Origin: an uncultured Armatimonadia bacterium | GTDB taxonomy: Bacteria > Armatimonadota > Zipacnadia > CAVVLO01 | DNA: 64,000 bases | Assembly (NCBI GenBank): GCA_963749155.1 | Contig: CAVVLO010000001.1 | Span: forward strand, 918,452 to 982,451 | Direction: 5' to 3' | In this document: one piece after another, positions 1 to 64,000 of the stretch | Layout: each line of letters starts with the position of its first letter | Numbering within the stretch: the first letter of the stretch is position 1 | Made by a program: the position numbers and the translations under genes | Notes under the pieces: generated by a model | What the model was told of the DNA's origin: nothing | The model's database searches: none | What the model saw: only the letters and a program-made list of their open reading frames with translations

Positions 1-164
1 TGGCAACAGGCCTGAAAGTCGGCTTTATGCAGACGCTGGAGCAGCAGTTCCAGGCGAAACCGGGCGAGCAGGATTTACGCAAGCTGATGAGCCTGGCGAG
101 AACCCAGGTGAAGACGATGGTCGCGGAGTATATCCAGTTGCTTGGCTGCGCGGGCAAGGCGTAG
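1..164 (+). CDS. 3' end of a class II fructose/tagatose-bisphosphate aldolase (partial)
   Basis: Manual translation ATGLKVGFMQTLEQQFQAKPGEQDLRKLMSLARTQVKTMVAEYIQLLGCAGKA* resembles class II aldolase C-termini; it precedes a ROK kinase. Confidence 0.6.
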   Translation, partial: ATGLKVGFMQTLEQQFQAKPGEQDLRKLMSLARTQVKTMVAEYIQLLGCAGKA

Positions 165-179
165 GAAACGGAGAGGCAG

Positions 180-1184
180 ATGGACAGCTTCAGGCTAAAT
201 ACTGAAGGCAAATATGCACTCGGGCTGGATCTCGGCGGCACCACAATGGCAGCCGCAGTCATCGACCAGTCAGGCGTCATCGTGGGACAGGTTGCCTCGG
301 ACGATACACCAGCCAGAAGCGGCGCGGAGGCTGTAGCTACGAAGCTGGTAAGTACACTGAGACGCGCTCTGGAGAGCAGCCAGATAGACCCAGCCGACCT
401 GATGGGGATCGGGATGGCGGTGCCTGGCCAGCTCAAATCCAGTGAAGGCCTTGTCATATTTAGTCCCAACTTTGACTGGCACCACGTGAACATAGCGCGC
501 CCAGTGGCCGAGGCTTTCGGCCTGCGGACTTTTATTTTTAACGATGTGAACACGGCCACACTCGGCGAGCTCTGGTTTGGCGCTGGCAGGGCCGTTGATA
601 ATATGGTGATGATCACCCTTGGCACGGGCATCGGTGGCGGGGTCGCGATGGAAGGCCGGGTGCTGGCCGGGCCTCGCGAAGCGATCGGCGAGATTGGCCA
701 TATCACCCTGGAGCCGGATGGTCCTCGTTGTGAGTGTGGCAACCACGGGTGTTTCGAGGCGCTGGCGGGCAGAGACGCCCTGGTTGATCGCGCCATACGG
801 AAATTGCAAAACGCCCGACCGAGTTTGCTTTTGGAACTTGTGAAGGGTGATCTCTCGGCGATTACACCCAAGGCCATTGCTGAAGCAGCCCAGGCGGGCG
901 ATGAAGTGGCGCTTGAGACGCTTCGCGAGACGGCAGTCTACATTGGCATCGCGCTTTGTACAGCAATCAACTTCGCCGATCCTGATTTAATTGTCATCGG
1001 CGGGGGCATCGCAAGCGCCGGTGACGTGCTTTTCGAACCCATACGGGCAACCATCAAGACGCGCGCGAGGATGATCCCTTATCCCCCAGAGCGCGTCGTG
1101 CCGGCCGAGCTGGGCAATCTGGCCGGCGTTTACGGCGGAGCGGTACTTGTCTTCCAGGCCAGCGGAGTTGCAAAACCTGCCTGA
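180..1184 (+). CDS. ROK family sugar kinase (glucokinase-like)
   Basis: GLDLGGT, NDVN, TLGTGIGGG, GEIGH and CECGNHGCFE motifs. Confidence 0.93.
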   Translation: MDSFRLNTEGKYALGLDLGGTTMAAAVIDQSGVIVGQVASDDTPARSGAEAVATKLVSTLRRALESSQIDPADLMGIGMAVPGQLKSSEGLVIFSPNFDWHHVNIARPVAEAFGLRTFIFNDVNTATLGELWFGAGRAVDNMVMITLGTGIGGGVAMEGRVLAGPREAIGEIGHITLEPDGPRCECGNHGCFEALAGRDALVDRAIRKLQNARPSLLLELVKGDLSAITPKAIAEAAQAGDEVALETLRETAVYIGIALCTAINFADPDLIVIGGGIASAGDVLFEPIRATIKTRARMIPYPPERVVPAELGNLAGVYGGAVLVFQASGVAKPA

Positions 1185-1231
1185 GTGGCAGAGCAACTCC
1201 TTCCAGGCGTTGGCCGGGCCCTGGAGTTAGT

Positions 1232-4200
1232 GTGCCCAAAGCAGCGCTAAAAAACAGGTTCCGCCAGGCCGCAGCCTTCGCTCGAATCGAGCAGGAGCTT
1301 CTGAAGGGCGGCCAGGCCTCAGTGACGGGACTCTCGGGAGGCGCCAGAAGTCTTCTTCTGGCCACCCTGATAGAGTCTCGGCAGGAGGGACTTGTCGTCT
1401 TCACAGATACCCTCGAAGCTGCCGCCGACCTGCGCACTGACCTGATTGCCTTACTCGAGGCCGATACCTCCGATGTGCTCGTGCTCGTGCCCGCGGGACG
1501 CAGTCTATACAAACATTCCTCAACCGAGCCCGGCGCTAGCGCCGATCGCGCCGAGGCGCTGGCAACCAGCCTGGCGACCCCTCGACGGACCCTTATTGTC
1601 CCTGGCAGGGCGCTGCTTGAAAAACTGCCTCCCCCCTCGCGCCTGTCGTCGGTGACCTGGACTTTACGCCCAGGTGATGAACTGGCGCGCGAGGCGCTGA
1701 CAGAGCGGCTCGAAGGAATGGGGTACCTGCGCGTTGATGCGGTTCACGAAGTGGGCGACTATTCGGTGCGCGGTTTTATCGTGGATGTTTATGTCCCAAG
1801 CCTCAATCATCCCCTTCGCATCGAGTATTTTGGTGATGAGCTGGAGTCTCTGCGCCTGTTCGATGTCACCTCACAGCGTTCGATAGGGCAACTGGAAGAA
1901 GCGCTTATCTGTCCGGCCGCGACCCTGACACTATTAGGTGCAGAACGCTTGCGTCTGGCGGCGGATATTAAACGACTGGCGCGCGAGCAGGCTGAGACAC
2001 TGCGCCAGCAAAATCGCCGGGCCGAGGCGGCCAGGCTTGGCGAGTGGGCCGAAGCCGAAGCCGACCTCATAGAAGCTGGGCGGATGCTCTCAGGGCTGGA
2101 GCGATATACTCCGCTCTTGTTCAGCCAGCCTGCAAGCGTACTGGACTATTGCACGAGCGCGGGCAAGCCTGTCTGCGTGATGGGCGAGGAACTTATCGCC
2201 GACGAGCTCCAAAGCTACTTTATTGATGCTAGTGCTGACTGGCAGGAGGCTTGCCTGCAGGGGCGCGCCCTCGGAGGTCTTACTTTCCAGTTGCAGGAAC
2301 CAGAGCAAGCCCTCGGGAAGCTGACCAGCCAGGCGAGGTTGTTCCTGCAGGGGGTAGTCGGGACAAGCCAGGATTCGGTAACCGGTTTTCGGCTAGGCAC
2401 CGCTGCAGCGCCCAGGTTCGCGGGCCAACTGGAGCTGTTCGCCCAGACAGTGACAGGCTGGCAGAAGGATGGCAAGACCGCTCTGGTGCTCACGCCCCAT
2501 CCTGAGAAGCTGCGCGCCCTGCTTGCCGACCGGGAACTCGACGTGACCCTGGCCAGCGAACAGGAGCAACTCCGGCCTGGGCGCCTGTATGTCGGCAGAC
2601 TCGATTTGGCTGAAGGGTTTTTCTGGGAGAAAGAAGGCCTTGCTGTCATCACGGAGTCAGACCTGCTGGGCGCGCGCCGGGCGCCCGGACGCGAGCGCCG
2701 GGTGCGCGATGTCCCGAAGGCAGCTTCGCTAGCCGAGCTTAAGCCAGGCGACTACATCGTCCATATCAGCCACGGTATCGGCCTTTACAAAGGCCTGGTG
2801 AAGCGTGAGACCGACAGCGGCACGCGAGATTATCTGGAGATCGAATACAGCGATGGCGGCAAGCTCTTCGTCTCCGCTCAGCAGATGGACCGCGTGCAAC
2901 GTTATGTAGGCGCGGGTTCGGAACCGCCCAAAGTGAATTCACTCGAGGATGTACGCTGGATAGCCACCAAGCGCAGGGCGCGCAAGCAGGCTCTGGAGAT
3001 AGCCGATGGCCTGGTGCGTCTATATGCCGAGCGCGAACGAGGCCGAAGGCTTTCCCTTTGCCGCCGATGATGCGATGCAACGCGAGCTCGAGGCGCGTTT
3101 CCCCTTTGTCGAGACAGATGGCCAGTTGAAAGCGGTCGATGGCGTCAAACGCGATATGCAGAAGCCTTCTCCAATGGACCGGCTGGTCTGCGGAGATGTC
3201 GGTTTCGGAAAAACCGAGGTCGCAGTGAGGGCGGCTTTCAAAGCGGTGCTCTCAAATAAGCAGGTTGCAATTCTGGTGCCGACCACCGTTCTGGCCGAGC
3301 AGCATTACAACACTTTTCGCGATCGGCTGGCAGGCTTCCCGGCGCGAGTCGAAGTTATGAGTCGGTTCCGTAGTCGCGCCCAGCAGCAGGCGGTCTTGCG
3401 CGGACTGAAGGCTGGCGCCGTAGATATCGTTATCGGCACTCACAGGCTGCTTTCCAAGGACATTGAGTTCAAGTCGCTGGGCTTGCTTATAATTGATGAG
3501 GAACATCGTTTTGGCGTGTTGCACAAAGAACGGCTGAAGGAACTTCAATCAGGGGTTGACGTGCTTACCTTGACGGCAACGCCAATTCCGCGCACGATGC
3601 AGCAGGCTTTATCGGGACTGGTAAACCTTTCGACTATCGCGGATGCGCCTGCGGGCAGGCTTTCGGTCGAGACTTTCGTCGAGTATGAGACTGACGAGGT
3701 CATAAAAGACGCTCTTCAGCAGGAACTGGACCGGGGCGGCCAGGTGTACCTGGTCACCAACACGGTGCGCAGCGCGCCTTTCCTGGCTGAGCGGATCCGC
3801 AAGCTGGCGCCCACCGCTCGAGTGGCTGTGGGGCACGGCCAACTGGCCGAGTCCGAGCTGGAAGAAGTAATGTTCGAATTCTACCAGGGCGAATATGATG
3901 TGCTCGTTTGTACTACAATTATCGAAAGCGGACTCGACATCCCCAATGCCAACACGCTGCTAGTCCATAATGCCGATCATTTTGGCCTGGCGCAGCTCTA
4001 CCAGCTTCGTGGCCGAGTGGGACGCTCTACCAGGCAGGCCAGAGCCTTTTTCCTGGTGACACAGCCCAAACAGCTTAAGCACACCGCGGCTCAGCGGCTC
4101 GAGGCCATCCAGGAACACACCCAGCTTGGCTCGGGATTGAACCTGGCGATGAGAGATTTGGAGATACGTGGAGCGGGTAATCTGCTCGGTCCGCAGCAAC

Positions 4201-4793
4201 ACGGTTTCATAAACTCTGTCGGTCTAGAGCTATATCTTGATATGATAAAGGAAGCCGTCGACCAGTTGCGCACTGGAAAGGCGACCGCGCCGGTAAAACG
4301 CGCCGTGCTCGAACTGGAGCTGGACGCGCTGATTCCGGAGGATTACGTGCAAGCACCGGCGCAGCGACTCGATCTGTATCGGCAGATTTCGGGTTCCGAA
4401 TCGGTGCATGATCTGCAAGAACTTGGCAAGGCTTTGCGCGACCGATATGGACCCCTGCCAGAGCAGGCAAAACGGTTGCTTGAAGTGGCCATATTTACGC
4501 TCAAGGCTGCCCTGGTTGGCATCGAGGCCGTCCGCCGCACGACGACGGGCGCTGTCTCAGAGCTGGCTCTCAGGGCTAATCTGAAGCCGAAAGTGGTCAA
4601 ACTGATGAATCAGATCTATATGGTGCGCTCGTCCGACCTCAGGGCAAGCGTCACTTTCCAGCCGCATAGAATCGAGGTAGCCACACTCCTTTCACAGGAG
4701 GGGCTGTTCCGAGTGCTGGTCGATATCGTAGGCGCGATGCAGCATGAGGACTTCAAGCGGCTTACAAGTGGAGGGAAGGCGCCACGTGCCTGA
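1232..4793 (+). CDS. mfd: Transcription-repair coupling factor (split by one frameshift near 3040)
   Basis: ORFs 1232-3070 and 3006-4793 join: RID domain ([14 protein letters not shown]), [32 protein letters not shown] motif. Confidence 0.95.
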
Positions 4794-6075
4794 AATCGTA
4801 GGACTTAGCTTTAACGAAGGGGGCAAGATCTATTTCTTCGACCCCCAGGGTGAGCAATATGCCGAGGGCGAGGCTGTACTGGCCGAGACCGCTCGCGGGC
4901 TGGAGCTTGGCTGGGTAACAAGTGCCAATGCCGAAGTGGACGAATCAACCATTGTCGCCCCTCTTAAGCCCATTGTGCGTAAAGCGGCTGAGGGCGATCT
5001 GAAGAAGAAAGAAGAACTGCAGCGCAAGGCGCGAGAGGCGCTCAAGACTTGCGAGCAGCATATCGCTCATCATAAGCTGCCGATGAAGCTGATAGAAGCC
5101 GAATACACCTTCGATGGGAAGCGTATCATCTTCCATTTTGCTTCTGAGGGACGGGTCGACTTCCGCGAGCTGGTGAAAGACCTGGCGCGCGAGTTCAAGA
5201 AGCGTATCGAACTCCACCAGGTCGGCGTGCGCGACGAAGCCAAGCTGTATGGCGGGCTTGGAGTCTGTGGGCGAGAGCTCTGCTGCAGCCGCTTCCTGCC
5301 CGATTTCTGTCCCGTCGCTATCAAGATGGCCAAAGCCCAGGAGCTGTCACTCAACCCGGCAAAAATTTCCGGTATGTGTGGCCGTCTGATGTGCTGCCTG
5401 CGCTACGAATATGAGCTTTACGAGGAAGGCCAGAAACGCCTGCCCAAGTATGGTGTGGTTATTGATACGCCCTTTGGCGAGGGACGGGTCATTGGGCGTG
5501 ACTTGCCGAGTCTTACCGTCACAGTAGATGTAGGCGAAAAGGGCAAGCAACGGATGACTATCGCCCAACTCGAGGGCTTGCCTTGCGAGGAATGCGAGGC
5601 CACCGAGGCCATGTGCAGCAAATGCCCCAGAAGGACCGACAGGCCCGGGGAGCCAAGCGAGCCGCAAGAAGAGCCTCGCCCGACCGAGGCACCCCCTGTT
5701 GGAGAGTTCGATCAGCCGGCGCCAAGGTCTCAAGGTGATGATCGTGAAGCACCTTCAAAGCCGGAAGGCCCCGAAGTCAGCCAGGGCAGAACCAGGCGTC
5801 CCAGGCCCCGCCCAGAGCAGGGAAAACCTGGCGGCCAGGGGCAGTCCAGGAGCGGTCAGCAAGGCCGGCCTTCGGGCAGGCCCAGACCAGAATCCCCCCC
5901 GAGCGCCAAACCTGACGCTCCCCAAAGCAGAGGGTCAGGCGAGGGGCAAAACAAACCGCCCTCTGAGGGCGATGCCCGCAGGCAATCCGCAAGACGCCGG
6001 GGAGGACGTGGCCGCAAGCCCGGTGGCGGCGGGGGAGGCCAATCGGGAGGCGCTCCAGGCCCATCGGCTGACTAG
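4786..6075 (+). CDS. ricT: PSP1-domain protein (RicT/YaaT family) with long disordered C-terminal tail
   Basis: RVDFRELVKDLA, GVCGRELCC, KISGMCGRLMCCLRYE; GTG start at 4786 after GGAGG. Confidence 0.88.
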   Translation: MPEIVGLSFNEGGKIYFFDPQGEQYAEGEAVLAETARGLELGWVTSANAEVDESTIVAPLKPIVRKAAEGDLKKKEELQRKAREALKTCEQHIAHHKLPMKLIEAEYTFDGKRIIFHFASEGRVDFRELVKDLAREFKKRIELHQVGVRDEAKLYGGLGVCGRELCCSRFLPDFCPVAIKMAKAQELSLNPAKISGMCGRLMCCLRYEYELYEEGQKRLPKYGVVIDTPFGEGRVIGRDLPSLTVTVDVGEKGKQRMTIAQLEGLPCEECEATEAMCSKCPRRTDRPGEPSEPQEEPRPTEAPPVGEFDQPAPRSQGDDREAPSKPEGPEVSQGRTRRPRPRPEQGKPGGQGQSRSGQQGRPSGRPRPESPPSAKPDAPQSRGSGEGQNKPPSEGDARRQSARRRGGRGRKPGGGGGGQSGGAPGPSAD

Positions 6076-6139
6076 CGGTCAAGCGGGACAACTTTTCGAG
6101 TCAGTTTTTTGATATGACCAGAGATTGGAGAGGGTGTTT

Positions 6140-8103
6140 AGTGCAGCAGTCCAGATACGTGACAACGCCTATCTATTATGTAAACGACAAGCCCCATATC
6201 GGGCATTCGTATACCACTATCGCCGCCGATGTGCTGGCGCGTTATTGGCGCTTCCGCGGCTACCCTACATATTTCCTGACTGGGACCGACGAACACGGCC
6301 TCAAAATCCAGGAGACCGCCGAGGCGCAGGGCGTCACCCCGCGCGAGTGGTGCGACCGGCTGGTCGTCCATTTCCAGGATATGTGGAAAGAGCTTCACAT
6401 CGAATACGATGGCTTCATCCGCACTACCGATACGGCGCATGAGGAGACCGTGCAGAAGCTCTTCACGCGGTATCTGGAGCAGGGCGATCTCTATCTGGGC
6501 AGCTACGAGGGCTGGTATTGCAAGTTCTGCGAAACGTATTTCACGCCTGCCGAGATAGCCGATGGCCTGTGCCCCAACGCCGAATGTCGGCGCGAAGTGC
6601 GCCAGGTGGCGGAGCCTGCTTATTTCTTCCGGACTTCCGAGTATGCTGACCGGCTGGTCGAGTACATCGAGGCGAATCCCGAGTTCATAATGCCTGAATC
6701 GCGTCGTAACGAGGTGCTGAGCTTCATCCGCGGCGGGCTGAGGGACAACTGTGTCTCGCGCGCTTCGGTTGCCTGGGGCGTCCCGGTGCCAAATGACCCC
6801 AGCCAGGTTGTCTATGTCTGGTTTGACGCGCTCATCAATTATCTCTCCGCCCTGGGCTATCCCGACGGAGAGCTGTGCCAGCAGTTCTGGCCAGCGACCG
6901 TGCAGCTTATGGCGAAGGACATCCTGACCCGCTTCCACGCGACACTCTGGCCGGCGATGCTGATGGCGGCTGACCTGCCTCTGCCGCGCACCTTGTTCGC
7001 ACACGGCTTCTGGACCGCCGAGGGCGAGAAGATGAGCAAGACGAAGGGCAACTTCGTCTCGCCAATTGATGTCGCTACCGAACTGGCTGACGCTACCGGC
7101 GCGGACCGAGACATCACCATAGACGCCATCAGGTATTTTGTGCTGCGCGAGGTTACTTTCGGCGCGGATGCAGACTTCTCGAAGACCCAACTGGAAGCCC
7201 GCTACAATGCTGAACTGTGCAACGACCTGGGCAATCTGCTCAACCGTACGGTCAGTATGACGACAAAGTTCTTGGGCGGGAAATTGCCTGGCCCTGAAGC
7301 CGTTGATGCCGAAATCCAGGCCGAACTCGCTCCTCTGCTCGAAGCCGTCGACCAGGCCTATGAAAAGGTAGACTTCAATGGGGCGCTCGAAGCCATAATG
7401 GGGTTCACAGGGCGCCTGAACAAATACATCGACACGCAGGAGCCCTGGCGTCTCAACCGGGAGGGCAGGCAGACGCGAACTGGAGCGCGCTCTCGGCACG
7501 ACTTTACGCGCCACGGCAATTGCGGCAGCGTTGATTTATCCCTTTATGCCCGTCGCCTCGCAGGAGATACTCCGTCAGCTTGACTGGGCCACCCCAATCC
7601 GCGAGTTGAGCTTTGAGCAACTGGGGCAGCTTGCGACCGCCCCCGTGGGGCAGACCGTTACTGAGGCAAAGCCTGTCTTCCCAAGGCTCGAGAAGGAAGG
7701 CAAAACTCCAAGACTTGAGAAGCCAAAGCCCGAAGCCAAACCAGCTCCTAAAGAGGCAGCTCCGGTAGCGCCAGTTGGGCTTATTACCATACAGGATTTC
7801 CAGCAGGTGCAACTGAGGACGGCAAAGGTCCTCTCGGCCGAGAGAGTCGAAGGCGCCGACAAGCTGCTGAAGCTTCAGATAGAGGTGGGCGAGCCTGAGC
7901 CGCGCCAACTGGTGGCGGGTATCGCCCAGCATTATGCTCCCGAGGCCCTGGTAGGTCGCACCATCATCATCGTCGCAAACCTCGAGCCAGCAACCATCCG
8001 CGGGGTTACCTCGCAGGGGATGCTGCTTGCCGCCTCAAGTGGCGATTCGGTGAAGCTTTTGATGGTGGATGGCGACTTGCCGCCGGGCAGCAAAATCAGG
8101 TAG
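6140..8103 (+). CDS. metG: Methionine--tRNA ligase with C-terminal tRNA-binding domain (frameshift near 7470-7500)
   Basis: YVTTPIYYVNDKPHIGH, KMSKT; the second ORF 7531-8103 holds the OB-fold (ADKLLKL...SQGMLLAA). Confidence 0.95.
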
Positions 8104-8109
8104 GCGAAT

Positions 8110-8754
8110 ATGGAAAAGCTGGAGAGCACTGGCAGAAGTCTCGGTTTCAGCCTCGCAGTGGCGGCCCTCGCGGTCGCGCTGGGGGCGATGCCTCTGGCCT
8201 GGTGCCTGGCTGAGCTGACCTCACCGGCCACCCTCAACGCTCTGCAGCAGTTCATAAACAACCAGCTTGCCGGAAGTATCGGCCCTGTCGACTGGAATCA
8301 GGTCGGCGAGATGGCCCGCCAGCTCGGTTTCGACCCTCGCACTATTGATTCGGCTTTGCGCGTGCTGGGCGGGGGAGGCGCGCTGCTGGATGCTGATGTG
8401 CAGCAAGCGGTCGCCCAGGCGCGTTCGGTGATGGTCGGGCTGTTCTGGGTGGTACTCGTAATAGCGGCTTTCGCCGCCTTCGCAAGTTTTGTCCTCGGAG
8501 GGCTTCAACGTGGATTTGGCGCACTGGGGGCTGCACTTGCGGTCGTGGGCGTGACCAGCCTCATCTCCTGGATTGCCTTCTCCAGCCTGGATACTGGTAA
8601 AGAACCTCTCGCTAACCAGATTGTGGGGAGCTTCGCGCATGTGACCGGGCTGTTTGCTTTCTTGCTGCTTGGCCTTTCGGCTTGCGGGCTGGCGGCCTAT
8701 TTCATCGTGAAGCCTTCAGCCAAAAGTGGTAAAGTGATGAAGGTGAAGGTCTAG
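8110..8754 (+). CDS. Hypothetical membrane protein
   Basis: Several hydrophobic segments; operonic spacing after metG. Confidence 0.6.
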   Translation: MEKLESTGRSLGFSLAVAALAVALGAMPLAWCLAELTSPATLNALQQFINNQLAGSIGPVDWNQVGEMARQLGFDPRTIDSALRVLGGGGALLDADVQQAVAQARSVMVGLFWVVLVIAAFAAFASFVLGGLQRGFGALGAALAVVGVTSLISWIAFSSLDTGKEPLANQIVGSFAHVTGLFAFLLLGLSACGLAAYFIVKPSAKSGKVMKVKV

Positions 8755-8755
8755 T

Positions 8756-9046
8756 ATGGGCGGTTCGAGCCTGCTGCGGATTCTCCAATATGGCCCCGAC
8801 CTGGTCAGGCTGCTCTTTGGCCTGATGCTTGACAAGCGTGTCTGGTGGGGCGCCAAACTCGTGATGTTGCTTGGGCTTGTCTATTTCATCGTCCCTACCG
8901 ATGTACTCATAGATTTCATTCCCTTCGCCGGGCTTGTGGATGACCTGTTCGTGTTTCTCATCGCCGCCTACTTGTTTACGATAATGGTGCCGCGCGATGT
9001 GATGGACGAGCATCTCTTCCGCCTGCGCGAACGCAATCGGCGATGA
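8756..9046 (+). CDS. YkvA/DUF1232 family membrane protein
   Basis: YFIVPTDVLIDFIPFAGLVDD motif. Confidence 0.85.
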   Translation: MGGSSLLRILQYGPDLVRLLFGLMLDKRVWWGAKLVMLLGLVYFIVPTDVLIDFIPFAGLVDDLFVFLIAAYLFTIMVPRDVMDEHLFRLRERNRR

Positions 9047-9094
9047 CTTGCGCAGGGGCCGGGCGGTTTGTTAGACTGACTGCAAACGTCCAGC

Positions 9095-9326
9095 CAAAGG
9101 CCAGGACCGGGGAAGAGTAAGCTCGAGCAGCGCGCCAGCGAGTCGGGGCAGGTGGAAGCCCGATGCGCCAGCCAGCCGAACGTCGCCCCGAGAGCCGCCC
9201 GGGGGAACCACCAGTACTTCGGGCCGTGTCGCGCGCGTTAAGCGTAAGAGATGGCTTCGCAAGGAGCCAAGAAGGGTGGTACCGCGAAGGCCTGGCCTCT
9301 CGCCCCTTTGGGCGGGAGGTTTTTTG
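9095..9326 (+). promoter_or_regulatory. T-box riboswitch (valS leader)
   Basis: GAAGAGTA stem I start, candidate Val specifier GTC at 9182-9184, T-box AAGGGTGGTACCGCG at 9272-9286, then terminator hairpin and U-run. Confidence 0.9.
9294..9326 (+). terminator. T-box attenuator terminator
   Basis: GGCCTCTCGCCC-CTTT-GGGCGGGAGG followed by TTTTTT. Confidence 0.8.
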
Positions 9327-9348
9327 TTTGCAGTTTGGAGGAGAGCCG

Positions 9349-12011
9349 ATGACCCAACCGCTAGACCTGGCCAAGTTCGACCAGCCGTATGATCCAGGCA
9401 CTACCGAGACCAGATGGTATGCCTACTGGATGGAACGCGGCTATTTTAGCCCCGATATGAATAGCGCCGCGCCGCGCTATTGCATCACCATCCCGCCGCC
9501 GAACGTCACAGGCTCGCTCCATATGGGGCACGCACTGTGTTATACGCTGCACGACATCCTCGTGCGCTACAAGAAGATGAAGGGCTTCAATGTGCTGTGC
9601 CTGCCTGGCACTGACCATGCCCGGCATCGGCACCCAGGCGAAGGTGGAAGACCAACTCGCCTCCGAAGGGCTGACACGCCACGATTTGGGCCGGGAGGCC
9701 TTCCTCGAGCGGATGTGGGCCTGGAAGGAGAAGTACGGCAATACCATACTCTCGCAGTTCCAGGCGATGGGGTATGCCTTCGACTGGTCGCGCACCCGGT
9801 TCACGATGGACGAGGGGTATACCGAGGCCATCCTCGAGGCCTTTGTGCGCTTCTACAACGACGGGCTCATTTATCGCGGGGCGCGCATCGTCAACTGGTG
9901 CCCGCGCTGCGGGACGGCGCTTTCCGACCTGGAAGTCGAACACGAAGACCATGCAAGCCATCTCTGGCATCTGCGCTACCCGCTGGCGGACGGCTCAGGC
10001 GAGGTGATCGTGGCGACTACCCGGCCTGAGACAATGCTTGGGGACACAGGCGTGGCGGTTCATCCCTCGGACAAACGCTACCAGGAGCTGGTGGGGAAGG
10101 ACGTCCTCCTGCCGCTTATGAACCGGCACATCCCCATCGTGGCCGATCACGTGGTGGACCCGGAATTTGGCACAGGCGCGGTCAAGGTGACCCCGGCGCA
10201 TGATCCCAACGACTGGGATATCTCCGAGCGCGCGGGGCTGCCCAAGCTGACTGTTATCGGCAAGGACGGCGTGATGACCGAAGAGGCCGGCGCTTATGCT
10301 GGCCTGGACCGGTTTGAGGCTCGAAGGCGCGTCGTGGCCGATTTGGAAGCCCAGGGCCTACTGCTGAAAATCGACGACTACGCCCATTCGGTAGGCCAGT
10401 GTTCGCGCTGCAAGACCGTTATCGAGCCTCTGCTGGCCGAGCAGTGGTTCGTCAAGATGAAGCCCCTGGCCGAGAAAGGCATCCAGCTTGTCAAAGAAGG
10501 CAAAGTGCGTTTCGTGCCCGACCGGTTTACCCGCTTCTACCTGGAGTGGATGGAGAACCTGCGCGACTGGTGTATCTCGCGGCAGATCTGGTGGGGCCAT
10601 CGCATCCCCATCTTCACCTGCCTGGACTGCGGCTATCAGTGGGCTGCCAAGGAAGTGCCCACAAATTGCCCCCAGTGCCCCTCCTCCAGTATCGAACAGG
10701 ACCCGGACGTACTGGATACCTGGTTCAGCAGCGCGCTATGGCCTTTCGCGACGCTGGGCTGGCCGCGCGACACCGCTGAGATGAAACTGTTCTACCCAAC
10801 TGACATCCTTATCACGGCGCGCGACATCCTGTACCTGTGGGTTGCACGGATGATGATGACCAGCGCCTGGTTTGAGGGCACTGAACCCTTCGCGGATGTC
10901 TATATCTACGCGACAGTGCTCAACCACGAGGGCCGGCGGATGAGCAAGTCGCTGGGAACAGGCGTTGATCCCCTCGACATCACCGAGCATTATGGCACCG
11001 ATGCCTTGCGGTTTGGACTTATCTCCCAGGCGGCCACAGGGCAGGACTTGCGTTTCGGCACGGAGCGCGTCGAGATGAGTCGCAACTTCTGCAACAAGCT
11101 CTGGAATGCTTCGCGCTTCATTCTGAGCAACCTGGCGGACGCGCCACTCGAGGCACTGCAGGAACCACTCAAACCGACCGAACTTATCGACCGCTGGCTG
11201 CTTTCGCGTTATGCGGCAACCATCGAGCAGGTAAGCCGGGGCATCGAGGAATATAACTTCAACGAGGCCGCTCTGACTTTGCGCACCTTTGTCTGGAACG
11301 AGCTTTGCGACTGGTACATCGAGCTGGCCAAGCCGCGTTTCCTGGGGGAGGACGAGGGGCAGAAGCGCACCGTGCAGGCCATCCTGTATCAGGTGCTGCG
11401 CGGCAGCATCGCACTGATGCACCCCTTCATGCCTTTCCTTACAGAAGAGCTTTATCAGAGCCTGCCAGGCCACGGCGAGAGCGTGATGCTGGAAGCCTGG
11501 CCGGAAGAGGGCGCTTCTTTCCGCGATGAAGGCGCAGAAGCTGCGATGGCCCAGCTTATGGACGTCGTAACAGCAGCCCGGAATCTGCGTGCTGAACTTG
11601 GCATCTCGCCTCAGCAACGCGTGCCCAAAGGCCTATGTCAGCGGCGATGAGGCAGAGTTGGCGCTACTTTCCGCCAATGACCTGATGCTGAGGGCGCTTG
11701 CCCGGATAGAAGAAGTCGCTTATGTGGCCGAGGCGGACAAACCCGCCAAGGCAATGTCGGCCCTCGCCGGCAAGCTTACCCTTTACGTGCCTCTTGAAGG
11801 CCTTGTGGACCTTGATCAGGAAGTAGCCCGGGTCGAGAAAGAACTTGCCGTGGTACTGGTCGAATTAAAGCGCGTGCAGGGCAAACTCGGCAACGAGCAG
11901 TTCATCGCTCGCGCCCCTGCCGACGTCGTGGAAAAGGAGCGTGCCAAGCTGGCGGAGTTCCAGGAGCAGCAATCGAAGTTCGAGGAGCGCCTTGCCCAGC
12001 TCAAGGGATGA
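9349..12011 (+). CDS. valS: Valine--tRNA ligase (frameshifts near 9620 and 11625)
   Basis: PPPNVTGSLHMGHA, ATTRPETMLGD, DWCISRQIWWGH, RMSKS and C-terminal coiled coil, spread over three ORFs. Confidence 0.95.
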
Positions 12012-13280
12012 CCTACGAACAAGCCGTAGAATGGCTTGAGGAAGCGTTGCGTTTTGGGCCCGGCATCAAGCCGGGCCTCGAACGCATCGAGGCCTTGTGC
12101 GAGCGCCTTGGCCACCCTGAGCGCGCCTTCCGCAGCACTCTGGTCGCTGGCACCAACGGCAAAGGCACTGTCACGGCGACCCTCTCGGCGTTGCTCTCTT
12201 CCCTCGGCCACAAGACCGCCGCTTACTTCTCGCCTCACCTGGTCAGCTACTGTGAAAGGTATCGCATCGAAGGGGCCGATGTAACACCGGAAGACTTTAC
12301 CTCGGCCATCGCCGAGGTGGCTTCGGTCGCCCCCTCGATGGAAGAACCTCCAACGCCCTTCGAGGCCTTAACCGGCGCGGCTTTTCTCCTCTTTCAGGCA
12401 AAGGGCGTCGAAGAGGCGGTTTTGGAAATCGGGATGGGCGGTAAAGGCGATGCCACCAACATCGTCTCGCCGGCCCTCTCGGTCATCACGCATATCGCAT
12501 TAGACCATTCCGAATGGCTCGGAGAAAGCCTGGAAGCCATCGCCTTGGAAAAGGCTGGCATTATGCGCGCGGGGGTACCAGTAATTCTTGGCCAAAGCGC
12601 CGAAGAGGCGCAATTGGCCTTGCGAGGTGCAGCTCGGCAGCTTGGCGCCCAGGTTTCTGAGGCGGGGAAGGACTTCACCTTCGGCCGGGTAGAACTCTCC
12701 GAGGCCGGCACGAGCTTCGATTATGCAAGCGAGGGCCTGGAAGGGCGTTTCACCACACCGCTAATCGGTCTGGCTCAGGCTCATAACACGGCACTCGCCC
12801 TTCAGGCCGCTGAATTGCTCGCCGGACCTTTTGCCTCAGAACAGGCCCAGGCGGGTCTTGACCAGGTGCGGCTGCCAGCGCGTTTCGAAGTACGTAAACT
12901 GGGCAGGAAAACAATCATCCTCGATGTCGGGCATAATCCTGATGCCATCGCTACCTTTATCAGCACCTGGCGCGCTGTCTTCGGCAAGCAGCGTTGCGCG
13001 CTGGTTTTCGGTGCGATGAAGGACAAGGACTGGCGCGAGGCGCTGCGCCAGCTTGCGCCTATCTGCCTGCGCTCTGTATGCCTGTCAGGCCGCCGGCATG
13101 AGGCCTGCTTCCTCTGGCGAGCTTGCGCATTTCGCGTCCGAGGCCGGCTTTGAGGCCGTTTTGGACTCGGGTTCAGTTGAACAGGCGGCTGCAGCCGCGC
13201 TTGCTGACGAGGCCAGGTTGGTCGCTATTGTTGGCTCTCACTATGTAGTTGGTGAAGCTCTGCAGGCAGGGCTAGGTTAG
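12008..13280 (+). CDS. folC: Folylpolyglutamate synthase/dihydrofolate synthase (frameshift near 13070)
   Basis: VAGTNGKGT, SPHL, EIGMGG, DVGHNPD, GSHYVVGE; canonical valS-folC pairing. Confidence 0.92.
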
Positions 13281-13379
13281 CAAAACTTTTCAACTTTTTT
13301 CGCGGATGTAACCAACCAGACCCAGTTCTGGCACGCCTCTTGCATATTCTCCCTGCAGCGTCTGAAGGGAGGTTGAGCT

Positions 13380-14102
13380 ATGCACCAACGTATTCTGGTA
13401 GTAGATGATGAGGCCGAGATCCTCGAGGTTATTGGCCAGGTATTGATCCAGCATGGTTTCGATGTGACATCGACGACCCTGGGCAGAGAAGCCCTGCGCC
13501 TTGCGGGCGAGATTGAGCCCGAGGCAGTCATCCTCGATGTGCGCCTGCCTGATATGGATGGCATCGACGTATGCCGCGCCATCAGGAAAGGCTCTACGGT
13601 GCCAATCCTGATGATGACAGGGGTCGCCAAGGAAGAGTTCGATCGGGTGCTTGGGCTGGAGATAGGCGCTGACGATTATCTCTGCAAGCCCTTCCACCTG
13701 CGCGAACTCGTAGCCCGCACCAAGGCGCTCATCCGGCGCAATCAGGAATGGACCGCTCCCCCCGCGGCCAGGCACGAGCCCGAATTGCAACTTGGCAACC
13801 TGCGCCTCAGCCCCTTGCGCCATGAGGTCTGGCGCGGCAGCGAGCAAGTCCGACTGACCCCCAAGGAGTTCGAACTACTCGAATACCTGATGAAACAGCG
13901 CGGGGTGGCGCTGACCAGGGGCGAGTTGCTCAAACGCATCTGGGGGCTCGAGCTAAATATCAGCACACGCACTCTGGATGTCCATATCCGCCGCCTGAGG
14001 TCCAAGCTGGAAGAGGATCCCGACAATCCTCTGCTGATTGAGACCATCCCAGGCATTGGCTACAAGCTGGTAGAGCAGCAAGTGCTTGCCGAAGTGGAGT
14101 AG
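13380..14102 (+). CDS. OmpR/PhoB family DNA-binding response regulator
   Basis: REC domain (VVDDE, LDVRLP, GADDYLCKPF) plus winged helix (TRTLDVHIRRLRSKLE...GIGY). Confidence 0.93.
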   Translation: MHQRILVVDDEAEILEVIGQVLIQHGFDVTSTTLGREALRLAGEIEPEAVILDVRLPDMDGIDVCRAIRKGSTVPILMMTGVAKEEFDRVLGLEIGADDYLCKPFHLRELVARTKALIRRNQEWTAPPAARHEPELQLGNLRLSPLRHEVWRGSEQVRLTPKEFELLEYLMKQRGVALTRGELLKRIWGLELNISTRTLDVHIRRLRSKLEEDPDNPLLIETIPGIGYKLVEQQVLAEVE

Positions 14103-14200
14103 TCCTGACCAAAACAAGGGGGCGCCTTCGGGCGCCCAGCCTTGATAGCCACGCCAAGGGACGCTTATAATGGGAGTTGGTAGCGTCGAGCTATCAAAGG

Positions 14201-15216
14201 ATGGCTCCCATGGCACCCAAAGTAGGCATCCCGCGGGCGTTGCACTATTACAATTATTTCCCGCTTTGGAAGACCTTCTTCACCGAACTGGGCGCGAAGG
14301 TGGTCCTTTCGCCACCTACCAATCGCCGAGTATTGGATGCCGGGGTCAAACATGCCTCCAGTGAAGTCTGCCTTCCAGTAAAGGTCTATCTGGGTCATAT
14401 AGACGCCTTGCGCCATGAGGTAGATTATCTGTTTCGTGCCGCGCCTGGTGACCCTCGAAAAAGACGCTTACACCTGCCCCAAATATATTGGCCTGCCCGA
14501 TTTGGTGCGCCACGCTTACCTGGACTTGCCACCTCTTATTGCGCCTCTCGTGGATGTTAAAAATCGTCCTGTGACCGCCGTTACCAGCGTGTTGAACGCT
14601 GGAATAAAGCTGGAAGGTAATCCCCTGCGCATCTGGCGCGCCCATAAACGCGGCATACTGGTTCAGCAGGCTTTTGAGGCAGCACTCGAGCGTGGGGTAG
14701 ACCTTAATCTGGCCCTTCAAACAGCCGAATCTCTCGGGCCGGCCGAATTCCTGGCTCAGGTAAAGAGGTTGCCAGCTCTCTGCCCTGGAGGCTGGGCTGA
14801 AGGTCGCCGTACTCGGCCATGAATACAATCTTTATGATGACCTGGTCAGTCAGCGCCTGGTTGCCAAGCTCAAGTCGATGGGAGCCACTGTCGTCACTGG
14901 CAAATCGGTCTCGCGCGCCCAAATCAAAGCTTCCCTCTCGCGCCTTGGCAAGACTCTGTTCTGGACCTTCGAGCGCGAGCTGCTGGGGGCAGCCTTCCAC
15001 TTCCTTGATGATCCGACAATTGCCGGAGTAATCAACGTGGCCTCCTTTGAATGTGGCCCTGATTCTATGATCGACCAGTTGCTTGAATACGAGCGCTCCG
15101 AGCAGGCTTGTGCCCCTATGCTCAAACTCACCCTTGATGAGCATACAGGCGAGGCTGCCCTTGATACCCGGCTTGAAGCCTTCGTCGATATGTTGAAACG
15201 CGCGAGGACAGGATGA
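14201..15216 (+). CDS. Acyl-CoA dehydratase activase-related protein (DUF2229-like; two frameshifts)
   Basis: KVGIPRAL, EVCLPVKVYLGH, CPKYIGLPD, SFECGPDS, LTLDEHTGEAALDTRLEAF across three ORFs. Confidence 0.8.
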
Positions 15217-16310
15217 GCGCTGGCTCCAGGCGTGTCACTTGTCCTCATATGGGCCATCTCTACCTGGGGATGCGCGCCATTGCCAGGCGCGCCGGCGTGG
15301 AATATATCGAGCCTCCCAGGCCCAATAAGGCTTGCCTCGAGCTAGGCGCGAAGTATTCGCCCGAGTTTGCCTGTCTTCCCCTCAAGGTAAATGTTGGGAC
15401 CTATATCCAGGCTCTTGAACAAGGCGCCGATACTCTCATCCAGGGCGGGGGCACTGGCCCTTGTCGGTTTGGATATTATGGCGAAGTCCAGACGCGCATA
15501 CTCCGCAAGCTCGGTTACGACTTCGAGCTGCTGGTGGTAGAAGCCCCCGATAATGGCGACTGGAAGGCCTTTGCTCATCGAATCCGCGCGATAAATCCCA
15601 GGCTGGGCTGGCTGGGCTGGCTGGACGCTCTGCTTTTTGGCGCAGCCAAAGTAGCCGCGGCAGATCGGCTGGAAGCTTATTCCTATTGGGTACGCCCCCG
15701 AGAAACTGAGTTGGGTGCTACTTCAGCAGCCCTTAAGAAGGCTCTCGAGTGGATTGATGAAGCCGCTTCCAGAAAACTTCTGAAGCAAGCCGAAAAGGCA
15801 GGACGCGCTTTACTTGAGGCCGTACCTATCAACCAGGCAGTGGCTCCACCAAAGCTGCTGCTCGTGGGCGAAATCTACGTTGTCCTCGAACCTTTCGTCA
15901 ATATGAACGCCCCAGTCTTGCTGGGAGAGCTGGGTATCGAAGTCACAACCAAACTCTGCCTGAGTAGCTGGGTGCGAGAACATCTCCTGCTGGGGCCTCT
16001 CGGGCTGGGTTCTCGTCGATTCAAGCTGGCTGCCAAGCCTTTCCTGGGGTATCCGGTTGGGGGAGAGGGCCTTGAGAGTGTTGGCTATTCTGTAATGGCT
16101 GCGCGGGAGGGGATAGATGGCATCGTGCATCTGATGCCCTTTACCTGTATGCCCGAGACCATCGCGGCCAGTGCACTTGATAGAATCGGGCAGCTTTATG
16201 AGGTGCCGATACTGCGGCTTGTTTTCGATGAACAGACAGGTGAGGCGGGAGTCAAGACCAGACTCGAGGCCTTTGCCGACTTATTGAAGCGTTGTAAAGT
16301 TAGAAATTAG
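15213..16310 (+). CDS. CoA-substrate enzyme activase-associated / 2-hydroxyacyl-CoA dehydratase-like protein
   Basis: SPEFACLPLK, GPCRFGYY, PFTCMPE, DEQTGEAGVKTRLEAF. Confidence 0.8.
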   Translation: MSAGSRRVTCPHMGHLYLGMRAIARRAGVEYIEPPRPNKACLELGAKYSPEFACLPLKVNVGTYIQALEQGADTLIQGGGTGPCRFGYYGEVQTRILRKLGYDFELLVVEAPDNGDWKAFAHRIRAINPRLGWLGWLDALLFGAAKVAAADRLEAYSYWVRPRETELGATSAALKKALEWIDEAASRKLLKQAEKAGRALLEAVPINQAVAPPKLLLVGEIYVVLEPFVNMNAPVLLGELGIEVTTKLCLSSWVREHLLLGPLGLGSRRFKLAAKPFLGYPVGGEGLESVGYSVMAAREGIDGIVHLMPFTCMPETIAASALDRIGQLYEVPILRLVFDEQTGEAGVKTRLEAFADLLKRCKVRN

Positions 16311-16328
16311 CCTTGACAAAGGGAGCTT

Positions 16329-17294
16329 ATGGACGTTTTTCTTGGGATAGATGTAGGTTCGGTCAGCACTAATCTGGCCGCTCTGGATTCAGCAGGCCAG
16401 GTGCTGGCGACGGTCTACCTGCGCACGGGCGGAGGGCCGATAAAGGCCATCCAGCGTGGCGTGGCCGAACTGCGCGGTAAACTGCCGGACTCGACCCAGG
16501 TGCTTGGCGCAGGGGCTACCGGCAGCGCTCGCACCTTGACAGGAGCGCTTATAGGCGCCGATGTCGTGAAAAACGAGATAACCGCTCATGCGGTGGCAGA
16601 TTGCGCGCTGGTGCCTGCCGTGCGCACCATAATCGAGATAGGCGGGCAGGACTCCAAGATCATCCTCGTGCGCGATGGTGTCCCTGTCGATTTCGCTATG
16701 AATACCGTCTGCGCGGCTGGCACAGGCAGCTTTCTTGATCATCAGGCCGAAAGGCTTGGAGTACCTATTGAAGACTTTGGCGACTATGCCTTGAGAGCTG
16801 CGCAGGCCGTCCGCATAGCTGGCCGCTGCACTGTCTTTGCCGAGTCGGATATGATCCACAAGCAGCAACTAGGAGTGCCGCGCGAAGAGATAATCAGAGG
16901 ACTTTGTGAGGCCCTCGTGCGAAATTATCTGACCAATGTCGCAAAGGGGAAGGAGTTGCTGCCTCCAGTTGTCTTCGAAGGGGGCGTTGCAGCCAATAAA
17001 GGCATCCGGAAGGCCTTTGAAGAGGCGCTTGGGCTGGAAGTTTTTGTCCCGGAACACTACGGTGAGATGGGCGCTATTGGCGCTGCGATGCTTGCCCAGG
17101 AAGAATATGCCGGCAAAGGCGCGCCGACGCGTTTCAAAGGCTTCGAACTGGCCGAGGCGGCTTTCACGGCCAAAGTCTTCGAGTGTGAAGGCTGTTCCAA
17201 TTACTGTGAAATAACCAGCGTCTACGAAGGAGAAACACTTATTGGTCGCTGGGGTGGACGATGTGGCCGCTGGGACCTTTCCCGAACGCCTTAG
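16329..17294 (+). CDS. Acyl-CoA dehydratase activase (HgdC-like ASKHA ATPase)
   Basis: GIDVGSVST, IEIGGQDSK, MNTVCAAGTGSFL, RCTVFAESD, C-terminal CxxCxNxC. Confidence 0.9.
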   Translation: MDVFLGIDVGSVSTNLAALDSAGQVLATVYLRTGGGPIKAIQRGVAELRGKLPDSTQVLGAGATGSARTLTGALIGADVVKNEITAHAVADCALVPAVRTIIEIGGQDSKIILVRDGVPVDFAMNTVCAAGTGSFLDHQAERLGVPIEDFGDYALRAAQAVRIAGRCTVFAESDMIHKQQLGVPREEIIRGLCEALVRNYLTNVAKGKELLPPVVFEGGVAANKGIRKAFEEALGLEVFVPEHYGEMGAIGAAMLAQEEYAGKGAPTRFKGFELAEAAFTAKVFECEGCSNYCEITSVYEGETLIGRWGGRCGRWDLSRTP

Positions 17295-17349
17295 GGGCAG
17301 GCCGGGGGCACGTTTCGACAAAGTTTTTGAAAATCCTTCTGCCAGACCA

Positions 17350-17378
17350 TTGACCTCTTCGAAAGGGGCTCCTATAAT
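17350..17378 (+). promoter_or_regulatory. Sigma-70/A-type promoter upstream of sigH
   Basis: TTGACC-17bp-TATAAT. Confidence 0.7.
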
Positions 17379-17570
17379 TTGCCTTAGCGAGGACAGATGG
17401 GCCTGTACCCTAAAATTACTACGCAGACTAAGCCGCAGAAAGGTATAAGCCTTTGGGGAAAGCCACCACAACGACGCTCGCGCTGGGAGGTGAACACCTC
17501 TAGAGCTCTCTCGGTCTCTTCGTTCGGTCGAATTTTTTCTTATTCACCACCGATTTGGAGGAGAAGCTGA

Positions 17571-18242
17571 ATGGCGCAGCCCCGAGCGGCGGTCTCGGTT
17601 TCTAATTATGTAACTATGCGAGACGAGGAAATTGTCGCGATGGCCAAGTGTGGCGATGACCTGGCGACGAAATACCTCCTTAGAAAGTATAGAGGTCTTG
17701 TAGAAGGCAAAGCACGGAATTACTTCCTGGCAGGCGCGGACCACGAAGACGTGGTGCAGGAAGGGATGATTGGGCTCTACAAGGCGGTCAGGGATTACAA
17801 CCCTGACAAACTTGCTGCTTTCCACTCTTTTGCCGAACTTTGCATCACCAGGCAAATCATCACTGCGGTCAAAACTGCCAGCAGGCAGAAGCATGTAGCT
17901 CTCAACACCTGTGTTTCCCTCGAAGCTCCAATTGGCGATGAAGACTCCTCTCGCACCCTTAGCGAAACTCTCGGCGAACCCTCAAGTGGCGATCCGGAGC
18001 GGGTCTTGATTAGCAAGCAGTTTGCCAAGGAGATCATCCGGCGCATCAAGCGCGAGCTAAGCGAACTGGAAGCAAGCGCTCTGCAGCATTATCTCGACGG
18101 TAAGTCCTACCAGGAGATCGCTGGCTGTCTTGGGCGTCATATGAAACAGGTTGACAATGCCTTGCAGCGGGCCAAGCGGAAGATTGCTCGCACGATAGAT
18201 TCTCTGCATGAAGGATGCAACATACCTGAAGAATTCGCTTGA
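17571..18242 (+). CDS. sigH: RNA polymerase sigma factor SigH (sporulation-type)
   Basis: QEGMIGLYKAVRDY, FAELCITRQIITAVKTASRQKH, SYQEIA...KQVDNALQRAKRK; located upstream of the tuf/rpmG/secE/nusG cluster. Confidence 0.9.
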   Translation: MAQPRAAVSVSNYVTMRDEEIVAMAKCGDDLATKYLLRKYRGLVEGKARNYFLAGADHEDVVQEGMIGLYKAVRDYNPDKLAAFHSFAELCITRQIITAVKTASRQKHVALNTCVSLEAPIGDEDSSRTLSETLGEPSSGDPERVLISKQFAKEIIRRIKRELSELEASALQHYLDGKSYQEIAGCLGRHMKQVDNALQRAKRKIARTIDSLHEGCNIPEEFA

Positions 18243-18248
18243 GAGCCG

Positions 18249-18276
18249 TTGACTCGCTGGCAGGTTGTGCTATAAT
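18249..18276 (+). promoter_or_regulatory. Promoter of tRNA-tuf operon
   Basis: TTGACT-16bp-TATAAT with extended -10 TG. Confidence 0.6.
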
Positions 18277-18304
18277 CCTGCCGCAAACGTGTAACGGCCG
18301 AAGC

Positions 18305-18379
18305 GCCGGCGTAGCTCAGTGGTAGAGCAGCTGATTTGTAATCAGCTGGTCATCCGTTCGAATCGGATCGTCGGCTCCA
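18305..18379 (+). tRNA. tRNA-Thr (TGT)
   Basis: Cloverleaf, anticodon arm CTGAT-TTGTAAT-CAG, GTTCGAAT T-loop, 3' CCA. Confidence 0.95.
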
Positions 18380-18437
18380 TTGTCGATAGAACCCTTAGCC
18401 CGCGCCTGCCGTGGCGCGGGCTGTTGTTGAGGCTAGT

Positions 18438-18523
18438 GGAGGGATACCCGAGTGGCCAAAGGGGGCAGACTGTAAATCTGCTGGCGTAAGCCTACGGAGG
18501 TTCAAATCCTCCTCCCTCCACCA
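18438..18523 (+). tRNA. tRNA-Tyr (GTA)
   Basis: GCAGACTGTAAATCTGC anticodon arm, long variable arm, 3' CCA. Confidence 0.95.
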
Positions 18524-18560
18524 TCTCGCCCAACTTAATACTTGACTAACGGGCTGTCAG

Positions 18561-18636
18561 GCCCACGTAGCTCAGTCGGCAGAGCGTGTCCTTGGTAAGG
18601 ACAAGGTCACCGGTTCGATCCCGGTCGTGGGCTCCA
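18561..18636 (+). tRNA. tRNA-Thr (GGT)
   Basis: TGTCCTTGGTAAGGACA anticodon arm, GGTTCGATCC, 3' CCA. Confidence 0.95.
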
Positions 18637-18738
18637 CTTGTGCCTGTTGGTCGTCCGTGGTACCATTCGGCGGCACTGCAAGACATGCCTTGCTCGGCTG
18701 AGGGCCGGTTAGGTCTATAGAGTGGGAGGAATCCAGGA

Positions 18739-19941
<1,203 letters not shown>

Positions 19942-19962
19942 GCAAGCTGGGAGTGAATAGAA

Positions 19963-20127
19963 GTGCCAGCCGAACTGATAGTACTTGAATGTGACGTGTG
20001 CAAAGCGCTTAACTTTGTTAAGGGCAAGAACAAGCGGACTATGGGCAATAAAAAGTTGGCGTTCAACAAGTTTTGCCCGACTTGCCGCAAGCACACTGCT
20101 CACAAAGAAACGAGACTGCGCGACTAG
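19963..20127 (+). CDS. rpmG: 50S ribosomal protein L33 (zinc-binding type; absent from ORF track)
   Basis: Manual translation MPAELIVLECDVCKALNFVKGKNKRTMGNKKLAFNKFCPTCRKHTAHKETRLRD; canonical position. Confidence 0.92.
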   Translation: MPAELIVLECDVCKALNFVKGKNKRTMGNKKLAFNKFCPTCRKHTAHKETRLRD

Positions 20128-20142
20128 CGCTGTCTGCTATGC

Positions 20143-20218
20143 AGGCCTGTAGCTCAATTGGCAGAGCGGCGGTCTCCAAAACCGTAGGTTGCAGGTTCAA
20201 GTCCTGTCAGGCCTGCCA
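20143..20218 (+). tRNA. tRNA-Trp (CCA)
   Basis: GCGGTCTCCAAAACCGT anticodon arm, 3' CCA, lies between rpmG and secE. Confidence 0.95.
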
Positions 20219-20238
20219 TCCTCTTTCGGGGAACCTTT

Positions 20239-20457
20239 ATGAATGAGAAGAAAGCAAATATCTTTGTACGCGCTTACAAGGCAGTCACTGGTTTCTTCAG
20301 CGACGTGTATGCTGAGGTTACCCGAGTGGTCTGGCCGTCGCGTGAAGATCTGACCACCTTGACCGGAGTAGTGCTTATTGCGGTCATCACGGTGGGAGCT
20401 TTTGTTGCAATACTAACCCTCATCTTTGAGGCGATTTTCTCGCACATCGGTGTGTAG
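20239..20457 (+). CDS. secE: Preprotein translocase subunit SecE
   Basis: EVTRVVWPSR followed by one TM helix; upstream of nusG. Confidence 0.92.
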   Translation: MNEKKANIFVRAYKAVTGFFSDVYAEVTRVVWPSREDLTTLTGVVLIAVITVGAFVAILTLIFEAIFSHIGV

Positions 20458-20481
20458 AAACGGAGCGTCAGTGAGCAGCCA

Positions 20482-20997
20482 ATGAAGTGGTTCGCAGTCC
20501 ATACCCTTACAGGGCAAGAGAACAAGGTGCAGCGCAGCATCGAGCGGCTTGCAAAAACCGCTGGACTGAGTCGCAGCATCGGGCGCGTTCTTGTGCCGAC
20601 TGAAGAGGAAATCAAGATGAGTGGGGGCAAGAAGCGCCGCATCAAGCGGAAGGTCTTCCCCGGCTACATCCTGGTCCAGGCCGAACTCGACGACGCAACG
20701 TGGCATTTCATACGTAACACCGCGGGTGTTACGGGATTCGTTGGAAGCGGGCGCAGGCCTGTGCCCCTGGTAGATGGCGAAGTGCAGGCTATCCTGCGTC
20801 GCATCGGAGAGGGCGGCAAGCCGCGTATTGCATACACCGAAGGGGAAACTGTGCGTATTATCCATGGTCCCTTCGAGCAACAGGCGGGGAAGGTCGAAGA
20901 GGTCTTCCCGCAGCGCGAGAAGCTGCGCGTCCTGGTCTCGGTCTTCGGACGCGAGACTCCCGTGGAGCTCGATTTCGCGCATGTAGAGAAGCTTTAG
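20482..20997 (+). CDS. nusG: Transcription termination/antitermination factor NusG
   Basis: WFAVHT, FPGYILV, GVTGFVG, KOW motif, [11 protein letters not shown]. Confidence 0.97.
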
Positions 20998-21011
20998 GAC
21001 GGTGAGTTCCG

Positions 21012-21437
21012 TTGGCAAAGAAAGTACTGGCCAAGGTTAGGCTGCAGATAAATGCGGGTCAGGCAAATCCTGCTCCCCCGGTCGGCAGCGCGCTAGGGCC
21101 TCATGGCATAAACCTTATGGAGTTCTGTAAGTCTTTCAATGAGAAGACGCAGAAGCAGGTTGGCCTGATCATCCCTTGTGACATTACGATTTATGCGGAT
21201 CGCAGCTTCAGCTTTCTGTTGAGGACTCCACCCGCAGCTGTGCTGCTGAAGAAAGCAGCCGGCATCCCGAAAGGGTCAAGCGCCAATGTACGTGAGAAAA
21301 TCGGCACCGTTACCATGGCTCAAGTCAGAGAGATTGCCCAGAGCAAGCTCGTAGATTTGAACACGGACGATCTGGACGCCGCTTCACGCATCATCCTCGG
21401 AACGGCTCGCAGTATGGGCCTTACCGTGACCGACTAA
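21012..21437 (+). CDS. rplK: 50S ribosomal protein L11
   Basis: [15 protein letters not shown]...GTARSMG. Confidence 0.97.
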
Positions 21438-21454
21438 CGAGGTGCACCGGTAAG

Positions 21455-22141
21455 ATGGCTATCCACGGCAAGAAATACAATGAGAAACTCGCGCTGGTCG
21501 ATCGGACTGCGCGTTACACCTTCGATGAGGCGCTTGCGCTTATTCGGAAATCGACCCTGGTTGGCTTCGATGCCAGCCTGGACGTTGCCATCAACCTGGG
21601 CATCGATGCCAAGTCGGGCGAACAGAGGGTGCGCGGCACCGTAGTGCTTCCCTATGGCACCGGGCGGGTTCCCAAGGTCGCCGTATTCGCTCAGGGCGAG
21701 GCCGCTCGCGCAGCTCAGGAAGCTGGCGCCGACGTAGTTGGCGCTGATGACCTGGTCGCTCAGATCGAATCTGGTTGGGCTGATTTCGACATCCTGGTCG
21801 CTCATCCCGATATGATGAAGTCTGTCGGCCGTCTCGGTCGCACCCTTGGCCCCAAAATGCCCAACCGCAAGGCTGGCACAGTGGCTGATGACCTGGGCGC
21901 CGCCATCGCAGAGCTTAAAGCAGGACGGCTGGAGTTCAAGAACGAGCGCGCTGGTATCGTGCATTCGGTCTTCGGGAAGCTTTCCTTTACTGATGAGCAG
22001 CTCACCGAGAACTTCAACGCGCTGCTTGATGCGATTCGTCGCTCCAAGCCCGCCACTTCAAAGGGCCGTTTCATCAAGGCCATCACGATTTCAAGCAGCA
22101 TGTCGCCTGGTATCAAGCTGGACGTGTCCAGCTTCATATAA
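21455..22141 (+). CDS. rplA: 50S ribosomal protein L1
   Basis: VRGTVVLPYGTG, LGPKMPNRKAGTV, SSSMSPG. Confidence 0.97.
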   Translation: MAIHGKKYNEKLALVDRTARYTFDEALALIRKSTLVGFDASLDVAINLGIDAKSGEQRVRGTVVLPYGTGRVPKVAVFAQGEAARAAQEAGADVVGADDLVAQIESGWADFDILVAHPDMMKSVGRLGRTLGPKMPNRKAGTVADDLGAAIAELKAGRLEFKNERAGIVHSVFGKLSFTDEQLTENFNALLDAIRRSKPATSKGRFIKAITISSSMSPGIKLDVSSFI

Positions 22142-22178
22142 TCGGTCTTCTCGACGACCAGCCTCATCCAATTGAATA

Positions 22179-22300
22179 GCCATAGACAGCAGGTCGCAAT
22201 TGCGTAAACCCTTTTTGGGGTCCTGCCGAGGCGCACAGTAACCGCAACCTGGGGAGCCTGGCTCCCTTCTGTGCCCCGGCAGCTGGCCGGGGCATTTTTG
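22179..22300 (+). promoter_or_regulatory. L10 ribosomal protein leader with attenuator hairpin
   Basis: CCATAGACAGCAGG...TAAA...CCTGCCGAGG consensus-like core, then TGCCCCGGC-AGCTG-GCCGGGGCA-TTTTT before rplJ. Confidence 0.8.
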
Positions 22301-22318
22301 TTAGGGAGGTGAAGTACA

Positions 22319-22840
22319 TTGCTGAAAGCCGCGAAAGGCGCAGTAGTAGAGCAACTCAAAGAACAGGTAGCTGCCTGTGATGGGATTATTCTCGTCGATT
22401 ACAAGGGGCTTACTGTCGCCGCGCTCAGCAGGCTTCGTACCGAGTTGAAGCCGATGGGTGTCAAAATCCAGGTGCTGAAGAACCGGTTGTTTACGCTGGC
22501 TACCCAGGGCACAGCTGCCGAAGCTATCGGAGCTGGCCTTGAGGAAACTACCGCCGCCCTATTCGTCAAGGGCGAAGTACCGGAAGTTGCCAGGGCGATG
22601 GAGAAATTCGTCAAGGATTTCCCACAACTTAAGCTCAAGCGCGCTCTGTTCGAAGGCGAGTATATTGATGAGAAGCGCGTTGATGTCTTGCCGAAGCTGC
22701 CTACCAGGAAGGATCTGGCAAGCAGTCTGGTGGGTACACTCGCAGGGCCAATCAATGGCCTCGTGCGTAGCCTGAACTACCCAATGGTAGAGCTGGTAAA
22801 TACCTTGAGTCAAATCAAAGAGAAGCAGGAAGCTGCTTAG
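22319..22840 (+). CDS. rplJ: 50S ribosomal protein L10
   Basis: [21 protein letters not shown]; synteny. Confidence 0.95.
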
Positions 22841-22860
22841 TTTTCCGAGGAGGAAAGAAA

Positions 22861-23247
22861 ATGACCGTAGATGAGATCATTGCTGCAATTAAAGATATGA
22901 AGGTCACCGAGCTCAACGAGCTCGTCGAGAAGCTGCAGGACGAGTTCGGCGTACAGGCTGGCGTTCCGATGATGGCCGCTGGCGCTGTCGCCGCTGCCGC
23001 CGCTCCCGCCGAAGAAGTCGAAGAGCAGACCGAGTTCGACGTGCTGCTGACCAACGCTGGCGCCAACAAGATCCAGGTTATTAAGGCCGTCCGCGAAGTC
23101 ACCAGCCTTGGCCTGAAAGAAGCCAAGGATCTGGTCGAGGCCGCCGCTGGTGGCCCGCAGGCCGTGAAGGAGGCCGTGTCGAAAGACGAGGTCGCCAAAG
23201 TCAAGGAGCTGCTCGAGGGCGCTGGCGCCACAGTAGAAGTCAAGTAA
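22861..23247 (+). CDS. rplL: 50S ribosomal protein L7/L12
   Basis: [29 protein letters not shown]. Confidence 0.98.
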
Positions 23248-23340
23248 AAGACTTTTCACGGCAAGGCCTTTTGGCACGACAATTGCATATCTGCAAAGCA
23301 AGCACTCCGGCGTCCAACGTCATTTCTGAGGAAAAGTGCA

Positions 23341-23580
23341 ATGCTGCGCAGGCTGAGAGTATTAACCTGTCTCACCGTATTCGCCTTCTGTGAGATTGCA
23401 GGTTATCTGGCGGGAGCCAGGCCGACCATCGTAATGACGAGGGGACTCGTCGCGATGGCAGCGGTCTGGCTCTCGTTTCGTTTGGCAGCAGCTCTCCTCA
23501 CCTGGGTGACCTGGACGGAAACCGCCTCTGATGAAGAGACGGCTCTCGCTGGGGGCAAGGATGCCGAATCCCCTCGCTAG
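23341..23580 (+). CDS. Small hypothetical membrane protein
   Basis: Two hydrophobic segments; precedes the sigma-28 gene. Confidence 0.45.
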   Translation: MLRRLRVLTCLTVFAFCEIAGYLAGARPTIVMTRGLVAMAAVWLSFRLAAALLTWVTWTETASDEETALAGGKDAESPR

Positions 23581-23621
23581 CCTGTCCGGACGGGGGCAGC
23601 TAGGGTGAGGAGCGAGACTCG

Positions 23622-24362
23622 ATGGCCAGTGATACTGCTGCTGCAGAATCTACCAAAGCTCGCGAGAAGCTGATCGAGGAGAAAGTCTACCTCGTTGAGT
23701 ATGTCGTTGGGCGCATTATGGCTAGTCTTCCCTCTCATATTGAGCGGGACGACCTGGTCAGTGCGGGTATACTTGGGCTCATCCACGCGGTGGACCGATT
23801 CGACCCCGAACATGGAAGCAGGTTCGAAACTTATGCGATCAGTTGCATTCGCGGTGCAGTGCTCGAGCATCTGCGCGCCCAGGACTGGCTTCCACGTTCG
23901 CTTCGTTCCAAAGCCAGGCAGGTTATCCAGGCTGAAGCCGAGGTCACCGCGCGCCTGGGCCGGCCGGCTACAGGTAAGGAGATAGCCTTCGAATTGGGTT
24001 TGGCTTTACCTGCTTACGATGCGCTCCTGGCTGAACTTAGCAGGCTCACCGTCGTCTCTATTGAAGAGTTGCTTTTTGGCGATGAGCATCGCACGGGACG
24101 CGACTGGCTGGCTGATCGAGCCACCAACCAGCAACCGGACGATCTGGCCGAGCATCGAGATCTGGCTGACTGGCTTGCCAAGGCTCTGGACGAGCTCCCT
24201 GAGCGAGAAAGACTTGTTATCAGTCTTTACTATCATCAGGGACTCACCTTGCGAGAGGTAGGCAGCGTCTTCGATGTGAGCGAATCAAGAGCCTGTCAGC
24301 TTCACACTCAGGCTTTACTCAGGCTGAGGCGGATATTGAATCCTGAAGACAGAGGCGCTTGA
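23622..24362 (+). CDS. FliA/WhiG family (sigma-28) RNA polymerase sigma factor
   Basis: DDLVSAGILGLIHAVDRFDP, IRGAVLEHLRAQDWLPRS, VSESRACQLH. Confidence 0.9.
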   Translation: MASDTAAAESTKAREKLIEEKVYLVEYVVGRIMASLPSHIERDDLVSAGILGLIHAVDRFDPEHGSRFETYAISCIRGAVLEHLRAQDWLPRSLRSKARQVIQAEAEVTARLGRPATGKEIAFELGLALPAYDALLAELSRLTVVSIEELLFGDEHRTGRDWLADRATNQQPDDLAEHRDLADWLAKALDELPERERLVISLYYHQGLTLREVGSVFDVSESRACQLHTQALLRLRRILNPEDRGA

Positions 24363-24500
24363 AAAATCGCCAGGCCTCTCGCTTAGTCGAACTCAATGTG
24401 TTAAGATAGGCCCGCTCGGTCCGGGGTAGAAACCTGGCCCCGGGCTGGCGCGTGTCCCGCTTAGGCGGGCAAGCTCGAACGTCCAAAAGGAGAATCCGCA

Positions 24501-25526
24501 ATGGCAAGAAAGCTCTGCATCGCACTTCTCATTTTCGTGCCTTTCGCACTACTGGTGGCAGGCTGTGGGAAGGCCCCAGTCGCAATGGTGAATGGCCAGG
24601 CCATCACTCAGGAACAGGTCGCCGACATACTTATGAAGGATCCCCAGGCCAAGCAAGCCGTGGCCGAGCTTATCATCGAGCAGTTGCTTGATGCCAAAGC
24701 CAAAGAACTTAAAGTCACGGTTACGCCTGAAGAGGTAGACACAGAACTCGCCGACGCCGCTGAAAGCGCAGGCGGGATGGAGCAGTTCCTGGAAATGGTT
24801 AAGTCCAGGGGCCTCTCTGAGGAAGACCTGAAGAAGACCATCCGCAACAACCTGTTGTGGGAGAAAATCGCCACTAATGACGTCAAACTGACAGACGCCG
24901 ATGTCAAGAAGTGGTTTGAGACCAACCGGATGTTCCTCGATGAGCCCGCCAAGGCGGATATCTCCATCATCGTGACTCGCAGCAAGAAAGAAGCCGACTC
25001 AGTGCTGGCCAAGTTGAAGCAGGGCGCCGATTTTGCCACTACCGCCCAGCAGTCTTCAGAAGACCCTTCGGCCAAACAGGGTGGCGCTCTGGGTAGCCAG
25101 TCGCTCTACCAACTGCCCCCCGAGATCGCCAAGGCTGTTATGAAGATGAGCCCCGGCAGTCTCAGCCAGGTGATAGAAGTCAAGCCTCAGTATGGTGGCG
25201 CGGCCGAAGGGAGCACCAGCTTCTATATCGTGCAACTGCGTTCGATGACCCCTGAGAAGAAAGCGTCTCTGGATGATCCCAAGACCAAGGAAAAGGTCAC
25301 CCGGATGGCCAAGCGCGAGAAGGGTATGGCCGACGTCAATCCTCAGGAATACCTGAGCAAGGGCGCCAAGATCACCATCGTAGACGAGCGATTCAAGGAA
25401 CTCGAGGCTCAGTTCCAGTCCAAGGAACTGCTTGGTGACGATGCGGAGAAGGCTCCGGAAGGCGCGCCTGCTCCAACGCCAGCTCCGGCTCCTGCCCCAG
25501 CCCCTGCGCCAACTAATGGCGGCTAA
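24501..25526 (+). CDS. PrsA/SurA-like foldase lipoprotein (parvulin PPIase)
   Basis: Lipobox LVAGC, VAMVNG, GADFATTAQQSSED..GGALG, Pro-Ala C-terminal tail. Confidence 0.85.
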   Translation: MARKLCIALLIFVPFALLVAGCGKAPVAMVNGQAITQEQVADILMKDPQAKQAVAELIIEQLLDAKAKELKVTVTPEEVDTELADAAESAGGMEQFLEMVKSRGLSEEDLKKTIRNNLLWEKIATNDVKLTDADVKKWFETNRMFLDEPAKADISIIVTRSKKEADSVLAKLKQGADFATTAQQSSEDPSAKQGGALGSQSLYQLPPEIAKAVMKMSPGSLSQVIEVKPQYGGAAEGSTSFYIVQLRSMTPEKKASLDDPKTKEKVTRMAKREKGMADVNPQEYLSKGAKITIVDERFKELEAQFQSKELLGDDAEKAPEGAPAPTPAPAPAPAPAPTNGG

Positions 25527-25537
25527 GGGAGAACTGG

Positions 25538-26353
25538 ATGGCTGAGGCGGAGCGGTTTCCAGGCCTGGTGCAGCTCCAGGAGGTGTTGGAGCGTTTGCGC
25601 GCGCCCGAGGGTTGCCCCTGGGACCGCGAACAGACGCCCCATAGCATCAGACACAACCTGCTCGAAGAGGTCTACGAACTGCTCGAAGCCGTAGATGTGG
25701 ATTCGACAGGCGACCTGGAAGAAGAACTCGGTGACGTGCTGGTACAGGTGCTGTTTTATTGCCTCTTCTACTCAGAGGAGGGGCGCCTGACCCTCGATAC
25801 CGTAGCAGCCAAAGCTGCCGAAAAACTGATACGCAGGCATCCGCACGTGTTCGACCAGGTCGAAGTGGACGGGGTCGGACAGGTGCTTCGAAACTGGGAA
25901 GCCATCAAGCAACGCGAGCGCGAAGAGGCCGACACAGGCAAACGCTCTGTGCTGGATGGCGTACCAGCTGCTCTGCCCTCACTGGCCAGAGCTTACACAG
26001 TGCAAAAGAAGGCCGCCCGAGTCGGATTCGACTGGGACTCGCCAGAAGGTCCTCTGGACAAAATTGCAGAGGAATCTCGCGAGGTACTGGAACAACTCGA
26101 GTCGGGCGACCTTGATCAACAAGGCCTGGAAGAAGAAATCGGTGACCTCTTGTTCGCGCTGGTCAACTTCGCCAGGCATGTCCACGTAGAGCCTGAACAA
26201 GCCCTCCGAGGCGCAGTAGACAAGTTTTCGATGCGCTTCAAGGCAGTCGAAGAAAGCGCCAAGGCCAGCGGCAGGGCACTATCCACAATGACCCTTGCCG
26301 AGCTCGATGAACTGTGGGAGGCCTCCAAAAGGGGGCAAAATAATGCGACTTGA
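25538..26353 (+). CDS. mazG: Nucleoside triphosphate pyrophosphohydrolase MazG
   Basis: [34 protein letters not shown]. Confidence 0.95.
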
Positions 26354-26592
26354 CAAGTTTTTAGCGGTCTCCAGGCTTATAAAACGCCGTACCATCGCCC
26401 AGCAGGCTTGTGATGCCGGACGCGTGCTGGTCAATGGCAATGCGGCCAAGTCCTCGCGCGACATCAAGCCCGGTGACGAATTGGAGATAGGCTTCGGCTA
26501 CCAAAGCCGTCCGAGTTCGGATCGAGCAAGTGCCGACAGGCAACGTTCGAAAAGAACAGGCCGAAGCCCTTTACACACCGCTCGCCACTTGA
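26343..26592 (+). CDS. S4-domain RNA-binding protein (YabO/HslR-like; frameshift near 26500)
   Basis: [28 protein letters not shown]; continues in another frame as [25 protein letters not shown]. Confidence 0.85.
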
Positions 26593-26706
26593 GATTAGCG
26601 CCCCGATAAGCTAAAATTGCCAGGCGGCCGGGTTGGCCGTTTGCTGTTTCTAGAGTCTTACTTGGGACAATTGGGGCCTTGCCCCGTAAATTAATCGAAT
26701 CAGGAG

Positions 26707-29385
26707 TTGGTACGTATGCCTGACGGCAGGAAATGGGTGTACTTGTTCAGCGAAGGCAACAAGGAGATGCGCGACCTTCTTGGTGGTAAGGGCAGCAACC
26801 TCGCCGAGATGACCAATGCAGGGCTTCCGGTACCTCAGGGCTTCACAATCACCACCGAAGCTTGCAACGAATATATTTCTCTTGGCAACAACTGGCCCGC
26901 TGGCTCCTGGGAACAGGCCGAAGTCGCGATGCAGAAGCTTCAGGAGATGACCGGCAAGCAGTTTGGCGATCCCGGTAATCCACTGCTTGTATCTGTCCGC
27001 TCAGGCGCGAAGTTCTCGATGCCGGGTATGATGGACACCGTGCTTAACCTGGGCCTCAATGACGCCACAGTCGAAGGCCTGGCCGAACTCACAGGCAATC
27101 CCCGCTTCGCTTATGACTCCTACAGGCGCTTCATTATGATGTTCGGCGACGTCGTCCTCAAGGTCGAGCGCGAACACTTCGAGAAGATCTTTGATGCCAA
27201 GAAGGCCGAGCGTGGTATTGAGCTCGATACCGAGCTTGCCGCTGAAGACCTCAAAGCTGTGGCAGAGCAGTTCAAGGCCCTTGTCGAGAAAGACACTGGC
27301 AAGCCCTTCCCGACCGACCCCTGGCAGCAGCTGAAGCTGGGCGCCGAGGCCGTGTTCGGTTCCTGGATGACCCCTCGCGCCTGCACCTACCGCAAGCTCG
27401 AGAATATCCCCGACAACCTGGGCACCGCTGTAAACGTGCAGCTGATGGTCTACGGGAATATGGGCGATGACTGCGGCACTGGCGTTGCTTTCACCCGCAA
27501 CCCCTCAACCGGCGAGCGGAAGCTCTACGGCGAGTTCCTGCAGAACGCTCAGGGCGAGGACGTCGTTGCGGGCACGCGCACCCCGCTGCACATCGACGAG
27601 CTTTCCAAGATTATGCCTGAGGTCTATACGCAGTTTGCCCAGTTGGCTGAACTGCTGGAGCGCCATTACCAGGATATGCAAGATCTCGAGTTCACCATCG
27701 AGAAGGGCAAGCTGTATATGCTGCAGACCCGCAACGGCAAGCGCACTGGTAGCGCTGCCATCAAGGTCGCGGTTGATATGGCGAAAGAGGGCCTTATCGA
27801 CAAAAAGACGGCCATTATGCGCGTCACCCCCTCACAGCTTGACCAGTTGCTGCACAAGCGCATCGATGTGGACCAGGCGCCCGTCTCAATTGCCAAGGGC
27901 CTGCCCGCCTCTCCAGGCGCCGCGCAGGGCATCGTAATCTTCGACTCGCACGAGGCTGCCGAAGTTGGGCAGACCGAAGCGGTCGTGCTGGTTCGCCCCG
28001 AGACCTCTCCAGATGACATCGCTGGCTTGCATGCGGCTCAGGGTACCCTGACCAGCCGCGGCGGTATGACCAGCCACGCCGCCGTTGTGGCTCGTGGTAT
28101 GGGCCGTCCCGCTGTAGTAGGTTGCGAGTCTCTCAACATCGATATGGAAAAGGAAGTCGTCACCACCAAAGATGGCTCCGCCACTTTCAAAAAGGGCGAT
28201 TTCATCACCGTGGACGGCAGTACTGGCCAGATCTATATCGGCGCCGTGCCGTTGATTGACCCCGTGATGAGCGAGGACTTCACCACGCTGCTCGCCTGGG
28301 CTGACGAACTCCGCAAGCTGGGCGTGCGCGCCAATGCAGATACTCCCGAAGACGCCAAAGTCGCCTTTGACTTCGGCGCCGAGGGTGTGGGCCTGTGCCG
28401 CACCGAGCATATGTTTATGGGCGAGGAGCGCCTTCCCGTCGTGCAGGGAATGATTATGGCCAGCGGCATCGAAGACCGCGCGCCCTTCCTCGAGCAGTTG
28501 CTCCCGATGCAGCGCAGCGACTTCGAAGGCATATTCAAGTCGATGGAAGGCCGTCCGGTCATCATCCGCCTGCTCGATCCGCCTCTGCACGAGTTCCTGC
28601 CCGATGAGGTCGAGCTTGTCGAGAAGATCACCGAGCTCCGTTGCAAGGGTGAGACAGGCGCAGAGTTCGAGAAGCTGCAGGCCATCCTTGAGCGCGTTCG
28701 CGCCCTCAAGGAGTTCAACCCGATGCTCGGTCTGCGTGGTTGCCGCCTCGGCATCACGATGCCCGACGTAAACGAGATGCAGGTCAAGGCCATCATCTCC
28801 GCGGCCTGCCGTGTGAAACAGGCTGGCGAACCGGTCAAGGTAGAGATAATGATCCCGCTTGTCGGCACCGTCGGCGAGCTCAAGCATGTCCGCGCTGACC
28901 TGGAGCGGATCGCCAAAGAGACAATGGCGTCCGAAGGCATCGAAGTCGAGTATATGTTCGGCACGATGATCGAGATCCCGCGCGCGGCGATTGTTGCCGC
29001 AAAGATCGCCGAAGATGCCGAGTTCTTCAGCTTCGGTACTAATGACCTGACGCAGACGACCTGGGGTTACAGCCGGGACGATGCCGAGGGCAAGTTCATC
29101 CACAAGTACCTCGAGATGGGCATCCTCGATGAGGATCCCTTCCAGGTGTTGGATGGCGAGGGCGTTGGCAAACTGATGCAGATGGCCAAGGAGGCAGGAC
29201 GTGCAACGCGTCCTGACCTTGAAGTGGGCATCTGTGGCGAGCATGGCGGCGATCCGAAGTCGATCACCTTCTGCCACAGCATCGGCCTGGACTATGTGAG
29301 CTGCTCGCCTTTCCGCGTGCCAATCGCGCGTCTGGCGGCCGCCCAGGCTGCCGTAGCCGAAGAAGTGAGTTACAGCAACGCCTGA
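26707..29385 (+). CDS. ppdK: Pyruvate, phosphate dikinase
   Basis: LLGGKGSNLAEM, GGMTSHAAVVARG, SFGTNDLTQ, GICGEHGG. Confidence 0.98.
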   Translation: MVRMPDGRKWVYLFSEGNKEMRDLLGGKGSNLAEMTNAGLPVPQGFTITTEACNEYISLGNNWPAGSWEQAEVAMQKLQEMTGKQFGDPGNPLLVSVRSGAKFSMPGMMDTVLNLGLNDATVEGLAELTGNPRFAYDSYRRFIMMFGDVVLKVEREHFEKIFDAKKAERGIELDTELAAEDLKAVAEQFKALVEKDTGKPFPTDPWQQLKLGAEAVFGSWMTPRACTYRKLENIPDNLGTAVNVQLMVYGNMGDDCGTGVAFTRNPSTGERKLYGEFLQNAQGEDVVAGTRTPLHIDELSKIMPEVYTQFAQLAELLERHYQDMQDLEFTIEKGKLYMLQTRNGKRTGSAAIKVAVDMAKEGLIDKKTAIMRVTPSQLDQLLHKRIDVDQAPVSIAKGLPASPGAAQGIVIFDSHEAAEVGQTEAVVLVRPETSPDDIAGLHAAQGTLTSRGGMTSHAAVVARGMGRPAVVGCESLNIDMEKEVVTTKDGSATFKKGDFITVDGSTGQIYIGAVPLIDPVMSEDFTTLLAWADELRKLGVRANADTPEDAKVAFDFGAEGVGLCRTEHMFMGEERLPVVQGMIMASGIEDRAPFLEQLLPMQRSDFEGIFKSMEGRPVIIRLLDPPLHEFLPDEVELVEKITELRCKGETGAEFEKLQAILERVRALKEFNPMLGLRGCRLGITMPDVNEMQVKAIISAACRVKQAGEPVKVEIMIPLVGTVGELKHVRADLERIAKETMASEGIEVEYMFGTMIEIPRAAIVAAKIAEDAEFFSFGTNDLTQTTWGYSRDDAEGKFIHKYLEMGILDEDPFQVLDGEGVGKLMQMAKEAGRATRPDLEVGICGEHGGDPKSITFCHSIGLDYVSCSPFRVPIARLAAAQAAVAEEVSYSNA

Positions 29386-29407
29386 GAGGGTTGCTTCCTG
29401 TGAATTA

Positions 29408-29444
29408 CAGAACCCGGGTTGGCAAGGCGCTGGCCCGGGTTCTG
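29408..29444 (+). terminator. Hairpin downstream of ppdK (probable terminator)
   Basis: CAGAACCCGGG...CCCGGGTTCTG inverted repeat. Confidence 0.55.
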
Positions 29445-29488
29445 CTTGACAGCCCCCTTTGGGTGCTGGGATAATCTGCACGACATGT

Positions 29489-29563
29489 TGGGGCGTGGCC
29501 AAGTTGGCAAGGCACAGGACTTTGGATCCTGTATCGCAGGTTCGAGTCCTGCCGCCCCAGCCA
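29489..29563 (+). tRNA. tRNA-Gln (TTG); probable island integration site
   Basis: TGGGGCG acceptor stem, CAGGACTTTGGATCCTG anticodon arm, 3' CCA; recombinase gene abuts its 3' end. Confidence 0.95.
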
Positions 29564-31132
29564 TCCTTGACGTTTTGCGCAACACGGTGCTCATCCGAGC
29601 CGGCATAGAGCTCGAACAGCACCGTTTTGTCTTTGCGGATGGTTATCCGCTTCACTAGAGCATCGACTAGCAGACCTCTCTCCTCTGCAGTGCAAAAGTC
29701 GAACAGTTCGGGCAACTGACCAAACAGCTCTTTTGCCTCTTCCAGGTTGCATGGCCTTGGTGCAGCCTCGCGAAGCCTGAGCTGCGCATCGGCCAGTTCA
29801 TGCTCGAGCTGCCTGAGGTTGCTCTCAAGGTTGGTCAGGCGTCCCTGAAGTCCGCTGCTGGTGAGTCCCTTCTCGATCGCCTGGTATACCTTCTCAAGCT
29901 TGTCGGCTACGTCGGTACGTCTACGCCGGAGTTTGTCTGCCTCTTGCCTTAGCGAGGCGGTCGATGCCTCCAACTCGTCGATCGATTCCTGGGCTGCCCT
30001 GGCCAGGGCCTCCTCGTCAGTCGACAGCTCTCCGCACGACCTTCATGAAGAGCTTGTCGAGCACCTCCCCATTGATGCGTCTGACATCGCACTCGATGCC
30101 CAGGTAGCGGCCGATGCGATAGCATTCATAGTAGGCTGTGAAGTTCTTCTTTCGGTTGGGGTGCCTGGTGGCCTTGGGTGACATCCTGCAACCGCAGTGG
30201 TCGCAGTAGACTTTACCAGCGAGCAGGAAGTCGTAGTCTACGTTCATCTCCGGCCGGTGGGAATGCTCTGCGAACAAGTTCTGGGCCAGTTCGAAGGTCT
30301 CGGGATCGATGAGGGCCGGGTGTGAGCCTTCGCAACGCAGGCCCGAGTAGTTGAGTTCGCCCAGGTAGATTCGATTCTGGAGAATGTAGGAGAGCTTCTG
30401 CTTGGACCAGTATCTGAGCGCAGGTCTGTCGGGATTAGTCTTCGTGCTCCAGTTACTTGGCTTGATCCCAAGCGCTACTAGCTTGTCTCGAGTAGCTGCC
30501 AGGCTACGCGTGCGCAGATACTCCTGGAAGATAAGCTTGAGGGTAGGCGCTTCGTTCTCGTCGGGCACCAGCCCGCTATTGCACACGTTGTATCCAAAGG
30601 GCGGCATGCCACCCGGCCACCTGCCTGCTCTCGCAAGAGCTATCATCTTGTCCCGGGTGCGCTCAGCTGTCATCTCACGCTCTAGCTCGGCAAAGGTCAT
30701 GGCAATGTTGCGCATCGCCTTGCCCATCGGATGCGAGGTGTCGAACTGGTCTTTAACCGCAACGAAGCTGACGCCATACTGCTCGAACCGGGCATCGAGC
30801 TGGACGAAGTCGGCAAGCGACCGGGTGATGCGATCGAGCTTGTAAGTCACCACCACGTCGAAGACGCCCTCCTCGGCATCGAGCAGCAAGCGCTGCAGGC
30901 CAGGGCGCCGGGTATTTTTGCCCGAGAAGCCTGCGTCCTCGTAGAAGCCTTGCAGTTCCCATTCAGGATGACTTGCGGTGATGAAGGCAGTTATGATGTC
31001 GCGCTGGGACTCGAGCGTGTTGTACTCGCCCCTGGTCTGGTCTTCGGTGGAGCAGCGCAGATAGCCCACGGCGCGACCCCTATGCACCTGTTCCTTGATT
31101 TTCATTTGCTTTTTTACTCGTCTACTGGACAT
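29564..31132 (-). CDS. Large serine recombinase 1 (frameshift near 30025; frame runs on into antisense tRNA-Gln)
   Basis: Catalytic GYLRCSTEDQ, YKLDRITR, GGMPPFGY, zinc ribbon CDHCG; coiled-coil C-terminus is the 5' part of ORF 27886-29973. Confidence 0.9.
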
Positions 31133-33469
31133 CGTCAGCTCTCTCCTCCTGGGTCACTTCTGGGTTCGCAGCCGGCAGGCCGATTTCCTGCACGCGCTCC
31201 AAGGCCGTCTTAAAGCTGTCCGCACCGAGGGCCTTCCAGAGCCGGTGTAGTGCAGAGTTCACGGCGACCTGACTAACCTTCCTGCGTTTGGCTATCTCGG
31301 GCTGGCTCAGCCCCTGTCGCAGCAGTTCCAGACACTGAAGCTGCAATTTGGTCGGCTTGCCGACTCCAAGTTGTTCTGCCAGGTCGCCCTCTGCAAGCTG
31401 ACGACAAGCGCGCACTAGCAGTTCGATTGAGGGTTCCTCTGGACTTAGCAAGCCAAGGTCGAGAGCCCTTGCAACTAGATGACCCACCTGATGGACTTTG
31501 AGCCTGGTGCTGGCCCTTTGTCTTCTGCCAGCCGCAGTAGCCTCGGGATAACCGTTGGCCAGGCCCTCCTGGCTGACAGTGAGCCCGGCGGCCAGGGCGC
31601 GAAGGGAAATCAGTTCTTTTTGGGTAAGTAGAGTCGGCTGCTGCTTTGGCTTGCTGCACGCGGCCTTCGAGGGGCAGCAAGTCGCGCCACTGAGCGATCA
31701 GGGAAGCAGCAAGCACCGCAGCCTCCCGCTCATTCTCGGCACCCATCGCGTCAATCGCCCGGTTTCGAAGAGTATTAACCGTGGAGCTAGACACCTGGAA
31801 TCGCTTGCGAATGGCTTTGTCGTTCAGGCCATCGGCTACCAGCGCCAGATAAGCCAGTTGGCGTCGGGTGATCCTGGCGCAGAATTTACCCTTTCGGATC
31901 CTGCGCCACTGGAACCCGATCGGTAGCATAAATCGCTGCTCGGGCAGGTATTTAAAGAGGACCCTGATACTCACTGCGCCTTGGGCAAGACCGACTTCGA
32001 CCCGCTCGATCAGCGCTTCGCAGAGGGCCCGTCTGCGCTCTGGGGAGGCCTCTTCCCAAAGCCGGGGCAGATCGGCAAGCAGGCCTTCAACCTTCGCGAA
32101 GTCCTCTTCAAGAGTCCGGCGACTATCTCCCACTGCCATAAGCTCACTCAGTCGGCGCTCAAGCTTGAAAGCCTGCTCATTTACCTGTCTATCGATAGAC
32201 TGAAGCAATTGTTCGCTGAGCGCGCCGTCAGTGTATTGCGCGGCAGCGGCATCTCGATGCTTCTGGAGTTTCGCCAGTTCATCTCGAACACGAGTCTCTT
32301 CGTTCCCGTTTGCATATTCTTTCTTAAACAAGCCAAGCGCAACGCGCCTGGCCTCCTCGAGCACCTCGGGCTTCGACGCATATTCCAATAGCAGGTCTCT
32401 GACACGCTGCTCGAGGAATTCGCCCCTCACGTAAGGTCTGGTCTCACAGTCTATATCGAGCTTTGGTCCTCTGCACCGGTAGCCATAATTCTTGCCCAGC
32501 CTGTGCACGAGCACCAGGCGACTTTTGCACTCGGCACACCAGGTCAGCCTGCCAAGCAAAGCCTCTGGACAACCGTGCGTTCGTCCAGAAAAGCGTCGTC
32601 TGGACCGGAGCAATTCCTGTATGCGAAAGAAAGTATTCGGGTCGACCAGCCGTTCATCCCAGTGAGCACCCTGTATATACTTTCCCTCGTGCGCGATCAG
32701 TCCAGCGTGCAGTGGATTCGTCAAGACCTTACTCACGGTATTTGCTCGCCAATAAGGTCCACCTTTCGGAGCGGGGATCCCCCTTGCCCGGATTTCTTTC
32801 GCAACCGCCTCCAGTCCGGAGCTTTGCTCATAGAGTTGGAAGATTAGTTTTACGACATCGGCCTCAGCCGGTTCTGCCACAATGCCTGGTCTTGCTCTAC
32901 TTGGTGTCATTAGGATCACCTACCGGTCCAGTGTTGCGCCAGCCATAGCCTGGCCTTCCTGTGGGATAGCCGTCTTCTCGTCGCTGGCGCATGGCCGACT
33001 TCACATTCTCGGCTCCGATATTGGCAAACAATTCTGCGGCTAGCGCCATGAAATGGGCTGCGAATTTGCCCATCGGGGTAGTCGTATCGAGACTGTCACT
33101 TACAGAAACCAGTGCTACACCAGACTCCTCTACACATTCATGAAAGAAATCGAGCCAGACCCGAGCATTGCGCCCCAATCTGTCGAGACGCCAGAAGGCT
33201 ACGACGTCGATTTCTCTGGCTTTCACAGCAGCCACCAGCGCAGCCAGTGCAGGCCTTAACCTGCGGGTCTGACCCGGCTTGTAGCCATACCGGCCCGATA
33301 TCCCCTCATCGGCAAACACCTGCAAGGTATAGCCATCAACTCTATACAGCCGATCGAGGTGCTGCCGGCAGGCGGTCTCCTGGGACTCGAGCGAATAGCC
33401 GGACTGCACCTGCTCCTCGGTCGAGACCCTTTTGTATAGTCCTACTCTGGGTCTTGTAAGGGGTTTCAT
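31122..33469 (-). CDS. Large serine recombinase 2 with C-terminal LuxR-type HTH repeats (frameshifts near 32920 and 31650)
   Basis: GLYKRVSTEEQ, WRLDRLGR, GRPGYGW, CAECK zinc ribbon; then ITRRQLAYLALVADGL..., LTQKELISLRALAAGL..., PTKLQLQCLELLRQGLSQPEIA... Confidence 0.85.
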
Positions 33470-33623
33470 TTCGTTGCTCCTTTACTGAGAATTTCTGCCC
33501 TTTATGGGCTTTCAAAACGTGTATCAGGTACTCCATGCCATCGACGTTATGCATTTCAATATATTATACATGAGTCGTACTGGTTTATAAAGTACTGCAC
33601 TTCTTATTAAACGTATTCTAAAC

Positions 33624-33809
33624 TCAGCACGAAGAATTACATAACTTATCCTCTGCTGAAGCCTGCTCCGGTGCGTCTTGATCGGACTCTTGCCCCGCGT
33701 TCGCTTTGGGATTTGTTATCGCCTCGTAGACCATAGTTGCGAGCAGCTGGGCGAAGGCATGCCTGCTCTGCTCAGGATCATCCGACTGTTGATGACTGGG
33801 TTGCTGCAT
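33624..33809 (-). CDS. Small hypothetical protein upstream of the recombinases
   Basis: 61-aa ORF co-oriented with the recombinases; no recognisable domain. Confidence 0.35.
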   Translation of the reverse strand: MQQPSHQQSDDPEQSRHAFAQLLATMVYEAITNPKANAGQESDQDAPEQASAEDKLCNSSC

Positions 33810-33960
33810 TTGGGCTCACCCCCTTCGCTGCCTGGCTTTGCTTTTGGCGCTGCTTTGCCCGGCGCAGCACCTCGAGTACCAGCGCATAACGCCGTACGAT
33901 ATCCGGGGTGTGGACGAGTATCAGACTTGCTGTGTATCGACCTTCTCTTTCCATCTGCAT
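33778..33960 (-). CDS. Small hypothetical protein
   Basis: 60-aa ORF overlapping the previous one; no recognisable domain. Confidence 0.35.
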   Translation of the reverse strand: MQMEREGRYTASLILVHTPDIVRRYALVLEVLRRAKQRQKQSQAAKGVSPNAATQSSTVG

Positions 33961-34044
33961 AATGTTTTCGTCCCCAGGCTTGACTTTCTATTTCTACTGT
34001 ATATGGTTAGTTGTGAGGCGACGGCGGGCTAGATTTTGGGCTAG

Positions 34045-35262
34045 ATGATGGAGGAGATAGTCGTGAGTATGCCAGTTCAACTGTGGGCGCCTAAGACGCC
34101 TACGAATCCGATCTTCCCAAGGGCACAGGCAGACTTGGAGGCAGCTTTCCGTTTGTGGCAGGGCGAGATACGAATCTATTTCCACGATTTTTGCGATCAG
34201 ACCAGGCGTTTCGTAACCGAAAAGACCGTGCAGGATGTAGGGCTCCCCCAGGCACTCGTTCCGGGCCAGGAATTGCGGATCTTGGACGTGGTGCACATTG
34301 ATGAGCAGCTAGGTGTATGGCCGCCAGTTGACATGGGGCCGGATGTTCCCGAACTGAACCGAGTCTCAGCGTCTCTGTACCAGCAATGGGCTGACTCTCG
34401 GCTACTCATTTTGAGAGGGAGAAAGAGTTTTCGTTGGAGGCTGCCTGCAGTGAGGAACGGAGAGCTGGCTTGGGAGGATTTCGATATCTCGATGCCGCCC
34501 GGACCCGTTGCGGACCTGATAGCAGAGGAGGGAGACGAAGGTCTCATCAAGATCCGTTTTGGTTCCGGACTGGCGGGACGCCCAACGGTTAGCCTCGAGC
34601 TCGAACAACTCGAGCAGCACGGGAACCTGCGATGGGAAGAAGACCATGAATTATCTGAGGAATGGGATGTTGTGGTGTCGCAAGATGCCCCCGACATACC
34701 CGCGATATACCTAACGCACAGATGGCCCAGCCCCTTCGATGTTATGTTCCCCTTTGTGGGACTCGACATACTGCATAGCTGGGGCACTATGCAAATAGCA
34801 CTTGAGAACATAAGAGAAGGTCGCACTGAACTGGCACTTAAAGCCGCCTGTGAGGTTGTAGAGTCGCGGACAGCCGAGGTAGGTGTAGAGTTATGCTACG
34901 CCTGGTTCTTGCCGAAGCTCTCGTTAAGTCCGCAGGAGGCGCTCATGGCACTAGAAAACCGCTTTGGGCTGGTATTCTCTACACTGGACAAGGTTTTCCA
35001 ATCGGCTGAAGCAATGCGGCTGTTGTCCACACCCATTCCAGTCAGAAGGGTGGTAGGCTGGGACGGTTACTTATGGTGGCGTTTGTATGAGGACCTGCAA
35101 TCAGGCATGGGATTCGGGGTTTGTCGTCGCTGCGGGCAACCGCTCATCGGTGTCACGAGCGCAAGGCGATTCTGCTCAAGAGCAGAAAACGAGGAGTGCT
35201 ACCTTGCCCGACGGGCTGCTTCGCAGAGGGAGCGCTATAAGAGAACGAGGAACCACACTTAA
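34045..35262 (+). CDS. Hypothetical protein with C-terminal CGNR-like zinc finger
   Basis: VCRRCGQPL...RRFCS...EC...RRAASQRERYKR pattern. Confidence 0.7.
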   Translation: MMEEIVVSMPVQLWAPKTPTNPIFPRAQADLEAAFRLWQGEIRIYFHDFCDQTRRFVTEKTVQDVGLPQALVPGQELRILDVVHIDEQLGVWPPVDMGPDVPELNRVSASLYQQWADSRLLILRGRKSFRWRLPAVRNGELAWEDFDISMPPGPVADLIAEEGDEGLIKIRFGSGLAGRPTVSLELEQLEQHGNLRWEEDHELSEEWDVVVSQDAPDIPAIYLTHRWPSPFDVMFPFVGLDILHSWGTMQIALENIREGRTELALKAACEVVESRTAEVGVELCYAWFLPKLSLSPQEALMALENRFGLVFSTLDKVFQSAEAMRLLSTPIPVRRVVGWDGYLWWRLYEDLQSGMGFGVCRRCGQPLIGVTSARRFCSRAENEECYLARRAASQRERYKRTRNHT

Positions 35263-35893
35263 CAGTTTGCGACAGCGCACCGGCGCTACCCCATTGTGGG
35301 GGTAGCCTGCAACCTGGCTTGAGGAGAACTCCCCCTTCCTATCTCTGAGCTAGCAAGGCGCTCTACAGCGCCGTTTACAGCGAGCAGGACACTGCCGTGT
35401 TGTATCCTACTTGATATCGCAAGGCTCCATGTACCGGGCGTTTTCAAGTCCTGCATCACCATCACCAACCTGAGTGTGGCATCGGTAGAAAACGCGACAA
35501 CGAAAACTGCGTTTTCTAAGCTGGTGGGGCTTGAAAGCTCCTCGGCCGCTCCCGAAGGCCGGGTTCGGTCTTCAGTTGGGGCGTCCTGGGCCAGCAGCGA
35601 TCGCTGACTTCGCTAGCAAAGTGGCGCTGCTTCGAATCGCACTGCTCCCAGCCATCGTGATGCAATACCTGGCGTAGCAGCCATAATGGCCTCCTCCATG
35701 TCCGCCTGGCGGATCGCTGGCGATCAGTCGGTCTCTGGATCCGGCCGCCCTCTTAGCTGCCCTGGCAGGATTTACGGCTGGCATAATGCTCACCTGTTGA
35801 TGTCACAGCTGCCAGTCAAGGGGCTCCGGGGGGCAGGCGACCTGGGCACCCGGACACTGAGGCCACGGGGGAGCTGTCTCGTTATCAGCAGGT

Positions 35894-38281
35894 ATGCACA
35901 GCCCTGCAACGAAACCAGCATTAGGACGACAGCCAGAACGTGTGCGACTTAAGGCGCACCGGGGAGGCCATCGGGTCGTGGCAAGGAGACGTCTGGGCAC
36001 TCAACCAAACCCCGCCAACCCCAAGAACTGGCTAACGGGCGCGAGCAAGACCATCGTGCTGTTGATGGTCTTCCTGGTGCCGCTTGCCATCTGGCCGGGC
36101 ACGGCGAACGCCAACGCCATCAAGGACCTGCTCTTCGGCCTCGGCTCGATCGCGCTTGCAGTCCTCCTGACGGTCCGCTTGATGCGCGGGGAGCGGCTCA
36201 GGCTGGGACGTTCGCCCCTGTTCCTGCCCCTTGCCTGCATGCTCGCCTGGGATGTCGTCTCGGGGCTGCTGTCAGGCTATCTGTACGCCAGTCTCACTGC
36301 CCTCGGCCACCTCGCCGGTTACGCGCTGCTCTATATCGCGGTCGTTGATCTGGCGGCCGAGAGAGGGCAACTGGGCCGGCTGCTGGCAGTGGTGATGAGC
36401 GCGTCACTGTTGACCTGCGTCTACGGGTTGCTCCAGCACTGGGGCATCGACTGGATTGAGTGGTACCCGAGGGAACTACGCCTGCTCTCCTCCTTCGGTA
36501 ATCCCACCTTCTTTGCGGCCTGGCTGGTACTGTTGCTTCCACTGGCGGTGGTGTTGCACGTGCAGGCGGAGACGAGGGCAGGGCGGCTCGCCGCCGGCAC
36601 GCTGGCCCTGCTGATGTATGTCTGCCTGCTCTTCACCTACACGCGGGCGGCGTGGCTTGGGCTGGCGCTGGGGCTCGTGGTTACTGGGCTTCTGCTCAGC
36701 CTGAAGCGAGCAACCACGGAAGAAACCGGGAAGGCGTGGTACCTGAGGATCGGCTGGCTGGCTTTCGCCTTCGCGGTGGCGACCCTTTGGACACTCGGCC
36801 ACAGTCCCGTGTCGATGTCCTCACGACTTGCCTCTTCGTTCCAGACGAACGAAGCCTCGAACGTGCAGCGCCTTGGTATCTGGCATGGGGCGCTTGCGAT
36901 GTTCAAGGCCCATCCCGTCACGGGCGCGGGCCTTGGCACCTTCGAGATCCACTTCCCCGAGTTCGAGTCGCCCGAGTTCTACTCGACCGGCGCCGCGACG
37001 ATGGTGGATCACGCCCACAACGAGTTCCTGGAGACCGCGGCCGAGACGGGCCTCATCGGGCTGGGGCTGCTCCTCTGGCTTGCAGTTGCCTGCGTCGTGA
37101 CGGCGGTGAGGGCGGCTCGCCTGGCCGAGGCCCGCTGGCGCTACCTTGCCAGCGGGGCGCTTGGCGGGCTTGTGGCGTTCATGGTGCAGAACCTGGCAGG
37201 CGTGACGCTAAGGTGGGTGTTCGGCGGCCTGTTCTTCTGGTTGCTGCTCGCGCTAGTTACGGTGGCAGAACAGCAGAGCCGGAGTAACCGCAGCGAAGCT
37301 CCTGGCACCTCAGTTATCACAGCCAGAGGGAACGCCTGGCCGGCCAGCCGGCTGGCAGCAGCGTCGGTAGTGATAGCCCTGGCCGCAGTCCTCGGCAGCG
37401 TAGCGGTGGTGCGCGCCTTCGCTGCTGGCTACCACCTGAAGCAGGGAAGACTACGCCAACGAACAGAGCGTGTGGGAGCTTGCCGGGACGCAGCTCACCG
37501 AGGCCCTCAGGCTGGATCCGTACTCGCTGGACGCCTACTACCAGCTGGGCCACGTGCTCAACATGACCGGCGATTATGAGGGGGCGCTCTCAGCATACCA
37601 GTCGCTTGGCCGCCTGGCGCCGAACTACGGGCGCCTGCACTTCAACCTGGGAGTCGTCTACTCGAACCTGGGCGATACCGCGCAGGCTGTGGCTGAGTAT
37701 AGGCGGGCCGTTGCGCTCGAGGACTCGCCCAGCGCTCACCTGGCGCTTGCCGAAGGTCTCATGGCCGAGGGGCAGGGCGAGGAGGCGCTCGAAGAGGCAG
37801 GCCTGGCGATCGCCAAGCTCGACAAGCAAGGTCCGGCCCCGGCGCTGATCCTGGGGACGCCTATCTGCGCCGGGGCAAGCTCAGATATGCCGAGAAGCAA
37901 TACGCGGGAGCTGAACAGGACTACCGCAAGTGTCTGGAGCTGACACCAGAGAGCAAGCTGGCCCGGTTCTACCTGGGCAACCTGTACCGAGCCCAGCGGC
38001 GATCCGCCGAGGCCCTTGCCCAGTACCAGAAGGCGCTGGAACTGGACCCCACTGACGCGCGAGTCCTCACGAACCTGGGCGCTGTGTACATCGACGAGGG
38101 CAAGTGGTCGGAGGCCGAGGTGCAGCTCCTAAAGGCCCTCAAGCTCTCCCCAAACGATGAAAGGGCGCGTTACAACCTGGCCCTCGTCTATCAGAAACAG
38201 GGCCTCGTCGCCAAGGCTCAAGCAGAACTGGACAAGCTGGGGCGCCCGGAGCTCTTGGATCAGCCGGATGGGCCTTCGTAA
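35894..38281 (+). CDS. O-antigen ligase (Wzy_C) family membrane protein with C-terminal TPRs (two frameshifts)
   Basis: SSFGNPTFFA, TYTRAAWLG, GAGLGTF, HAHNEFLE; TPR repeats in 37470-38281. Confidence 0.85.
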
Positions 38282-38393
38282 CGACCTTTGCACGAGTTCG
38301 AGTAGTCGACTCACGCCTGCCGCTCCCTTCTCCTCGCACTCACATCTAATACTTCCAGGATCTGCCATCGCCAGGCTAGTGGTACAACCGGGG

Positions 38394-38421
38394 TTGACAC
38401 CTCAGCGGACCGGTCTATAAT
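38394..38421 (+). promoter_or_regulatory. Consensus sigma-70 promoter of RHS operon copy 1
   Basis: TTGACA-16bp-TATAAT (17 bp in copy 2). Confidence 0.8.
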
Positions 38422-38524
38422 CGAAGGTAGTAACCTGTTGGTTTCCAGCACACACTTTGAATTACGTTGTAAAGACGCTGTTTGTAAAAGTAGGTGTTTC
38501 GTCCCAACCAAGGAGGAAGCCCCG

Positions 38525-39263
38525 ATGTCAGGCTCGAGACGCTGGGCAGCGTTTGCCCTGGTCACAGTGCTCCTTACGGTGGTCACGCTCCTCGTTCTGT
38601 GGTACCCGGTCCTCGCCGACGGGCTGAAGGACGCCCAGCAGGCCTCCTGCATCGCCAACCTCAAGAAGATCATCCTCGCAACCAGAATGTACTGCAGCGA
38701 CTGGGACGGCGCTTACCCCAACTCCGCCCTTACCGGCGCAAGCTACTCCGAGGCCTATGGCGGCGAGTTGCCGAAGAACATGCAGTTCGAGCGCCAGCGG
38801 AAGGGCTGGCCCGTGGCGCTGGCGCCTTACCTGGCCGACTCGCAGGTGCTGTGGTGTCCTGCTGACGGCGACCTCGCTGAGCACTGCCCCAGATGCCGAG
38901 GTGTCCTACTGGTTTCGCCACGCCCTGGACATCGGCCCTCTCTACCACTGGGGTCGGCCGCTCTCGGTGTCCGACATGGCCTTCGCCGATAGGCAGTTCC
39001 TCTTCTACGAGCATAGCGACTGGCACGGCGCGGGCGTTGGCCTTGGTACTGGCATCGCCGGTGCCGGCGGCCACGGGCCCGACCTCGACGGCATCACCTC
39101 GGTGACGATCAACTGCGCCTTCGCGGACGGCCACGCGGCCGCGCTCGAGCTTGGGCCCGGCCTCTCTTCCGCAGGCAAGACCATCGATGCCAACTGGTTC
39201 ACCTCGACCACTGACCCCTCCGACCCAACGGCCCTGTGGAACCCGAAGATCAGCCTCGACTAG
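38525..39263 (+). CDS. DUF1559 / H-X9-DG-type prepilin-like protein, copy 1 (frameshift near 38870)
   Basis: TM + AQQASCIANLKKIILATRMYCSDWD, LWCPAD, NCAFADGH. Confidence 0.8.
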
Positions 39264-39314
39264 CGGGCGTTGGTAGACGCATCGAGGAAGGCGCGAATAG
39301 CCGTGCGGGGGTGG

Positions 39315-40768
39315 ATGGCAATGAGGAAGACAGCAGTTGGCCTGCTGGCACTGAGTCTGACTATGATGCTGGTTGCCGGGATGAGCGCCGTTGCTGGCGC
39401 GGCACCCGAGGGGCTCCAGGAGGCCATCGCCTTGCTGGGGCAGGGGCGGTACCAAGAGGCCCAGGCGGCTTGCGAGGGGCAGTTCTTGCAAGGGCCGGCC
39501 GGGGAAGCGGCTGCCCGGCTCGTGCTTGCGGAGATCTGGGCCGCCCAGGGCCAGTTCGACAGCGCGGTAGAGCAGGCCTCGAAGGCACACGACCTCGCAA
39601 GCGGTCTGCAGCCGGCAGACGCGGCGCTTACCGCCCAGGCCGAAGCCGCGATGGCGCGGCATAGCGGCGATGCAGCAGACCTTCGACGACCGGGTCGCCA
39701 AGCTTCAGGCGGATGTGGCCGCAGGGGCTGGCACGCCCAAGGGCTGGCAGGCCCAGCTTGCGCTGGGTGACACCTTCACGCTCAACGGACACTTCGATGA
39801 CGCCCTCGAACAGTATGGAACTCTCTCTCAGGCAACGCCAATCAGCATTTGGGCTGAGCGAGCCGCTGCCAGGATGGGGCTGGTCTACGACGCCACCGGC
39901 AAGCCTGACGAGGCGCGCCAGGCCTACCTGCTGTGCGGACTCGCTGGGCGGGCAGTTGCGCTACGAGGCAGTGGGCAAGGCCCAGGTTGCCCAGTATCAG
40001 GCGACCCTCGCCGCGAGCCCGGGCGACGACGAGGCGGCCGAGGTACGCTACAAGATTGCCTGCATATACGCCCAGTACCTGATGTACGATCAGGCTATCG
40101 CGGAGCTGGTCGGCCTCATCGACACGTACCCCACCAGCAAGCCGGCCGCCAAGGGCCTGTCCCTGCTCACCACGCTCTTCATCCAGTCAGAGCGCCCCGA
40201 CGAGGCGGTCGAGGTGCTGGTGCCACTGGTCGATGACCACTACGCGGACGACTCAGCCGTGCTCGTGGGGTTGTGCGGGGTATACCGGCGCGCCGGTGGC
40301 ACCACCGATGCGGAAAGCACAGCCAAGGGCGTGCTGAGAGACTACCCCGACAGCGAGCAGGTCGCTGGGGCTGTCACCGAGTTGAAGGCGACCTACGAGG
40401 CCGCTGGGAACACCCCAGAGGCAACAGCAGGCAAGCTCAGAGCCTTACCGAGTGCCTACCCAGGCCCCGAGGTCGGCCCTGCAGTGGACGAGGGGATCGA
40501 GCAGCTCGCCTCAGCCTACTACTACCAGGGCACGGGCCTGGCCGCCGAGGACAAGTACGCCGAGGCCTTGGCTCTATTCGACAAGGCCCTCGCCCTGAGG
40601 CCGCCGGCCGACACTGGCCCCAAGGCGGCCTATCAGAAGGCCATCTGCTACCACGCCCTGGGTGACGACCCCCAGGCCATCGCGGCCTTCAAGGCAGTGA
40701 TCCAGGAGTACCCGGATGCTTATCTGGCCATCAGGGCTGCGAACTGGATCGCGCGGCTCGGGGGCTAG
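39315..40768 (+). CDS. Exported TPR protein, copy 1 (two frameshifts)
   Basis: Signal peptide plus TPR/YbgF-like repeats (AAYQKAICY...AFKAVIQEYPD); intact in copy 2. Confidence 0.85.
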
Positions 40769-40783
40769 TGAGGCAGGAGCAAT

Positions 40784-41715
40784 ATGGAGCGGTCTACTCC
40801 TCCAGTCTGGATGGTTGCAGCAGTTGTGGTCGGCGTGCTGGTCGGCGCGGCGGCGCTCTGGCATCTGCTCGCAGGTCCGAGTGCGGGCGGGAGCCATTCC
40901 GCTGCATCGCTCTCTGATTCCACCGAGTCCGCCCCCTCTCCCGTGGCCCGGGGCCTGTACGACGAGGCCTATGCGGCAGCCGGGAAGGGGGATATACGAG
41001 GGCTGCGGAGCGCTTCTCGCAGCTGCTGGCGAAGTGTCCCAATGACCCGCTGGCCGATGATGCCCAGTACCAGCGCGGCATCTGCTTCTTCGCCCAGAGG
41101 GACTACGCCGATGCCGAGCGCGAGTTCCGGGAGCTGCAGCAGCGCTTCCCCGACAGCTACCTCAGCGAGAAGGCTGAGGACTGGATCGCCAAGGCCCGGG
41201 TCAAGCAGGGCGGCGGGACCACGAAGGTAACAGACGCTCCGGGTTCCGCTACGAGGCCTGTCGAAGAGGCCATCAGCGACGTCACGGGGGCAGGCGAGCG
41301 CAAGCTGGAGCCGCTCATCTACGAGGAGACGCGACCTGCGCCGCGGGTGGGGATGTGTGGGCCGGACGCACTGGCGATCATCTGCAAACAACTTGGAGAG
41401 GCAACTACGCCCGAAGAACTAGCCCGCCTCGCCAGCACCGACCGCACAGGCACCTCGCTGGCGGGTCTTGCGAAAGCGGCCAAGGCCAAGGGACTGGCGG
41501 CCGAGGGGCTCCAGGTGAACTACGAGTACCTGCGCAAGATGCCAAAGCCCGTGCTTGCCTGGGTGGGCGGCAATCACTACGTAGTGGTGACGGCGGCGAG
41601 CAGGGATGCGGTTGAGTTGAACGATCCCGCAAAGGGACGCTACGCACTTGCAGTTGGCCCGTTTGAGCGGATATGGGACGGCTACGTGCTGGCCGTCAGC
41701 CTCAGAGAACAGTAG
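40784..41715 (+). CDS. Membrane-anchored TPR + C39 cysteine peptidase, copy 1 (frameshift near 41030)
   Basis: N-terminal TM, TPR, then CGPDAL, GTSLAGL, NHYVVV, NDPAKG, FERIWDGYVL. Confidence 0.85.
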
Positions 41716-41738
41716 CGCAGGACGCAGGGAGGCAGCAG

Positions 41739-44700
41739 ATGAGCAGGCTGGCGGGCAGCAGGTTAGGGCAGATAGCGAGCTATGTGGCGGCGTTCTGTTG
41801 CGCATGGCTGATCTGCCTGGGCGACTGGGCACAGTTGGCGGGAGCCCAGGCGGCCAGTCGGCCTGGCGCTGCCCCGGCGGTTGCCAGTATGCGCGTGCTC
41901 GCGCCCGGCGAGCTAACGAGCATCAGCGGGCAGACTACCAACTCGTGCTTGGTGCAGGGGGTGCCTGACCCCTGCGTCGTCGCGATGAGGAACGCGTCCG
42001 AAATTATGTCGGGCTCCTGCCGGCCTGGTGTTAGCTGCGATCGACTGGCCCGGGTGGTGTGTGCTGCCTCGCCGGGAGGCCAGGCCAGCGCCTCTCAGTT
42101 GGTTGGCAAGAGCAGCAACAGCCTGGGTCCGCACGTGGACCTGGAGCTGTATCACAGCAGCCGCAACATCGGCTCGACGGGCTTCTTCGGGCGGGTGTGG
42201 GCCTCGACCTGGGACCAGCACGTCTCGGAGGCGCCAGGCGGCAACGTGACGGTCTTCCGCAAGGACCACACGCTCGATGAGTTCACCAGGAACGTGGACG
42301 GCTCCTACACCGCCCCTCCCGGCGTGCACGATGTGCTGGTGAAGCACACCGCTACCGATGGCAGCTTCACGCTGACGCTGGTGGACGGCACCGAGCAGCA
42401 CTTCTACCCCCTTGGGGGCACAACCTCCGGTCGGCTGGACACCGTGACGGACCGCAACGGCAACACCGTGACCTGCGGCTACGAGGGCACCGGGAAGGTC
42501 ACGACAGTCACCGACGCGGCCGGGCGCATCACCACCTTCGCCTACGATGGCTCCGGGCGCGTCGAGAGCGCAACCAACCCGGCCCTGGAGATAACCACTT
42601 TCACTTACGATGCAAATAGCGACCTGCAGACGGTGACGTTGCCCACCGGGGCAATAACGACCTATACCTACGATGCCAACCACCGCATCAGCCAGCTCAC
42701 CGACCCCAACGGCCGAGTGACCACCTTCAGCTACGACGGGGATGGACGCACGACGGGGGTGACCGATCCCCTTGGCTACCGCAGCACCGTTACCTATAAC
42801 GGCATCTACTGCAGCTGGACGGATCCGCTCGGGCAGCTCACGACCTACACCTACGACGGGACGGACCAGTTCGCCAAGCTCATCGCCTCCGAGGACCCGA
42901 CTGGCCGGACCGTGAGCTACACCTACAACAGCGACCGGGCGCGGACGGAGGTCACCGACCCGCTGGGCAACATCACGACCTTCACCTACGACTCGGATGG
43001 CAATCGCACCAGCTCAACCAACCCGCTGGGCAAGACCACTTATTACACCTGGGACTCGGACCACCACCTCACCACCGTGACCGATCCGCTGGGCAACACC
43101 ACCACCTACACCTACGAGGGGAGCGGCAACCTGGAGACGGTCACCGATCCCCTCGCTAGCGAAACAGGCTTCACCTACACGGCCGAGGGGCTACCGGAGA
43201 CGGTTACCGACCCGCTGGCTGGCGTCACGACCTTCACCTATGACGCTGACGGGAACCTGGCGACGGTGAGGGACGCGCTCGGCAACCTCACCACTCATAC
43301 CTATGATGCGATTGGGAACAGGCTGACGACAACCGATGCCCTGAACCATACGACCACCTTCACCTACGATGCCATCGACAGGCTCATCCAGACGACCTTC
43401 CCCGATGGCAACAGCCGCACGGTCACTTACCAGGGGAGCCTTCAGATCCAAAGCACCGATGAAGAGGGCCGCATCACCACCAACACCTTCGACACGGGCG
43501 GCCGGCTGATCGGGGTAACGCTTGCGACCGGGGCGATGACGACTTACGTCTACGACGCCCTGAACCGGCTCGCTAGCGGTGACCGATGCCGAGGGCGTTG
43601 CGCCTGCGGCTGACTACAGCGTGGCCGGCGCCGGCACCAGCGCCTTCAACGGGGACTATTCCGAGGACGGCACTTACAACGGCAAGCCGGCCTACAAGCT
43701 GGACAACAGCCATTACCTCATCTGGCAGACCCGGGCGTTGCCGCCGGCCTCGGAGCGCTGGGAGCTGCAGACCCAGAAGGGCGGGGGCACCTGCTACTAT
43801 TATGGGACAGGCCCCGATCTTCCAGCCGGCGCCTGGACGGCCTCCAGCGGCACGCCGCCAGCGCCTACGGTGAGCGCGGCTCTACCCAACCCACACCACC
43901 ACCTACACCTACGATGCGGCCGGGCGCCAGCTGACGGCCACCGACCCCTGGGCAACACCACGACCAACTCCTACGATGACGCGGGCCGGCTGCTGACCCG
44001 GACCGACCCGCGGGGGAACCTGGTCACCTACAGCTACGATGATACGAGTCAGCTTACGGGGTGGACTACCCGACGGGCACCGACCTGGCTTTCACCTACG
44101 ATGATGCAGGGCGGCGAATCGACGTCCACGACGCCTCAGGCTACACGACCTATACTTACGATGCCCTCGGCCGGACGACCGTCGTCACCACGCCTGGGCC
44201 AGAGCGGGCCACCTATGCCTACGATACCCTCGGCAACCGCACCGAGTTCACTGACCAGGACGGGGGCCTCACCACTTACTCCTACGATGCCCTGGGGCGG
44301 CTCGAGGCGCTCACCAACCCCAGCAGCGAGGAGACGAGCTTCGAGTACGATGATATCGGCAACAGGACTCGCCTGACTCACGCTAGCGGCGCCTATACGA
44401 CCTACACCTACACCTCGCGCAACTGGCTGGAGGAGCTCTCGAACCGCAAGTCGGATGAGACGGTGCTCTCCAGCTTCGCCTATGACCACGACGACTGCGG
44501 CAACCGGACCGAGATGACCGAGGCCACGGGCGACGTCACCACCTATGCTTACGACTGCCCTCTACGAGCTGACCGGGCAGACCAAGCGCAACTCGGGGGA
44601 TGTAGTACAATATAGTTATAGCTACACTTATGACGACATCGGCAACAGGCTGACTCTTACCGACCAGGGGAGCGCGGTGACGACCTCCACTTACAACGCG

Positions 44701-45816
44701 GGCGGGCAGTTGATCGGGACGGACGCCTCTGGGACGCTGACGACCTACACCTACGATGCCTCGGGCAATCTCGCCGCCGAGGTCACGAGCGCCGGGACGC
44801 GCTCCTACACCTGGGACTACGACGACCGGCTGACCGACATCGAGTACCCGGACTCCTCCGAGACCAACTACACCTACAACTCCGCCGGGCAGCGGCTGAC
44901 GAGGGTGGAGGGCGGGACAACGACCAAGTTCGTCTACGATGGGGCGAAGGTAGTGCTCGAGCGCGACGGCGACGACGAGACCGAGGTGCGCTACACCCAC
45001 GAGGGCGGCTCGCTCTACAGCGACCTCCTCAGCCAGCGGCGCGATGGGGCAAGCTACGACTACCTGCTCGACGGGCTGGCGAGCGTGAAGCAGATGGTAG
45101 ACAGCTCCGAGGCCGTCGAGAACAGCTACAGCTACGAGGCCTTCGGGCAGGCGACGGTCGGCCAGAGCGACGTCGCCAACCCTTACCTCTTCGTTGGCGG
45201 CTACGGCGTCCAGTGGGAGAGCACCCCGAGCCTCTACTTTATGCAGGCCAGATACTACGGCCCGAGCGTCGGCCGCTTCATCTCGGAGGACCCCTACGGC
45301 GGCTCGCCGCAGGACCCGATGAGCCTGCACAGGTACCTGTACTGCGCCAATGGGCCGGTGAGCAGGACTGATGTAGCAGGAGCTGACGGCTGGCGCTTCT
45401 GGACCTACGCGGCCGGAGCACCGCTGGTACTGGTCATCAGGCTCAGGGCGCATGGGATCGCGGATACTGGCGCGCACAGTTCGACGTACTGGGCCGAGAT
45501 CTCGCGACTGGACTTGGACCATCCGGATGCACGTGCGATCCGAAGCTGCTCATGCGTGCAGGTGCTGGTTAGCCTGACGTCTCCGTGACTGACGGCCGCG
45601 TGCCGGGTGTGGTGGAACGTCGTGATCGAACTCCACAGCATCCGGTCTCGGGAGCGTAACCTGCAGCTCCAGGTGCTCCTGCCGTGGGCACTGCCGAGGC
45701 TGGCAGCGTCGCGGACGGCAGAGGTGCGTCGACATCTGAGCCGCGCCGGTGACGCTGCTGATAGCGGTCTTTGTCATCCGGGCTGCGATGACGACGTGCA
45801 GGGACTGGCGGACTGA
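41739..45816 (+). CDS. RHS/YD-repeat polymorphic toxin, copy 1, carrying tip B (several frameshifts; tip region corrupted)
   Basis: Signal peptide, DUF6531-like segment, YD repeats, core ARYYGPSVGRFISEDP...NGPVSRTDVAG; tip aligns with 49728-50150. Confidence 0.85.
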
Positions 45817-46908
45817 TGGCCGTAGCAGTAGACGATGGTGGGTGGAGACGCTGCGGTGTGGCAAGCGTAGCTCGGACGCGACAGGTGGCCAACCGCAGTC
45901 GCGCTCACGGCCTGGCGTTCGCGCGTGTCCTCGGCTCGATGGCACGGCAGGAGCAGTCGTTCTACTGGAATCGCGGCCCTGGGCTTGGGGAACGCCGAAC
46001 GGGAGGGCTCTCGCTCTGCGTCTGGGCTTGCTCGCTGACGGCGGCCGTTCCGCTCTCGACGGGCGATCCCGGCTGAAGCCGCGGGTATTGTCTCGGACGC
46101 CTACTCGCCGGCGTTGCTCTGCTACGGTCGGTGCTGATGGCGCTGGGCCTGTCCGACGCATGGTACCAGGCGTGATGGCGCTCTTCCCGTTCCGACCGAC
46201 TGGAACGCCAGCGCCTGAACCTGTCTACGCTGGTGGCACGGCGGGTGCTAGTGGTTGCGGTTTTGCTCATCGCAGCATCGCCCGGCCGATCCGCTCGGTA
46301 CGGCTTGGACAGTGGCTTCGCGAGCAGCGCTGGTGACATGCGGCGTGTTTCTCATCCGTTTCTGGGTCTGGGGCGAACCGGAGTGACACTGCGTCACGCT
46401 ACACCGAGACCTACACCTACACCTCGCGCAACTGGCTGGAGGAGCTCTCGAACCGCAAGTCGGATGAGACGGTGCTCTCCAGCTTCGCCTACGACCACGA
46501 CGACTGCGGCAACCGGACTCAAATGACCGAGGCCACCGGCGACGTCACCACCTACGCCTACGATGCCCTCTACGAGCTGACCGGCCAGACGAAGCGCAAC
46601 TCGGGGGATGTAGTACAATACAGTTATAGCTACACTTACGATGACATCGGCAATCGGCTGACTCTTACCGACCAGGGGAGCGCGGTGACGACCTCCACTT
46701 ACAACGCCGGCGGGCAGTTGACCGGGACGGATGCCTCCGGGACGCTGACCACCTACACCTACGATGCCTCGGGCAATCTCCAGGCCGAGGTCACGAGCGC
46801 CGGGACGCGCTCCTACACCTGGGACTACGACGACCGGCTGACCGACATCGAGTACCCGGACTCTTCCGAGACCAACTACACCTACAACTCCGCCGGGCAG
46901 CGGCTGAC
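45079..46908 (+). repeat. Inverted repeat of 48627-50450 (core + tip B + immunity B + orphan RHS fragment)
   Basis: Manual alignment; indel-rich between about 45390 and 46320. Confidence 0.85.
45816..46386 (+). pseudogene. Indel-ridden copy of immunity gene B (decay or sequencing error)
   Basis: Aligns to the reverse complement of 49150-49728 with many indels. Confidence 0.65.
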
Positions 46909-47762
46909 GAGGGTGGAGGGCGGGACGACGACCAGGTTCGTCTACGATGGGGCGAAGGTCGTGCTGGAACGCGACGGCGACGACGAGACCGAGGTGCGCT
47001 ACACCCACGAGGGCGGCTCGCTCTACGACGACCTCCTGAGCCAGCGACGCGATGGGGCCAGCTACGACTACCTGCTCGATGGGCTGGCGAGCGTGAAGCA
47101 GGTGGTGGACAGCTCCCAGGACGTCGAGAACAGCTACAGCTACGAGGCCTTCGGGCAGCCGACGGTCGGCCAGAGCGACGTCGCCAACCCGTACCTCTAT
47201 CTTGGGGGGCAAGGGGCGCGCTGGGAAGGCACGCCGGGCTTGTACTTTGATGCAGGACAGATACTACGACCCCTCATTCAGCATTGACTTGGGTAGGTAC
47301 CGTCGGGCGTGGCTCCACTTCTGCGACCCGGTCCCGTGGCGGCCCTTGCAGTACCTCATCTGCATGCAGGAGGCACTTTCCGCTCGTGATCGTGCCAACA
47401 AGGCTCACGGCAGCAAGGAACACCGCGCCTGCTGGGCACTTAAGCCAATTAGGCAGGAGAGAGCAGCCTATGAGAATGCCTATCGCCATTGTCTTTGGAT
47501 GTGCGAACTGTCACGTGCCCAGGGCGAGTCCTGTGCATTGATGGCCGAGATGCTGCACGAGGGATCCAACTACGTCGAAGCTCTTCTCTTGTGCGGACTC
47601 AATATCTCTTGCTGGAAGAATTACGCGTATGACACACTGCACGATCTGCATAACAACCTCGTAGGGGTGGACTGCAGAAACCAGGGCGGCACTTGCTGGG
47701 ATTGCTGCAACACAGCTTATTATGAACAGAGACTTCTTCCCGACAAGCCCTTCTGGTCATAG
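46410..47762 (+). CDS. Orphan RHS core fragment + tip D1 (DUF6973-like; frameshift near 47248)
   Basis: RHS homology starts mid-gene; tip has NAYRHCLWMC...LHE...DTLHDLHNNLVG. Confidence 0.8.
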
Positions 47763-47851
47763 CCGGACAGGCCTGCCAGAACGTAGCCTGCGGTGAGATG
47801 TGTCACCTAGCGCATCGCCGGGCTGTAGCCTGTCTACAGGGGTGAACAGGC

Positions 47852-48328
47852 TTGAATAAACGGAAAACTATCGAGCTCGTAGTGAGCCTTGCAGTAGGGC
47901 TCACAGTTTCTCTGCTCATTGTACTGGCCATCGGACTTGTACTTGTCCACAATCTGCTTGATTTTGGCGGTCCACGTGGTCTGCCCTTCCTCATCGGACA
48001 CTGCCTTGCCTATAGCAATGCGCCCTTCAATGCGGAGACGTGGCGCGACCAACCTGAGCCGCAACGTAGGATCTACCCATCGCCTCGCTACAGCATGGCC
48101 AGATCCCTTGTCAAGGACCACTTGCGGCGTGACGTGACCATTGCTGATGTCAAGACGCTCTTGGGGCCCCCAGACAGCGTCCACAACAATGCTGGCATAC
48201 AACCAACGTTGGAATACTGCTTGGGTGTGCCATTTGGCGACATGCCCTACAGGGACATGTATATCTACCTCGTGTTTGATCCTACGGGGCGGTATATGGG
48301 GTACTCGATCTATTATGAGAGTAGCTAG
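47852..48328 (+). CDS. Putative immunity protein D1 (TM anchor + SmpA/BamE-like domain)
   Basis: Directly after tip D1; FNAETW, RYSMARSL, DVKTLLGPPD, LVFDPTGR. Confidence 0.7.
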   Translation: MNKRKTIELVVSLAVGLTVSLLIVLAIGLVLVHNLLDFGGPRGLPFLIGHCLAYSNAPFNAETWRDQPEPQRRIYPSPRYSMARSLVKDHLRRDVTIADVKTLLGPPDSVHNNAGIQPTLEYCLGVPFGDMPYRDMYIYLVFDPTGRYMGYSIYYESS

Positions 48329-48364
48329 AACGCGAGTTGATCGACGGGACAGACTTAGCTTTCT

Positions 48365-48497
48365 CTCTACGAGCTGACCGGGCAGACGAAGCGTAACTCG
48401 GGGGATGTAGTACAATACAGTTATAGCTACACTTACGATGACATCGGCAACAGGCTGACTCTTACCGACCAGGGGAGCGCGGTGACGACCTCCACTT
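48365..48497 (+). pseudogene. Short RHS repeat fragment
   Basis: LYELTGQTKRNSGDVVQYSYSY...SAVTTST, matching the RHS copies. Confidence 0.8.
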
Positions 48498-48630
48498 CCG
48501 CCTGGCGTAGCTTGTTGATGATCTGCTCTGGCGTGTGCTTCACGTTCCCCATTCCCATCGCCCCTTTTCTCGGTCCAAATCCATGCCAATTATGACATTA
48601 CACCTGGACTCGTTTTGGGGGGCAAGGTCA
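48490..48630 (-). mobile_element. Left-end remnant of an IS3-family (IS407-group-like) element
   Basis: Begins TGACCTTGCCCCCC; encodes MGNVKHTPEQIINKLRQAEVE, typical of an IS3 OrfA N-terminus; then truncated. Confidence 0.8.
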
Positions 48631-49125
48631 GCCGCTGCCCGGCGGAGTTGTAGGTGTAGTTGATCTCGGAGGAGTCCGGGTACTCGATGTCGGTCAGGCG
48701 GTCGTCGTAGTCCCAGGCGTAAGAGCGCGTGCCTGCGCTGGTGACCTCGGCCTGGAGATTGCCCGAGGCATCGTAGGTATAGGTGGTCAGCGTCCCGGAG
48801 GCGTCCGTCCCGGTCAGCTCTCCGCCGGCGTTGTAAGTGGAGGTCGTCACCGCGCTCCCCTGGTCGGTAAGAGTCAGCCGATTGCCGATATCATCGTAAG
48901 TGTAGCTATAACTATATTGTACTACATCCCCCGAGTTGCGCTTCGTCTGGCCGGTCAGCTCGTAGAGGGCATCGTAGGCGTAGGTGGTGACGTCGCCGGT
49001 GGCCTCGGTCATTTGAGTCCGGTTGCCGCAGTCGTCGTGGTCGTAGGCGAAGCTGGAGAGCACCGTCTCATCCGACTTGCGGTTCGAGAGCTCCTCCAGC
49101 CAGTTGCGCGAGGTGTAGGTGTAGG
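48627..49125 (-). pseudogene. Orphan RHS fragment truncated at the IS remnant
   Basis: YTYTSRNWLEELSNRK...SAGQRLT followed by IS sequence. Confidence 0.8.
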
Positions 49126-49149
49126 CTCTCGGTGTAGCGTGACGCAGTG

Positions 49150-49728
49150 TCACTCCGGTTCGCCCCAGACCCAGAAACGGATGAGAAACACGCCGCATGT
49201 CACCAGCGCTGCTCGCGAAGCCACTGTCCAAGCCAGTAGGGCGGGTAGAGTGTATAGGCCGGGCGATGCTGCGATGAGCAAAACCGCAAGCACTAGGACC
49301 CGCAGTGCCACCAGCGTAGACAGGTTCAGGTCGCTGGCGTTCCACCGGTTCCGGAACGGGAAGAGCGCCATCACGCCTGGTACCATGGTCGGACCAAGGC
49401 CCAGCGCCAACACACCGGCCAGTAGCAGAGCAGCGCCGAAGTAGGCGTCCGAGAAATACCCGCGGCTCCATCCGGGATCGCCCGTCGAGAGCGGAAGGGC
49501 CGCCGCCAGCAGAGCAAGCAAGACGCAGAGCGAGAGCCCTGCCTGGTTCGGCATTCCCCAAGCCCAGTGGCCGCGATTCCAGTAGAACGACTGCGGTCCT
49601 GCCGTGGCCATCGAGGCGAGCAGCGCGAACGAGGCCGTGAGCGCGACTGCGGTTGGCCACCTGTCACGCGCCCGAGCTACCTTGCCACACCGCAGGTTCC
49701 ACCCACCATCGTCTACTTCTGGGGCCAT
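49150..49728 (-). CDS. Putative immunity protein B (polytopic membrane protein)
   Basis: Start overlaps the tip-B stop (TGATG); multiple TM segments. Confidence 0.7.
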   Translation of the reverse strand: MAPEVDDGGWNLRCGKVARARDRWPTAVALTASFALLASMATAGPQSFYWNRGHWAWGMPNQAGLSLCVLLALLAAALPLSTGDPGWSRGYFSDAYFGAALLLAGVLALGLGPTMVPGVMALFPFRNRWNASDLNLSTLVALRVLVLAVLLIAASPGLYTLPALLAWTVASRAALVTCGVFLIRFWVWGEPE

Positions 49729-50459
49729 CAGTCCAGCCACTCCCTGCACTTGTCATCGCAGCCCGGGATGACAAAGACCGCTATCAGCAGCGTCACCGGG
49801 AGGCTCAGATGCCCGACGACCTCTGCCGCCGCGACGCAGCCAGCTCTCGGCAGTGCCCACGGCAGGAGCACCTGGAGGAGGTTGACGCTCCCGGAGAACC
49901 AGATGCTGGGGAGTTGGTCCACGACGTTCCACCAACACCCGAACGCGGAGTCACACGGGACGTAGGCGTAACCAGCAAACACGCATGAGAGCATACAGAT
50001 CGCATATGATCCGGCATGGCAGGTCCAGTCGCGGATCTCGGCCCAGTCGTGGGCAAACTGTGCGCGCCAGTATGCGCGATCCCATAGCCATGAGCCTGAT
50101 GCCCAGTAGAAGGGGTGACCGGCGGGGTACACGGGGCAGCCGTCAGCTCCAGCCACATCAGTCCTGCTCACCGGCCCATTTCCACAATACAGGTATCTGT
50201 GCAGGCTCATTGGGTCCTGGGGGGAGCCGCCGTAGGGGTCCTCCGAGAGGAAGCGGCCGACGCTCGGGCCGTAGTATCTGGCCTGCATAAAGTAGAGGCT
50301 CGGGGTGCTCTCCCACTGGACGCCGTACCCGCCAACGAACAGGTAGGGGTTCGCCACGTCGCTCTGGCCGACCGTTGCCTGACCGAAGGCCTCGTAGGAA
50401 TAGCTGTTCTCGACGGCCTGGGAGCTGTCTACCACCTGTTTCACGCTCGCTCTTCCCAT
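49728..50459 (-). CDS. Orphan RHS core + tip B (Cys/Trp-rich, hydrophobic)
   Basis: Core ...NGPVSRTDVAG followed by a ~135-aa unique tip. Confidence 0.85.
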   Translation of the reverse strand: MGRASVKQVVDSSQAVENSYSYEAFGQATVGQSDVANPYLFVGGYGVQWESTPSLYFMQARYYGPSVGRFLSEDPYGGSPQDPMSLHRYLYCGNGPVSRTDVAGADGCPVYPAGHPFYWASGSWLWDRAYWRAQFAHDWAEIRDWTCHAGSYAICMLSCVFAGYAYVPCDSAFGCWWNVVDQLPSIWFSGSVNLLQVLLPWALPRAGCVAAAEVVGHLSLPVTLLIAVFVIPGCDDKCREWLD

Positions 50460-50530
50460 CGCCCCTACCAGCAGTCCAGTTCCATGCCAACTACGAGATT
50501 ACACCTGGACTCGTTCTTGGGGCAAGGACA
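50451..50530 (-). mobile_element. Second, shorter IS3-family left-end remnant
   Basis: Imperfect direct repeat of 48552-48630 (TGTCCTTGCCCC...GAGTCCAGGTGTAAT...TTGGCATGGA...GGGGCGATGGGAA). Confidence 0.75.
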
Positions 50531-50540
50531 CCAGCCGCTG

Positions 50541-51416
50541 TTATGTAGGGCGAGTACAACGGGCCCTCTGCTCCCTGTCGGTGAGCCCGACCATCAGGAA
50601 CGCTGAAATCAGGGAGAGCGCTTGCGCCACGAGTAATACAGCGTCAGCGTCTCTCTGTATCAGCAGACCGTGTGGTATGACTATGAGAGCTGTGCCTGCT
50701 GCAATGCTCACAGAACACAGCAACCATACGCCCGGGGCATGGACAACAGAGTTCCAGTGCATTATGGCCAGACACAACACAATCACTGCTGCCGGCACAA
50801 CGAAGACCTGTATCCCGGGCCTCACCGGAAGCACATGGCGGATCCCCGGATCGGCCTCCGCCCATATGCCCAAGAACACGCCGCCCATAGCCAGTATGGC
50901 AGCCAACCAACCAAGTTCTTCGGCCTGCTGTCGGACGTTGCTGGACGGCAGTAACACGCCACATGCAATGGCCCATGCGCTGTAGAGTAGAGCAAGCCCG
51001 ACTCCCCAAAAGACAGGAACTCCCGCGCGGGACTCAAGGCATTCGAATACTGTGTTAAGGCCAGCCACCGACCAACCAACAACAGCAATCGACATCGCGC
51101 CCAGCAGTTGCATCAGGCTCAAGTCTGTGCTCGTGCAGCCCCCCGCACGTTGCTGCCTTATCGTCAAGCGATAAAGGGCCCCTGCAGCCAGAGCTGATAC
51201 AGGCAGTATTATGGCCCAGGCTGGAGCATCGGACTTCGCGAGCAACAGCGGCCAGCCGATTGCCAGGAGGCCGAACCAGCACATGCGCCCGATGTTACAC
51301 ATTCTGCCGGCTACACCTTCGTTCTTCCACCAGCAGTATGCGGCAGAGGCCAAGCCCAACCAACTGACAGCTAGAATGAATTCCAAGCGGTAAACTCCCA
51401 TGTGCTCCAACCCCAA
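50541..51416 (-). CDS. Putative immunity protein C (polytopic membrane protein)
   Basis: Directly after tip C; many hydrophobic segments. Confidence 0.7.
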   Translation of the reverse strand: MGLEHMGVYRLEFILAVSWLGLASAAYCWWKNEGVAGRMCNIGRMCWFGLLAIGWPLLLAKSDAPAWAIILPVSALAAGALYRLTIRQQRAGGCTSTDLSLMQLLGAMSIAVVGWSVAGLNTVFECLESRAGVPVFWGVGLALLYSAWAIACGVLLPSSNVRQQAEELGWLAAILAMGGVFLGIWAEADPGIRHVLPVRPGIQVFVVPAAVIVLCLAIMHWNSVVHAPGVWLLCSVSIAAGTALIVIPHGLLIQRDADAVLLVAQALSLISAFLMVGLTDREQRARCTRPT

Positions 51417-51461
51417 TCGGTCTCAGCCCAACCCATTCGCGACGTCAGACGATCCCAAGGA

Positions 51462-52418
51462 CTACATCTGCGGGCGCGCCCTTGCAGCCCAGTCACCAAA
51501 CTTGGCGTTGACCACGCCCTTTGTGGCTGCTTGGGCAAACGCACCCAAACAGAAGGCAGTGACTTCACTCCAATATCCACAAGGAACAGAGGCATCCAGG
51601 CACGGCCCTGTTATTTGGTTACCTTGTTCGTCTATCTCGGTCCGGCCTTCCCACAGTCCGGGGGACATCTTCAGCCACCTGCCAGTAACAGGTGATTCCC
51701 AGCCTTCCTTCCATCTGCTGAATACGAACTCCAGATCGCTCTGCCATCTCAGTTGTCGCCGGCTTTCATAGTAGACAGACTGAAAGAGCAGAAGCACACA
51801 GCCCACCAACCAGCCGGTAACCCAAGCAGTCCAGCCGGCTGGCAACGCTGCCAGGACGGGCTTCAGAGACCGGCCTATGGCAACCAGTCTCATGCTGGCG
51901 GCAGACAGCGCTGGCCTGATGGCGATCACCCCACTCGCATCTACCATGCTCACCGGCCCATTGGCGCAGTAGAGGTACCGATGCAGACTCAGCGGGTCCT
52001 GCGGCGAGCCGCCGTAGGGGTCTTCCGAGAGGAACCGGCCGACGCCCGGGCCGTAGTACCTGGCCTGCATAAAGTAGAGGCTCGGAGTGCTCTCCCACTG
52101 GACCCCGTACCCGCCAACGAAGAGGTAAGGGTTGGCGACGTCGCTCTGGCCGATGCTGGCCTGTCCGAAGGCCTCGTAGCTGTAGCTGTTCTCGATGGCC
52201 TGGGAGCTATCTACCACCTGCTTCACGCTCGCAAGCCCATCGAGCAGGTAGTCGTAGCTGGCCCCATCGCGTCGCTGGCTCAGGAGGTCGTCGTAGAGCG
52301 AGCCGCCCTCGTGGGTGTAGCGCACCTCGGTCTCATCGTCGCCGTCGCGCTCGAGCACGACCTTCGCCCCATCGTAGACGAACCTGGTCGTCGTACCGCC
52401 CTCGACCTTCGTCAGCCG
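51462..52418 (-). CDS. Orphan RHS core + tip C (hydrophobic helix-containing)
   Basis: Core ...NGPVSMVDASG then a unique tip; RHS homology begins at 52418. Confidence 0.85.
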   Translation of the reverse strand, partial: RLTKVEGGTTTRFVYDGAKVVLERDGDDETEVRYTHEGGSLYDDLLSQRRDGASYDYLLDGLASVKQVVDSSQAIENSYSYEAFGQASIGQSDVANPYLFVGGYGVQWESTPSLYFMQARYYGPGVGRFLSEDPYGGSPQDPLSLHRYLYCANGPVSMVDASGVIAIRPALSAASMRLVAIGRSLKPVLAALPAGWTAWVTGWLVGCVLLLFQSVYYESRRQLRWQSDLEFVFSRWKEGWESPVTGRWLKMSPGLWEGRTEIDEQGNQITGPCLDASVPCGYWSEVTAFCLGAFAQAATKGVVNAKFGDWAARARPQM

Positions 52419-52459
52419 GTTCTTGTGCTCCTCGATGCACGTACGAGGCGGTCCTTAAG

Positions 52460-52942
52460 CTAGTCAATCGCAAAGCTGCTGTCGACATCCGCGCGGATCA
52501 TCCGCCCTCTTGAGTCGAAGTCAACGTAAAAGTCCCACATATCGCCATACTTGAAGGGATAGCCCAGCTTGTAGGTCCACGATTCCACGTTGGTCTGAGG
52601 GTTCTCACTCGTCCCCAGCTCCGGCTCGCCCAGCAGCTCCAGCACCTGGGCCTCGGACATCCCGGGGCGCAGGTAGCTGTCCAGCAGTGACCTGGCCATC
52701 TGGTACCTTAGCGATGGCGGATGTCCGCTGTCGTACCCGGTTGGAGAGTTGCCCTTCCAGACCTGACTGTCGAAGGGAGCCTTGCTGAGCGCCAGGTCGC
52801 CTCCGAGTATGCAGGGGATCCCGTACGGCGACAAGTAGAGGACGAGACTATCAGCAAGCAGCCCAAGGTACACGAACACGGCGCCAACCGTGATCGCTAG
52901 GGCCAAGATAACGCCGCGACGCCAGCGTCCCGCACGCAACAT
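52460..52942 (-). CDS. Putative immunity protein D2 (TM anchor + SmpA/BamE-like domain)
   Basis: AGGAGG RBS before ATG 52942; FDSQVW, RYQMARSL, GMSEAQVLELLGEPE, VDFDSRGR; paralogue of D1. Confidence 0.75.
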   Translation of the reverse strand: MLRAGRWRRGVILALAITVGAVFVYLGLLADSLVLYLSPYGIPCILGGDLALSKAPFDSQVWKGNSPTGYDSGHPPSLRYQMARSLLDSYLRPGMSEAQVLELLGEPELGTSENPQTNVESWTYKLGYPFKYGDMWDFYVDFDSRGRMIRADVDSSFAID

Positions 52943-53023
52943 AGCTCTCCTCCTAAGCACTGCAGCGGTCAGCACTCTCCGAGCGCCGCACGCACAGCCG
53001 GCGCTCGAGGGCATCCAGGGGAT

Positions 53024-56000
53024 TTATTGCGCCACCTTAGGATCTCTGACCAACCGACCAGACTTGGCGGCCGCAATGCAGCCATCCATGCACTGCCGAT
53101 CCCAGTTGCTGCCCAGCTCACGACCCAGGGATATCCCCACCAGGTTGTTGTCAAGATCGTGCAAGGTGTCGTCCCACCAACCCTCTACCCAAGGCCCAAC
53201 ATGTAGCTGCGGCCGGTCCTCTCCCTCTCTGTGCCTCCTATGGAGCCAGTCGTCGAGGTCGGTCCATACGGCCTGGGGCTCGTGCAGAGCGCCCACCCAG
53301 AGCGCACAGTCAGCGCTCACCAAACGAGTCAGCTTACACATCCAGAGGCAGTGAGTCACGGCGTTGCCGTAGCCCTCGGGCACACGACAGGGATCCTTTG
53401 CGTTTTCCTTGTTCATGGCCGTGATAGTGTAACGACTATTCTCACGCCCCATTAGTATGCAGCGCACCACATTATACGCCATCAGTAATGGTGGCGAAGC
53501 CGACATCCGCACATAGTAGTGAATGACATTCGCTGCCCTGCTCTGGCAGATCCCGCGCCCCAGGCTTGGGCTGAAGAACCCAGCCTCAGCGTAGTAAAGT
53601 CCTGCAGAACTCTCCCAGCGCGCCCCTTGCCCCCCAAGATAGAGGTACGGGTTGGCCACGTCGCTCTGGCCGACCGTCGCTTGCCCGAAGGCCTCGTAGC
53701 TGTAGCTGTTCTCGACGGCCTGGGAGCTGTCCACCACCTGCTTCACGCTCGCGAGCCCGTCGAGCAGGTAGTCGTAGCTGGCCCCATCGCGTCGCTGGCT
53801 CAGGAGGTCGCTGTAGAGCGAGCCCCCCTCGTGGGTGTAGCGCGCCTCGGTCTCGTCGTCGCCGTCGCGCTCCAGCACGACCTTCGCCCCATCGTAGACG
53901 AACTTGGTCGTTGCCCCGCCTTCCACCTTCGTCAGCCGCTGCCCGGCGGAGTTGTAGGTGTAGTTGGTCTCGGAAGAGTCTGGGTACTCGATGTCGGTCA
54001 GCCTGTCGTCGTAGTCCCAGGTGTAGGAGCGCGTCCCGGCGCTCGTGACCTCGGCGGCGAGATTGCCCGAGGCGTCGTAGGTGTAGGTCGTCAGCGTCCC
54101 GGAGGCGTCCGTCCCGGTCAACTGCCCGCCTGCGTTGTAAGTGGAGGTCGTCACCGCGCTCCCCTGGTCGGTAAGAGTCAGCCTGTTGCCGATGTCGTCA
54201 TAAGTGTAGCTATAACTATATTGTACTACATCCCCCGAGTTGCGCTTGGTCTGCCCGGTCAGCTCGTAGATCGAGTCGTAAGCATAGGTGGTGACGTCGC
54301 CGGTGGCCTCGGTCATTTGAGTCCGGTTGCCGCAGTCGTCGTGGTCATAGGCGAAGCTGGAGAGCACCGTCTCATCCGACTTGCGGTTCGAGAGCTCCTC
54401 CAGCCAGTTGCGCGAGGTGTAGGTGTAGGTCGTATAGGCGCCGCTAGCGTGAGTCAGGCGAGTCCTGTTGCCGATATCATCGTACTCGAAGCTCGTCTCC
54501 TCGCTGCTGGGGTTGGTGAGCGCCTCGAGCCGCCCCAGGGCATCGTAGGAGTAAGTGGTGAGGCCCCCGTCCTGGTCGGTGAACTCGGTGCGGTTGCCGA
54601 GGGCATCGTAGGCATAGGTGGCCCGCTCTGGCCCAGGCGTGGTGACGACGGTCGTCCGGCTGAGGGCATCGTAAGTGTAGGTCGTGTAGCCTGAGGCGTC
54701 GTGGAAGTCGATTCGCCGCCCTGCATCATCATAGGTGAAGGCCAGGTCGGTGCCCGTCGGGTAGTCCACCCCAATAAGCTGACTCGTGTCATCGTAGCTG
54801 TAGGTGACCAGGTTCCCCCGCGGGTCGGTCCGGGTCTGCAGCCGGCCCGCATCGTCGTAAGTGTTCGTCGTGGTGTTGCCGAGGGGATCAGTGGCCGTCA
54901 GCTGCCGCCCGGCCGCATCGTAGGTGTAGGTGGTGGTGTGGGTTGGGTAGAGGCGCGTCACCGTGGGGGCTGGCGGCGTGCCGCTGGAGGCCGTCCAGGC
55001 GCCGGCTGGAAGATCGGGGCCTGTCCCATAATAGTAGCAGGCGCCCCCGCCCTTCTGCGTCTGCAGCTCCCAGCGCTCAGAGGCCGGCGGGAGCAGCCGG
55101 GTCTGCCAGATGAGGTAATGGCTGTTGTCCAGCTTGTAGGCCGGCTTGCCGTTGTAAGTGCCGTCCTCGGAATAGTCCCCGTTGAAGGCGCTGGTGCCGG
55201 CGCCGGCCACGCTGTAGTCAGCCGCAGGCGCAACGCCCTCGGCATCGGTCACCGCTAGCAGCCGGTTCAGGGCGTCGTAGACGTAAGTCGTCATCGCCCC
55301 GGTCGCAAGCGTTACCCCGATCAGCCGGCCGCCCGTGTCGAAGGTGTTGGTGGTGATGCGGCCCTCTTCATCGGTGCTTTGGATCTGAAGGCTCCCCTGG
55401 TAAGTGACCGTGCGGCTGTTGCCATCGGGGAAGGTCGTCTGGATGAGCCTGTCGATGGCATCGTAGGTGAAGGTGGTCGTATGGTTCAGGGCATCGGTTG
55501 TCGTCAGCCTGTTCCCAATCGCATCATAGGTATGAGTGGTGAGGTTGCCGAGCGCGTCCCTCACCGTCGCCAGGTTCCCGTCAGCGTCATAGGTGAAGGT
55601 CGTGACGCCAGCCAGCGGGTCGGTAACCGTCTCCGGTAGCCCCTCGGCCGTGTAGGTGAAGCCTGTTTCGCTAGCGAGGGGATCGGTGACCGTCTCCAGG
55701 TTGCCGCTCCCCTCGTAGGTGTAGGTGGTGGTGTTGCCCAGCGGATCGGTCACGGTGGTGAGGTGGTGGTCCGAGTCCCAGGTGTAATAAGTGGTCTTGC
55801 CCAGCGGGTTGGTTGAGCTGGTGCGGTTCCCATCCGAGTCGTAGGTGAAGGTGGTGATGTTGCCCAGCGGGTCGGTGACCTCCGTCCGCGCCCGGTCGCT
55901 GTTGTAGGTGTAGCTCACGGTCCGGCCAGTCGGGTCCTCGGAGGCGATGAGCTTGGCGAACTGGTCCGTCCCGTCGTAGGTGTAGGTCGTGAGCTGCCCG

Positions 56001-57091
56001 AGCGGATCCGTCCAGCTGCAGTAGATGCCGTTATAGGTAACGGTGCTGCGGTAGCCAAGGGGATCGGTGACCCCCCTCGTGCGTCCATCCCCGTCGTAGC
56101 TGAAGGTGGTCACTCGGCCGTTGGGGTCGGTGAGCTGGCTGATGCGGTGGTTGGCATCGTAGGTATAGGTCGTTATTGCCCCGGTGGGCAACGTCACCGT
56201 CTGCAGGTCGCTATTTGCATCGTAAGTGAAAGTGGTTATCTCCAGGGCCGGGTTGGTTGCGCTCTCGACGCGCCCGGAGCCATCGTAGGCGAAGGTGGTG
56301 ATGCGCCCGGCCGCGTCGGTGACTGTCGTGACCTTCCCGGTGCCCTCGTAGCCGCAGGTCACGGTGTTGCCGTTGCGGTCCGTCACGGTGTCCAGCCGAC
56401 CGGAGGTTGTGCCCCCAAGGGGGTAGAAGTGCTGCTCGGTGCCGTCCACCAGCGTCAGCGTGAAGCTGCCATCGGTAGCGGTGTGCTTCACCAGCACATC
56501 GTGCACGCCGGGAGGGGCGGTGTAGGAGCCGTCCACGTTCCTGGTGAACTCATCGAGCGTGTGGTCCTTGCGGAAGACCGTCACGTTGCCGCCTGGCGCC
56601 TCCGAGACGTGCTGGTCCCAGGTCGAGGCCCACACCCGCCCGAAGAAGCCCGTCGAGCCGATGTTGCGGCTGCTGTGATACAGCTCCAGGTCCACGTGCG
56701 GACCCAGGCTGTTGCTGCTCTTGCCAACCAACTGAGAGGCGCTGGCCTGGCCTCCCGGCGAGGCAGCACACACCACCCGGGCCAGTCGATCGCAGCTAAC
56801 ACCAGGCCGGCAGGAGCCCGACATAATTTCGGACGCGTTCCTCATCGCGACGACGCAGGGGTCAGGCACCCCCTGCACCAAGCACGAGTTGGTAGTCTGC
56901 CCGCTGATGCTCGTTAGCTCGCCAGGCGCGAGCACGCGCATACTGGCAACCGCCGGGGCAGCGCCAGGCCGACTGGCCGCCTGGGCTCCCGCCAACTGTG
57001 CCCAGTCGCCCAGGCAGATCAGCCATGCGCAACAGAAAGCCGCCACATAGCTCGCTACCTGCCCTAACCTGCTGCCCGCCAGCCTGCTCAT
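53024..57091 (-). CDS. RHS/YD-repeat polymorphic toxin, copy 2 (intact), tip D2 (DUF6973-like)
   Basis: Uninterrupted ORF; GGGAGG RBS before ATG 57091; tip NAVTHCLWMC...LHE...DTLHDLDNNLVG. Confidence 0.92.
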   Translation of the reverse strand: MSRLAGSRLGQVASYVAAFCCAWLICLGDWAQLAGAQAASRPGAAPAVASMRVLAPGELTSISGQTTNSCLVQGVPDPCVVAMRNASEIMSGSCRPGVSCDRLARVVCAASPGGQASASQLVGKSSNSLGPHVDLELYHSSRNIGSTGFFGRVWASTWDQHVSEAPGGNVTVFRKDHTLDEFTRNVDGSYTAPPGVHDVLVKHTATDGSFTLTLVDGTEQHFYPLGGTTSGRLDTVTDRNGNTVTCGYEGTGKVTTVTDAAGRITTFAYDGSGRVESATNPALEITTFTYDANSDLQTVTLPTGAITTYTYDANHRISQLTDPNGRVTTFSYDGDGRTRGVTDPLGYRSTVTYNGIYCSWTDPLGQLTTYTYDGTDQFAKLIASEDPTGRTVSYTYNSDRARTEVTDPLGNITTFTYDSDGNRTSSTNPLGKTTYYTWDSDHHLTTVTDPLGNTTTYTYEGSGNLETVTDPLASETGFTYTAEGLPETVTDPLAGVTTFTYDADGNLATVRDALGNLTTHTYDAIGNRLTTTDALNHTTTFTYDAIDRLIQTTFPDGNSRTVTYQGSLQIQSTDEEGRITTNTFDTGGRLIGVTLATGAMTTYVYDALNRLLAVTDAEGVAPAADYSVAGAGTSAFNGDYSEDGTYNGKPAYKLDNSHYLIWQTRLLPPASERWELQTQKGGGACYYYGTGPDLPAGAWTASSGTPPAPTVTRLYPTHTTTYTYDAAGRQLTATDPLGNTTTNTYDDAGRLQTRTDPRGNLVTYSYDDTSQLIGVDYPTGTDLAFTYDDAGRRIDFHDASGYTTYTYDALSRTTVVTTPGPERATYAYDALGNRTEFTDQDGGLTTYSYDALGRLEALTNPSSEETSFEYDDIGNRTRLTHASGAYTTYTYTSRNWLEELSNRKSDETVLSSFAYDHDDCGNRTQMTEATGDVTTYAYDSIYELTGQTKRNSGDVVQYSYSYTYDDIGNRLTLTDQGSAVTTSTYNAGGQLTGTDASGTLTTYTYDASGNLAAEVTSAGTRSYTWDYDDRLTDIEYPDSSETNYTYNSAGQRLTKVEGGATTKFVYDGAKVVLERDGDDETEARYTHEGGSLYSDLLSQRRDGASYDYLLDGLASVKQVVDSSQAVENSYSYEAFGQATVGQSDVANPYLYLGGQGARWESSAGLYYAEAGFFSPSLGRGICQSRAANVIHYYVRMSASPPLLMAYNVVRCILMGRENSRYTITAMNKENAKDPCRVPEGYGNAVTHCLWMCKLTRLVSADCALWVGALHEPQAVWTDLDDWLHRRHREGEDRPQLHVGPWVEGWWDDTLHDLDNNLVGISLGRELGSNWDRQCMDGCIAAAKSGRLVRDPKVAQ

Positions 57092-57114
57092 CTGCTGCCT
57101 CCCTGCGTCCTGCG

Positions 57115-58047
57115 CTACTGTTCTCTGAGGCTGACGGCCAGCACGTAGCCGTCCCATATCCGCTCAAACGGGCCAACTGCAAGTGCGTAGCGTCCCTTTG
57201 CGGGATCGTTCAACTCAACCGCATCCCTGCTCGCCGCCGTCACCACTACGTAGTGATTGCCGCCCACCCAGGCAAGCACGGGCTTTGGCATCTTGCGCAG
57301 GTACTCGTAGTTCACCTGGAGCCCCTCGGCCGCCAGTCCCTTGGCCTTGGCCGCTTTCGCAAGACCCGCCAGCGAGGTGCCTGTGCGGTCGGTGCTGGCG
57401 AGGCGGGCTAGTTCTTCGGGCGTAGTTGCCTCTCCAAGTTGTTTGCAGATGATCGCCAGTGCGTCCGGCCCACACATCCCCACCCGCGGCGCCGGTCGAG
57501 TCTCCTCGTAGATGAGCGGCTCCAGCTTGCGCTCGCCTGCCCCCGTGACGTCGCTGATGGCCTCTTCGACAGGCCTCGTAGCGGAACCCGGAGCGTCTGT
57601 TACCTTCGCGGTCCCGCCGCCCTGCTTGACCCGGGCCTTGGCGATCCAGTCCTCAGCCTTCTCGCTGAGGTAGCTGTCGGGGAAGCGCTGCTGCAGCTCC
57701 CGGAACTCGCGCTCGGCGCCGGCATAGTCGCCCTGGGCGAAGAAGCAGATGCCACGCTGGTACTGCGCATCGTCGGCCAGGGGGTCGTTGGGGTACTTGG
57801 CGCAGCAGGCGCGCGAAGTTATCCGCGTCCTTGCCGTAATCCCCCTCCCCGCAGCCGCGTAGGCGTCGCAGTAAAGGCCCTGGGCCAGGAGAGAGGGGGC
57901 GGACTCGGTGGAATCAGAGAGCGATGCAGCGGAATGGCTCCCGCCCGCACTCGGACCTGCGAGCAGATGCCAGAGCGCCGCCGCGCCGACCAGCACGCCG
58001 ACCACAACTGCTGCAACCATCCAGACTGGAGGAGTAGACCGCTCCAT
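57115..58047 (-). CDS. Membrane-anchored TPR + C39 cysteine peptidase, copy 2 (single ORF)
   Basis: 310 aa; C/H/D triad motifs CGPDAL, NHYVVV, NDP; no ABC transporter domain. Confidence 0.9.
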   Translation of the reverse strand: MERSTPPVWMVAAVVVGVLVGAAALWHLLAGPSAGGSHSAASLSDSTESAPSLLAQGLYCDAYAAAGRGITARTRITSRACCAKYPNDPLADDAQYQRGICFFAQGDYAGAEREFRELQQRFPDSYLSEKAEDWIAKARVKQGGGTAKVTDAPGSATRPVEEAISDVTGAGERKLEPLIYEETRPAPRVGMCGPDALAIICKQLGEATTPEELARLASTDRTGTSLAGLAKAAKAKGLAAEGLQVNYEYLRKMPKPVLAWVGGNHYVVVTAASRDAVELNDPAKGRYALAVGPFERIWDGYVLAVSLREQ

Positions 58048-58062
58048 ATTGCTCCTGCCTCA

Positions 58063-59526
58063 CTAGCCCCCGAGCCGCTGGATCCAGTTCGCAGCCCTGA
58101 TGGCCAGATAAGCATCCGGGTACTCCTGGATCACTGCCTTGAAGGCCGCGATGGCCTGGGGGTCGTCACCCAGGGCGTGGTAGCAGATGGCCTTCTGATA
58201 GGCTGCCTTGGGGCCAGTGTCGGCCGGCGGCCTCAGGGCGAGGGCCTTGTCGAATAGAGCCAAGGCCTCGGCGTACTTGTCCTCGGCGGCCAGGCCCGTG
58301 CCCTGGTAGTAGTAGGCTGAGGCGAGCTGCTCGATCCCCTCGTCCACGGCAGGGCCGACCTCGGGGCCTGGGTAGGCACTCGGTAAGGCTCTGAGCTTGC
58401 CTGCTGTTGCCTCTGGGGTGTTCCCAGCGGCCTCGTAGGTCGCCTTCAACTCGGTGACAGCCCCAGCGACCTGCTCGCTGTCGGGGTAGTCTCTCAGCAC
58501 GCCCTTGGCTGTGCTTTCCGCATCGGTGGTGCCACCGGCGCGCCGGTATACCCCGCACAACCCCACGAGCACGGCTGAGTCGCCCGCGTAGTGGTCATCG
58601 ACCAGTGGCACCAGCACCGCCACGGCCTCGTCGGGGCGCTCTGACTGGATGAAGAGCGTGGTGAGCAGGGACAGGCCCTTGGCGGCCGGCTTGCTGGTGG
58701 GGTACGTGTCGATGAGGCCGACCAGCTCCGCGATAGCCTGATCGTACATCAGGTACTGGGCGTATATGCAGGCAATCTTGTAGCGTACCTCGGCCGCCTC
58801 GTCGTCGCCCGGGCTCGCGGCGAGGGTCGCCTGATACTGGGCAACCTGGACCTTGCCCACTGCCTCGTAGCGCAACTGCCCGCCCAGCGAGTCCGCAAGC
58901 AGGTAGGCCTGGCGCGCCTCGTCAGGCTTGCCGGTGGCGTCGTAGATCAGCCCCATCCTGGCAGCGGCTCGCTCAGCCCAAATGCTGATTGGCGTTGCCT
59001 GAGAGAGAGTTCCATACTGTTCGAGGGCGTCATCGAAGTGTCCGTTGAGCGTGAAGGTGTCACCCAGCGCAAGCAGGGCCTGCCAGCCCTTGGGCGTGCC
59101 AGCCCCTGCGGCCACATCCGCCTGAAGCTTGGCGACCCGGTCGTCGAAGGTCTGCTGCATCGCCGCTATCCGCGCCATCGCGGCTTCGGCCTGGGCGGTA
59201 AGCGCCGCGTCTGCCGGCTGCAGACCGCTTGCGAGGTCGTGTGCCTTCGAGGCCTGCTCTACCGCGCTGTCGAACTGGCCCTGGGCGGCCCAGATCTCCG
59301 CAAGCACGAGCCGGGCAGCCGCTTCCCCGGCCGGCCCTTGCAAGAATTGCCCCTCGCAAGCCGCCTGGGCCTCTTGGTACCGCCCCTGCCCCAGCAAGGC
59401 GATGGCCTCCTGGAGCCCCTCGGGTGCCGCGCCAGCAACGGCGCTCATCCCGGCAACCAGCATCATAGTCAGACTCAGTGCCAGCAGGCCAACTGCTGTC
59501 TTCCTCATTGCCATCCACCCCCGCAC
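58063..59526 (-). CDS. Exported TPR protein, copy 2 (intact)
   Basis: 487-aa ORF with signal peptide and TPR repeats. Confidence 0.88.
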   Translation of the reverse strand: MRGWMAMRKTAVGLLALSLTMMLVAGMSAVAGAAPEGLQEAIALLGQGRYQEAQAACEGQFLQGPAGEAAARLVLAEIWAAQGQFDSAVEQASKAHDLASGLQPADAALTAQAEAAMARIAAMQQTFDDRVAKLQADVAAGAGTPKGWQALLALGDTFTLNGHFDDALEQYGTLSQATPISIWAERAAARMGLIYDATGKPDEARQAYLLADSLGGQLRYEAVGKVQVAQYQATLAASPGDDEAAEVRYKIACIYAQYLMYDQAIAELVGLIDTYPTSKPAAKGLSLLTTLFIQSERPDEAVAVLVPLVDDHYAGDSAVLVGLCGVYRRAGGTTDAESTAKGVLRDYPDSEQVAGAVTELKATYEAAGNTPEATAGKLRALPSAYPGPEVGPAVDEGIEQLASAYYYQGTGLAAEDKYAEALALFDKALALRPPADTGPKAAYQKAICYHALGDDPQAIAAFKAVIQEYPDAYLAIRAANWIQRLGG

Positions 59527-59565
59527 GGCTATTCACGCCTTCCTCGATGCGTCTACCAACGCCCG

Positions 59566-60303
59566 CTAGTCGAGGCTGATCTTCGGGTTCCACAGGGCCG
59601 TTGGGTCGGAGGGGTCAGTGGTCGAGGTGAACCAGTTGGCATCGATGGTCTTGCCTGCGGAAGAGAGGCCGGGCCCAAGCTCGAGCGCGGCCGCGTGGCC
59701 ATCGGCGAAGGCGCAGTTGATTGTCACCGAGGTGATGCCGTCCTCATCTGGACCGTGGCCGCCGGCGCCGGCGATGCCAGTACCAAGGCCAACGCCCGCG
59801 CCGTGCCAGTCGCTATGCTCGTAGAAGAGGAATTGCTTGTCGGCAAAGACCATGTCGGAGACTGAGAGCGGCCGACCCCAGTGGTAGAGAGGGCCGATGT
59901 CCAGGGCATGTCTGAACCAGTAAGAGACTTCAGCGTCCGGTGACGGGCTTATCGAGTTCCCATCAGCTGGACACCACAGCACCTGCGAGTCGGCCAGGTA
60001 AGGCGCCAGCGCCACGGGCCAGCCCTTCCGCTGGCGCTCGAACTGCATGTTCTTCGGCAACTCGCCGCCATAGGCCTCGGAGTAGCTTGCGCCGGTAAGG
60101 GCGGAGTTGGGGTAAGCGCCGTCCCAGTCGCTGCAGTACATTCTGGTTGCGAGGATGATCTTCTTGAGGTTGGCGATGCAGGAGGCCTGCTGGGCGTCCT
60201 TCAGCCCGTCGGCGAGGACCGGGTACCACAGAACGAGGAGCGTGACCACCGTAAGGAGCACTGTGACCAGGGCAAACGCTGCCCAGCGTCTCGAGCCTGA
60301 CAT
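59566..60303 (-). CDS. DUF1559 / H-X9-DG-type prepilin-like protein, copy 2 (intact)
   Basis: AAGGAGG RBS before ATG 60303; SCIANLKKI...MY.SDWD; NCAFADGH. Confidence 0.85.
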   Translation of the reverse strand: MSGSRRWAAFALVTVLLTVVTLLVLWYPVLADGLKDAQQASCIANLKKIILATRMYCSDWDGAYPNSALTGASYSEAYGGELPKNMQFERQRKGWPVALAPYLADSQVLWCPADGNSISPSPDAEVSYWFRHALDIGPLYHWGRPLSVSDMVFADKQFLFYEHSDWHGAGVGLGTGIAGAGGHGPDEDGITSVTINCAFADGHAAALELGPGLSSAGKTIDANWFTSTTDPSDPTALWNPKISLD

Positions 60304-60407
60304 CGGGGCTTCCTCCTTGGTTGGGACGAAACACCTACTTTTACAAACAGCGTCTTTACAACGTAATTCAAAGCGCGTGCTGGAAACCAACACGGTTACT
60401 ATCTTCG

Positions 60408-60436
60408 ATTATACGACCGGTCCGCTGAGGTGTCAA
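60408..60436 (-). promoter_or_regulatory. Perfect consensus sigma-70 promoter of RHS operon copy 2
   Basis: TTGACA-17bp-TATAAT on the minus strand. Confidence 0.85.
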
Positions 60437-60768
60437 CCCCGGTTGTACCACTAGCCTGGCGACGGCAGATCCTGGAAGTATTAGATGTAAGTGCGGACGA
60501 GTCTACTGGACAAAAGGGGCTGTAGTGAGGCTTGTGAGAGCCTCTGTGTGGCGTTAAACGCGAACCTGTGAGCGCCGTAAGCCGTAAGCTCACCTGGGTC
60601 ACTGCCTGGATGCAGAGAGGAGCTCTGGGCGCTGTTTACAGGCGCTAGCATGCAACCTGGCCCTACCAGGCTGCTGCAATCATTATGAGCAACGCTGATG
60701 TTTATGGCTGGAAGACACACAGATCCAGGCTCTCGTCATGTTTGGCCATCCTTGTACTGGCGCTGACA

Positions 60769-60796
60769 TTGACGCCCTGCACTACAGTGGTATAGT
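60769..60796 (+). promoter_or_regulatory. Putative promoter of RHS copy 3
   Basis: TTGACG-16bp-TATAGT with extended -10 TG. Confidence 0.55.
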
Positions 60797-60920
60797 GGAT
60801 TGTAGTCTCAAGACCTTCCAGTGGCACAGTCCTTAGTGAAGCCAGCGTTCTCCGAAGAGGCCGGAATCCTGCCCTCTCGCAGATGGCGCCGGCGCCGGAC
60901 GCTATACAGGGAGGCAGCAG

Positions 60921-63900
60921 ATGAGCAGGCTGGCGGGCAGCAGGCTAGGGCGGATGGCGAGCTATGTGGCGGCTTTCTGTTGCGCATGGCTGATTTGCCT
61001 GGGCGACTGGGCACAGTTGGCGGGAGCCCAGGCGGCCAGGCGCACCGGGCCAACGGCGGTTGCCAGTATGCGCGTGCTCGCGCCCGGTGAGCTAACGAGC
61101 ATCAGCGGGCAGACTACCAACTCGTGCTTGGTGCAGGGGGTGCCTGACCCCTGCGTCGTCGCGATGAGGAACGCGTCCGAAATTATGTCGGGCTCCTGCC
61201 GGCCTGGGGTTAGCTGCGATCGACTGGCCCGGGTGGTGTGTGCTGCCTCGCCGGCAGGTCAGACCAGCACCTCTCAGTTGGTTGGCAAGAGCAGCAACAG
61301 CCTGGGTCCGCACGTGGACCTGGAGCTGTATCACAGCAGCCGCAACATCGGCTCGACGGGCTTCTTCGGGCGGGTGTGGGCCTCGACCTGGGATCAGCAC
61401 GTCTCGGAGGCGCCAGGCGGCAACGTGACGGTCTTCCGCAAGGACCACACGCTCGATGAGTTCACCAGGAACGTGGACGGCTCCTACACCGCCCCTCCCG
61501 GCGTGCACGATGTGCTGGTGAAGCACACCGCGCTACCGATGGCAGCTTCACGCTGACGCTGGTGGACGGCACCGAGCAGCACTTCTACCCCCTTGGAGGC
61601 ACAACCTCCGGTCGGCTGGACACCGTGACGGACCGCAACGGCAACACCGTGACCTGCGGCTACGAGGGCACCGGGAAGGTCACGACAGTCACCGACGCGG
61701 CCGGGCGCATCACCACCTTCGCCTACGATGGCTCCGGGCGCGTCGAGAGCGCAACCAACCCGGCCCTGGAGATAACCACTTTCACTTACGATGCAAATAG
61801 CGACCTGCAGACGGTGACGTTGCCCACCGGGGCAATAACGACCTATACCTACGATGCCAACCACCGCATCAGCCAGCTCACCGACCCCAACGGCCGAGTG
61901 ACCACCTTCAGCTACGACGGGGATGGACGCACGAGGGGGGTCACCGATCCCCTTGGCTACCGCAGCACCGTTACCTATAACGGCATCTACTGCAGCTGGA
62001 CGGATCCGCTCGGGCAGCTCACGACCTACACCTACGACGGGACGGACCAGTTCGCCAAGCTCATCGCCTCCGAGGACCCGACTGGCCGGACCGTGAGCTA
62101 CACCTACAACAGCGACCGGGCGCGGACGGAGGTCACCGACCCGCTGGGCAACATCACCACCTTCACCTACGACTCGGATGGGAACCGCACCAGCTCAACC
62201 AACCCGCTGGGCAAGACCACTTATTACACCTGGGACTCGGACCACCACCTCACCACCGTGACCGATCCGCTGGGCACCACCACCACCTACACCTACGAGG
62301 GGAGCGGCAACCTGGAGACGGTCACCGATCCCCTCGCTAGCGAAACAGGCTTCACCTACACGGCCGAGGGGCTACCGGAGACGGTTACCGACCCGCTGGC
62401 TGGCGTCACGACCTTCACGTACGATGCTGACGGGAACCTGGCCACGGTAAGGGACGCGCTCGGCAACCTCACCACTCATACCTATGATGCGATTGGGAAC
62501 AGGCTGACGACAACCGATGCCCTGAACCATACGACCACCTTCACCTACGATGCCATCGACAGGCTCATCCAGACGACCTTCCCCGATGGCAACAGCCGCA
62601 CGGTCACTTACCAGGGGAGCCTTCAGATCCAAAGCACCGATGAAGAGGGCCGCATCACCACCAACACCTTCGACACGGGCGGCCGGCTGATCGGGGTAAC
62701 GCTTGCGACCGGGGCGATGACGACTTACGTCTACGACGCCCTGAACCGGCTGCTAGCGGTGACCGATGCCGAGGGCGTTGCACCTGCGGCCGACTACAGC
62801 GTGGCCGGCGCCGGCACCAGCGCCTTCAACGGGGACTATTCCGAGGACGGCACTTACAACGGCAAGCCGGCCTACAAGCTGGACAACAGCCATTACCTCA
62901 TCTGGCAGACCCGGGCGCTGCCGCCGGCCTCTGAGCGCTGGGAGCTGCAGACCCAGAAGGGCGGGGGCGCCTGCTACTATTATGGGACAGGCCCCGATCT
63001 TCCAGCCGGCGCCTGGACGGCCTCCAGCGGCACGCCGCCAGCCCCCACGGTGACGCGCCTCTACCCAACCCACACCACCACCTACACCTACGATGCGGCC
63101 GGGCGGCAGCTAACGGCCACTGATCCCCTCGGCAACACCACGACGAACACTTACGACGACGCGGGCCGGCTGCACACCCGGACCGACCCGCGGGGGAACC
63201 TGGTCACCTACAGCTACGATGACACGAGTCAGCTTATCGGGGTGGACTACCCGACGGGCACCGACCTGGCTTTCACCTACGATGATGCAGGGCGGCGAAT
63301 CGACGTCCACGACGCCTCAGGCTACACGACCTATACTTACGATGCCCTCGGCCGGACGACCGTCGTCACCACGCCTGGGCCAGAGCGGGCCACCTATGCC
63401 TACGATGCCCTCGGCAACCGCACCGAGTTCACCGACCAGGACGGGGGCCTCACCACTTACTCCTACGATGCCCTGGGGCGGCTCGAGGCGCTCACCAACC
63501 CCAGCAGCGAGGAGACGAGCTTCGAGTACGATGATATCGGCAACAGGACTCGCCTGACTCACGCTAGCGGCGCCTATACGACCTACACCTACACCTCGCG
63601 CAACTGGCTGGAGGAGCTCTCGAACCGCAAGTCGGATGAGACGGTGCTCTCCAGCTTCGCCTATGACCACGACGACTGCGGCAACCGGACCGAGTTGACC
63701 GAGGCCACGGGCGATGTCACCACCTACACCTACGATGCCCTCTACGAGCTGACCGGGCAGACCAAGCGCAACTCGGGCGATGTAGTACAATATAGTTATA
63801 GCTACACGTATGACGACATCGGCAACAGGCTGACTCTTACCGACCAAGGGAGCGCGGTGACGACTTACACCTACAACGCGGGCGGAGAGTTGATCGGCAC

Positions 63901-64000
63901 GGACGCCTCTGGCACGCTGACCACCTTCACCTACGATGCCTCGGGCAACCTCTCGACTGAGGTCATCGGCGCCGGGACGCGCTCCTACACCTGGGACTAC
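60921..64000 (+). CDS. RHS/YD-repeat protein, copy 3 (partial, runs off window; frameshift near 61530)
   Basis: Near-identical to copies 1 and 2 from CAGGGAGGCAGCAGATG onward. Confidence 0.9.

Follow-up and report, generated by a model that had tools for sequence, protein, structure and literature searches.

We lean toward the view that recA, in an operon of the window (the whole stretch of DNA analyzed, 64,000 nucleotides from an uncultured Armatimonadia bacterium), is a natural split large serine recombinase (LSR) extended by helix-turn-helix (HTH) domains and encoded together with a partner LSR, recB, at the 3' flank of a tRNA gene, and that the present copy is partly decayed or mis-assembled. 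The observations behind this view are the domains themselves, the conserved split with its Shine-Dalgarno sequence and ATG, the grouping of the split forms in a single clade, the conservation of recB as a partner and the adjacency to tRNA genes; all results are computational. The operon (29.5-34.0 kb) is compact, lies on the minus strand directly 3' of tRNA-Gln, and has the gene order sORF1, sORF2, recA-N, recA-C, recB (Table 1). Four DNA loci were compared: the window, a paralogous locus of the same genome (L006), a locus of a second Armatimonadota genome (L037 of G333) and a metagenome contig (L038).

Table 1. Coordinates of the recombinase operon features and of the adjacent tRNA gene in the window
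Feature	Positions	Strand	Basis
tRNA-Gln(ttg)	29489..29563	+	ARAGORN
recB 3' part, coiled-coil and C-terminal region, frame differs from 5' part	29566..30042	-	frame translation; colinear with paralog recB
recB 5' part, ordinary LSR: Resolvase, Recombinase, Zn ribbon	30017..31132	-	Pfam 1.2e-39, 4.1e-16, 5e-10
HTH3, GerE-type	31215..31352	-	Pfam GerE 22.9 bits, just below cut-off 23.5; residues 116-161 of 191-aa frame 31697..31125
HTH2, GerE-type, divergent in window copy	31446..31631	-	gapless alignment to HTH2 of P0003, P0002 and paralog
Frame change (+1) in recA-C between HTH1 and HTH2	31640..31660	-	tblastn segments of P0003 break off at 31660 and continue from 31637 in a different frame
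HTH1, GerE-type	31708..31872	-	Pfam GerE (PF00196) 24.1 bits, cut-off 23.5; residues 350-404 of ORF 31273..32919
recA-C main part: Recombinase domain, zinc ribbon, coiled-coil region, HTH1	31660..32910	-	Pfam; conserved ATG
Cistron junction: Shine-Dalgarno AGGTGAT 32921..32915; ATG 32910..32908; recA-N stop TAG 32899..32897	32897..32921	-	sequence
recA-N, catalytic cistron, 190 aa: Resolvase domain and helix E, ends after GYGW motif	32897..33469	-	Pfam Resolvase PF00239 1.5e-29
sORF2, small conserved ORF upstream of recA-N	33624..33809	-	like ORFs at the same place in paralog (L006 4195..4353) and G333; likeness across loci judged by eye
sORF1, small conserved ORF, 60 aa, operon head	33778..33960	-	48-49% identity to L006 4022..4249 and L037 12061..12219

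ORF 31273..32919 encodes a Recombinase domain (PF07508, 3.7e-15) and a zinc ribbon (Zn_ribbon_recom, PF13408, 3.8e-6; 27.6 bits, cut-off 25.3), the Cys residues of which are invariant in the alignments, followed by the putative coiled-coil region and HTH1. The first-pass annotation of this DNA had placed all segments from the catalytic domain to HTH1 in a single ORF; this holds from the Recombinase domain onward, but the catalytic domain occupies an ORF of its own (33469..32897). The three HTH motifs quoted in that annotation are all present on the minus strand, ITRRQLAYLALVADGL in ORF 31273..32919, and LTQKELISLRALAAGL and PTKLQLQCLELLRQGLSQPEIA in the next frame, which is open over 31697..31125 and ends with a stop at 31122. 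The Pfam scan that it proposed matched Resolvase, Recombinase and HTH1 and left HTH3 just under the cut-off, whereas HTH2 of the window copy had no Pfam match. In the relatives, the best GerE stretch is HTH2 in P0003 (29.6 bits), HTH3 in P0002 (residues 523-572; whole-protein score 45.8 bits) and HTH1 in the paralog (whole-protein score 62.8 bits), and for every module there is at least one family member with a GerE match by sequence; NCBIfam matches to LuxR-family regulators cover each of the three modules of the G333 protein. The AlphaFold check, run on the tail of the paralog (pLDDT 90.3), returned three four-helix modules, with the GerE/LuxR fold in HTH2, which superposes on the DNA-binding domains of GerE (1fse), TraR, VraR and NarL (Z 11-12, rmsd 0.8-1.5 A, 62-68 residues); all 50 matches listed in the fold comparison of this model are LuxR/GerE-type DNA-binding domains, on HTH2. 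HTH1-3 are in a single frame in the paralog, G333 and P0002, and P0003 (779 aa), P0007 (784 aa) and P0008 (815 aa) contain the LSR body and the three HTHs in one ORF, which bears out the annotated order of these parts. When the intact P0003 is compared to the window by tblastn, the match is colinear through three frames and far beyond chance. The three HTH segments are real and, judging for HTH2 and HTH3 from their homologs, of the LuxR/GerE type, and three tandem LuxR/GerE HTHs behind an LSR body are, on sequence comparison, a genuine conserved architecture.

The best solved-structure match of the family profile is the SPbeta prophage recombinase SprA (YokA; PDB 9dxh, E 1.6e-29), with the alignment extending from the catalytic domain to the end of the coiled-coil/C-terminal region (residues 12-511 of 545). 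SprA ends there, whereas the recA family adds two or three GerE HTHs and, in the lineage of the window, the catalytic domain is a separate cistron. Because the homology stops at residue 511 of 545, through which the coiled-coil region of recA is aligned, the HTHs are an add-on to the LSR body, in agreement with the annotated premise that LSRs normally end after the coiled coil; the equivalent piece of recB yields weak coiled-coil-type Pfam matches only. As a rule, a LuxR/GerE/NarL domain (PF00196) is present in a single copy, C-terminal in a response regulator or autoinducer receptor, and binds DNA as a dimer; recA, by contrast, is a recombinase with three of them in tandem. In the small serine recombinases that end in an HTH_7 (resolvases, invertases), a serine catalytic domain is likewise combined with a simple HTH for site recognition, and the paralog HTH1 also scores on HTH_7 (25.3 bits, cut-off 23.8), but the HTHs of recA come on top of the full LSR DNA-binding apparatus (RD and ZD).

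A profile search against 1.84e9 representatives detected 167 proteins (clusters) at E<=1e-30. Among the best 150 of these 167 relatives, the match extends through HTH3 in 10 and stops at profile positions 473-517, corresponding to HTH2, in 98. In 401 genomes of the phylum, a match reaches HTH2 in 21, and HTH3 in G000 and G333 only. Of the 36 family members scanned, 34 have a Pfam GerE match at E<=1e-3, and the other two are fragments that end before the HTH region. The family consists mostly of fused LSRs with two GerE HTHs and includes few with three. The clade as a whole would be best described as an LSR body (Resolvase, Recombinase domain, zinc ribbon, coiled coil) extended by C-terminal LuxR/GerE HTHs, mostly two, with three in a small subclade. 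The two-HTH relatives are fused, and the 28 loci inspected in other genomes have neither a close recB homolog nor a tRNA gene within about 1.5 kb, so the operon logic may hold only for the small three-HTH clade. Searches for related loci with single proteins returned the source contigs only. Full-text literature searches outside subscription journals brought up no report of an LSR fused to GerE domains or of an LSR split in nature, and the recA clade, an LSR with a GerE HTH tail, appears to be undescribed.

The annotated fusion into one polypeptide does not extend to the lineage of the window, where the catalytic cistron is separate in all four loci. The split falls at the same point in each of them, with a Shine-Dalgarno sequence and an ATG located 4-14 nt ahead of the upstream stop; these proteins are only 31-47% identical, and yet they break at the same residue-level position. 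In the window, the recA-C start codon is in the +1 frame relative to recA-N, and the junction is spanned gap-free by independent contigs of runs X1 and X2. The split maps to a loop that follows the (P/G)YGW motif; the alignment with SprA has a 7-column gap there. Five recA-C-type proteins (P0002, P0004, P0005, P0006, P0016) begin 4-10 residues ahead of the RxRPGI motif, and the N-terminus of the window recA-C, MTPSRARPGI, aligns with their starts and with those of the paralog and G333. On the other side of the junction, there are six stand-alone relatives of recA-N (186-196 aa, 206-370 bits; next match, 108 bits). A quick maximum likelihood tree with midpoint rooting places the seven split rows in one clade (SH-aLRT 99), with three fused three-HTH proteins as the sister group. 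The catalytic Ser and Arg are kept in recA-N, with R14, S16 and R97 invariant (alignment A5). The paralog has three recA-N copies, and in two of them the second catalytic Arg is replaced by Asp; G333, too, carries duplicated, degenerate recA-N, but each locus retains one copy with all catalytic residues. On the strength of these comparisons, the break between the catalytic and DNA-binding parts is a natural feature of the lineage and not damage, and recA-N is predicted to be a separate, translationally coupled cistron in the split lineage, where the protein is no single fused polypeptide. A complex prediction for recA-N with residues 1-200 of recA-C scored 0.30 (mark, 0.32), which counts neither for nor against their association.

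Decay is common in these loci, as indicated by broken genes in every genomic copy (recA-C and recB in the window, recA-C at about L006 7280 in the paralog, and recB in G333) and by a contig of run X5 from which recA and the recB N-terminus are missing through a 2,883-nt deletion (30720-33602). In the window, the recA frame changes twice and the recB frame once. The first-pass annotation invoked a single frameshift near 31650; a frame change is indeed present there, at 31640-31660, but two are needed in total. This region is continuous in the paralog, G333, P0002 and P0003, so that the frame change is peculiar to the window copy; none of the contigs of other runs spans 31440-31643, and the X1 contig aligns only from 31660. 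We consider it either a lesion or an assembly indel, and no feature of the family. The recB frame is broken by a 1-nt insertion at 30035, a base absent from the contigs of four of four other runs aligned here. Given that the frame change at 31640-31660 detaches HTH2-3 and that the insertion disrupts recB, the window copy is partly decayed or mis-assembled, and it may be inactive. The frame changes in the window, the frameshifts in the paralog recA-C and the G333 recB, and the X5 deletion variant could all be accommodated by a scenario in which the operon is a dead remnant, every frame break including the catalytic/DNA-binding split is a pseudogene lesion, and the HTHs are functionless. Such a scenario appears unlikely to us in view of the shared break position with its Shine-Dalgarno sequence and ATG in four of four divergent loci, the monophyly of the split forms, the retained catalytic residues of recA-N and the lack of the 30035 insertion in the other runs. 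It may still apply to the window copy alone, and then to the 31650 and 30035 breaks only.

The other gene of the pair, recB, encodes an ordinary LSR that is intact in the paralog (L006 8128..9768, 546 aa). In the window, the first 11 nt of recB overlap the end of recA-C, and a recB homolog overlaps the recA-C end in all four loci. The 3' frame of the window recB has no stop of its own and continues into the antisense of tRNA-Gln and ppdK, which accounts for the spurious 695-aa ORF 27886..29973; in the three loci with flanks, all of which are located directly after tRNA genes, recB runs into antisense tRNA-Gln, tRNA-Glu or tRNA-Asn. A complete ordinary LSR at the junction, with a frame that crosses it, is compatible with recB being the sole catalyst and recA-C serving as its DNA-binding regulator or as an architectural or directionality factor, with recA-N vestigial or a modulator. 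The duplicated and degenerate recA-N copies of the paralog and G333 fit this proposal, as do three LuxR-type HTHs, which are typical of transcription factors. We nevertheless judge it improbable, because every locus keeps one recA-N with all catalytic residues and because complete LSRs with this tail exist in fused form in the sisters P0003, P0007 and P0008.

Much less probable still is programmed ribosomal frameshifting that would join recA-N and recA-C into a full-length LSR, as in IS3 OrfAB or prfB. In its favor are the 4-14 nt by which the ORFs overlap, an upstream Shine-Dalgarno-like element and the +1 shift that would be needed alike in three of the four loci (the window, G333 and L038), but the paralog would need -1, which argues against a conserved programmed frameshift. 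Moreover, there is no slippery motif common to the four junctions, the ATG is at proper Shine-Dalgarno spacing in every locus, and in several metagenomes the proteins of the recA-C and recA-N types are predicted by gene callers as distinct products. That HTH2-HTH3 (31122..31487/31697) form a separate LuxR-type regulator gene, with HTH1 alone in the recombinase, is scarcely credible: a GTG-start ORF of 121 aa (31122..31487) is present in the window, but HTH2 lies upstream of this start, and HTH1-3 are in one continuous frame in the paralog, G333 and P0002-P0008. Of the two outcomes against which the first-pass annotation had set its claim, neither was found: the HTHs do match GerE, and in the relatives HTH2-3 form no gene of their own.

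The island starts 3-5 nt past the CCA end of tRNA-Gln: likeness to the paralogous island begins at 29566, and contigs of other sequencing runs diverge at 29566-29568. A right end at 33910-33916, with the recB tail rebuilt in an excised circle, was considered and rejected because the 44-nt stretch common with the paralog belongs to the complete sORF1, which is conserved in G333 too. The ORF 34045..35262 was rejected as a gene of the element, being unlike the neighboring ORF in G333 and unique in the genome. Neither sORF1 nor sORF2 matched any family in Pfam or NCBIfam. A search for terminal inverted repeats gave an island-end local alignment score of 17, within the range of shuffled sequences (14.2 +/- 2.7). 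As regards an empty site, five 30-mers from contig loose ends had no matches in the genome, and one 15-mer loose end matched it only with 2-3 mismatches, which we took as chance; a circular junction was not seen either. The upstream regions of three loci yielded nothing convincing as a shared DNA motif that could be a candidate HTH site. The pattern ACGTTTTG(M)(R)(M) has just two occurrences in the window, one at 29570 and one, inverted, at 33510; it was picked after its sites were seen, and the orientation differs in the paralog. According to the Islander paper, no serine-family integrase is known to use a tRNA gene as its target (PMC4383910, 2014). If the loci described here are true insertions after tRNA genes, they would be exceptions to that rule.

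Returning to the split, HTH-extended recombinase, the three-HTH lineage of the window would encode a catalytic subunit of ~190 aa (recA-N) and a DNA-binding subunit of ~590 aa (recA-C, with RD, ZD, coiled coil and three HTHs), which may assemble into a two-piece recombinase. By analogy with CcrA/CcrB, this recombinase and recB could act as a heteromeric pair that inserts and excises the element at the tRNA 3' flank. The three HTHs might add sequence-specific DNA contacts outside the core att site, either at accessory or target sites or at the promoter of the operon itself; the putative HTH roles would be target choice, directionality or autoregulation. The complete functional scheme, a natural two-subunit LSR in which the HTHs anchor the DNA-binding subunit to extra sequence and which inserts a minimal element together with a partner LSR at a tRNA 3' flank, is one that we offer tentatively and would not yet call probable.

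Multi-LSR operons are found in other elements. In SCC elements, which are integrated at a conserved gene's 3' end, the CcrA/CcrB operon is located at the element edge, and it resembles the operon described here in comprising two co-oriented LSR genes at an element edge; the best NCBIfam match of recB is CcrB, at 137 bits against a cut-off of 900 (recA-N, 67-73 bits), so that the equivalog cut-off is not reached. To our knowledge, the Ccr proteins have neither an HTH tail nor a split, whereas recA has both, and the target at the window locus is a tRNA flank. For streptococcal ICE serine integrases, one report describes operons of several LSR genes and a crossover in the 3' end of the integrase gene, such that integration alters the C-terminus (PMC4701971). 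These integrases (single rumA-targeting ones and triplets) are similar to the present system in the multi-LSR operon, alongside the reading of recB into the tRNA flank in three of three loci, but differ in their protein-coding targets and in lacking a GerE tail and a split catalytic cistron.

Large serine recombinases are leading tools for large DNA insertion, and the recombinase and zinc-ribbon domains, carried on one chain, are taken to be all that determines their choice of site. Two or three LuxR HTHs on an LSR body, if confirmed, would point to a natural means of extending or re-targeting site recognition, or of self-regulation. Likewise, a catalytic domain kept as a separate cistron through deep divergence would, if confirmed, be a natural precedent for split, controllable integrases.

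Comparison of four DNA loci, namely the window, the paralogous island L006 of the same genome, locus L037 of a second Armatimonadota genome (G333; one contig, 5.37 Mb) and the metagenome contig L038, shows a conserved operon that comprises a catalytic cistron (recA-N), a DNA-binding cistron with three GerE (LuxR-type; Pfam PF00196) helix-turn-helix domains, HTH1-3 (recA-C), and a partner large serine recombinase (LSR; recB) at the tRNA flank. The first-pass annotation described an LSR fused to three tandem HTHs; all three of its HTH motifs are found on the minus strand of the window, and the Pfam scan that it proposed returned Resolvase, Recombinase and GerE (HTH1) matches on the window ORFs. 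The observation is partly confirmed: the break near 31650 in recA-C stands, but the count of one frame change does not, since the recA-N/recA-C change is additional, and the catalytic domain, which had been placed in a single ORF with the Recombinase body, lies in recA-N, a separate ORF that was missed.

Features of the recombinase operon and its tRNA flank in the window
Feature	Position	Strand	Description
recA-N	33469..32897	minus	190-aa ORF; Resolvase catalytic domain (Pfam 1.5e-29)
recA-C, first frame	ATG at 32910	minus	+1 frame relative to recA-N; Recombinase (3.7e-15), zinc ribbon (27.6 bits), long helical region
HTH1	in recA-C first frame	minus	GerE 24.1 bits (cut-off 23.5)
Frame change inside recA-C	31640-31660	minus	second +1 shift
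recA-C, HTH2 and HTH3 frame	open from 31697 to stop at 31122	minus	HTH3: GerE 22.9 bits
recB	start 31132	minus	overlaps recA-C stop; ordinary LSR; frame broken near 30035
tRNA-Gln	29489..29563	plus	antisense entered by recB frame

The LSR body followed by tandem GerE HTHs is a real architecture. A word-indexed protein search with the 548-aa ORF of the window as the query retrieved P0003 (779 aa), in which Resolvase, Recombinase, zinc ribbon and three HTHs occupy one frame, and P0002 (593 aa), which shares this tail but begins at the Recombinase domain; in tblastn, P0003 is colinear with three window frames in turn. The paralog, located on contig C2 and 46% identical in the Recombinase part, encodes HTH1-3 within a single frame (7104..8135). 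Pfam places the best GerE stretch on HTH1 for the window and paralog copies, on HTH2 for P0003 and on HTH3 for P0002. The AlphaFold model suggested at the outset, built for the 286-aa paralog tail from an alignment of 83 rows, consists of three four-helix modules (pLDDT 90.3, pTM 0.70). Its top Foldseek matches in the PDB are LuxR-family DNA-binding domains (TM by target 0.83-0.88 at ~1 A for VraR, LiaR and GerE; whole-model E-values are weak), and all 50 rows listed by VIA-align fall on HTH2 (residues ~113-180; Z 9.6-12.0). The assumption that an LSR usually terminates after its coiled coil holds for SPbeta SprA (9dxh), the closest solved LSR, because the family profile aligns with it no further than residue 511 of 545; in its HTH portion the profile matches NarL, VraR and GerE chains rather than SprA. 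The earlier interpretation finds partial support: the architecture is correct, and "fused" is wrong for the lineage of the window, where the catalytic and DNA-binding cistrons are separate.

Judging from the four loci and their protein relatives, this split is a feature and not damage. In all four, recA-N stops 10-20 residues past a conserved (G/P)YGW motif and recA-C starts a few residues ahead of a conserved RxRPGI motif, with its ATG 4-14 nt before the recA-N stop and a strong Shine-Dalgarno sequence (AGGTGA, GGAAGGTGA, GGGAGGTG and GAGGAGG) 4-7 nt upstream of the ATG. Fusion of the two frames would require a +1 shift in three loci and a -1 shift in the paralog, and the four junctions share no slippery motif. 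The window junction is crossed without gaps by independent contigs from two other sequencing runs, X1 (32774-33172, 7 mismatches) and X2 (32846-33054, 2 mismatches). The N-termini of P0002, P0004, P0005, P0006 and P0016 coincide with the start point of recA-C, and six stand-alone Resolvase-only proteins (186-196 aa; 206-370 bits against recA-N, next match 108 bits) all terminate soon after GYGW/GFGW. An alignment of 19 rows shows no variation at Arg14, Ser16 and Arg97 of recA-N. A quick maximum-likelihood tree (26 rows, midpoint root) groups the three-HTH proteins in one clade (SH-aLRT 98) that subdivides into three fused (95) and seven split (99) proteins, with terminal branches of ~0.5-0.6. 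The simplest reading is a single ancient split, since maintained, with two products that are probably translationally coupled. Extra catalytic copies were also observed: the paralog has three recA-N cistrons in tandem with ATGA overlaps (L006 4676-6344), the first two with the second catalytic Arg replaced by Asp (LDRLSDD) and without the GYGW tail, and in G333 a degenerate Resolvase-like ORF lies upstream of recA-N (L037 11359-11862).

In all four loci, recA-C overlaps a recB homolog. At the three loci with flanks, the conserved island sequence (...CTTxACGT...) starts 3-5 nt past the CCA terminus of the gene for tRNA-Gln, tRNA-Glu or tRNA-Asn, and the recB frame carries on into the antisense tRNA; in the window, the last recB frame has no stop of its own. 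Eleven of the 14 best-matching recB homologs carry, past a conserved Q(N/S/Y)V(K/R), terminal peptides that by eye, at the protein level, resemble antisense tRNA-arm products (WTRTTN, GIRTLD, GVDSNHEP). A 695-aa ORF (27886-29973, minus strand) was rejected as a gene: it is the recB frame running through the antisense strands of tRNA-Gln and ppdK, since there is no stop after the island end. Two small ORFs upstream of recA-N, sORF1 (48-49% identity) and sORF2, are kept in all three genomic loci and have no family match in Pfam or NCBIfam. The 28 loci of two-HTH relatives checked in other genomes lacked both a close recB homolog and a tRNA within ~1.5 kb. A 405-aa ORF (34045-35262, plus strand), divergent from the operon and with a Cys-rich stretch near the C-terminus, matches no family in Pfam or NCBIfam, has no second copy in the genome and is unrelated to the ORF in the equivalent place in G333. 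The pattern ACGTTTTG, extended by three loosely defined bases, is found in inverted orientation at the island end nearest the tRNA (29570-29580, plus) and 41 nt upstream of recA-N (33510-33520, minus) and nowhere else in the 64 kb (expected 0.11, for a pattern chosen after seeing the sites); unlike this pair, the equivalent sites of the paralog are in direct orientation. The searches yielded no defined att sites, no distal boundary and no HTH target motif.

The breaks at 31640-31660 and 30035 are specific to the window copy. At 30035 the window has one base more than the contigs of all four runs compared, and therefore recB is intact elsewhere; the 31640-31660 segment lies outside the cover of all runs, the X1 contig aligning only from 31660. 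Relative to a 98.4% identical repeat on C2, the window shows three indels, each an extra base, one of which (37454) truncates a Wzy_C/TPR gene (561 aa versus 682), a pattern compatible with assembly insertions. Real decay occurs too: recA-C of the paralog is frameshifted near L006 7280 and recB of G333 near L037 8600, and in run X5 a 3,955-nt contig has 30719 directly followed by 33603, a natural variant that lacks 30720-33602 and with it recA and the recB N-terminus. The window's own recombinase copy may be inactive. The repeat (35493-38338 / L006 1-2843; 2.8 kb), which contains the Wzy_C (O-antigen-ligase-like)/TPR gene, adjoins both recombinase islands, and C2 begins exactly at the start of the next window repeat (38335). 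From there to 64000 extends a large cluster of genes with YD/RHS-type repeats of 63-nt period, arranged as multi-kb inverted and direct repeats (for example 41029-43570 versus 55260-57801, 99% complementary; 54011-56485 versus 61526-64000, 98%), within which contig C1 terminates.

A family profile spanning the Recombinase domain through HTH3 (595 positions) matched 167 proteins at E<=1e-30 among 1.84 billion representatives. Among the 150 matches listed, the best match ends at profile positions 473-517 in 98 (counted from the table), mostly fused LSRs of 670-720 aa with HTH1 and HTH2 only, and 10 extend through HTH3; among these 10, Resolvase is absent from P0004, P0005 and P0006 and present in P0007 and P0008, the remainder being fragments. 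GerE was detected at E<=1e-3 in 34 of the 36 family proteins scanned with Pfam, the two misses being fragments without the C-terminus. In a phylum sample of 401 genomes, 44 have a match at 1e-20, 21 one reaching HTH2 and, by hand count, only genomes G000 and G333 one reaching HTH3. Ten representatives that were looked up (ENA, NCBI, Logan or JGI/IMG records) are single-member clusters, unnamed or generically named, e.g. "site-specific DNA recombinase" or "integrase/recombinase XerC". In the metagenomic protein P0035 (807 aa), the Recombinase, zinc-ribbon and GerE body of the family is preceded by a tyrosine-recombinase N-terminus (Phage_integrase positions 23-158 of 172, together with a SAM-like domain); a genuine chimera, insertion into a xerC-like gene and a gene-calling artefact are all possible origins.

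By its domains recA is an LSR, but it differs from the LSR family in chain organization and in the C-terminal extension. NCBIfam matches were limited to CcrB, CcrC and XisF, all sub-threshold, and full-text searches of the openly accessible literature found no description of naturally split LSRs or of LSRs with tandem GerE tails. PMC4701971 describes multi-LSR operons and exchange of the integrase 3' end, including, for rumA-targeting ICE integrases, crossover within the 3' end of the integrase gene. By analogy with those integrases, crossover would occur within the 3' end of recB. The two recA products would assemble into a two-piece recombinase that pairs with recB in a heteromeric enzyme, and the HTHs could either bind additional specific sequence outside the core site or control the operon. 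What is unusual and testable here lies at the level of the family, and the evidence is computational throughout.

Follow-up and report, generated by a model that had tools for sequence, protein, structure and literature searches.

The Rhs locus described here contains three near-identical Rhs cores in alternating direction, namely those of a left arm (L, forward), a right arm (R, reverse) and a third copy (T, forward), and since just one of the copies looks intact, a decaying inverted duplication is a likelier account of it than a working inversion switch. More specifically, we favor, with moderate confidence, a decaying inverted duplication that retains one working R operon, in which the copies are homogenized by gene conversion and inversions arise as a by-product. 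The features on which this reading is based, found in a 64,000-nt stretch of DNA (the window, analyzed at its full length), are listed in Table 1.

Overall layout of the locus

As is seen for Rhs (YD-repeat) polymorphic toxins, the locus has a long RHS-repeat array, a variable tip with a candidate immunity gene downstream, and orphan cassettes that lie behind core homology. In a blastn comparison of the window with itself, the two arms (38335-45200 and 60495-53631) align on opposite strands with 97.48% identity over 6874 columns, and their global alignment, of 6866/6865 nt, has 166 substitutions plus 11 columns that hold a single-base indel, with the differences per 500-nt bin ranging from 1 to 42. 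The ~6.9-kb inverted arms of a preliminary description of this DNA are thus borne out by both methods (97.5% over 6.87 kb). Each arm begins with a promoter, followed by DUF1559-like, TPR, TPR+C39 peptidase, and Rhs genes. The third core copy (60907-64000) is direct relative to 41725-44820 (97.26%) and inverted relative to 57105-54011 (97.35%), while an inner inverted repeat joins 45079-46908 and 50450-48627 (90.6% over 1868 columns; all by blastn).

Between the arms, the plus strand reads from the main core to tip B (from 45200), a core fragment (46408-47272), and tip D1, and the minus strand from the main core to tip D2 (from 53631), a fragment (52418-51947), C, a fragment (50450-50165), B', and a last fragment (49125-48627) that lacks a tip. 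Here, the order given previously, with cassettes in both orientations (B and D1 on the plus strand; D2, C, and B on the minus strand) and each behind Rhs core homology, is confirmed, this homology measuring 285-865 nt at 88-95% identity before the orphan cassettes. Inverted homology tracts comprise 6.87 kb at 97.5%, 819 nt at 95.2%, 499 nt at 97%, 472 nt at 92.4%, and 500 nt at 93.4%, and every inverted repeat of at least 100 nt corresponds to core, arm, or cassette homology. Inverted repeats of such length and identity are far beyond chance.

Table 1. Features of the Rhs locus and its surroundings, with positions in the window.
Feature	Position	Strand	Basis or remark
tRNA-Gln(ttg), likely left island boundary	29489..29563	+	ARAGORN; Rfam tRNA 66.5 bits
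Two large serine recombinase genes	30017-31132; 31273-33469 (two frames)	-	Pfam Resolvase + Recombinase + Zn_ribbon_recom
Left arm L	38335..45200	+	promoter and 4 frame-broken genes; 97.5% identical to right arm
L promoter TTGACA-16-TATAAT	near 38390-38420	+	sequence inspection
L DUF1559-like gene copy	38438-39263	+	frame-broken
L TPR gene copy	about 39304-40768	+	frame-broken
L TPR+C39 gene copy	40784-41715	+	frame-broken
L Rhs gene copy	ATG about 41739	+	frame-broken
Pseudogenized tip B and B immunity gene	45200..46336	+	comparison with intact B'
Plus orphan: core fragment 46408-47272 and D1 tip (DUF6973)	46408..47762	+	1-nt frame break ~47253
D1 immunity candidate, 158 aa, N-terminal membrane helix	47852..48328	+	35% identical to D2 immunity candidate
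133-nt Rhs core piece adjoining scar	48365..48497	+	96-97% identical to 44560-44692 and 46568-46700
Junction scar: ~95-nt element J' and first ~20 codons of IS3-like OrfA	48498..48627	-	aligns with 50535-50440 (element J)
Terminal core fragment without tip, cut off by J'	48627..49125	-	homology
B' immunity candidate, 199 aa, multi-pass membrane	49749-49150	-	open frame
Orphan B', 243 aa, intact	50459-49728	-	TIGR03696 Rhs_assc_core 4.8e-15, full length
C immunity candidate, 291 aa, membrane	51416-50541	-	open frame
Orphan C ORF, 298 aa, intact	52358-51462; core homology 52418-51947	-	TIGR03696 3.8e-15, full length
D2 immunity candidate, 184 aa, membrane helix and weak BamE-like domain	52460..53014	-	Pfam BamE 3e-4, below cut-off
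Right Rhs gene R, tip D2 (from about 53631)	53024..57091	-	sole uninterrupted full-length copy
R TPR+C39 peptidase gene	58047-57115	-	Pfam, NCBIfam; PDB C39 domains 8.6e-7
R TPR gene	59526-58063	-	Pfam, NCBIfam
R DUF1559-like gene	60393-59566	-	Pfam, NCBIfam
R promoter-like TTGACA-17-TATAAT	60436-60408	-	score 12/12
Spacer and T promoter-like site	spacer 60496..60920; site 60769-60796	+	TTGACG-16-TATAGT with TG, 10/12
Third Rhs copy T	60921..64000	+	without upstream operon; runs off window

The right operon and its co-directional orphans

The R open frame encodes 1377 aa from 57157, with an RBS-preceded ATG at 57091, and its product has a signal-peptide-like N-terminus and 17 stretches matching Pfam RHS_repeat (E 7e-107; TIGR01643 4e-83). 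An Rhs-associated core ends in a DPxGL-type cleavage motif just before the variable tip; at the D2 junction of R, TIGR03696 aligns over no more than positions 1-44 of 76, and the match (E 0.014) falls short of the cut-off. The D2 tip itself matches Pfam DUF6973 (1.2e-4), with 20 of 30 Atlas matches falling in the DUF6973 set. Upstream, the C39 gene of R carries a 17-codon out-of-frame patch relative to an 89% homologue (five homologues of the C39 protein were found) and a frame-restoring pair of indels ~50 nt apart, whereas L has a single uncompensated break nearby, a difference that would fit selection on R only. Altogether, the R operon appears to be the one working expression locus.

The small ORFs downstream of the tips are presumably immunity genes. 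The D2 and D1 candidates are homologous (35% identity, 54/154, E 2e-19), and the D1 and D2 tips are likewise 35% identical, such that divergence has been parallel in the tips and in the ORFs that follow them; because identity is just 35% for tips and immunities alike, D1 and D2 probably represent distinct specificities. As for the minus-strand orphans, the ATG of B' and ~95 nt upstream of it derive from element J, and the C tip matched no family. When the C protein was used as a query, P0019 (70% cover, 51% identity) was the best-covered match besides the window's own protein; coverage of the query was at most 63% for the remaining matches and at most 50%, in the core part, for the closest of them.

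Decay of tip B and frame breaks in the left arm and the third copy

Single-base indels at 38869, 39660, 39933, 41028, 43571, 43874, 43944, 44056, and 44557 each put L out of the open frame of R. All nine coding indels between the arms therefore break L, leaving 4/4 of its genes frame-broken relative to the right arm, and where T serves as a third copy, 5/5 of the L/R coding indels are specific to L. The broken left Rhs copy still matches TIGR03696 (1.7e-14, positions 1-75 of 76). In tip B and its immunity gene, 163 substitutions and 31 indel events separate left B from B' over 1.83 kb, and the left copy consists of homologous pieces in different frames with an in-frame stop. By codon position, the substitutions are distributed as 29:25:25 in the B tip and 15:21:10 in the B immunity gene, and the indel columns number 27 and 33, respectively; the flanking core parts, without indels, give 4:2:18 and 3:1:11. 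Given this even spread over codon positions and the 60 indel columns, both left tip B and the immunity gene behind it are pseudogenes that have decayed neutrally. The preliminary description took the left locus as a second expression site, which, with all four genes frame-broken and B and its immunity gene pseudogenized, is not credible as sequenced.

Substitutions between L and R are strongly synonymous (49 synonymous vs 21 non-synonymous in Rhs; 26 vs 12 in the DUF1559-like gene), a pattern at odds with prolonged neutral decay of the arm, unless the arm is continually overwritten by conversion. In T, homology to the other two copies sets in 14 nt ahead of the ATG. This copy carries a 2-nt CG-repeat insertion (61529-61530) and lacks 3 nt at 61053; the spacer that precedes it has no blastn match elsewhere in the window. 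Frame breaks also occur in essential genes of the window (ValRS in three pieces, Mfd in two, and MetRS probably in two), and for this reason a part of the L and T frame breaks may be assembly errors.

The plus-strand orphan D1 and the junction scar

The core fragment that precedes D1 is 95.2% identical to the 3' end of the right core over 819 nt, and the D1 tip matches Pfam DUF6973 above the cut-off (3.9e-7; 30.1 bits vs 27). Its core/tip junction is frame-broken, and the same junction is read in frame by the relative P0039; apart from this single indel, the D1 tip and immunity ORFs are intact. D1 is flanked by a 499-nt inverted repeat at 97% identity (48627-49125 and 46410-46908, 1718 nt apart), the arrangement that an invertible segment would have. 

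Beyond D1, the plus- and minus-strand arrays meet at an accidental-looking scar with an IS3-like transposase remnant, and what had been described as a shared bank of tips and immunity genes is really two abutting arrays. The 32-nt core of element J occurs twice vs zero times expected. The OrfA start (23 aa) had no Pfam or NCBIfam match, and in tblastn against plasmids its best match was weak (E 0.3), yet among the 25 matches listed, the 10 that coincided with an annotated gene all fell on IS3-family or transposase genes. Of the IS3-like sequence itself, about 20 codons are present, with neither DDE domain nor right end. Separately, we noticed that the plus-oriented core piece at 48365-48497 is absent from the preliminary description.

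Gene conversion and the origin of the layout

Along the L, R, and T alignment, 110 informative events fall into 40 runs, as opposed to 67.5 +/- 4.6 in shuffles, none of 10,000 of which reached the observed value, and the divergent patches among the cores lie mostly at third codon positions. As judged from these alignments, the block-wise mosaicism shows gene conversion among the three cores, the inverted pairs included. With gene conversion between inverted copies, inversions of the RecA type are therefore plausible at this locus.

We infer the following duplication history. The Rhs polymorphic-toxin region would lie on an island that starts at tRNA-Gln, where the R operon (DUF1559-like, TPR, TPR+C39 peptidase, and Rhs-D2) would be at work, followed by its immunity gene and the two intact co-directional orphan pairs, C and B'. 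The left arm with B, as well as T, would be paralogous copies from an inverted or segmental duplication, probably through an IS-associated rearrangement, and both would be decaying. Gene conversion, also between inverted pairs, would keep the cores and upstream genes 97-99% alike, while the unshared left tip B drifted neutrally. Crossovers of the RecA type between the inverted tracts would now and then invert the interior, as a by-product of the repeats with no dedicated switch, and from the present sequence the only way for such inversions to join an intact core to an intact toxin new to it would be to move arrays between equivalent arms.

Alternatively, as the preliminary description had it, RecA-dependent crossovers could reversibly invert segments, so that an intact core gains tips from the opposite strand with immunity kept (e.g., D1 passing to R, or C or B' to L). 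The geometry and logic of this proposal hold, in that crossing over between cores of opposite orientation leads to inversion and not to deletion, and the immunity genes are kept. Moreover, usable inverted tracts are present (from 6.87 kb at 97.5% down to 472 nt at 92.4%), a 522-nt tract at 95% being enough for main/orphan recombination in Salmonella (PMC3967940), and conversion between inverted copies is evident. Specificities that are probably distinct in D1 and D2 would also be worth switching, and L, T, and D1 could be functional if their single-base breaks are assembly errors. Even so, left tip B and its immunity gene have decayed to an extent that far exceeds any error rate, in a neutral pattern, and the arrays meet at the IS scar. 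In addition, the supposed tip swap by crossover inside the long arms would just exchange arrays between two equivalent loci, with no new toxin expressed. We consider this alternative unlikely, and distinctly improbable the related reading in which the L/R/T layout is itself a homologous-recombination switch, with D1 flipping between arrays, R gaining tips, immunity kept, and the breaks being partly assembly errors. Of the idea of two expression loci with a shared bank, the inverted layout and the cassettes on both strands stand, but the left locus is broken and the arrays meet at an IS3-like scar.

Very little probability attaches to an assembly artefact, whether from a folded-back or chimeric read or from misjoining across the repeated core, in which case no single molecule would have the converging layout. 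Residual indel errors in the sequence, the difficulty of assembling three 3-7 kb repeats of ~97% identity, and the many more indels in one arm than in the other point in this direction. Against it, the cassette region has a non-palindromic interior with unique cassettes (C, D2, and D1), and the inner repeat is ~90% identical with divergence of a neutral type, so the simple fold-back that the preliminary description had allowed for is not what is found. The arms also differ by patches of third-position changes, and the window's proteins are listed on a 982,451-nt contig, which implies long reads across the repeats.

Lastly, site-specific inversion of cassette segments at short sites by the nearby serine recombinases, in the manner of Gin/Hin/Min or the R64 shufflon, is next to negligible in probability. 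The two recombinase genes do lie 5-8 kb from the left arm, and their catalytic domains weakly match the model of the invertase Mpi (3e-6 and 2e-5). In contrast, these are large enzymes with Recombinase and zinc-ribbon domains whose best NCBIfam matches are the excision/integration enzymes XisF (6e-36) and CcrB/CcrC/CcrA, one of the genes is split into two frames, and both abut the tRNA-Gln that lies directly upstream of them. They are most simply read as putative island integrases, and the role in inversion that had been thought possible for them is not upheld. Among 164 maximal exact inverted matches of at least 12 nt in 44-55 kb, five have an arm outside the homology blocks, each 12-13 nt long, and no recurrent short inverted crossover sites flank the cassettes; given also that all inverted repeats of at least 100 nt are accounted for by homology, the absence of sites largely refutes such inversion. 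A tRNA-linked island is consistent with the Resolvase, Recombinase, and zinc-ribbon domains next to tRNA-Gln, and its right end would lie beyond the window, in which no repeat of the tRNA-Gln 3' end was found.

Comparison with known systems

Closest in arrangement is the rhs-main/rhs-CT-orphan locus of Salmonella Typhimurium LT2 (PMC3967940), which likewise has a full-length Rhs, an immunity gene, and orphan tip/immunity modules, with core homology before each orphan (522 nt at 95%, as compared with the shorter and longer tracts here) and homologous recombination as the orphan's route to the main core. Main/orphan recombination there deletes rhsI-main, such that prior duplication is needed, and this immunity-loss cost of co-directional orphans is recognized in the Salmonella model; the study (PMC3967940) supports the earlier statement that co-directional orphans lose DNA upon tip displacement. 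Unlike the co-directional orphan in that account (PMC3967940), the cassettes here occupy both strands, and the three core copies among which they lie alternate in orientation. Also unlike LT2, the Rhs with a signal-peptide-like N-terminus is found behind DUF1559/TPR/C39 genes, and the window has no T6SS genes.

In the phage Mu G segment (Gin), p15B Min, and the R64 shufflon (Rci), a constant 5' part faces alternative 3' ends in opposite orientations, and inversion swaps these without DNA loss by means of a dedicated site-specific recombinase and short crossover sites, with all alternative ends intact. The locus described here differs in having no short crossover site and no invertase-type enzyme, and several of its ends are broken (left B is a pseudogene, the D1 junction has a frame break, and the last minus-strand fragment is without a tip). 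The sap S-layer locus of Campylobacter fetus undergoes RecA-dependent inversion between oppositely oriented homologues with a conserved 5' region, where one promoter serves all homologues and variants are observed. Similarly, the inverted 5' regions of R and T (3.1 kb, 97.4%) flank a promoter-bearing segment, and a crossover would redirect expression to another array, but here R (12/12), T (10/12), and L have separate promoter-like sites, and T is frame-broken. Tandem inversion duplications, reportedly described by the Roth laboratory as three copies with the middle one inverted, resemble the direct, inverted, direct order of L, R, and T. The fit fails at the junctions, where each arm terminates on its outer side ~100 nt ahead of the promoter and gives way to unrelated sequence, and where T is preceded by a 411-nt spacer that has no match elsewhere in the window.

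Were inversions frequent and productive, toxin arsenals could be rearranged while sparing the immunity genes, whose loss constrains arrays of co-directional orphans, and a true switch would offer an orientation-based, non-destructive alternative to the duplication-then-deletion route of orphan Rhs in Salmonella. On the favored reading of a decaying inverted duplication, the locus would illustrate how gene conversion keeps Rhs paralogues similar, whatever their orientation, as the unshared tips decay, and how an IS scar can mark the joining point of two arrays. The rare set of genes that precedes the Sec-type Rhs, encoding a DUF1559-like protein, a pair of TPR proteins, and a free-standing C39 peptidase, may merit a study of its own.

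Arrangement of the three Rhs cores

Self-comparison of the window bore out the layout given in the preliminary description, which had proposed reversible toxin shuffling by inversion between two converging Rhs loci. Here, the left arm on the plus strand (L, 38335-45200) is the reverse complement of the right arm on the minus strand (R, 60495-53631), at 97.48% identity over 6874 columns, and the main cores diverge at 45200 and 53631. Global alignment of L and R gave 166 substitutions and 11 single-base indels, and the differences are very unevenly spread, ranging from 1 to 42 per 500 nt. The homology of the arms begins about 100 nt 5' of the promoter, and the outer flanks are unrelated. The Rhs core is present a third time (T, plus strand), from 60907 to beyond the window edge. 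The identity of T is 97.3% to 41725-44820, which has the same orientation, and 97.35% to 57105-54011, which is inverted. Its homology to the arms starts only 14 nt before the ATG, and T is preceded by a 411-nt spacer of its own, in which a promoter-like site lies at 60769-60796. The unusual point of the locus is that three cores lie in alternating orientation. Moreover, the arms enclose an inner, older inverted repeat (45079-46908 against 50450-48627, 90.6% identity). As for the origin of the arms, a tandem inversion duplication was rejected because the junctions do not fit, and a simple fold-back artefact because the interior is non-palindromic and holds unique cassettes.

Features of the right arm and of the plus- and minus-strand cassette arrays
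Feature	Position	Strand
R promoter, perfect TTGACA-17-TATAAT	60436-60408	-
DUF1559-like membrane-anchored protein	60393-59566	-
TPR protein, 487 aa	59526-58063	-
Protein with membrane anchor, TPR repeats and C39 peptidase domain, 310 aa (Pfam 2.9e-26)	58047-57115	-
Rhs, signal-peptide-like N-terminus, 17 RHS repeats	RBS-ATG 57091, stop 53024	-
Tip D2, weak DUF6973 match (Atlas agrees)	behind R core, from 53631	-
D2 immunity candidate	53014-52460	-
Core fragment, tip C, 291-aa membrane protein	after D2 immunity candidate	-
Core fragment, tip B', 199-aa membrane protein	after C cassette	-
Terminal core fragment without tip, 499 nt	49125-48627	-
Tip B and downstream ORF	behind L core, from 45200	+
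Core fragment, then tip D1 (DUF6973, 3.9e-7)	46408-47272 (fragment)	+
D1 immunity candidate	47852-48328	+
Core piece, 133 nt	48365-48497	+

Genes of the arms and their cassettes

Each arm is a complete transcription unit of a promoter and four genes. The set preceding Rhs (57115-60393; 38438-41715) is an unusual one: besides an anchored DUF1559-like protein and a TPR protein, it includes a membrane-anchored TPR and C39 peptidase that is free-standing. This set may be devoted to processing or exporting a Sec-type Rhs. The C39 domain has Cys, His, and Asp columns that do not vary across six homologues, and these we take to be the catalytic residues. Just five homologues of the C39-TPR protein were found at E<=1e-3 in a search of 5.8 billion proteins, and the periplasmic C39 peptidases FapD and FilB are among its weaker matches in NCBIfam. 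When a profile from the homologue alignment was run against genome contigs, the match was confined to residues 10-178, the generic TPR part, at all 64 loci; none reached the C39 domain, and none was a true relative's locus. Our literature search for a published link of Rhs or YD repeats with Peptidase C39 and TPR returned nothing relevant. Within the Rhs shell, a segment of about 90 residues without YD repeats (R about 54880-55140; L 43690-44250) coincides with the most divergent block among L, R, and T, which holds four of the five L-specific core indels.

Behind the main cores lie tips and orphans, the latter being tip/immunity cassettes that follow a core fragment without a full-length Rhs. 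The C and B' orphans have a full Rhs-associated core domain (about 4e-15). The D-type tips (DUF6973) start in the middle of this domain and displace its second half (53613-53700; 47226-47300), a junction shared by P0039, a protein of a relative. Since a D-type tip takes over mid-domain, TIGR03696 is cut short in R, the only main Rhs that is intact: positions 1-44 of 76 alone match (E 0.014), and the second half is missing. The canonical cleavage motif sits in this second half. The D1 and D2 tips are 35% identical, as are their downstream ORFs, and the two are related cassettes, probably with distinct specificities. D2 groups with DUF6973 clusters of unknown function in the Atlas, and no solved relative of D1 was found by sequence (best E 0.5). 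The C tip matched no Pfam or NCBIfam family, and its Atlas leads are sub-threshold only (0.84).

Frame state of the copies

R is the sole uninterrupted copy. Nine of the 11 indels between the arms are coding, and all nine put L out of step with R's open frame; over the stretch for which T provides a third copy, five of five indels are L-specific. T itself carries a 2-nt insertion at 61529-61530, and its frame ends at 61556. D1 has one extra base at the core/tip junction, through which P0039 reads in frame. More conspicuously, L's tip B and its immunity gene differ from the intact B' counterpart by 163 substitutions and 31 indel events in 1.83 kb. Here, the substitutions by codon position are 29:25:25 in the tip and 15:21:10 in the immunity gene, with 27 and 33 indel columns, as against 4:2:18 and 3:1:11, with no indels, in the core parts flanking B. 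L's tip B and its immunity gene are neutrally decayed, far beyond any assembly error rate.

Frame breaks are also found in housekeeping genes (1232-12011), where ValRS is split into three pieces whose profile coordinates are contiguous, Mfd into two, and MetRS, detached from its tRNA-binding domain, probably into two. Likewise, one serine recombinase (31273-33469) is in two pieces, and the Wzy_C-TPR gene (35894-38281) is probably broken. These breaks point to residual indel errors in the assembly and, as genes that must function are split, such errors may also account for some of the single-base breaks in L, T, and D1. By our own arithmetic, the rate outside is roughly one break per 5-8 kb, as against nine in the 6.9-kb left arm. 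In R, the C39 gene (57800-57870) has two compensating indels about 50 nt apart, leaving 17 codons out of frame relative to an 89% identical homologue, whereas in the L gene (40990-41030) one break, a few nt from R's patch, stands uncompensated. Because of this difference, and because the 2-nt change in T is an insertion in a dinucleotide repeat, the data suggest that at least part of the breaks in L, T, and D1 are real.

Gene conversion and possible inversion among the copies

In the 3.1 kb common to L, R, and T, 110 informative events are grouped in blocks, with the closest pair alternating among all three. These events form 40 runs, as against 67.5 +/- 4.6 in shuffles, a value reached by none of 10,000. 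Substitutions between the arms are mostly synonymous (49 against 21 non-synonymous in Rhs, and 26 against 12 in the DUF1559-like gene) and are clustered in patches of third-position changes. From the mosaic blocks and these synonymous patches, it follows that the copies exchange conversion tracts, the inverted pairs included. A diversity-generating retroelement behind the divergent patches was rejected, as the changes involve all base pairs and mostly third codon positions. In two short patches (38860-38920 and 40940-41060), the arms differ at nearly every third base, and these look like conversion tracts from a more divergent functional copy outside the window. Altogether, the reading that we lean towards, with somewhat better than an even chance, is of one working locus accompanied by decaying inverted and direct paralogues that gene conversion has homogenised.

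The main rival is a functional switch driven by homologous recombination. Crossovers, and hence inversions, among the copies are mechanistically plausible, and we infer their outcomes from the coordinates. A crossover inside the long arms would flip 45.2-53.6 kb, merely swapping the arrays between two equivalent operons. Tip D1 would pass to R by recombination with the plus fragment (819 nt, 95.2%), and tip C or B' to L by recombination with the minus fragments (472-500 nt, 92-93%). A crossover between the 499-nt 97% pair (46410-46908, 48627-49125) would reverse the D1 cassette and place it in the minus array. In the present sequence, every such product would have a broken partner, and we consider a working switch of this kind unlikely.

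Shufflon-like, site-specific inversion by the nearby serine recombinases, also raised in the preliminary description, did not hold up. The two enzymes (30017-33469) carry Recombinase and zinc-ribbon domains, have XisF and Ccr as best matches, and directly follow a tRNA-Gln (29489-29563), of whose end no att repeat was found within the window. Of the exact inverted matches of at least 12 nt between 44 and 55 kb, only five have one of their own arms outside the homology blocks, all of them 12-13 nt and with no common motif. With XisF/Ccr-like enzymes beside a tRNA-Gln and no recurrent short sites, a shufflon-type mechanism is therefore unsupported; the locus resembles the Mu G and shufflon systems, and the site-specific model fails its tests here. 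ORFs of 94, 405, and 88 aa lie between the recombinases and the Wzy_C gene (33678-35952), where G+C is at its lowest in the window (0.52-0.55 at 33-35 kb, as against 0.64-0.68 in the arms); none of the three matches a Pfam or NCBIfam family.

Relatives and published loci

Orphans of relatives with 86-93% identical core parts are found on contigs of 12,944, 60,546, and 679,772 nt, and P0019, on a contig of 609,042 nt, is matched by the orphan C protein at 51% identity across 70% of the query. The layout of the locus resembles that of C. fetus sap. Among the titles listed in our literature searches, none concerns the exchange of tips by inversion in polymorphic toxin loci. The locus belongs to the known main-plus-orphan Rhs class (PMC3967940); PMC7430833 names rhs only as a repeat class.

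Junction of the two arrays

The junction of the arrays is not a clean repeat, as the terminal minus fragment, an element of about 95 nt with an ORF start, and the plus core piece lie side by side. The minus fragment is cut at the core position '...CAGCGGC', and is followed by the element and then the ORF start (MGMGNVKHTPEQIINKLRQAE..., 48558 downwards), this remnant directly abutting the plus core piece. The same element precedes B' (50535-50440), and its 32-nt core occurs twice, as against zero expected. The ORF-start peptide resembles the N-terminus of an IS3-family OrfA; tblastn matches are individually weak (best E 0.3), yet, among the 25 listed, 10 fall within genes annotated as IS3-family or transposase, and no other gene is hit by any of the 25. 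A firm family assignment was dropped, there being no Pfam or NCBIfam match to the remnant and only weak tblastn support. We read the centre as a putative scar of an IS-associated rearrangement. In the B' orphan (50440-50535), the IS-like element provides the ATG and the sequence upstream, and a short motif common to element and core marks where the two are joined. The relatives' orphans P0018, P0021, and P0023 begin at the same core position as B', a possible sign that the breakpoint recurs or that orphans are translated independently.

Follow-up and report, generated by a model that had tools for sequence, protein, structure and literature searches.

An exported C39 peptidase linked to RHS toxins that carry a double-glycine-type tag behind their signal peptide

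Here we report an operon encoding a TPR protein, a TM-TPR-C39 peptidase, an RHS toxin and a small membrane protein, found in a 64,000-nt stretch of DNA (the whole of which is referred to below as the window) of an uncultured Armatimonadia bacterium. We interpret it, with a probability of roughly 0.72, as a widespread module in its split form, whose exported C39 peptidase recognises a propeptide of the double-glycine type that directly follows the Sec signal of the RHS protein. Peptidase and tag are linked in both directions, occur fused in single chains, and carry extracytoplasmic signals and the corresponding sequence features, and a predicted complex is supportive. The recurrence of this pairing points to an undescribed way of maturing RHS toxins.

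Results

The intact operon (copy 2) lies on the reverse strand. Its first gene encodes a secreted TPR protein of 487 aa (P0003; 58063..59526; sequence and domain search), followed by the stand-alone TM-TPR-C39 peptidase of 310 aa (P0002; 57115..58047), which comprises a hydrophobic helix (~57958-58026), a TPR (Pfam TPR_6, residues 93-125; 57673-57771) and a C39 domain (57130-57474). The RHS gene follows after a gap of 23 nt. The body of its product (P0001; 53024..56896) contains a Cys-rich stretch, a DUF6531-like region and RHS repeats (RHS_repeat 7e-107, 17 stretches; YD_repeat_2x 4e-83). The RHS-associated core TIGR03696, which is matched by the relatives L166 and L292, gave no match to P0001 at E <=0.01; judged by eye, the core region of P0001 is a diverged version of it. 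The C-terminal variable region (~53027-53557) has a weak DUF6973 match, and, one weak match aside, the last 177 aa occur in copy 2 only. The adjoining gene, 9 nt past the RHS stop, encodes a 184-aa membrane-anchored protein with a weak BamE-like domain (52460..53014), a candidate immunity protein. DUF1559 genes flank the locus.

P0002 belongs to Pfam family PF03412 (Peptidase_C39; 92.3 bits against a cut-off of 22, 2.9e-26, residues 192-306), and its residues C192 (codon 57472-57474), H265 (57253-57255) and D281 (57205-57207), which we take to be the catalytic residues of the C39 family, are present at family-typical spacing. All 33 related RHS-linked C39s have Cys192 and His265, and conservation of Asp281 among them is at least 90%. 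Pfam identified no ABC domain in the 310 aa of P0002, and its scores are far below the cut-offs of the FapD/FilB equivalogs (NCBIfam NF058616 and NF050078; 27.5 vs 330 and 19.2 vs 475). The 4.17-Mb genome has only two PF03412 domains, each directly 5' of a tag-bearing RHS gene and neither fused to an ABC part, and a peptidase-containing ABC exporter (PCAT/AMS) is absent from it.

The tag MRVLAPGELTSISGQ is present behind a signal peptide and a linker in four RHS copies of the genome, one more than the earlier note had counted: three in the window, at 56897..56941 on the reverse strand (copy 2) and at 41889-41933 (copy 1) and 61068-61112 (copy 3) on the forward strand, and a fourth on contig C4. 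Copy 1 (41739..43613, +) has a frameshift near 43579 and continues in another frame, RHS fragments being found at 43579-51416, and its C39 gene (40784..41712, +) is split over two frames (residues 1-86 and 80-310). Single-base indels in the TPR, C39 and RHS genes alike break the copy-1 operon in the assembly, so that the claim of an intact upstream C39 gene in both operons holds for copy 2 but not for copy 1, whose C39 gene is frameshifted in this assembly. Copy 3 (60921..64000, +), with a frameshift near 61556, runs off the contig end; it has a promoter-like TTGACG-N16-TATAGT (60769-60796) on its 5' side and no C39 gene upstream.

Over 5277 nt, copies 1 and 2 share 98.2% identity, and the RHS copies are nearly 100% identical downstream of the linker (~200 nt aligned). 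The linker does differ, by in-frame 3-nt indels, in copy 3 and in one metagenome contig, but the earlier argument from an invariant motif next to a variable linker is weak, because the invariance of the tag among such near-identical copies is uninformative. Four metagenome runs showed only a synonymous change in the tag, together with in-frame variation in the linker, and two metagenome runs contained a form without most of the C39 gene. At most 0.09 of the sampled words were present in RNA runs. Seventeen codons of the first TPR helix of P0002 (57796..57846, -) are out of register with the 89% identical P0008; a metagenome contig that lacks one nucleotide at 57803 and has an extra one after 57846 is back in register, and the stretch is probably an assembly error or a strain variant.

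Judging from the sequence, RHS copy 2 most likely starts at the ATG at 57091 (MSRLAG...; codon 57089-57091, -) rather than at the first ATG of the ORF (57157), because it is preceded at a distance of 6 nt by the Shine-Dalgarno site AGGGAGG (57098..57104, -), the very point from which copy 3 resembles copies 1 and 2. With this start, the tag follows a 38-residue n-h-c region ending in AQA, a putative Sec-type signal peptide (MSRLAGSRLGQ..., hydrophobic core, ...AGAQA; 56978..57091, -), and a variable 12-residue linker (ASRPGAAPAVAS; 56942..56977, -), and is thus not located at the extreme N-terminus as in classical double-glycine leaders. The peptidase has an extracytoplasmic signal in every form seen, namely a TM anchor in P0002, lipoprotein signal peptides in relatives of ~250 aa and signal peptides in fusions. 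If the RHS protein instead started at Met73, MRVLAPGELTSISGQ would be a classical cytoplasmic leader, with ABC export and a cytoplasmic C39. The motif does begin with Met and matches a short classical leader in length, yet such a start is very improbable: Met23, unlike Met73, has a strong Shine-Dalgarno site in front of it, the indels upstream of Met73 preserve the reading frame, a signal peptide with an AxA-type end stands before the tag in every relative, the related C39s carry lipoprotein or Sec signals, and the genome is devoid of a C39-ABC exporter.

The consensus of double-glycine leaders is LSxxELxxIxGG, and classical leaders have Gly, Ala or Ser at -1 and are cut behind this residue. 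The tag shows this spacing, as the earlier note had proposed, both in the window (LAPGELTSISGQ; R-14, L-12, E-8, L-7, I-4, G-2 and Q-1 in copy 2) and in the related locus L067 (LSTAELKGIKGG), with hydrophobic residues at -12, -7 and -4. It is conserved in C39-linked RHS homologues, since in 34 distinct tags from other genomes R-14, L-12, E-8 and G-2 are at least 90% conserved. The residue at -1 of these 34 tags is A (13), R (8), S (5), G (4), T (2) or K (1), according to a hand count in which L293 aligns ambiguously; Q was found in none of them and, among 36 tags, only in that of the window. The GQ site had been regarded as a non-canonical exception, a view that does not hold: GQ fits the family because Gly-2 is near-invariant and -1 is variable (A, R, S, G, T, K). 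Comparison of the tags suggests a specificity wider than the GG/GA rule, and no column of the C39 alignment covaried cleanly with the class of the -1 residue, among only five R/K cases of which several are close kin.

We searched 401 genomes of the phylum with a profile of the RHS N-terminus, and 8 kb on either side were taken for the first 80 matches outside the organism itself. A C39 gene was counted if it lay on the same strand no more than 1.5 kb upstream, using scripted calls plus curation. Both C39 and tag were present at 24 of the 80 loci and neither at 52, whereby related genomes are not independent samples; one locus (L265) had C39 only and three had the tag only, two of them cut by contig ends (L215, L268) and one with 8 kb of room (L223). 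A relaxed, R-14-anchored pattern was added after inspection, as tags having Q at -8, or one of R, T and K at -1, escaped the strict regular expression. Neither pattern matched any of the 52 N-termini without C39 in the same search space, and the motif is therefore not equally common in RHS proteins that lack the peptidase. One genome (G306) has two RHS genes with both C39 and tag and two with neither.

The C39 of L067 shares 45-48% identity with that of the window, and an ORF overlapping its stop reads MSKLW...LAFCFLWTTCAGDLAQAAA...PRVLSTAELKGIKGG, with a signal peptide of the same kind as in the window's RHS proteins, followed by the canonical LSTAELKGIKGG. Tag-bearing RHS genes are also located downstream at six further TM-TPR-C39 loci. 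A search with the C39 alignment yielded 34 metagenome and 64 genome loci, most of which matched the TPR part alone; the only C39 orthologues among them were L067, L068 and L069, on contigs of 1.8-2.5 kb. The N-terminus of the window's RHS (residues 23-165) had no convincing homologue in 400 other genomes of the phylum, where the matches (E 3.5e-6 and weaker) were scattered and several had stops, and none of the 994 candidates from a collection of 5.8 billion proteins (757-2410 aa) gave a scored match. Because this region is without a detectable homologue, direct orthologue support comes from L067 only, on its short contig.

Fusions of signal, TPR, C39, tag and RHS in a single chain occur in at least nine genomic proteins and in 25 protein clusters, so that homologues display both co-occurrence and fusion of peptidase and tag. 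Pfam C39 and RHS_repeat were found in one frame in all eight long C39-bearing ORFs scanned and likewise in L292, and the best 150 cluster representatives include 27 matches of 800 aa or more, 25 of which have both domains. In the fused proteins, L[ST]xxE[LM]xxIxGG directly follows the C39 domain. These arrangements bear on the alternative that the peptidase acts on another substrate (the TPR or the small membrane protein) and that the RHS tag serves another purpose. A TPR gene does precede the C39 orthologues of L067 and L068, the closest orthologous loci, and the target of FapD, the best-known periplasmic C39, is called unclear in the available part of PMC5557850. However, the tag stands directly behind C39 in the fusions, the conserved unit in other genomes consists of C39 and tag-bearing RHS only while the remaining neighbours vary, and the leader matches in the genome's ORFs included no further ORF with both signal peptide and tag, all of which makes another substrate improbable. 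The neighbours differ among seven loci inspected, which have no conserved outer-membrane channel or ABC partner. At L170, an ABC exporter without a C39 domain is divergently transcribed.

The comparative data also contradict the view that the tag resembles a leader by chance, next to an unrelated C39 gene. The strict regular expression had 28 matches in 2.32 million residues (ORFs of at least 150 aa in the genome), four of which are the RHS copies. A degenerate pattern of 12 residues with 24 other matches in the genome's ORFs could be fortuitous, yet the background is only ~1 match per 83,000 residues, the association is two-way in 80 loci, and tag and peptidase are joined in fusions; coincidence is hardly credible.

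A structure model of C39 with the RHS N-terminal region, a comparison suggested by the earlier note, gave an ipSAE of 0.67 (0.62-0.71 among runs) vs 0.00 for the best control, with a partner pLDDT of at least 51 and at least 60% of the contacts common to the runs. In the calibration, 116 of 157 solved complexes attained this ipSAE mark, as did 2 of 215 mismatched pairs. The predicted interface connects V-18 to T+1 of the tag with C39 residues 189-193 and 263-266, including Cys192 and His265. Solved structures among the C39 matches include PCAT1-type substrate complexes (7t54-7t57), and because such complexes of PCAT1 and related C39s are solved, the score may mirror likeness to them and not binding by the window's pair.

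In the proposed mechanism, Sec would export the unfolded RHS precursor, and signal peptidase I would cut after AQA. The resulting propeptide of ~27 residues (linker plus R-x-L-x-x-x-E-L-x-x-I-x-G-x) would dock as a helix on the membrane-anchored C39 that faces the periplasm, and a cut after G-2/X-1 (here Gly-Gln) would free the mature RHS protein. The single intact C39 gene may also serve the RHS copies that come without one, namely copy 3 and that on contig C4. For the extracytoplasmic maturation by a dedicated C39 envisaged earlier, the exported peptidase, the Sec signal, the linkage and the fusions all speak; cleavage itself, the exact scissile bond and its purpose (release, timing or hand-over to an outer-membrane route) are what we infer from them. 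Alternatively, C39 might bind the tag without cutting it, if Q-1 or decay of the locus blocked proteolysis; like the inactive C39-like domains found in RTX exporters, it would then function as a tether or chaperone. The uniqueness of Q-1 among the tags, the indels of the locus, the C39-less metagenome form and the presence of HlyB-type C39-like domains among the sequence relatives would agree with this. Against it, P0002 has kept Cys192, His265 and Asp281, -1 is R, K, T or S in relatives with an intact triad, and the metagenome contig holds a frame-restoring variant. We consider binding without cleavage unlikely and prefer recognition followed by processing.

The claim that the toxin comes with neither T6SS nor PAAR agrees with our results: no T6SS sheath protein of the VipB/TssC family was found in the genome (estimated 100% complete), and the RHS protein has no PAAR domain according to Pfam. 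BamA and LpxC are present in the organism, but no passage through the outer membrane is apparent. As a tentative extension, which we regard as possible and rather doubtful, the tag and the exported TPR-C39 module could define a separate trafficking and maturation class of RHS toxins in two-membrane, T6SS-less bacteria, in which periplasmic removal of the propeptide would license hand-over of the RHS cocoon to an outer-membrane exit. If so, the module would parallel FapD in Fap secretion and provide the first large set of natural substrates for exported C39s, with relaxed specificity at -1.

Comparison with known systems

RHS toxins are usually treated as cargo of T6SS, Tc-like or T7SS machineries. 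The module described here bears on the maturation and exit of Sec-dependent RHS proteins in T6SS-less diderms and ties them to the logic of bacteriocin leader peptidases, with a precise predicted cut site. It supplies dozens of candidate substrates for exported C39 peptidases, and its split and fused forms and the tagless RHS paralogues in the same genome are natural controls.

The C39 domains of PCAT/AMS exporters (PCAT1 4ry2, LahT150 6mpz, ComA 3k8u) are of the same peptidase family as P0002 (profile E 2e-25 to 5e-18), and their leaders have the same spacing as the RHS tag (L-12, E-8, L/M-7, I-4, G-2). As in leader processing by these exporters, the predicted docking places the end of the tag at the catalytic Cys and His. 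Unlike them, the RHS-linked C39s are without an ABC transporter, exported and membrane- or lipid-anchored, and the RHS tag lies behind a Sec signal, with a conserved Arg-14 and a variable -1 (A, R, S, G, T, K, Q). What carries the tag is a folded toxin of 1000-1400 aa and not a peptide. As C39 sites, the available part of PMC5557850 states GG and sometimes GA, Q-1 not being among them.

Like the peptidase of the window, the C39s of the FapD/FilB type are Sec-exported, stand-alone and periplasmic and have Sec-exported partners. The same portion of PMC5557850 reports that the active-site Cys of FapD is needed for secretion and describes the recognition sequence of exported C39s as uncharacterised. 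Unlike in the Fap/Fil systems, the cargo is an RHS toxin, and none of the seven loci inspected has a FapF-like barrel gene beside it.

Our literature searches, which covered texts other than supplements, found no paper linking C39 processing with RHS proteins. The closest precedent is the account by Zhang et al. (2012), who describe ZU5 and PrsW as N-terminal processing peptidases in polymorphic RHS toxins (PMC3482391). As in the C39 module, the peptidase is located at or linked to the N-terminus of a Sec-dependent RHS protein, and trafficking is coupled to proteolysis. In the portion of PMC3482391 available, C39 is listed only as a C-terminal toxin domain (Tox-PL-C39), whereas here it is proposed to be the processing enzyme, associated with a leader-type tag and occurring both fused to the RHS protein and as a separate gene.

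An exported C39 peptidase maturing a Sec-exported RHS pro-toxin at a Gly-Gln site was proposed in an earlier note on the window; the underlying observation was confirmed, and comparative data back the reading in both directions. The window holds, in split form, a module of exported TPR-C39 peptidase, leader tag and RHS protein, common within the phylum and also beyond it; cleavage of the RHS protein at the tag, with Gln at -1, is predicted.

The intact operon (copy 2) consists of four tightly packed genes on the minus strand, separated by 15, 23 and 9 nt. They encode a secreted TPR protein (487 aa, 59526-58063), the peptidase P0002 (310 aa, 58047-57115), in which a hydrophobic helix at the N-terminus is followed by a single clear TPR and the Peptidase_C39 domain, an RHS protein of 1355 aa from Met23 and about 145 kDa (57091-53024), and a membrane-anchored protein (184 aa, 53014-52460). 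ATG 57091 is the best candidate for the RHS translation start, because AGGGAGG lies 6 nt upstream and the similarity of copy 3 to copies 1 and 2 begins exactly there. The precursor has a basic n-region, a hydrophobic core ending in AGAQA, a 12-residue linker (ASRPGAAPAVAS) and the double-glycine-type tag MRVLAPGELTSISGQ (56941-56897, minus strand), followed by a Cys-rich stretch, a region resembling DUF6531 and 17 matches to RHS repeats; the coordinates reported earlier for all three motif copies in the window were exact. Since an AxA-type site closes the hydrophobic core in every precursor, the tag probably stays on a short N-terminal propeptide after the signal peptidase I cut. At its other end (window 53027-53700), RHS copy 2 is not matched by TIGR03696, the model of the RHS-associated core, and has FFSPSLGRGICQSRA at the position of the YYDP..GRF..DP-type core end in relatives, and for these reasons its C-terminal self-cleavage may be different or lost.

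P0002 has five orthologues in a large protein collection (89% and 41–47% identity), in all of which Cys192, His265 and Asp281 are invariant. Their gene neighbourhoods comprised three short contigs only: in one (L067) the order TPR, C39, next gene is kept, and the ORF after C39 starts MSKLWRSKSARALSLFLAFCFLWTTCAGDLAQAAA...PRVLSTAELKGIKGG, which gives a related signal peptide and, behind it, a textbook double-glycine motif; in another (L068) a gene with a basic n-region starts 11 nt past the C39 stop, after which the contig ends. No homologue of the N-terminal 143 residues of the window RHS protein was detectable in 400 other genomes of the phylum or among proteins of 757–2410 aa in the large collection, and the search was therefore widened by C39 and by a profile of RHS N-termini.

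Of the 401 phylum genomes, 117 contain C39 matches to P0002. At the best C39 loci, the leader pattern matched only N-terminal regions behind a hydrophobic segment, except for one sigma-factor helix, and all six tag-bearing neighbours scanned were RHS proteins. Conversely, a profile built from eight tag-bearing RHS N-termini matched 129 of 401 genomes, and regions of ±8 kb around the first 80 matches outside the window's own genome, in listing order, were scored with this profile, a C39 profile from the orthologues and two tag patterns. A C39 gene at most 1.5 kb upstream on the same strand occurred together with a tag at 24 of these 80 loci, neither at 52, C39 only at one (L265) and a tag only at three, counts that include related genomes and thus non-independent samples. 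Two of the tag-only loci, L215 and L268, are truncated where their contigs end, and the third, L223, had no C39 in 8 kb of room. Curation affected L167, where one TAG separates the tag-carrying ORF from the RHS body, and L221, two fragments of one gene counted once; the uncurated table of 83 ORFs, including two extra loci, reads 23 / 4 / 4 / 52. Nine further loci, a biased addition picked for an aligned leader part of the profile, comprised six in which a tag-bearing RHS gene stands downstream of a TM-TPR-C39 gene, a C39-RHS fusion by NCBIfam (L292), a 1.5-kb contig with a C39 match upstream of the RHS N-terminus match (L287), and a tag locus whose 8 kb of upstream sequence contained no C39, on a contig with a C39-like match about 12 kb away (L286). 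The split loci were drawn from six of the coded families, and in one genome (G306) two RHS genes have both C39 and tag and another two have neither.

Among the C39 matches, all eight long open frames scanned combine TPR, Peptidase_C39 and RHS repeats in one protein; two other long C39 frames are cNMP-binding PCAT exporters. Among 1.84 billion cluster representatives, a 326-residue query that extends from C39 through the junction into DUF6531 had 2455 matches at E ≤0.001 (72 at E ≤1e-10). Among the best 150 of these 2455, 25 of the 27 matches of at least 800 aa carry both Pfam C39 and RHS_repeat, the remaining two being one C39 + DUF6531 only and one PCAT. The motif stands directly behind the C39 domain (e.g. 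LSQQELASAWGG, LSKAEMDSIRGG, LTKKEMEDIKGG) and is followed by CC, HHLHG or VCFCC; the tag pattern matches 16 of 26, with further cases visible by eye. Such fusions are strong evidence that the peptidase acts together with the tag-bearing RHS protein, which would be in cis in the fusions and in trans in the window.

Five of six inspected RHS-linked C39 proteins of about 250 aa from other genomes have a lipoprotein-type signal peptide (the start of the sixth is unclear), the window-type C39 proteins have an N-terminal helix with basic residues on its N-side in the orthologues, and the fusions begin with ordinary signal peptides. These predicted N-termini place the C39 domain outside the cytoplasm.

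Several other C39 arrangements were encountered. Three proteins of about 1030–1050 aa combine cyclic-nucleotide-binding domains, C39 and an ABC exporter (P0140 by Pfam; L305 and L306 by eye after a C39 match). At one of seven loci inspected, an ABC exporter gene without a C39 domain (L170:13743-15692, plus strand, G306) is divergent from an RHS-linked C39 lipoprotein gene. At L172-L178 (G171, G246, G298, G085, G124, G258), small Cys-rich proteins (130–200 aa) in which L[ST]xx[ED]MxxIxGG comes after a signal peptide adjoin exported C39 proteins of 245 (L177) and 411–630 aa in stop-to-stop frames, and look like a second cargo class for such peptidases.

In 34 aligned tag sequences, R-14, L-12, E-8 and G-2 are each at least 90% conserved, position -7 is mostly M/L and -4 mostly I/M/L/W. 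The site had been called non-canonical; indeed, all 34 distinct tags of other genomes lack Q at -1, but that position is variable (A 13, R 8, S 5, G 4, T 2, K 1, with the tag of L293 aligning ambiguously), and as only Gly at -2 is fixed in the family, Gly-Gln fits. In 2.32 million residues of long ORFs from the window's own genome, the strict leader pattern had 28 matches, four of them the RHS copies, and no other ORF combined a signal-like N-terminus with the tag.

C39 residues 165-310 (33-row alignment) and RHS residues 60-110 (34-row alignment) were modelled as a complex, which scored 0.67 (runs 0.62, 0.67, 0.71; best of three controls 0.00), the partner pLDDT being no lower than 51 and the runs having at least 60% of contacts in common; in calibration, 116 of 157 solved complexes attained this mark, as did 2 of 215 mismatched pairs. 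The confident interface comprises fragment residues 11 and 13-29 (V-18 to T+1) and C39 residues 189-193, 222-230, 241-249, 260-266, 283 and 301, including Cys192 and His265. Since substrate complexes of PCAT1, the closest solved relative, have been solved, the score may reflect likeness to known complexes; the model speaks for a shared mode of binding rather than for an interaction of this specific pair.

The genome (4.17 Mb, 7 contigs) contains two PF03412 domains, both in the window, and therefore no peptidase-containing ABC exporter. BamA and LpxC are present, no VipB/TssC-family protein was found in the genome and the RHS protein has no PAAR match, which indicates two membranes and no evident T6SS, as had been claimed. 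The window, at the end of contig C1, holds three RHS copies as described, but a fourth, sharing their N-terminus, is located at the end of contig C4. Copies 3 and 4 are without a C39 gene and have a promoter-like region in common (TTGACG-N16-TATAGT about 125 nt before the start codon; window 60769-60796 and C4 near 155040), which suggests that they are transcribed separately from the C39 operon.

The alignment of copies 1 and 2 spans 5277 nt at 98.2% identity and contains 11 gap openings. A C39 gene with intact motifs had been reported in both operon copies; the domain proper is intact in both, but the copy-1 TPR, C39 and RHS genes are all frameshifted in the assembly, as is RHS copy 3. Even the copy-2 C39 gene has 17 codons out of register in the first TPR helix relative to the 89% identical metagenomic protein, and in one public sediment-run contig the register is restored, as 1 nt is missing at 57803 and 1 nt is added after 57846. 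The indels may be assembly errors or real decay. Because the RHS copies are so alike, constancy of the motif within the genome, also mentioned in the earlier note, says little; the only useful in-genome signal is that the linker differences are in frame. Two public metagenome runs (X4, X6) have short contigs in which 57204 is joined directly to 58061 with no repeat visible at the ends, and the C39 gene is gone from the ribosome-binding site to the Asp281 codon. DUF1559-type genes beside both operon copies (59566-60393, minus; 38438-38992, plus) show that the duplicated segment reaches beyond the TPR gene. Between RHS copies 1 and 2 (43579-51416), both strands carry an array of C-terminal RHS fragments and unknown small ORFs that looks like displaced toxin and immunity cassettes; comparable fragment arrays occur on contigs C3, C4, C5 and C6.

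A full-text search for Rhs/YD repeat with C39 returned nothing beyond Zhang et al. (2012; PMC3482391), and searches on related topics returned nothing relevant. Among known systems, FapD is a Sec-exported C39 peptidase whose Cys is needed for Fap secretion, and the passages describing it state its target and recognition sequence as unclear (PMC5557850); P0002 scores far below the cut-offs of both the FapD and the FilB NCBIfam models. In the relevant passages of Zhang et al. (2012), C39 is listed only as a toxin domain, and the N-terminal processing peptidases of RHS toxins are ZU5 and PrsW.
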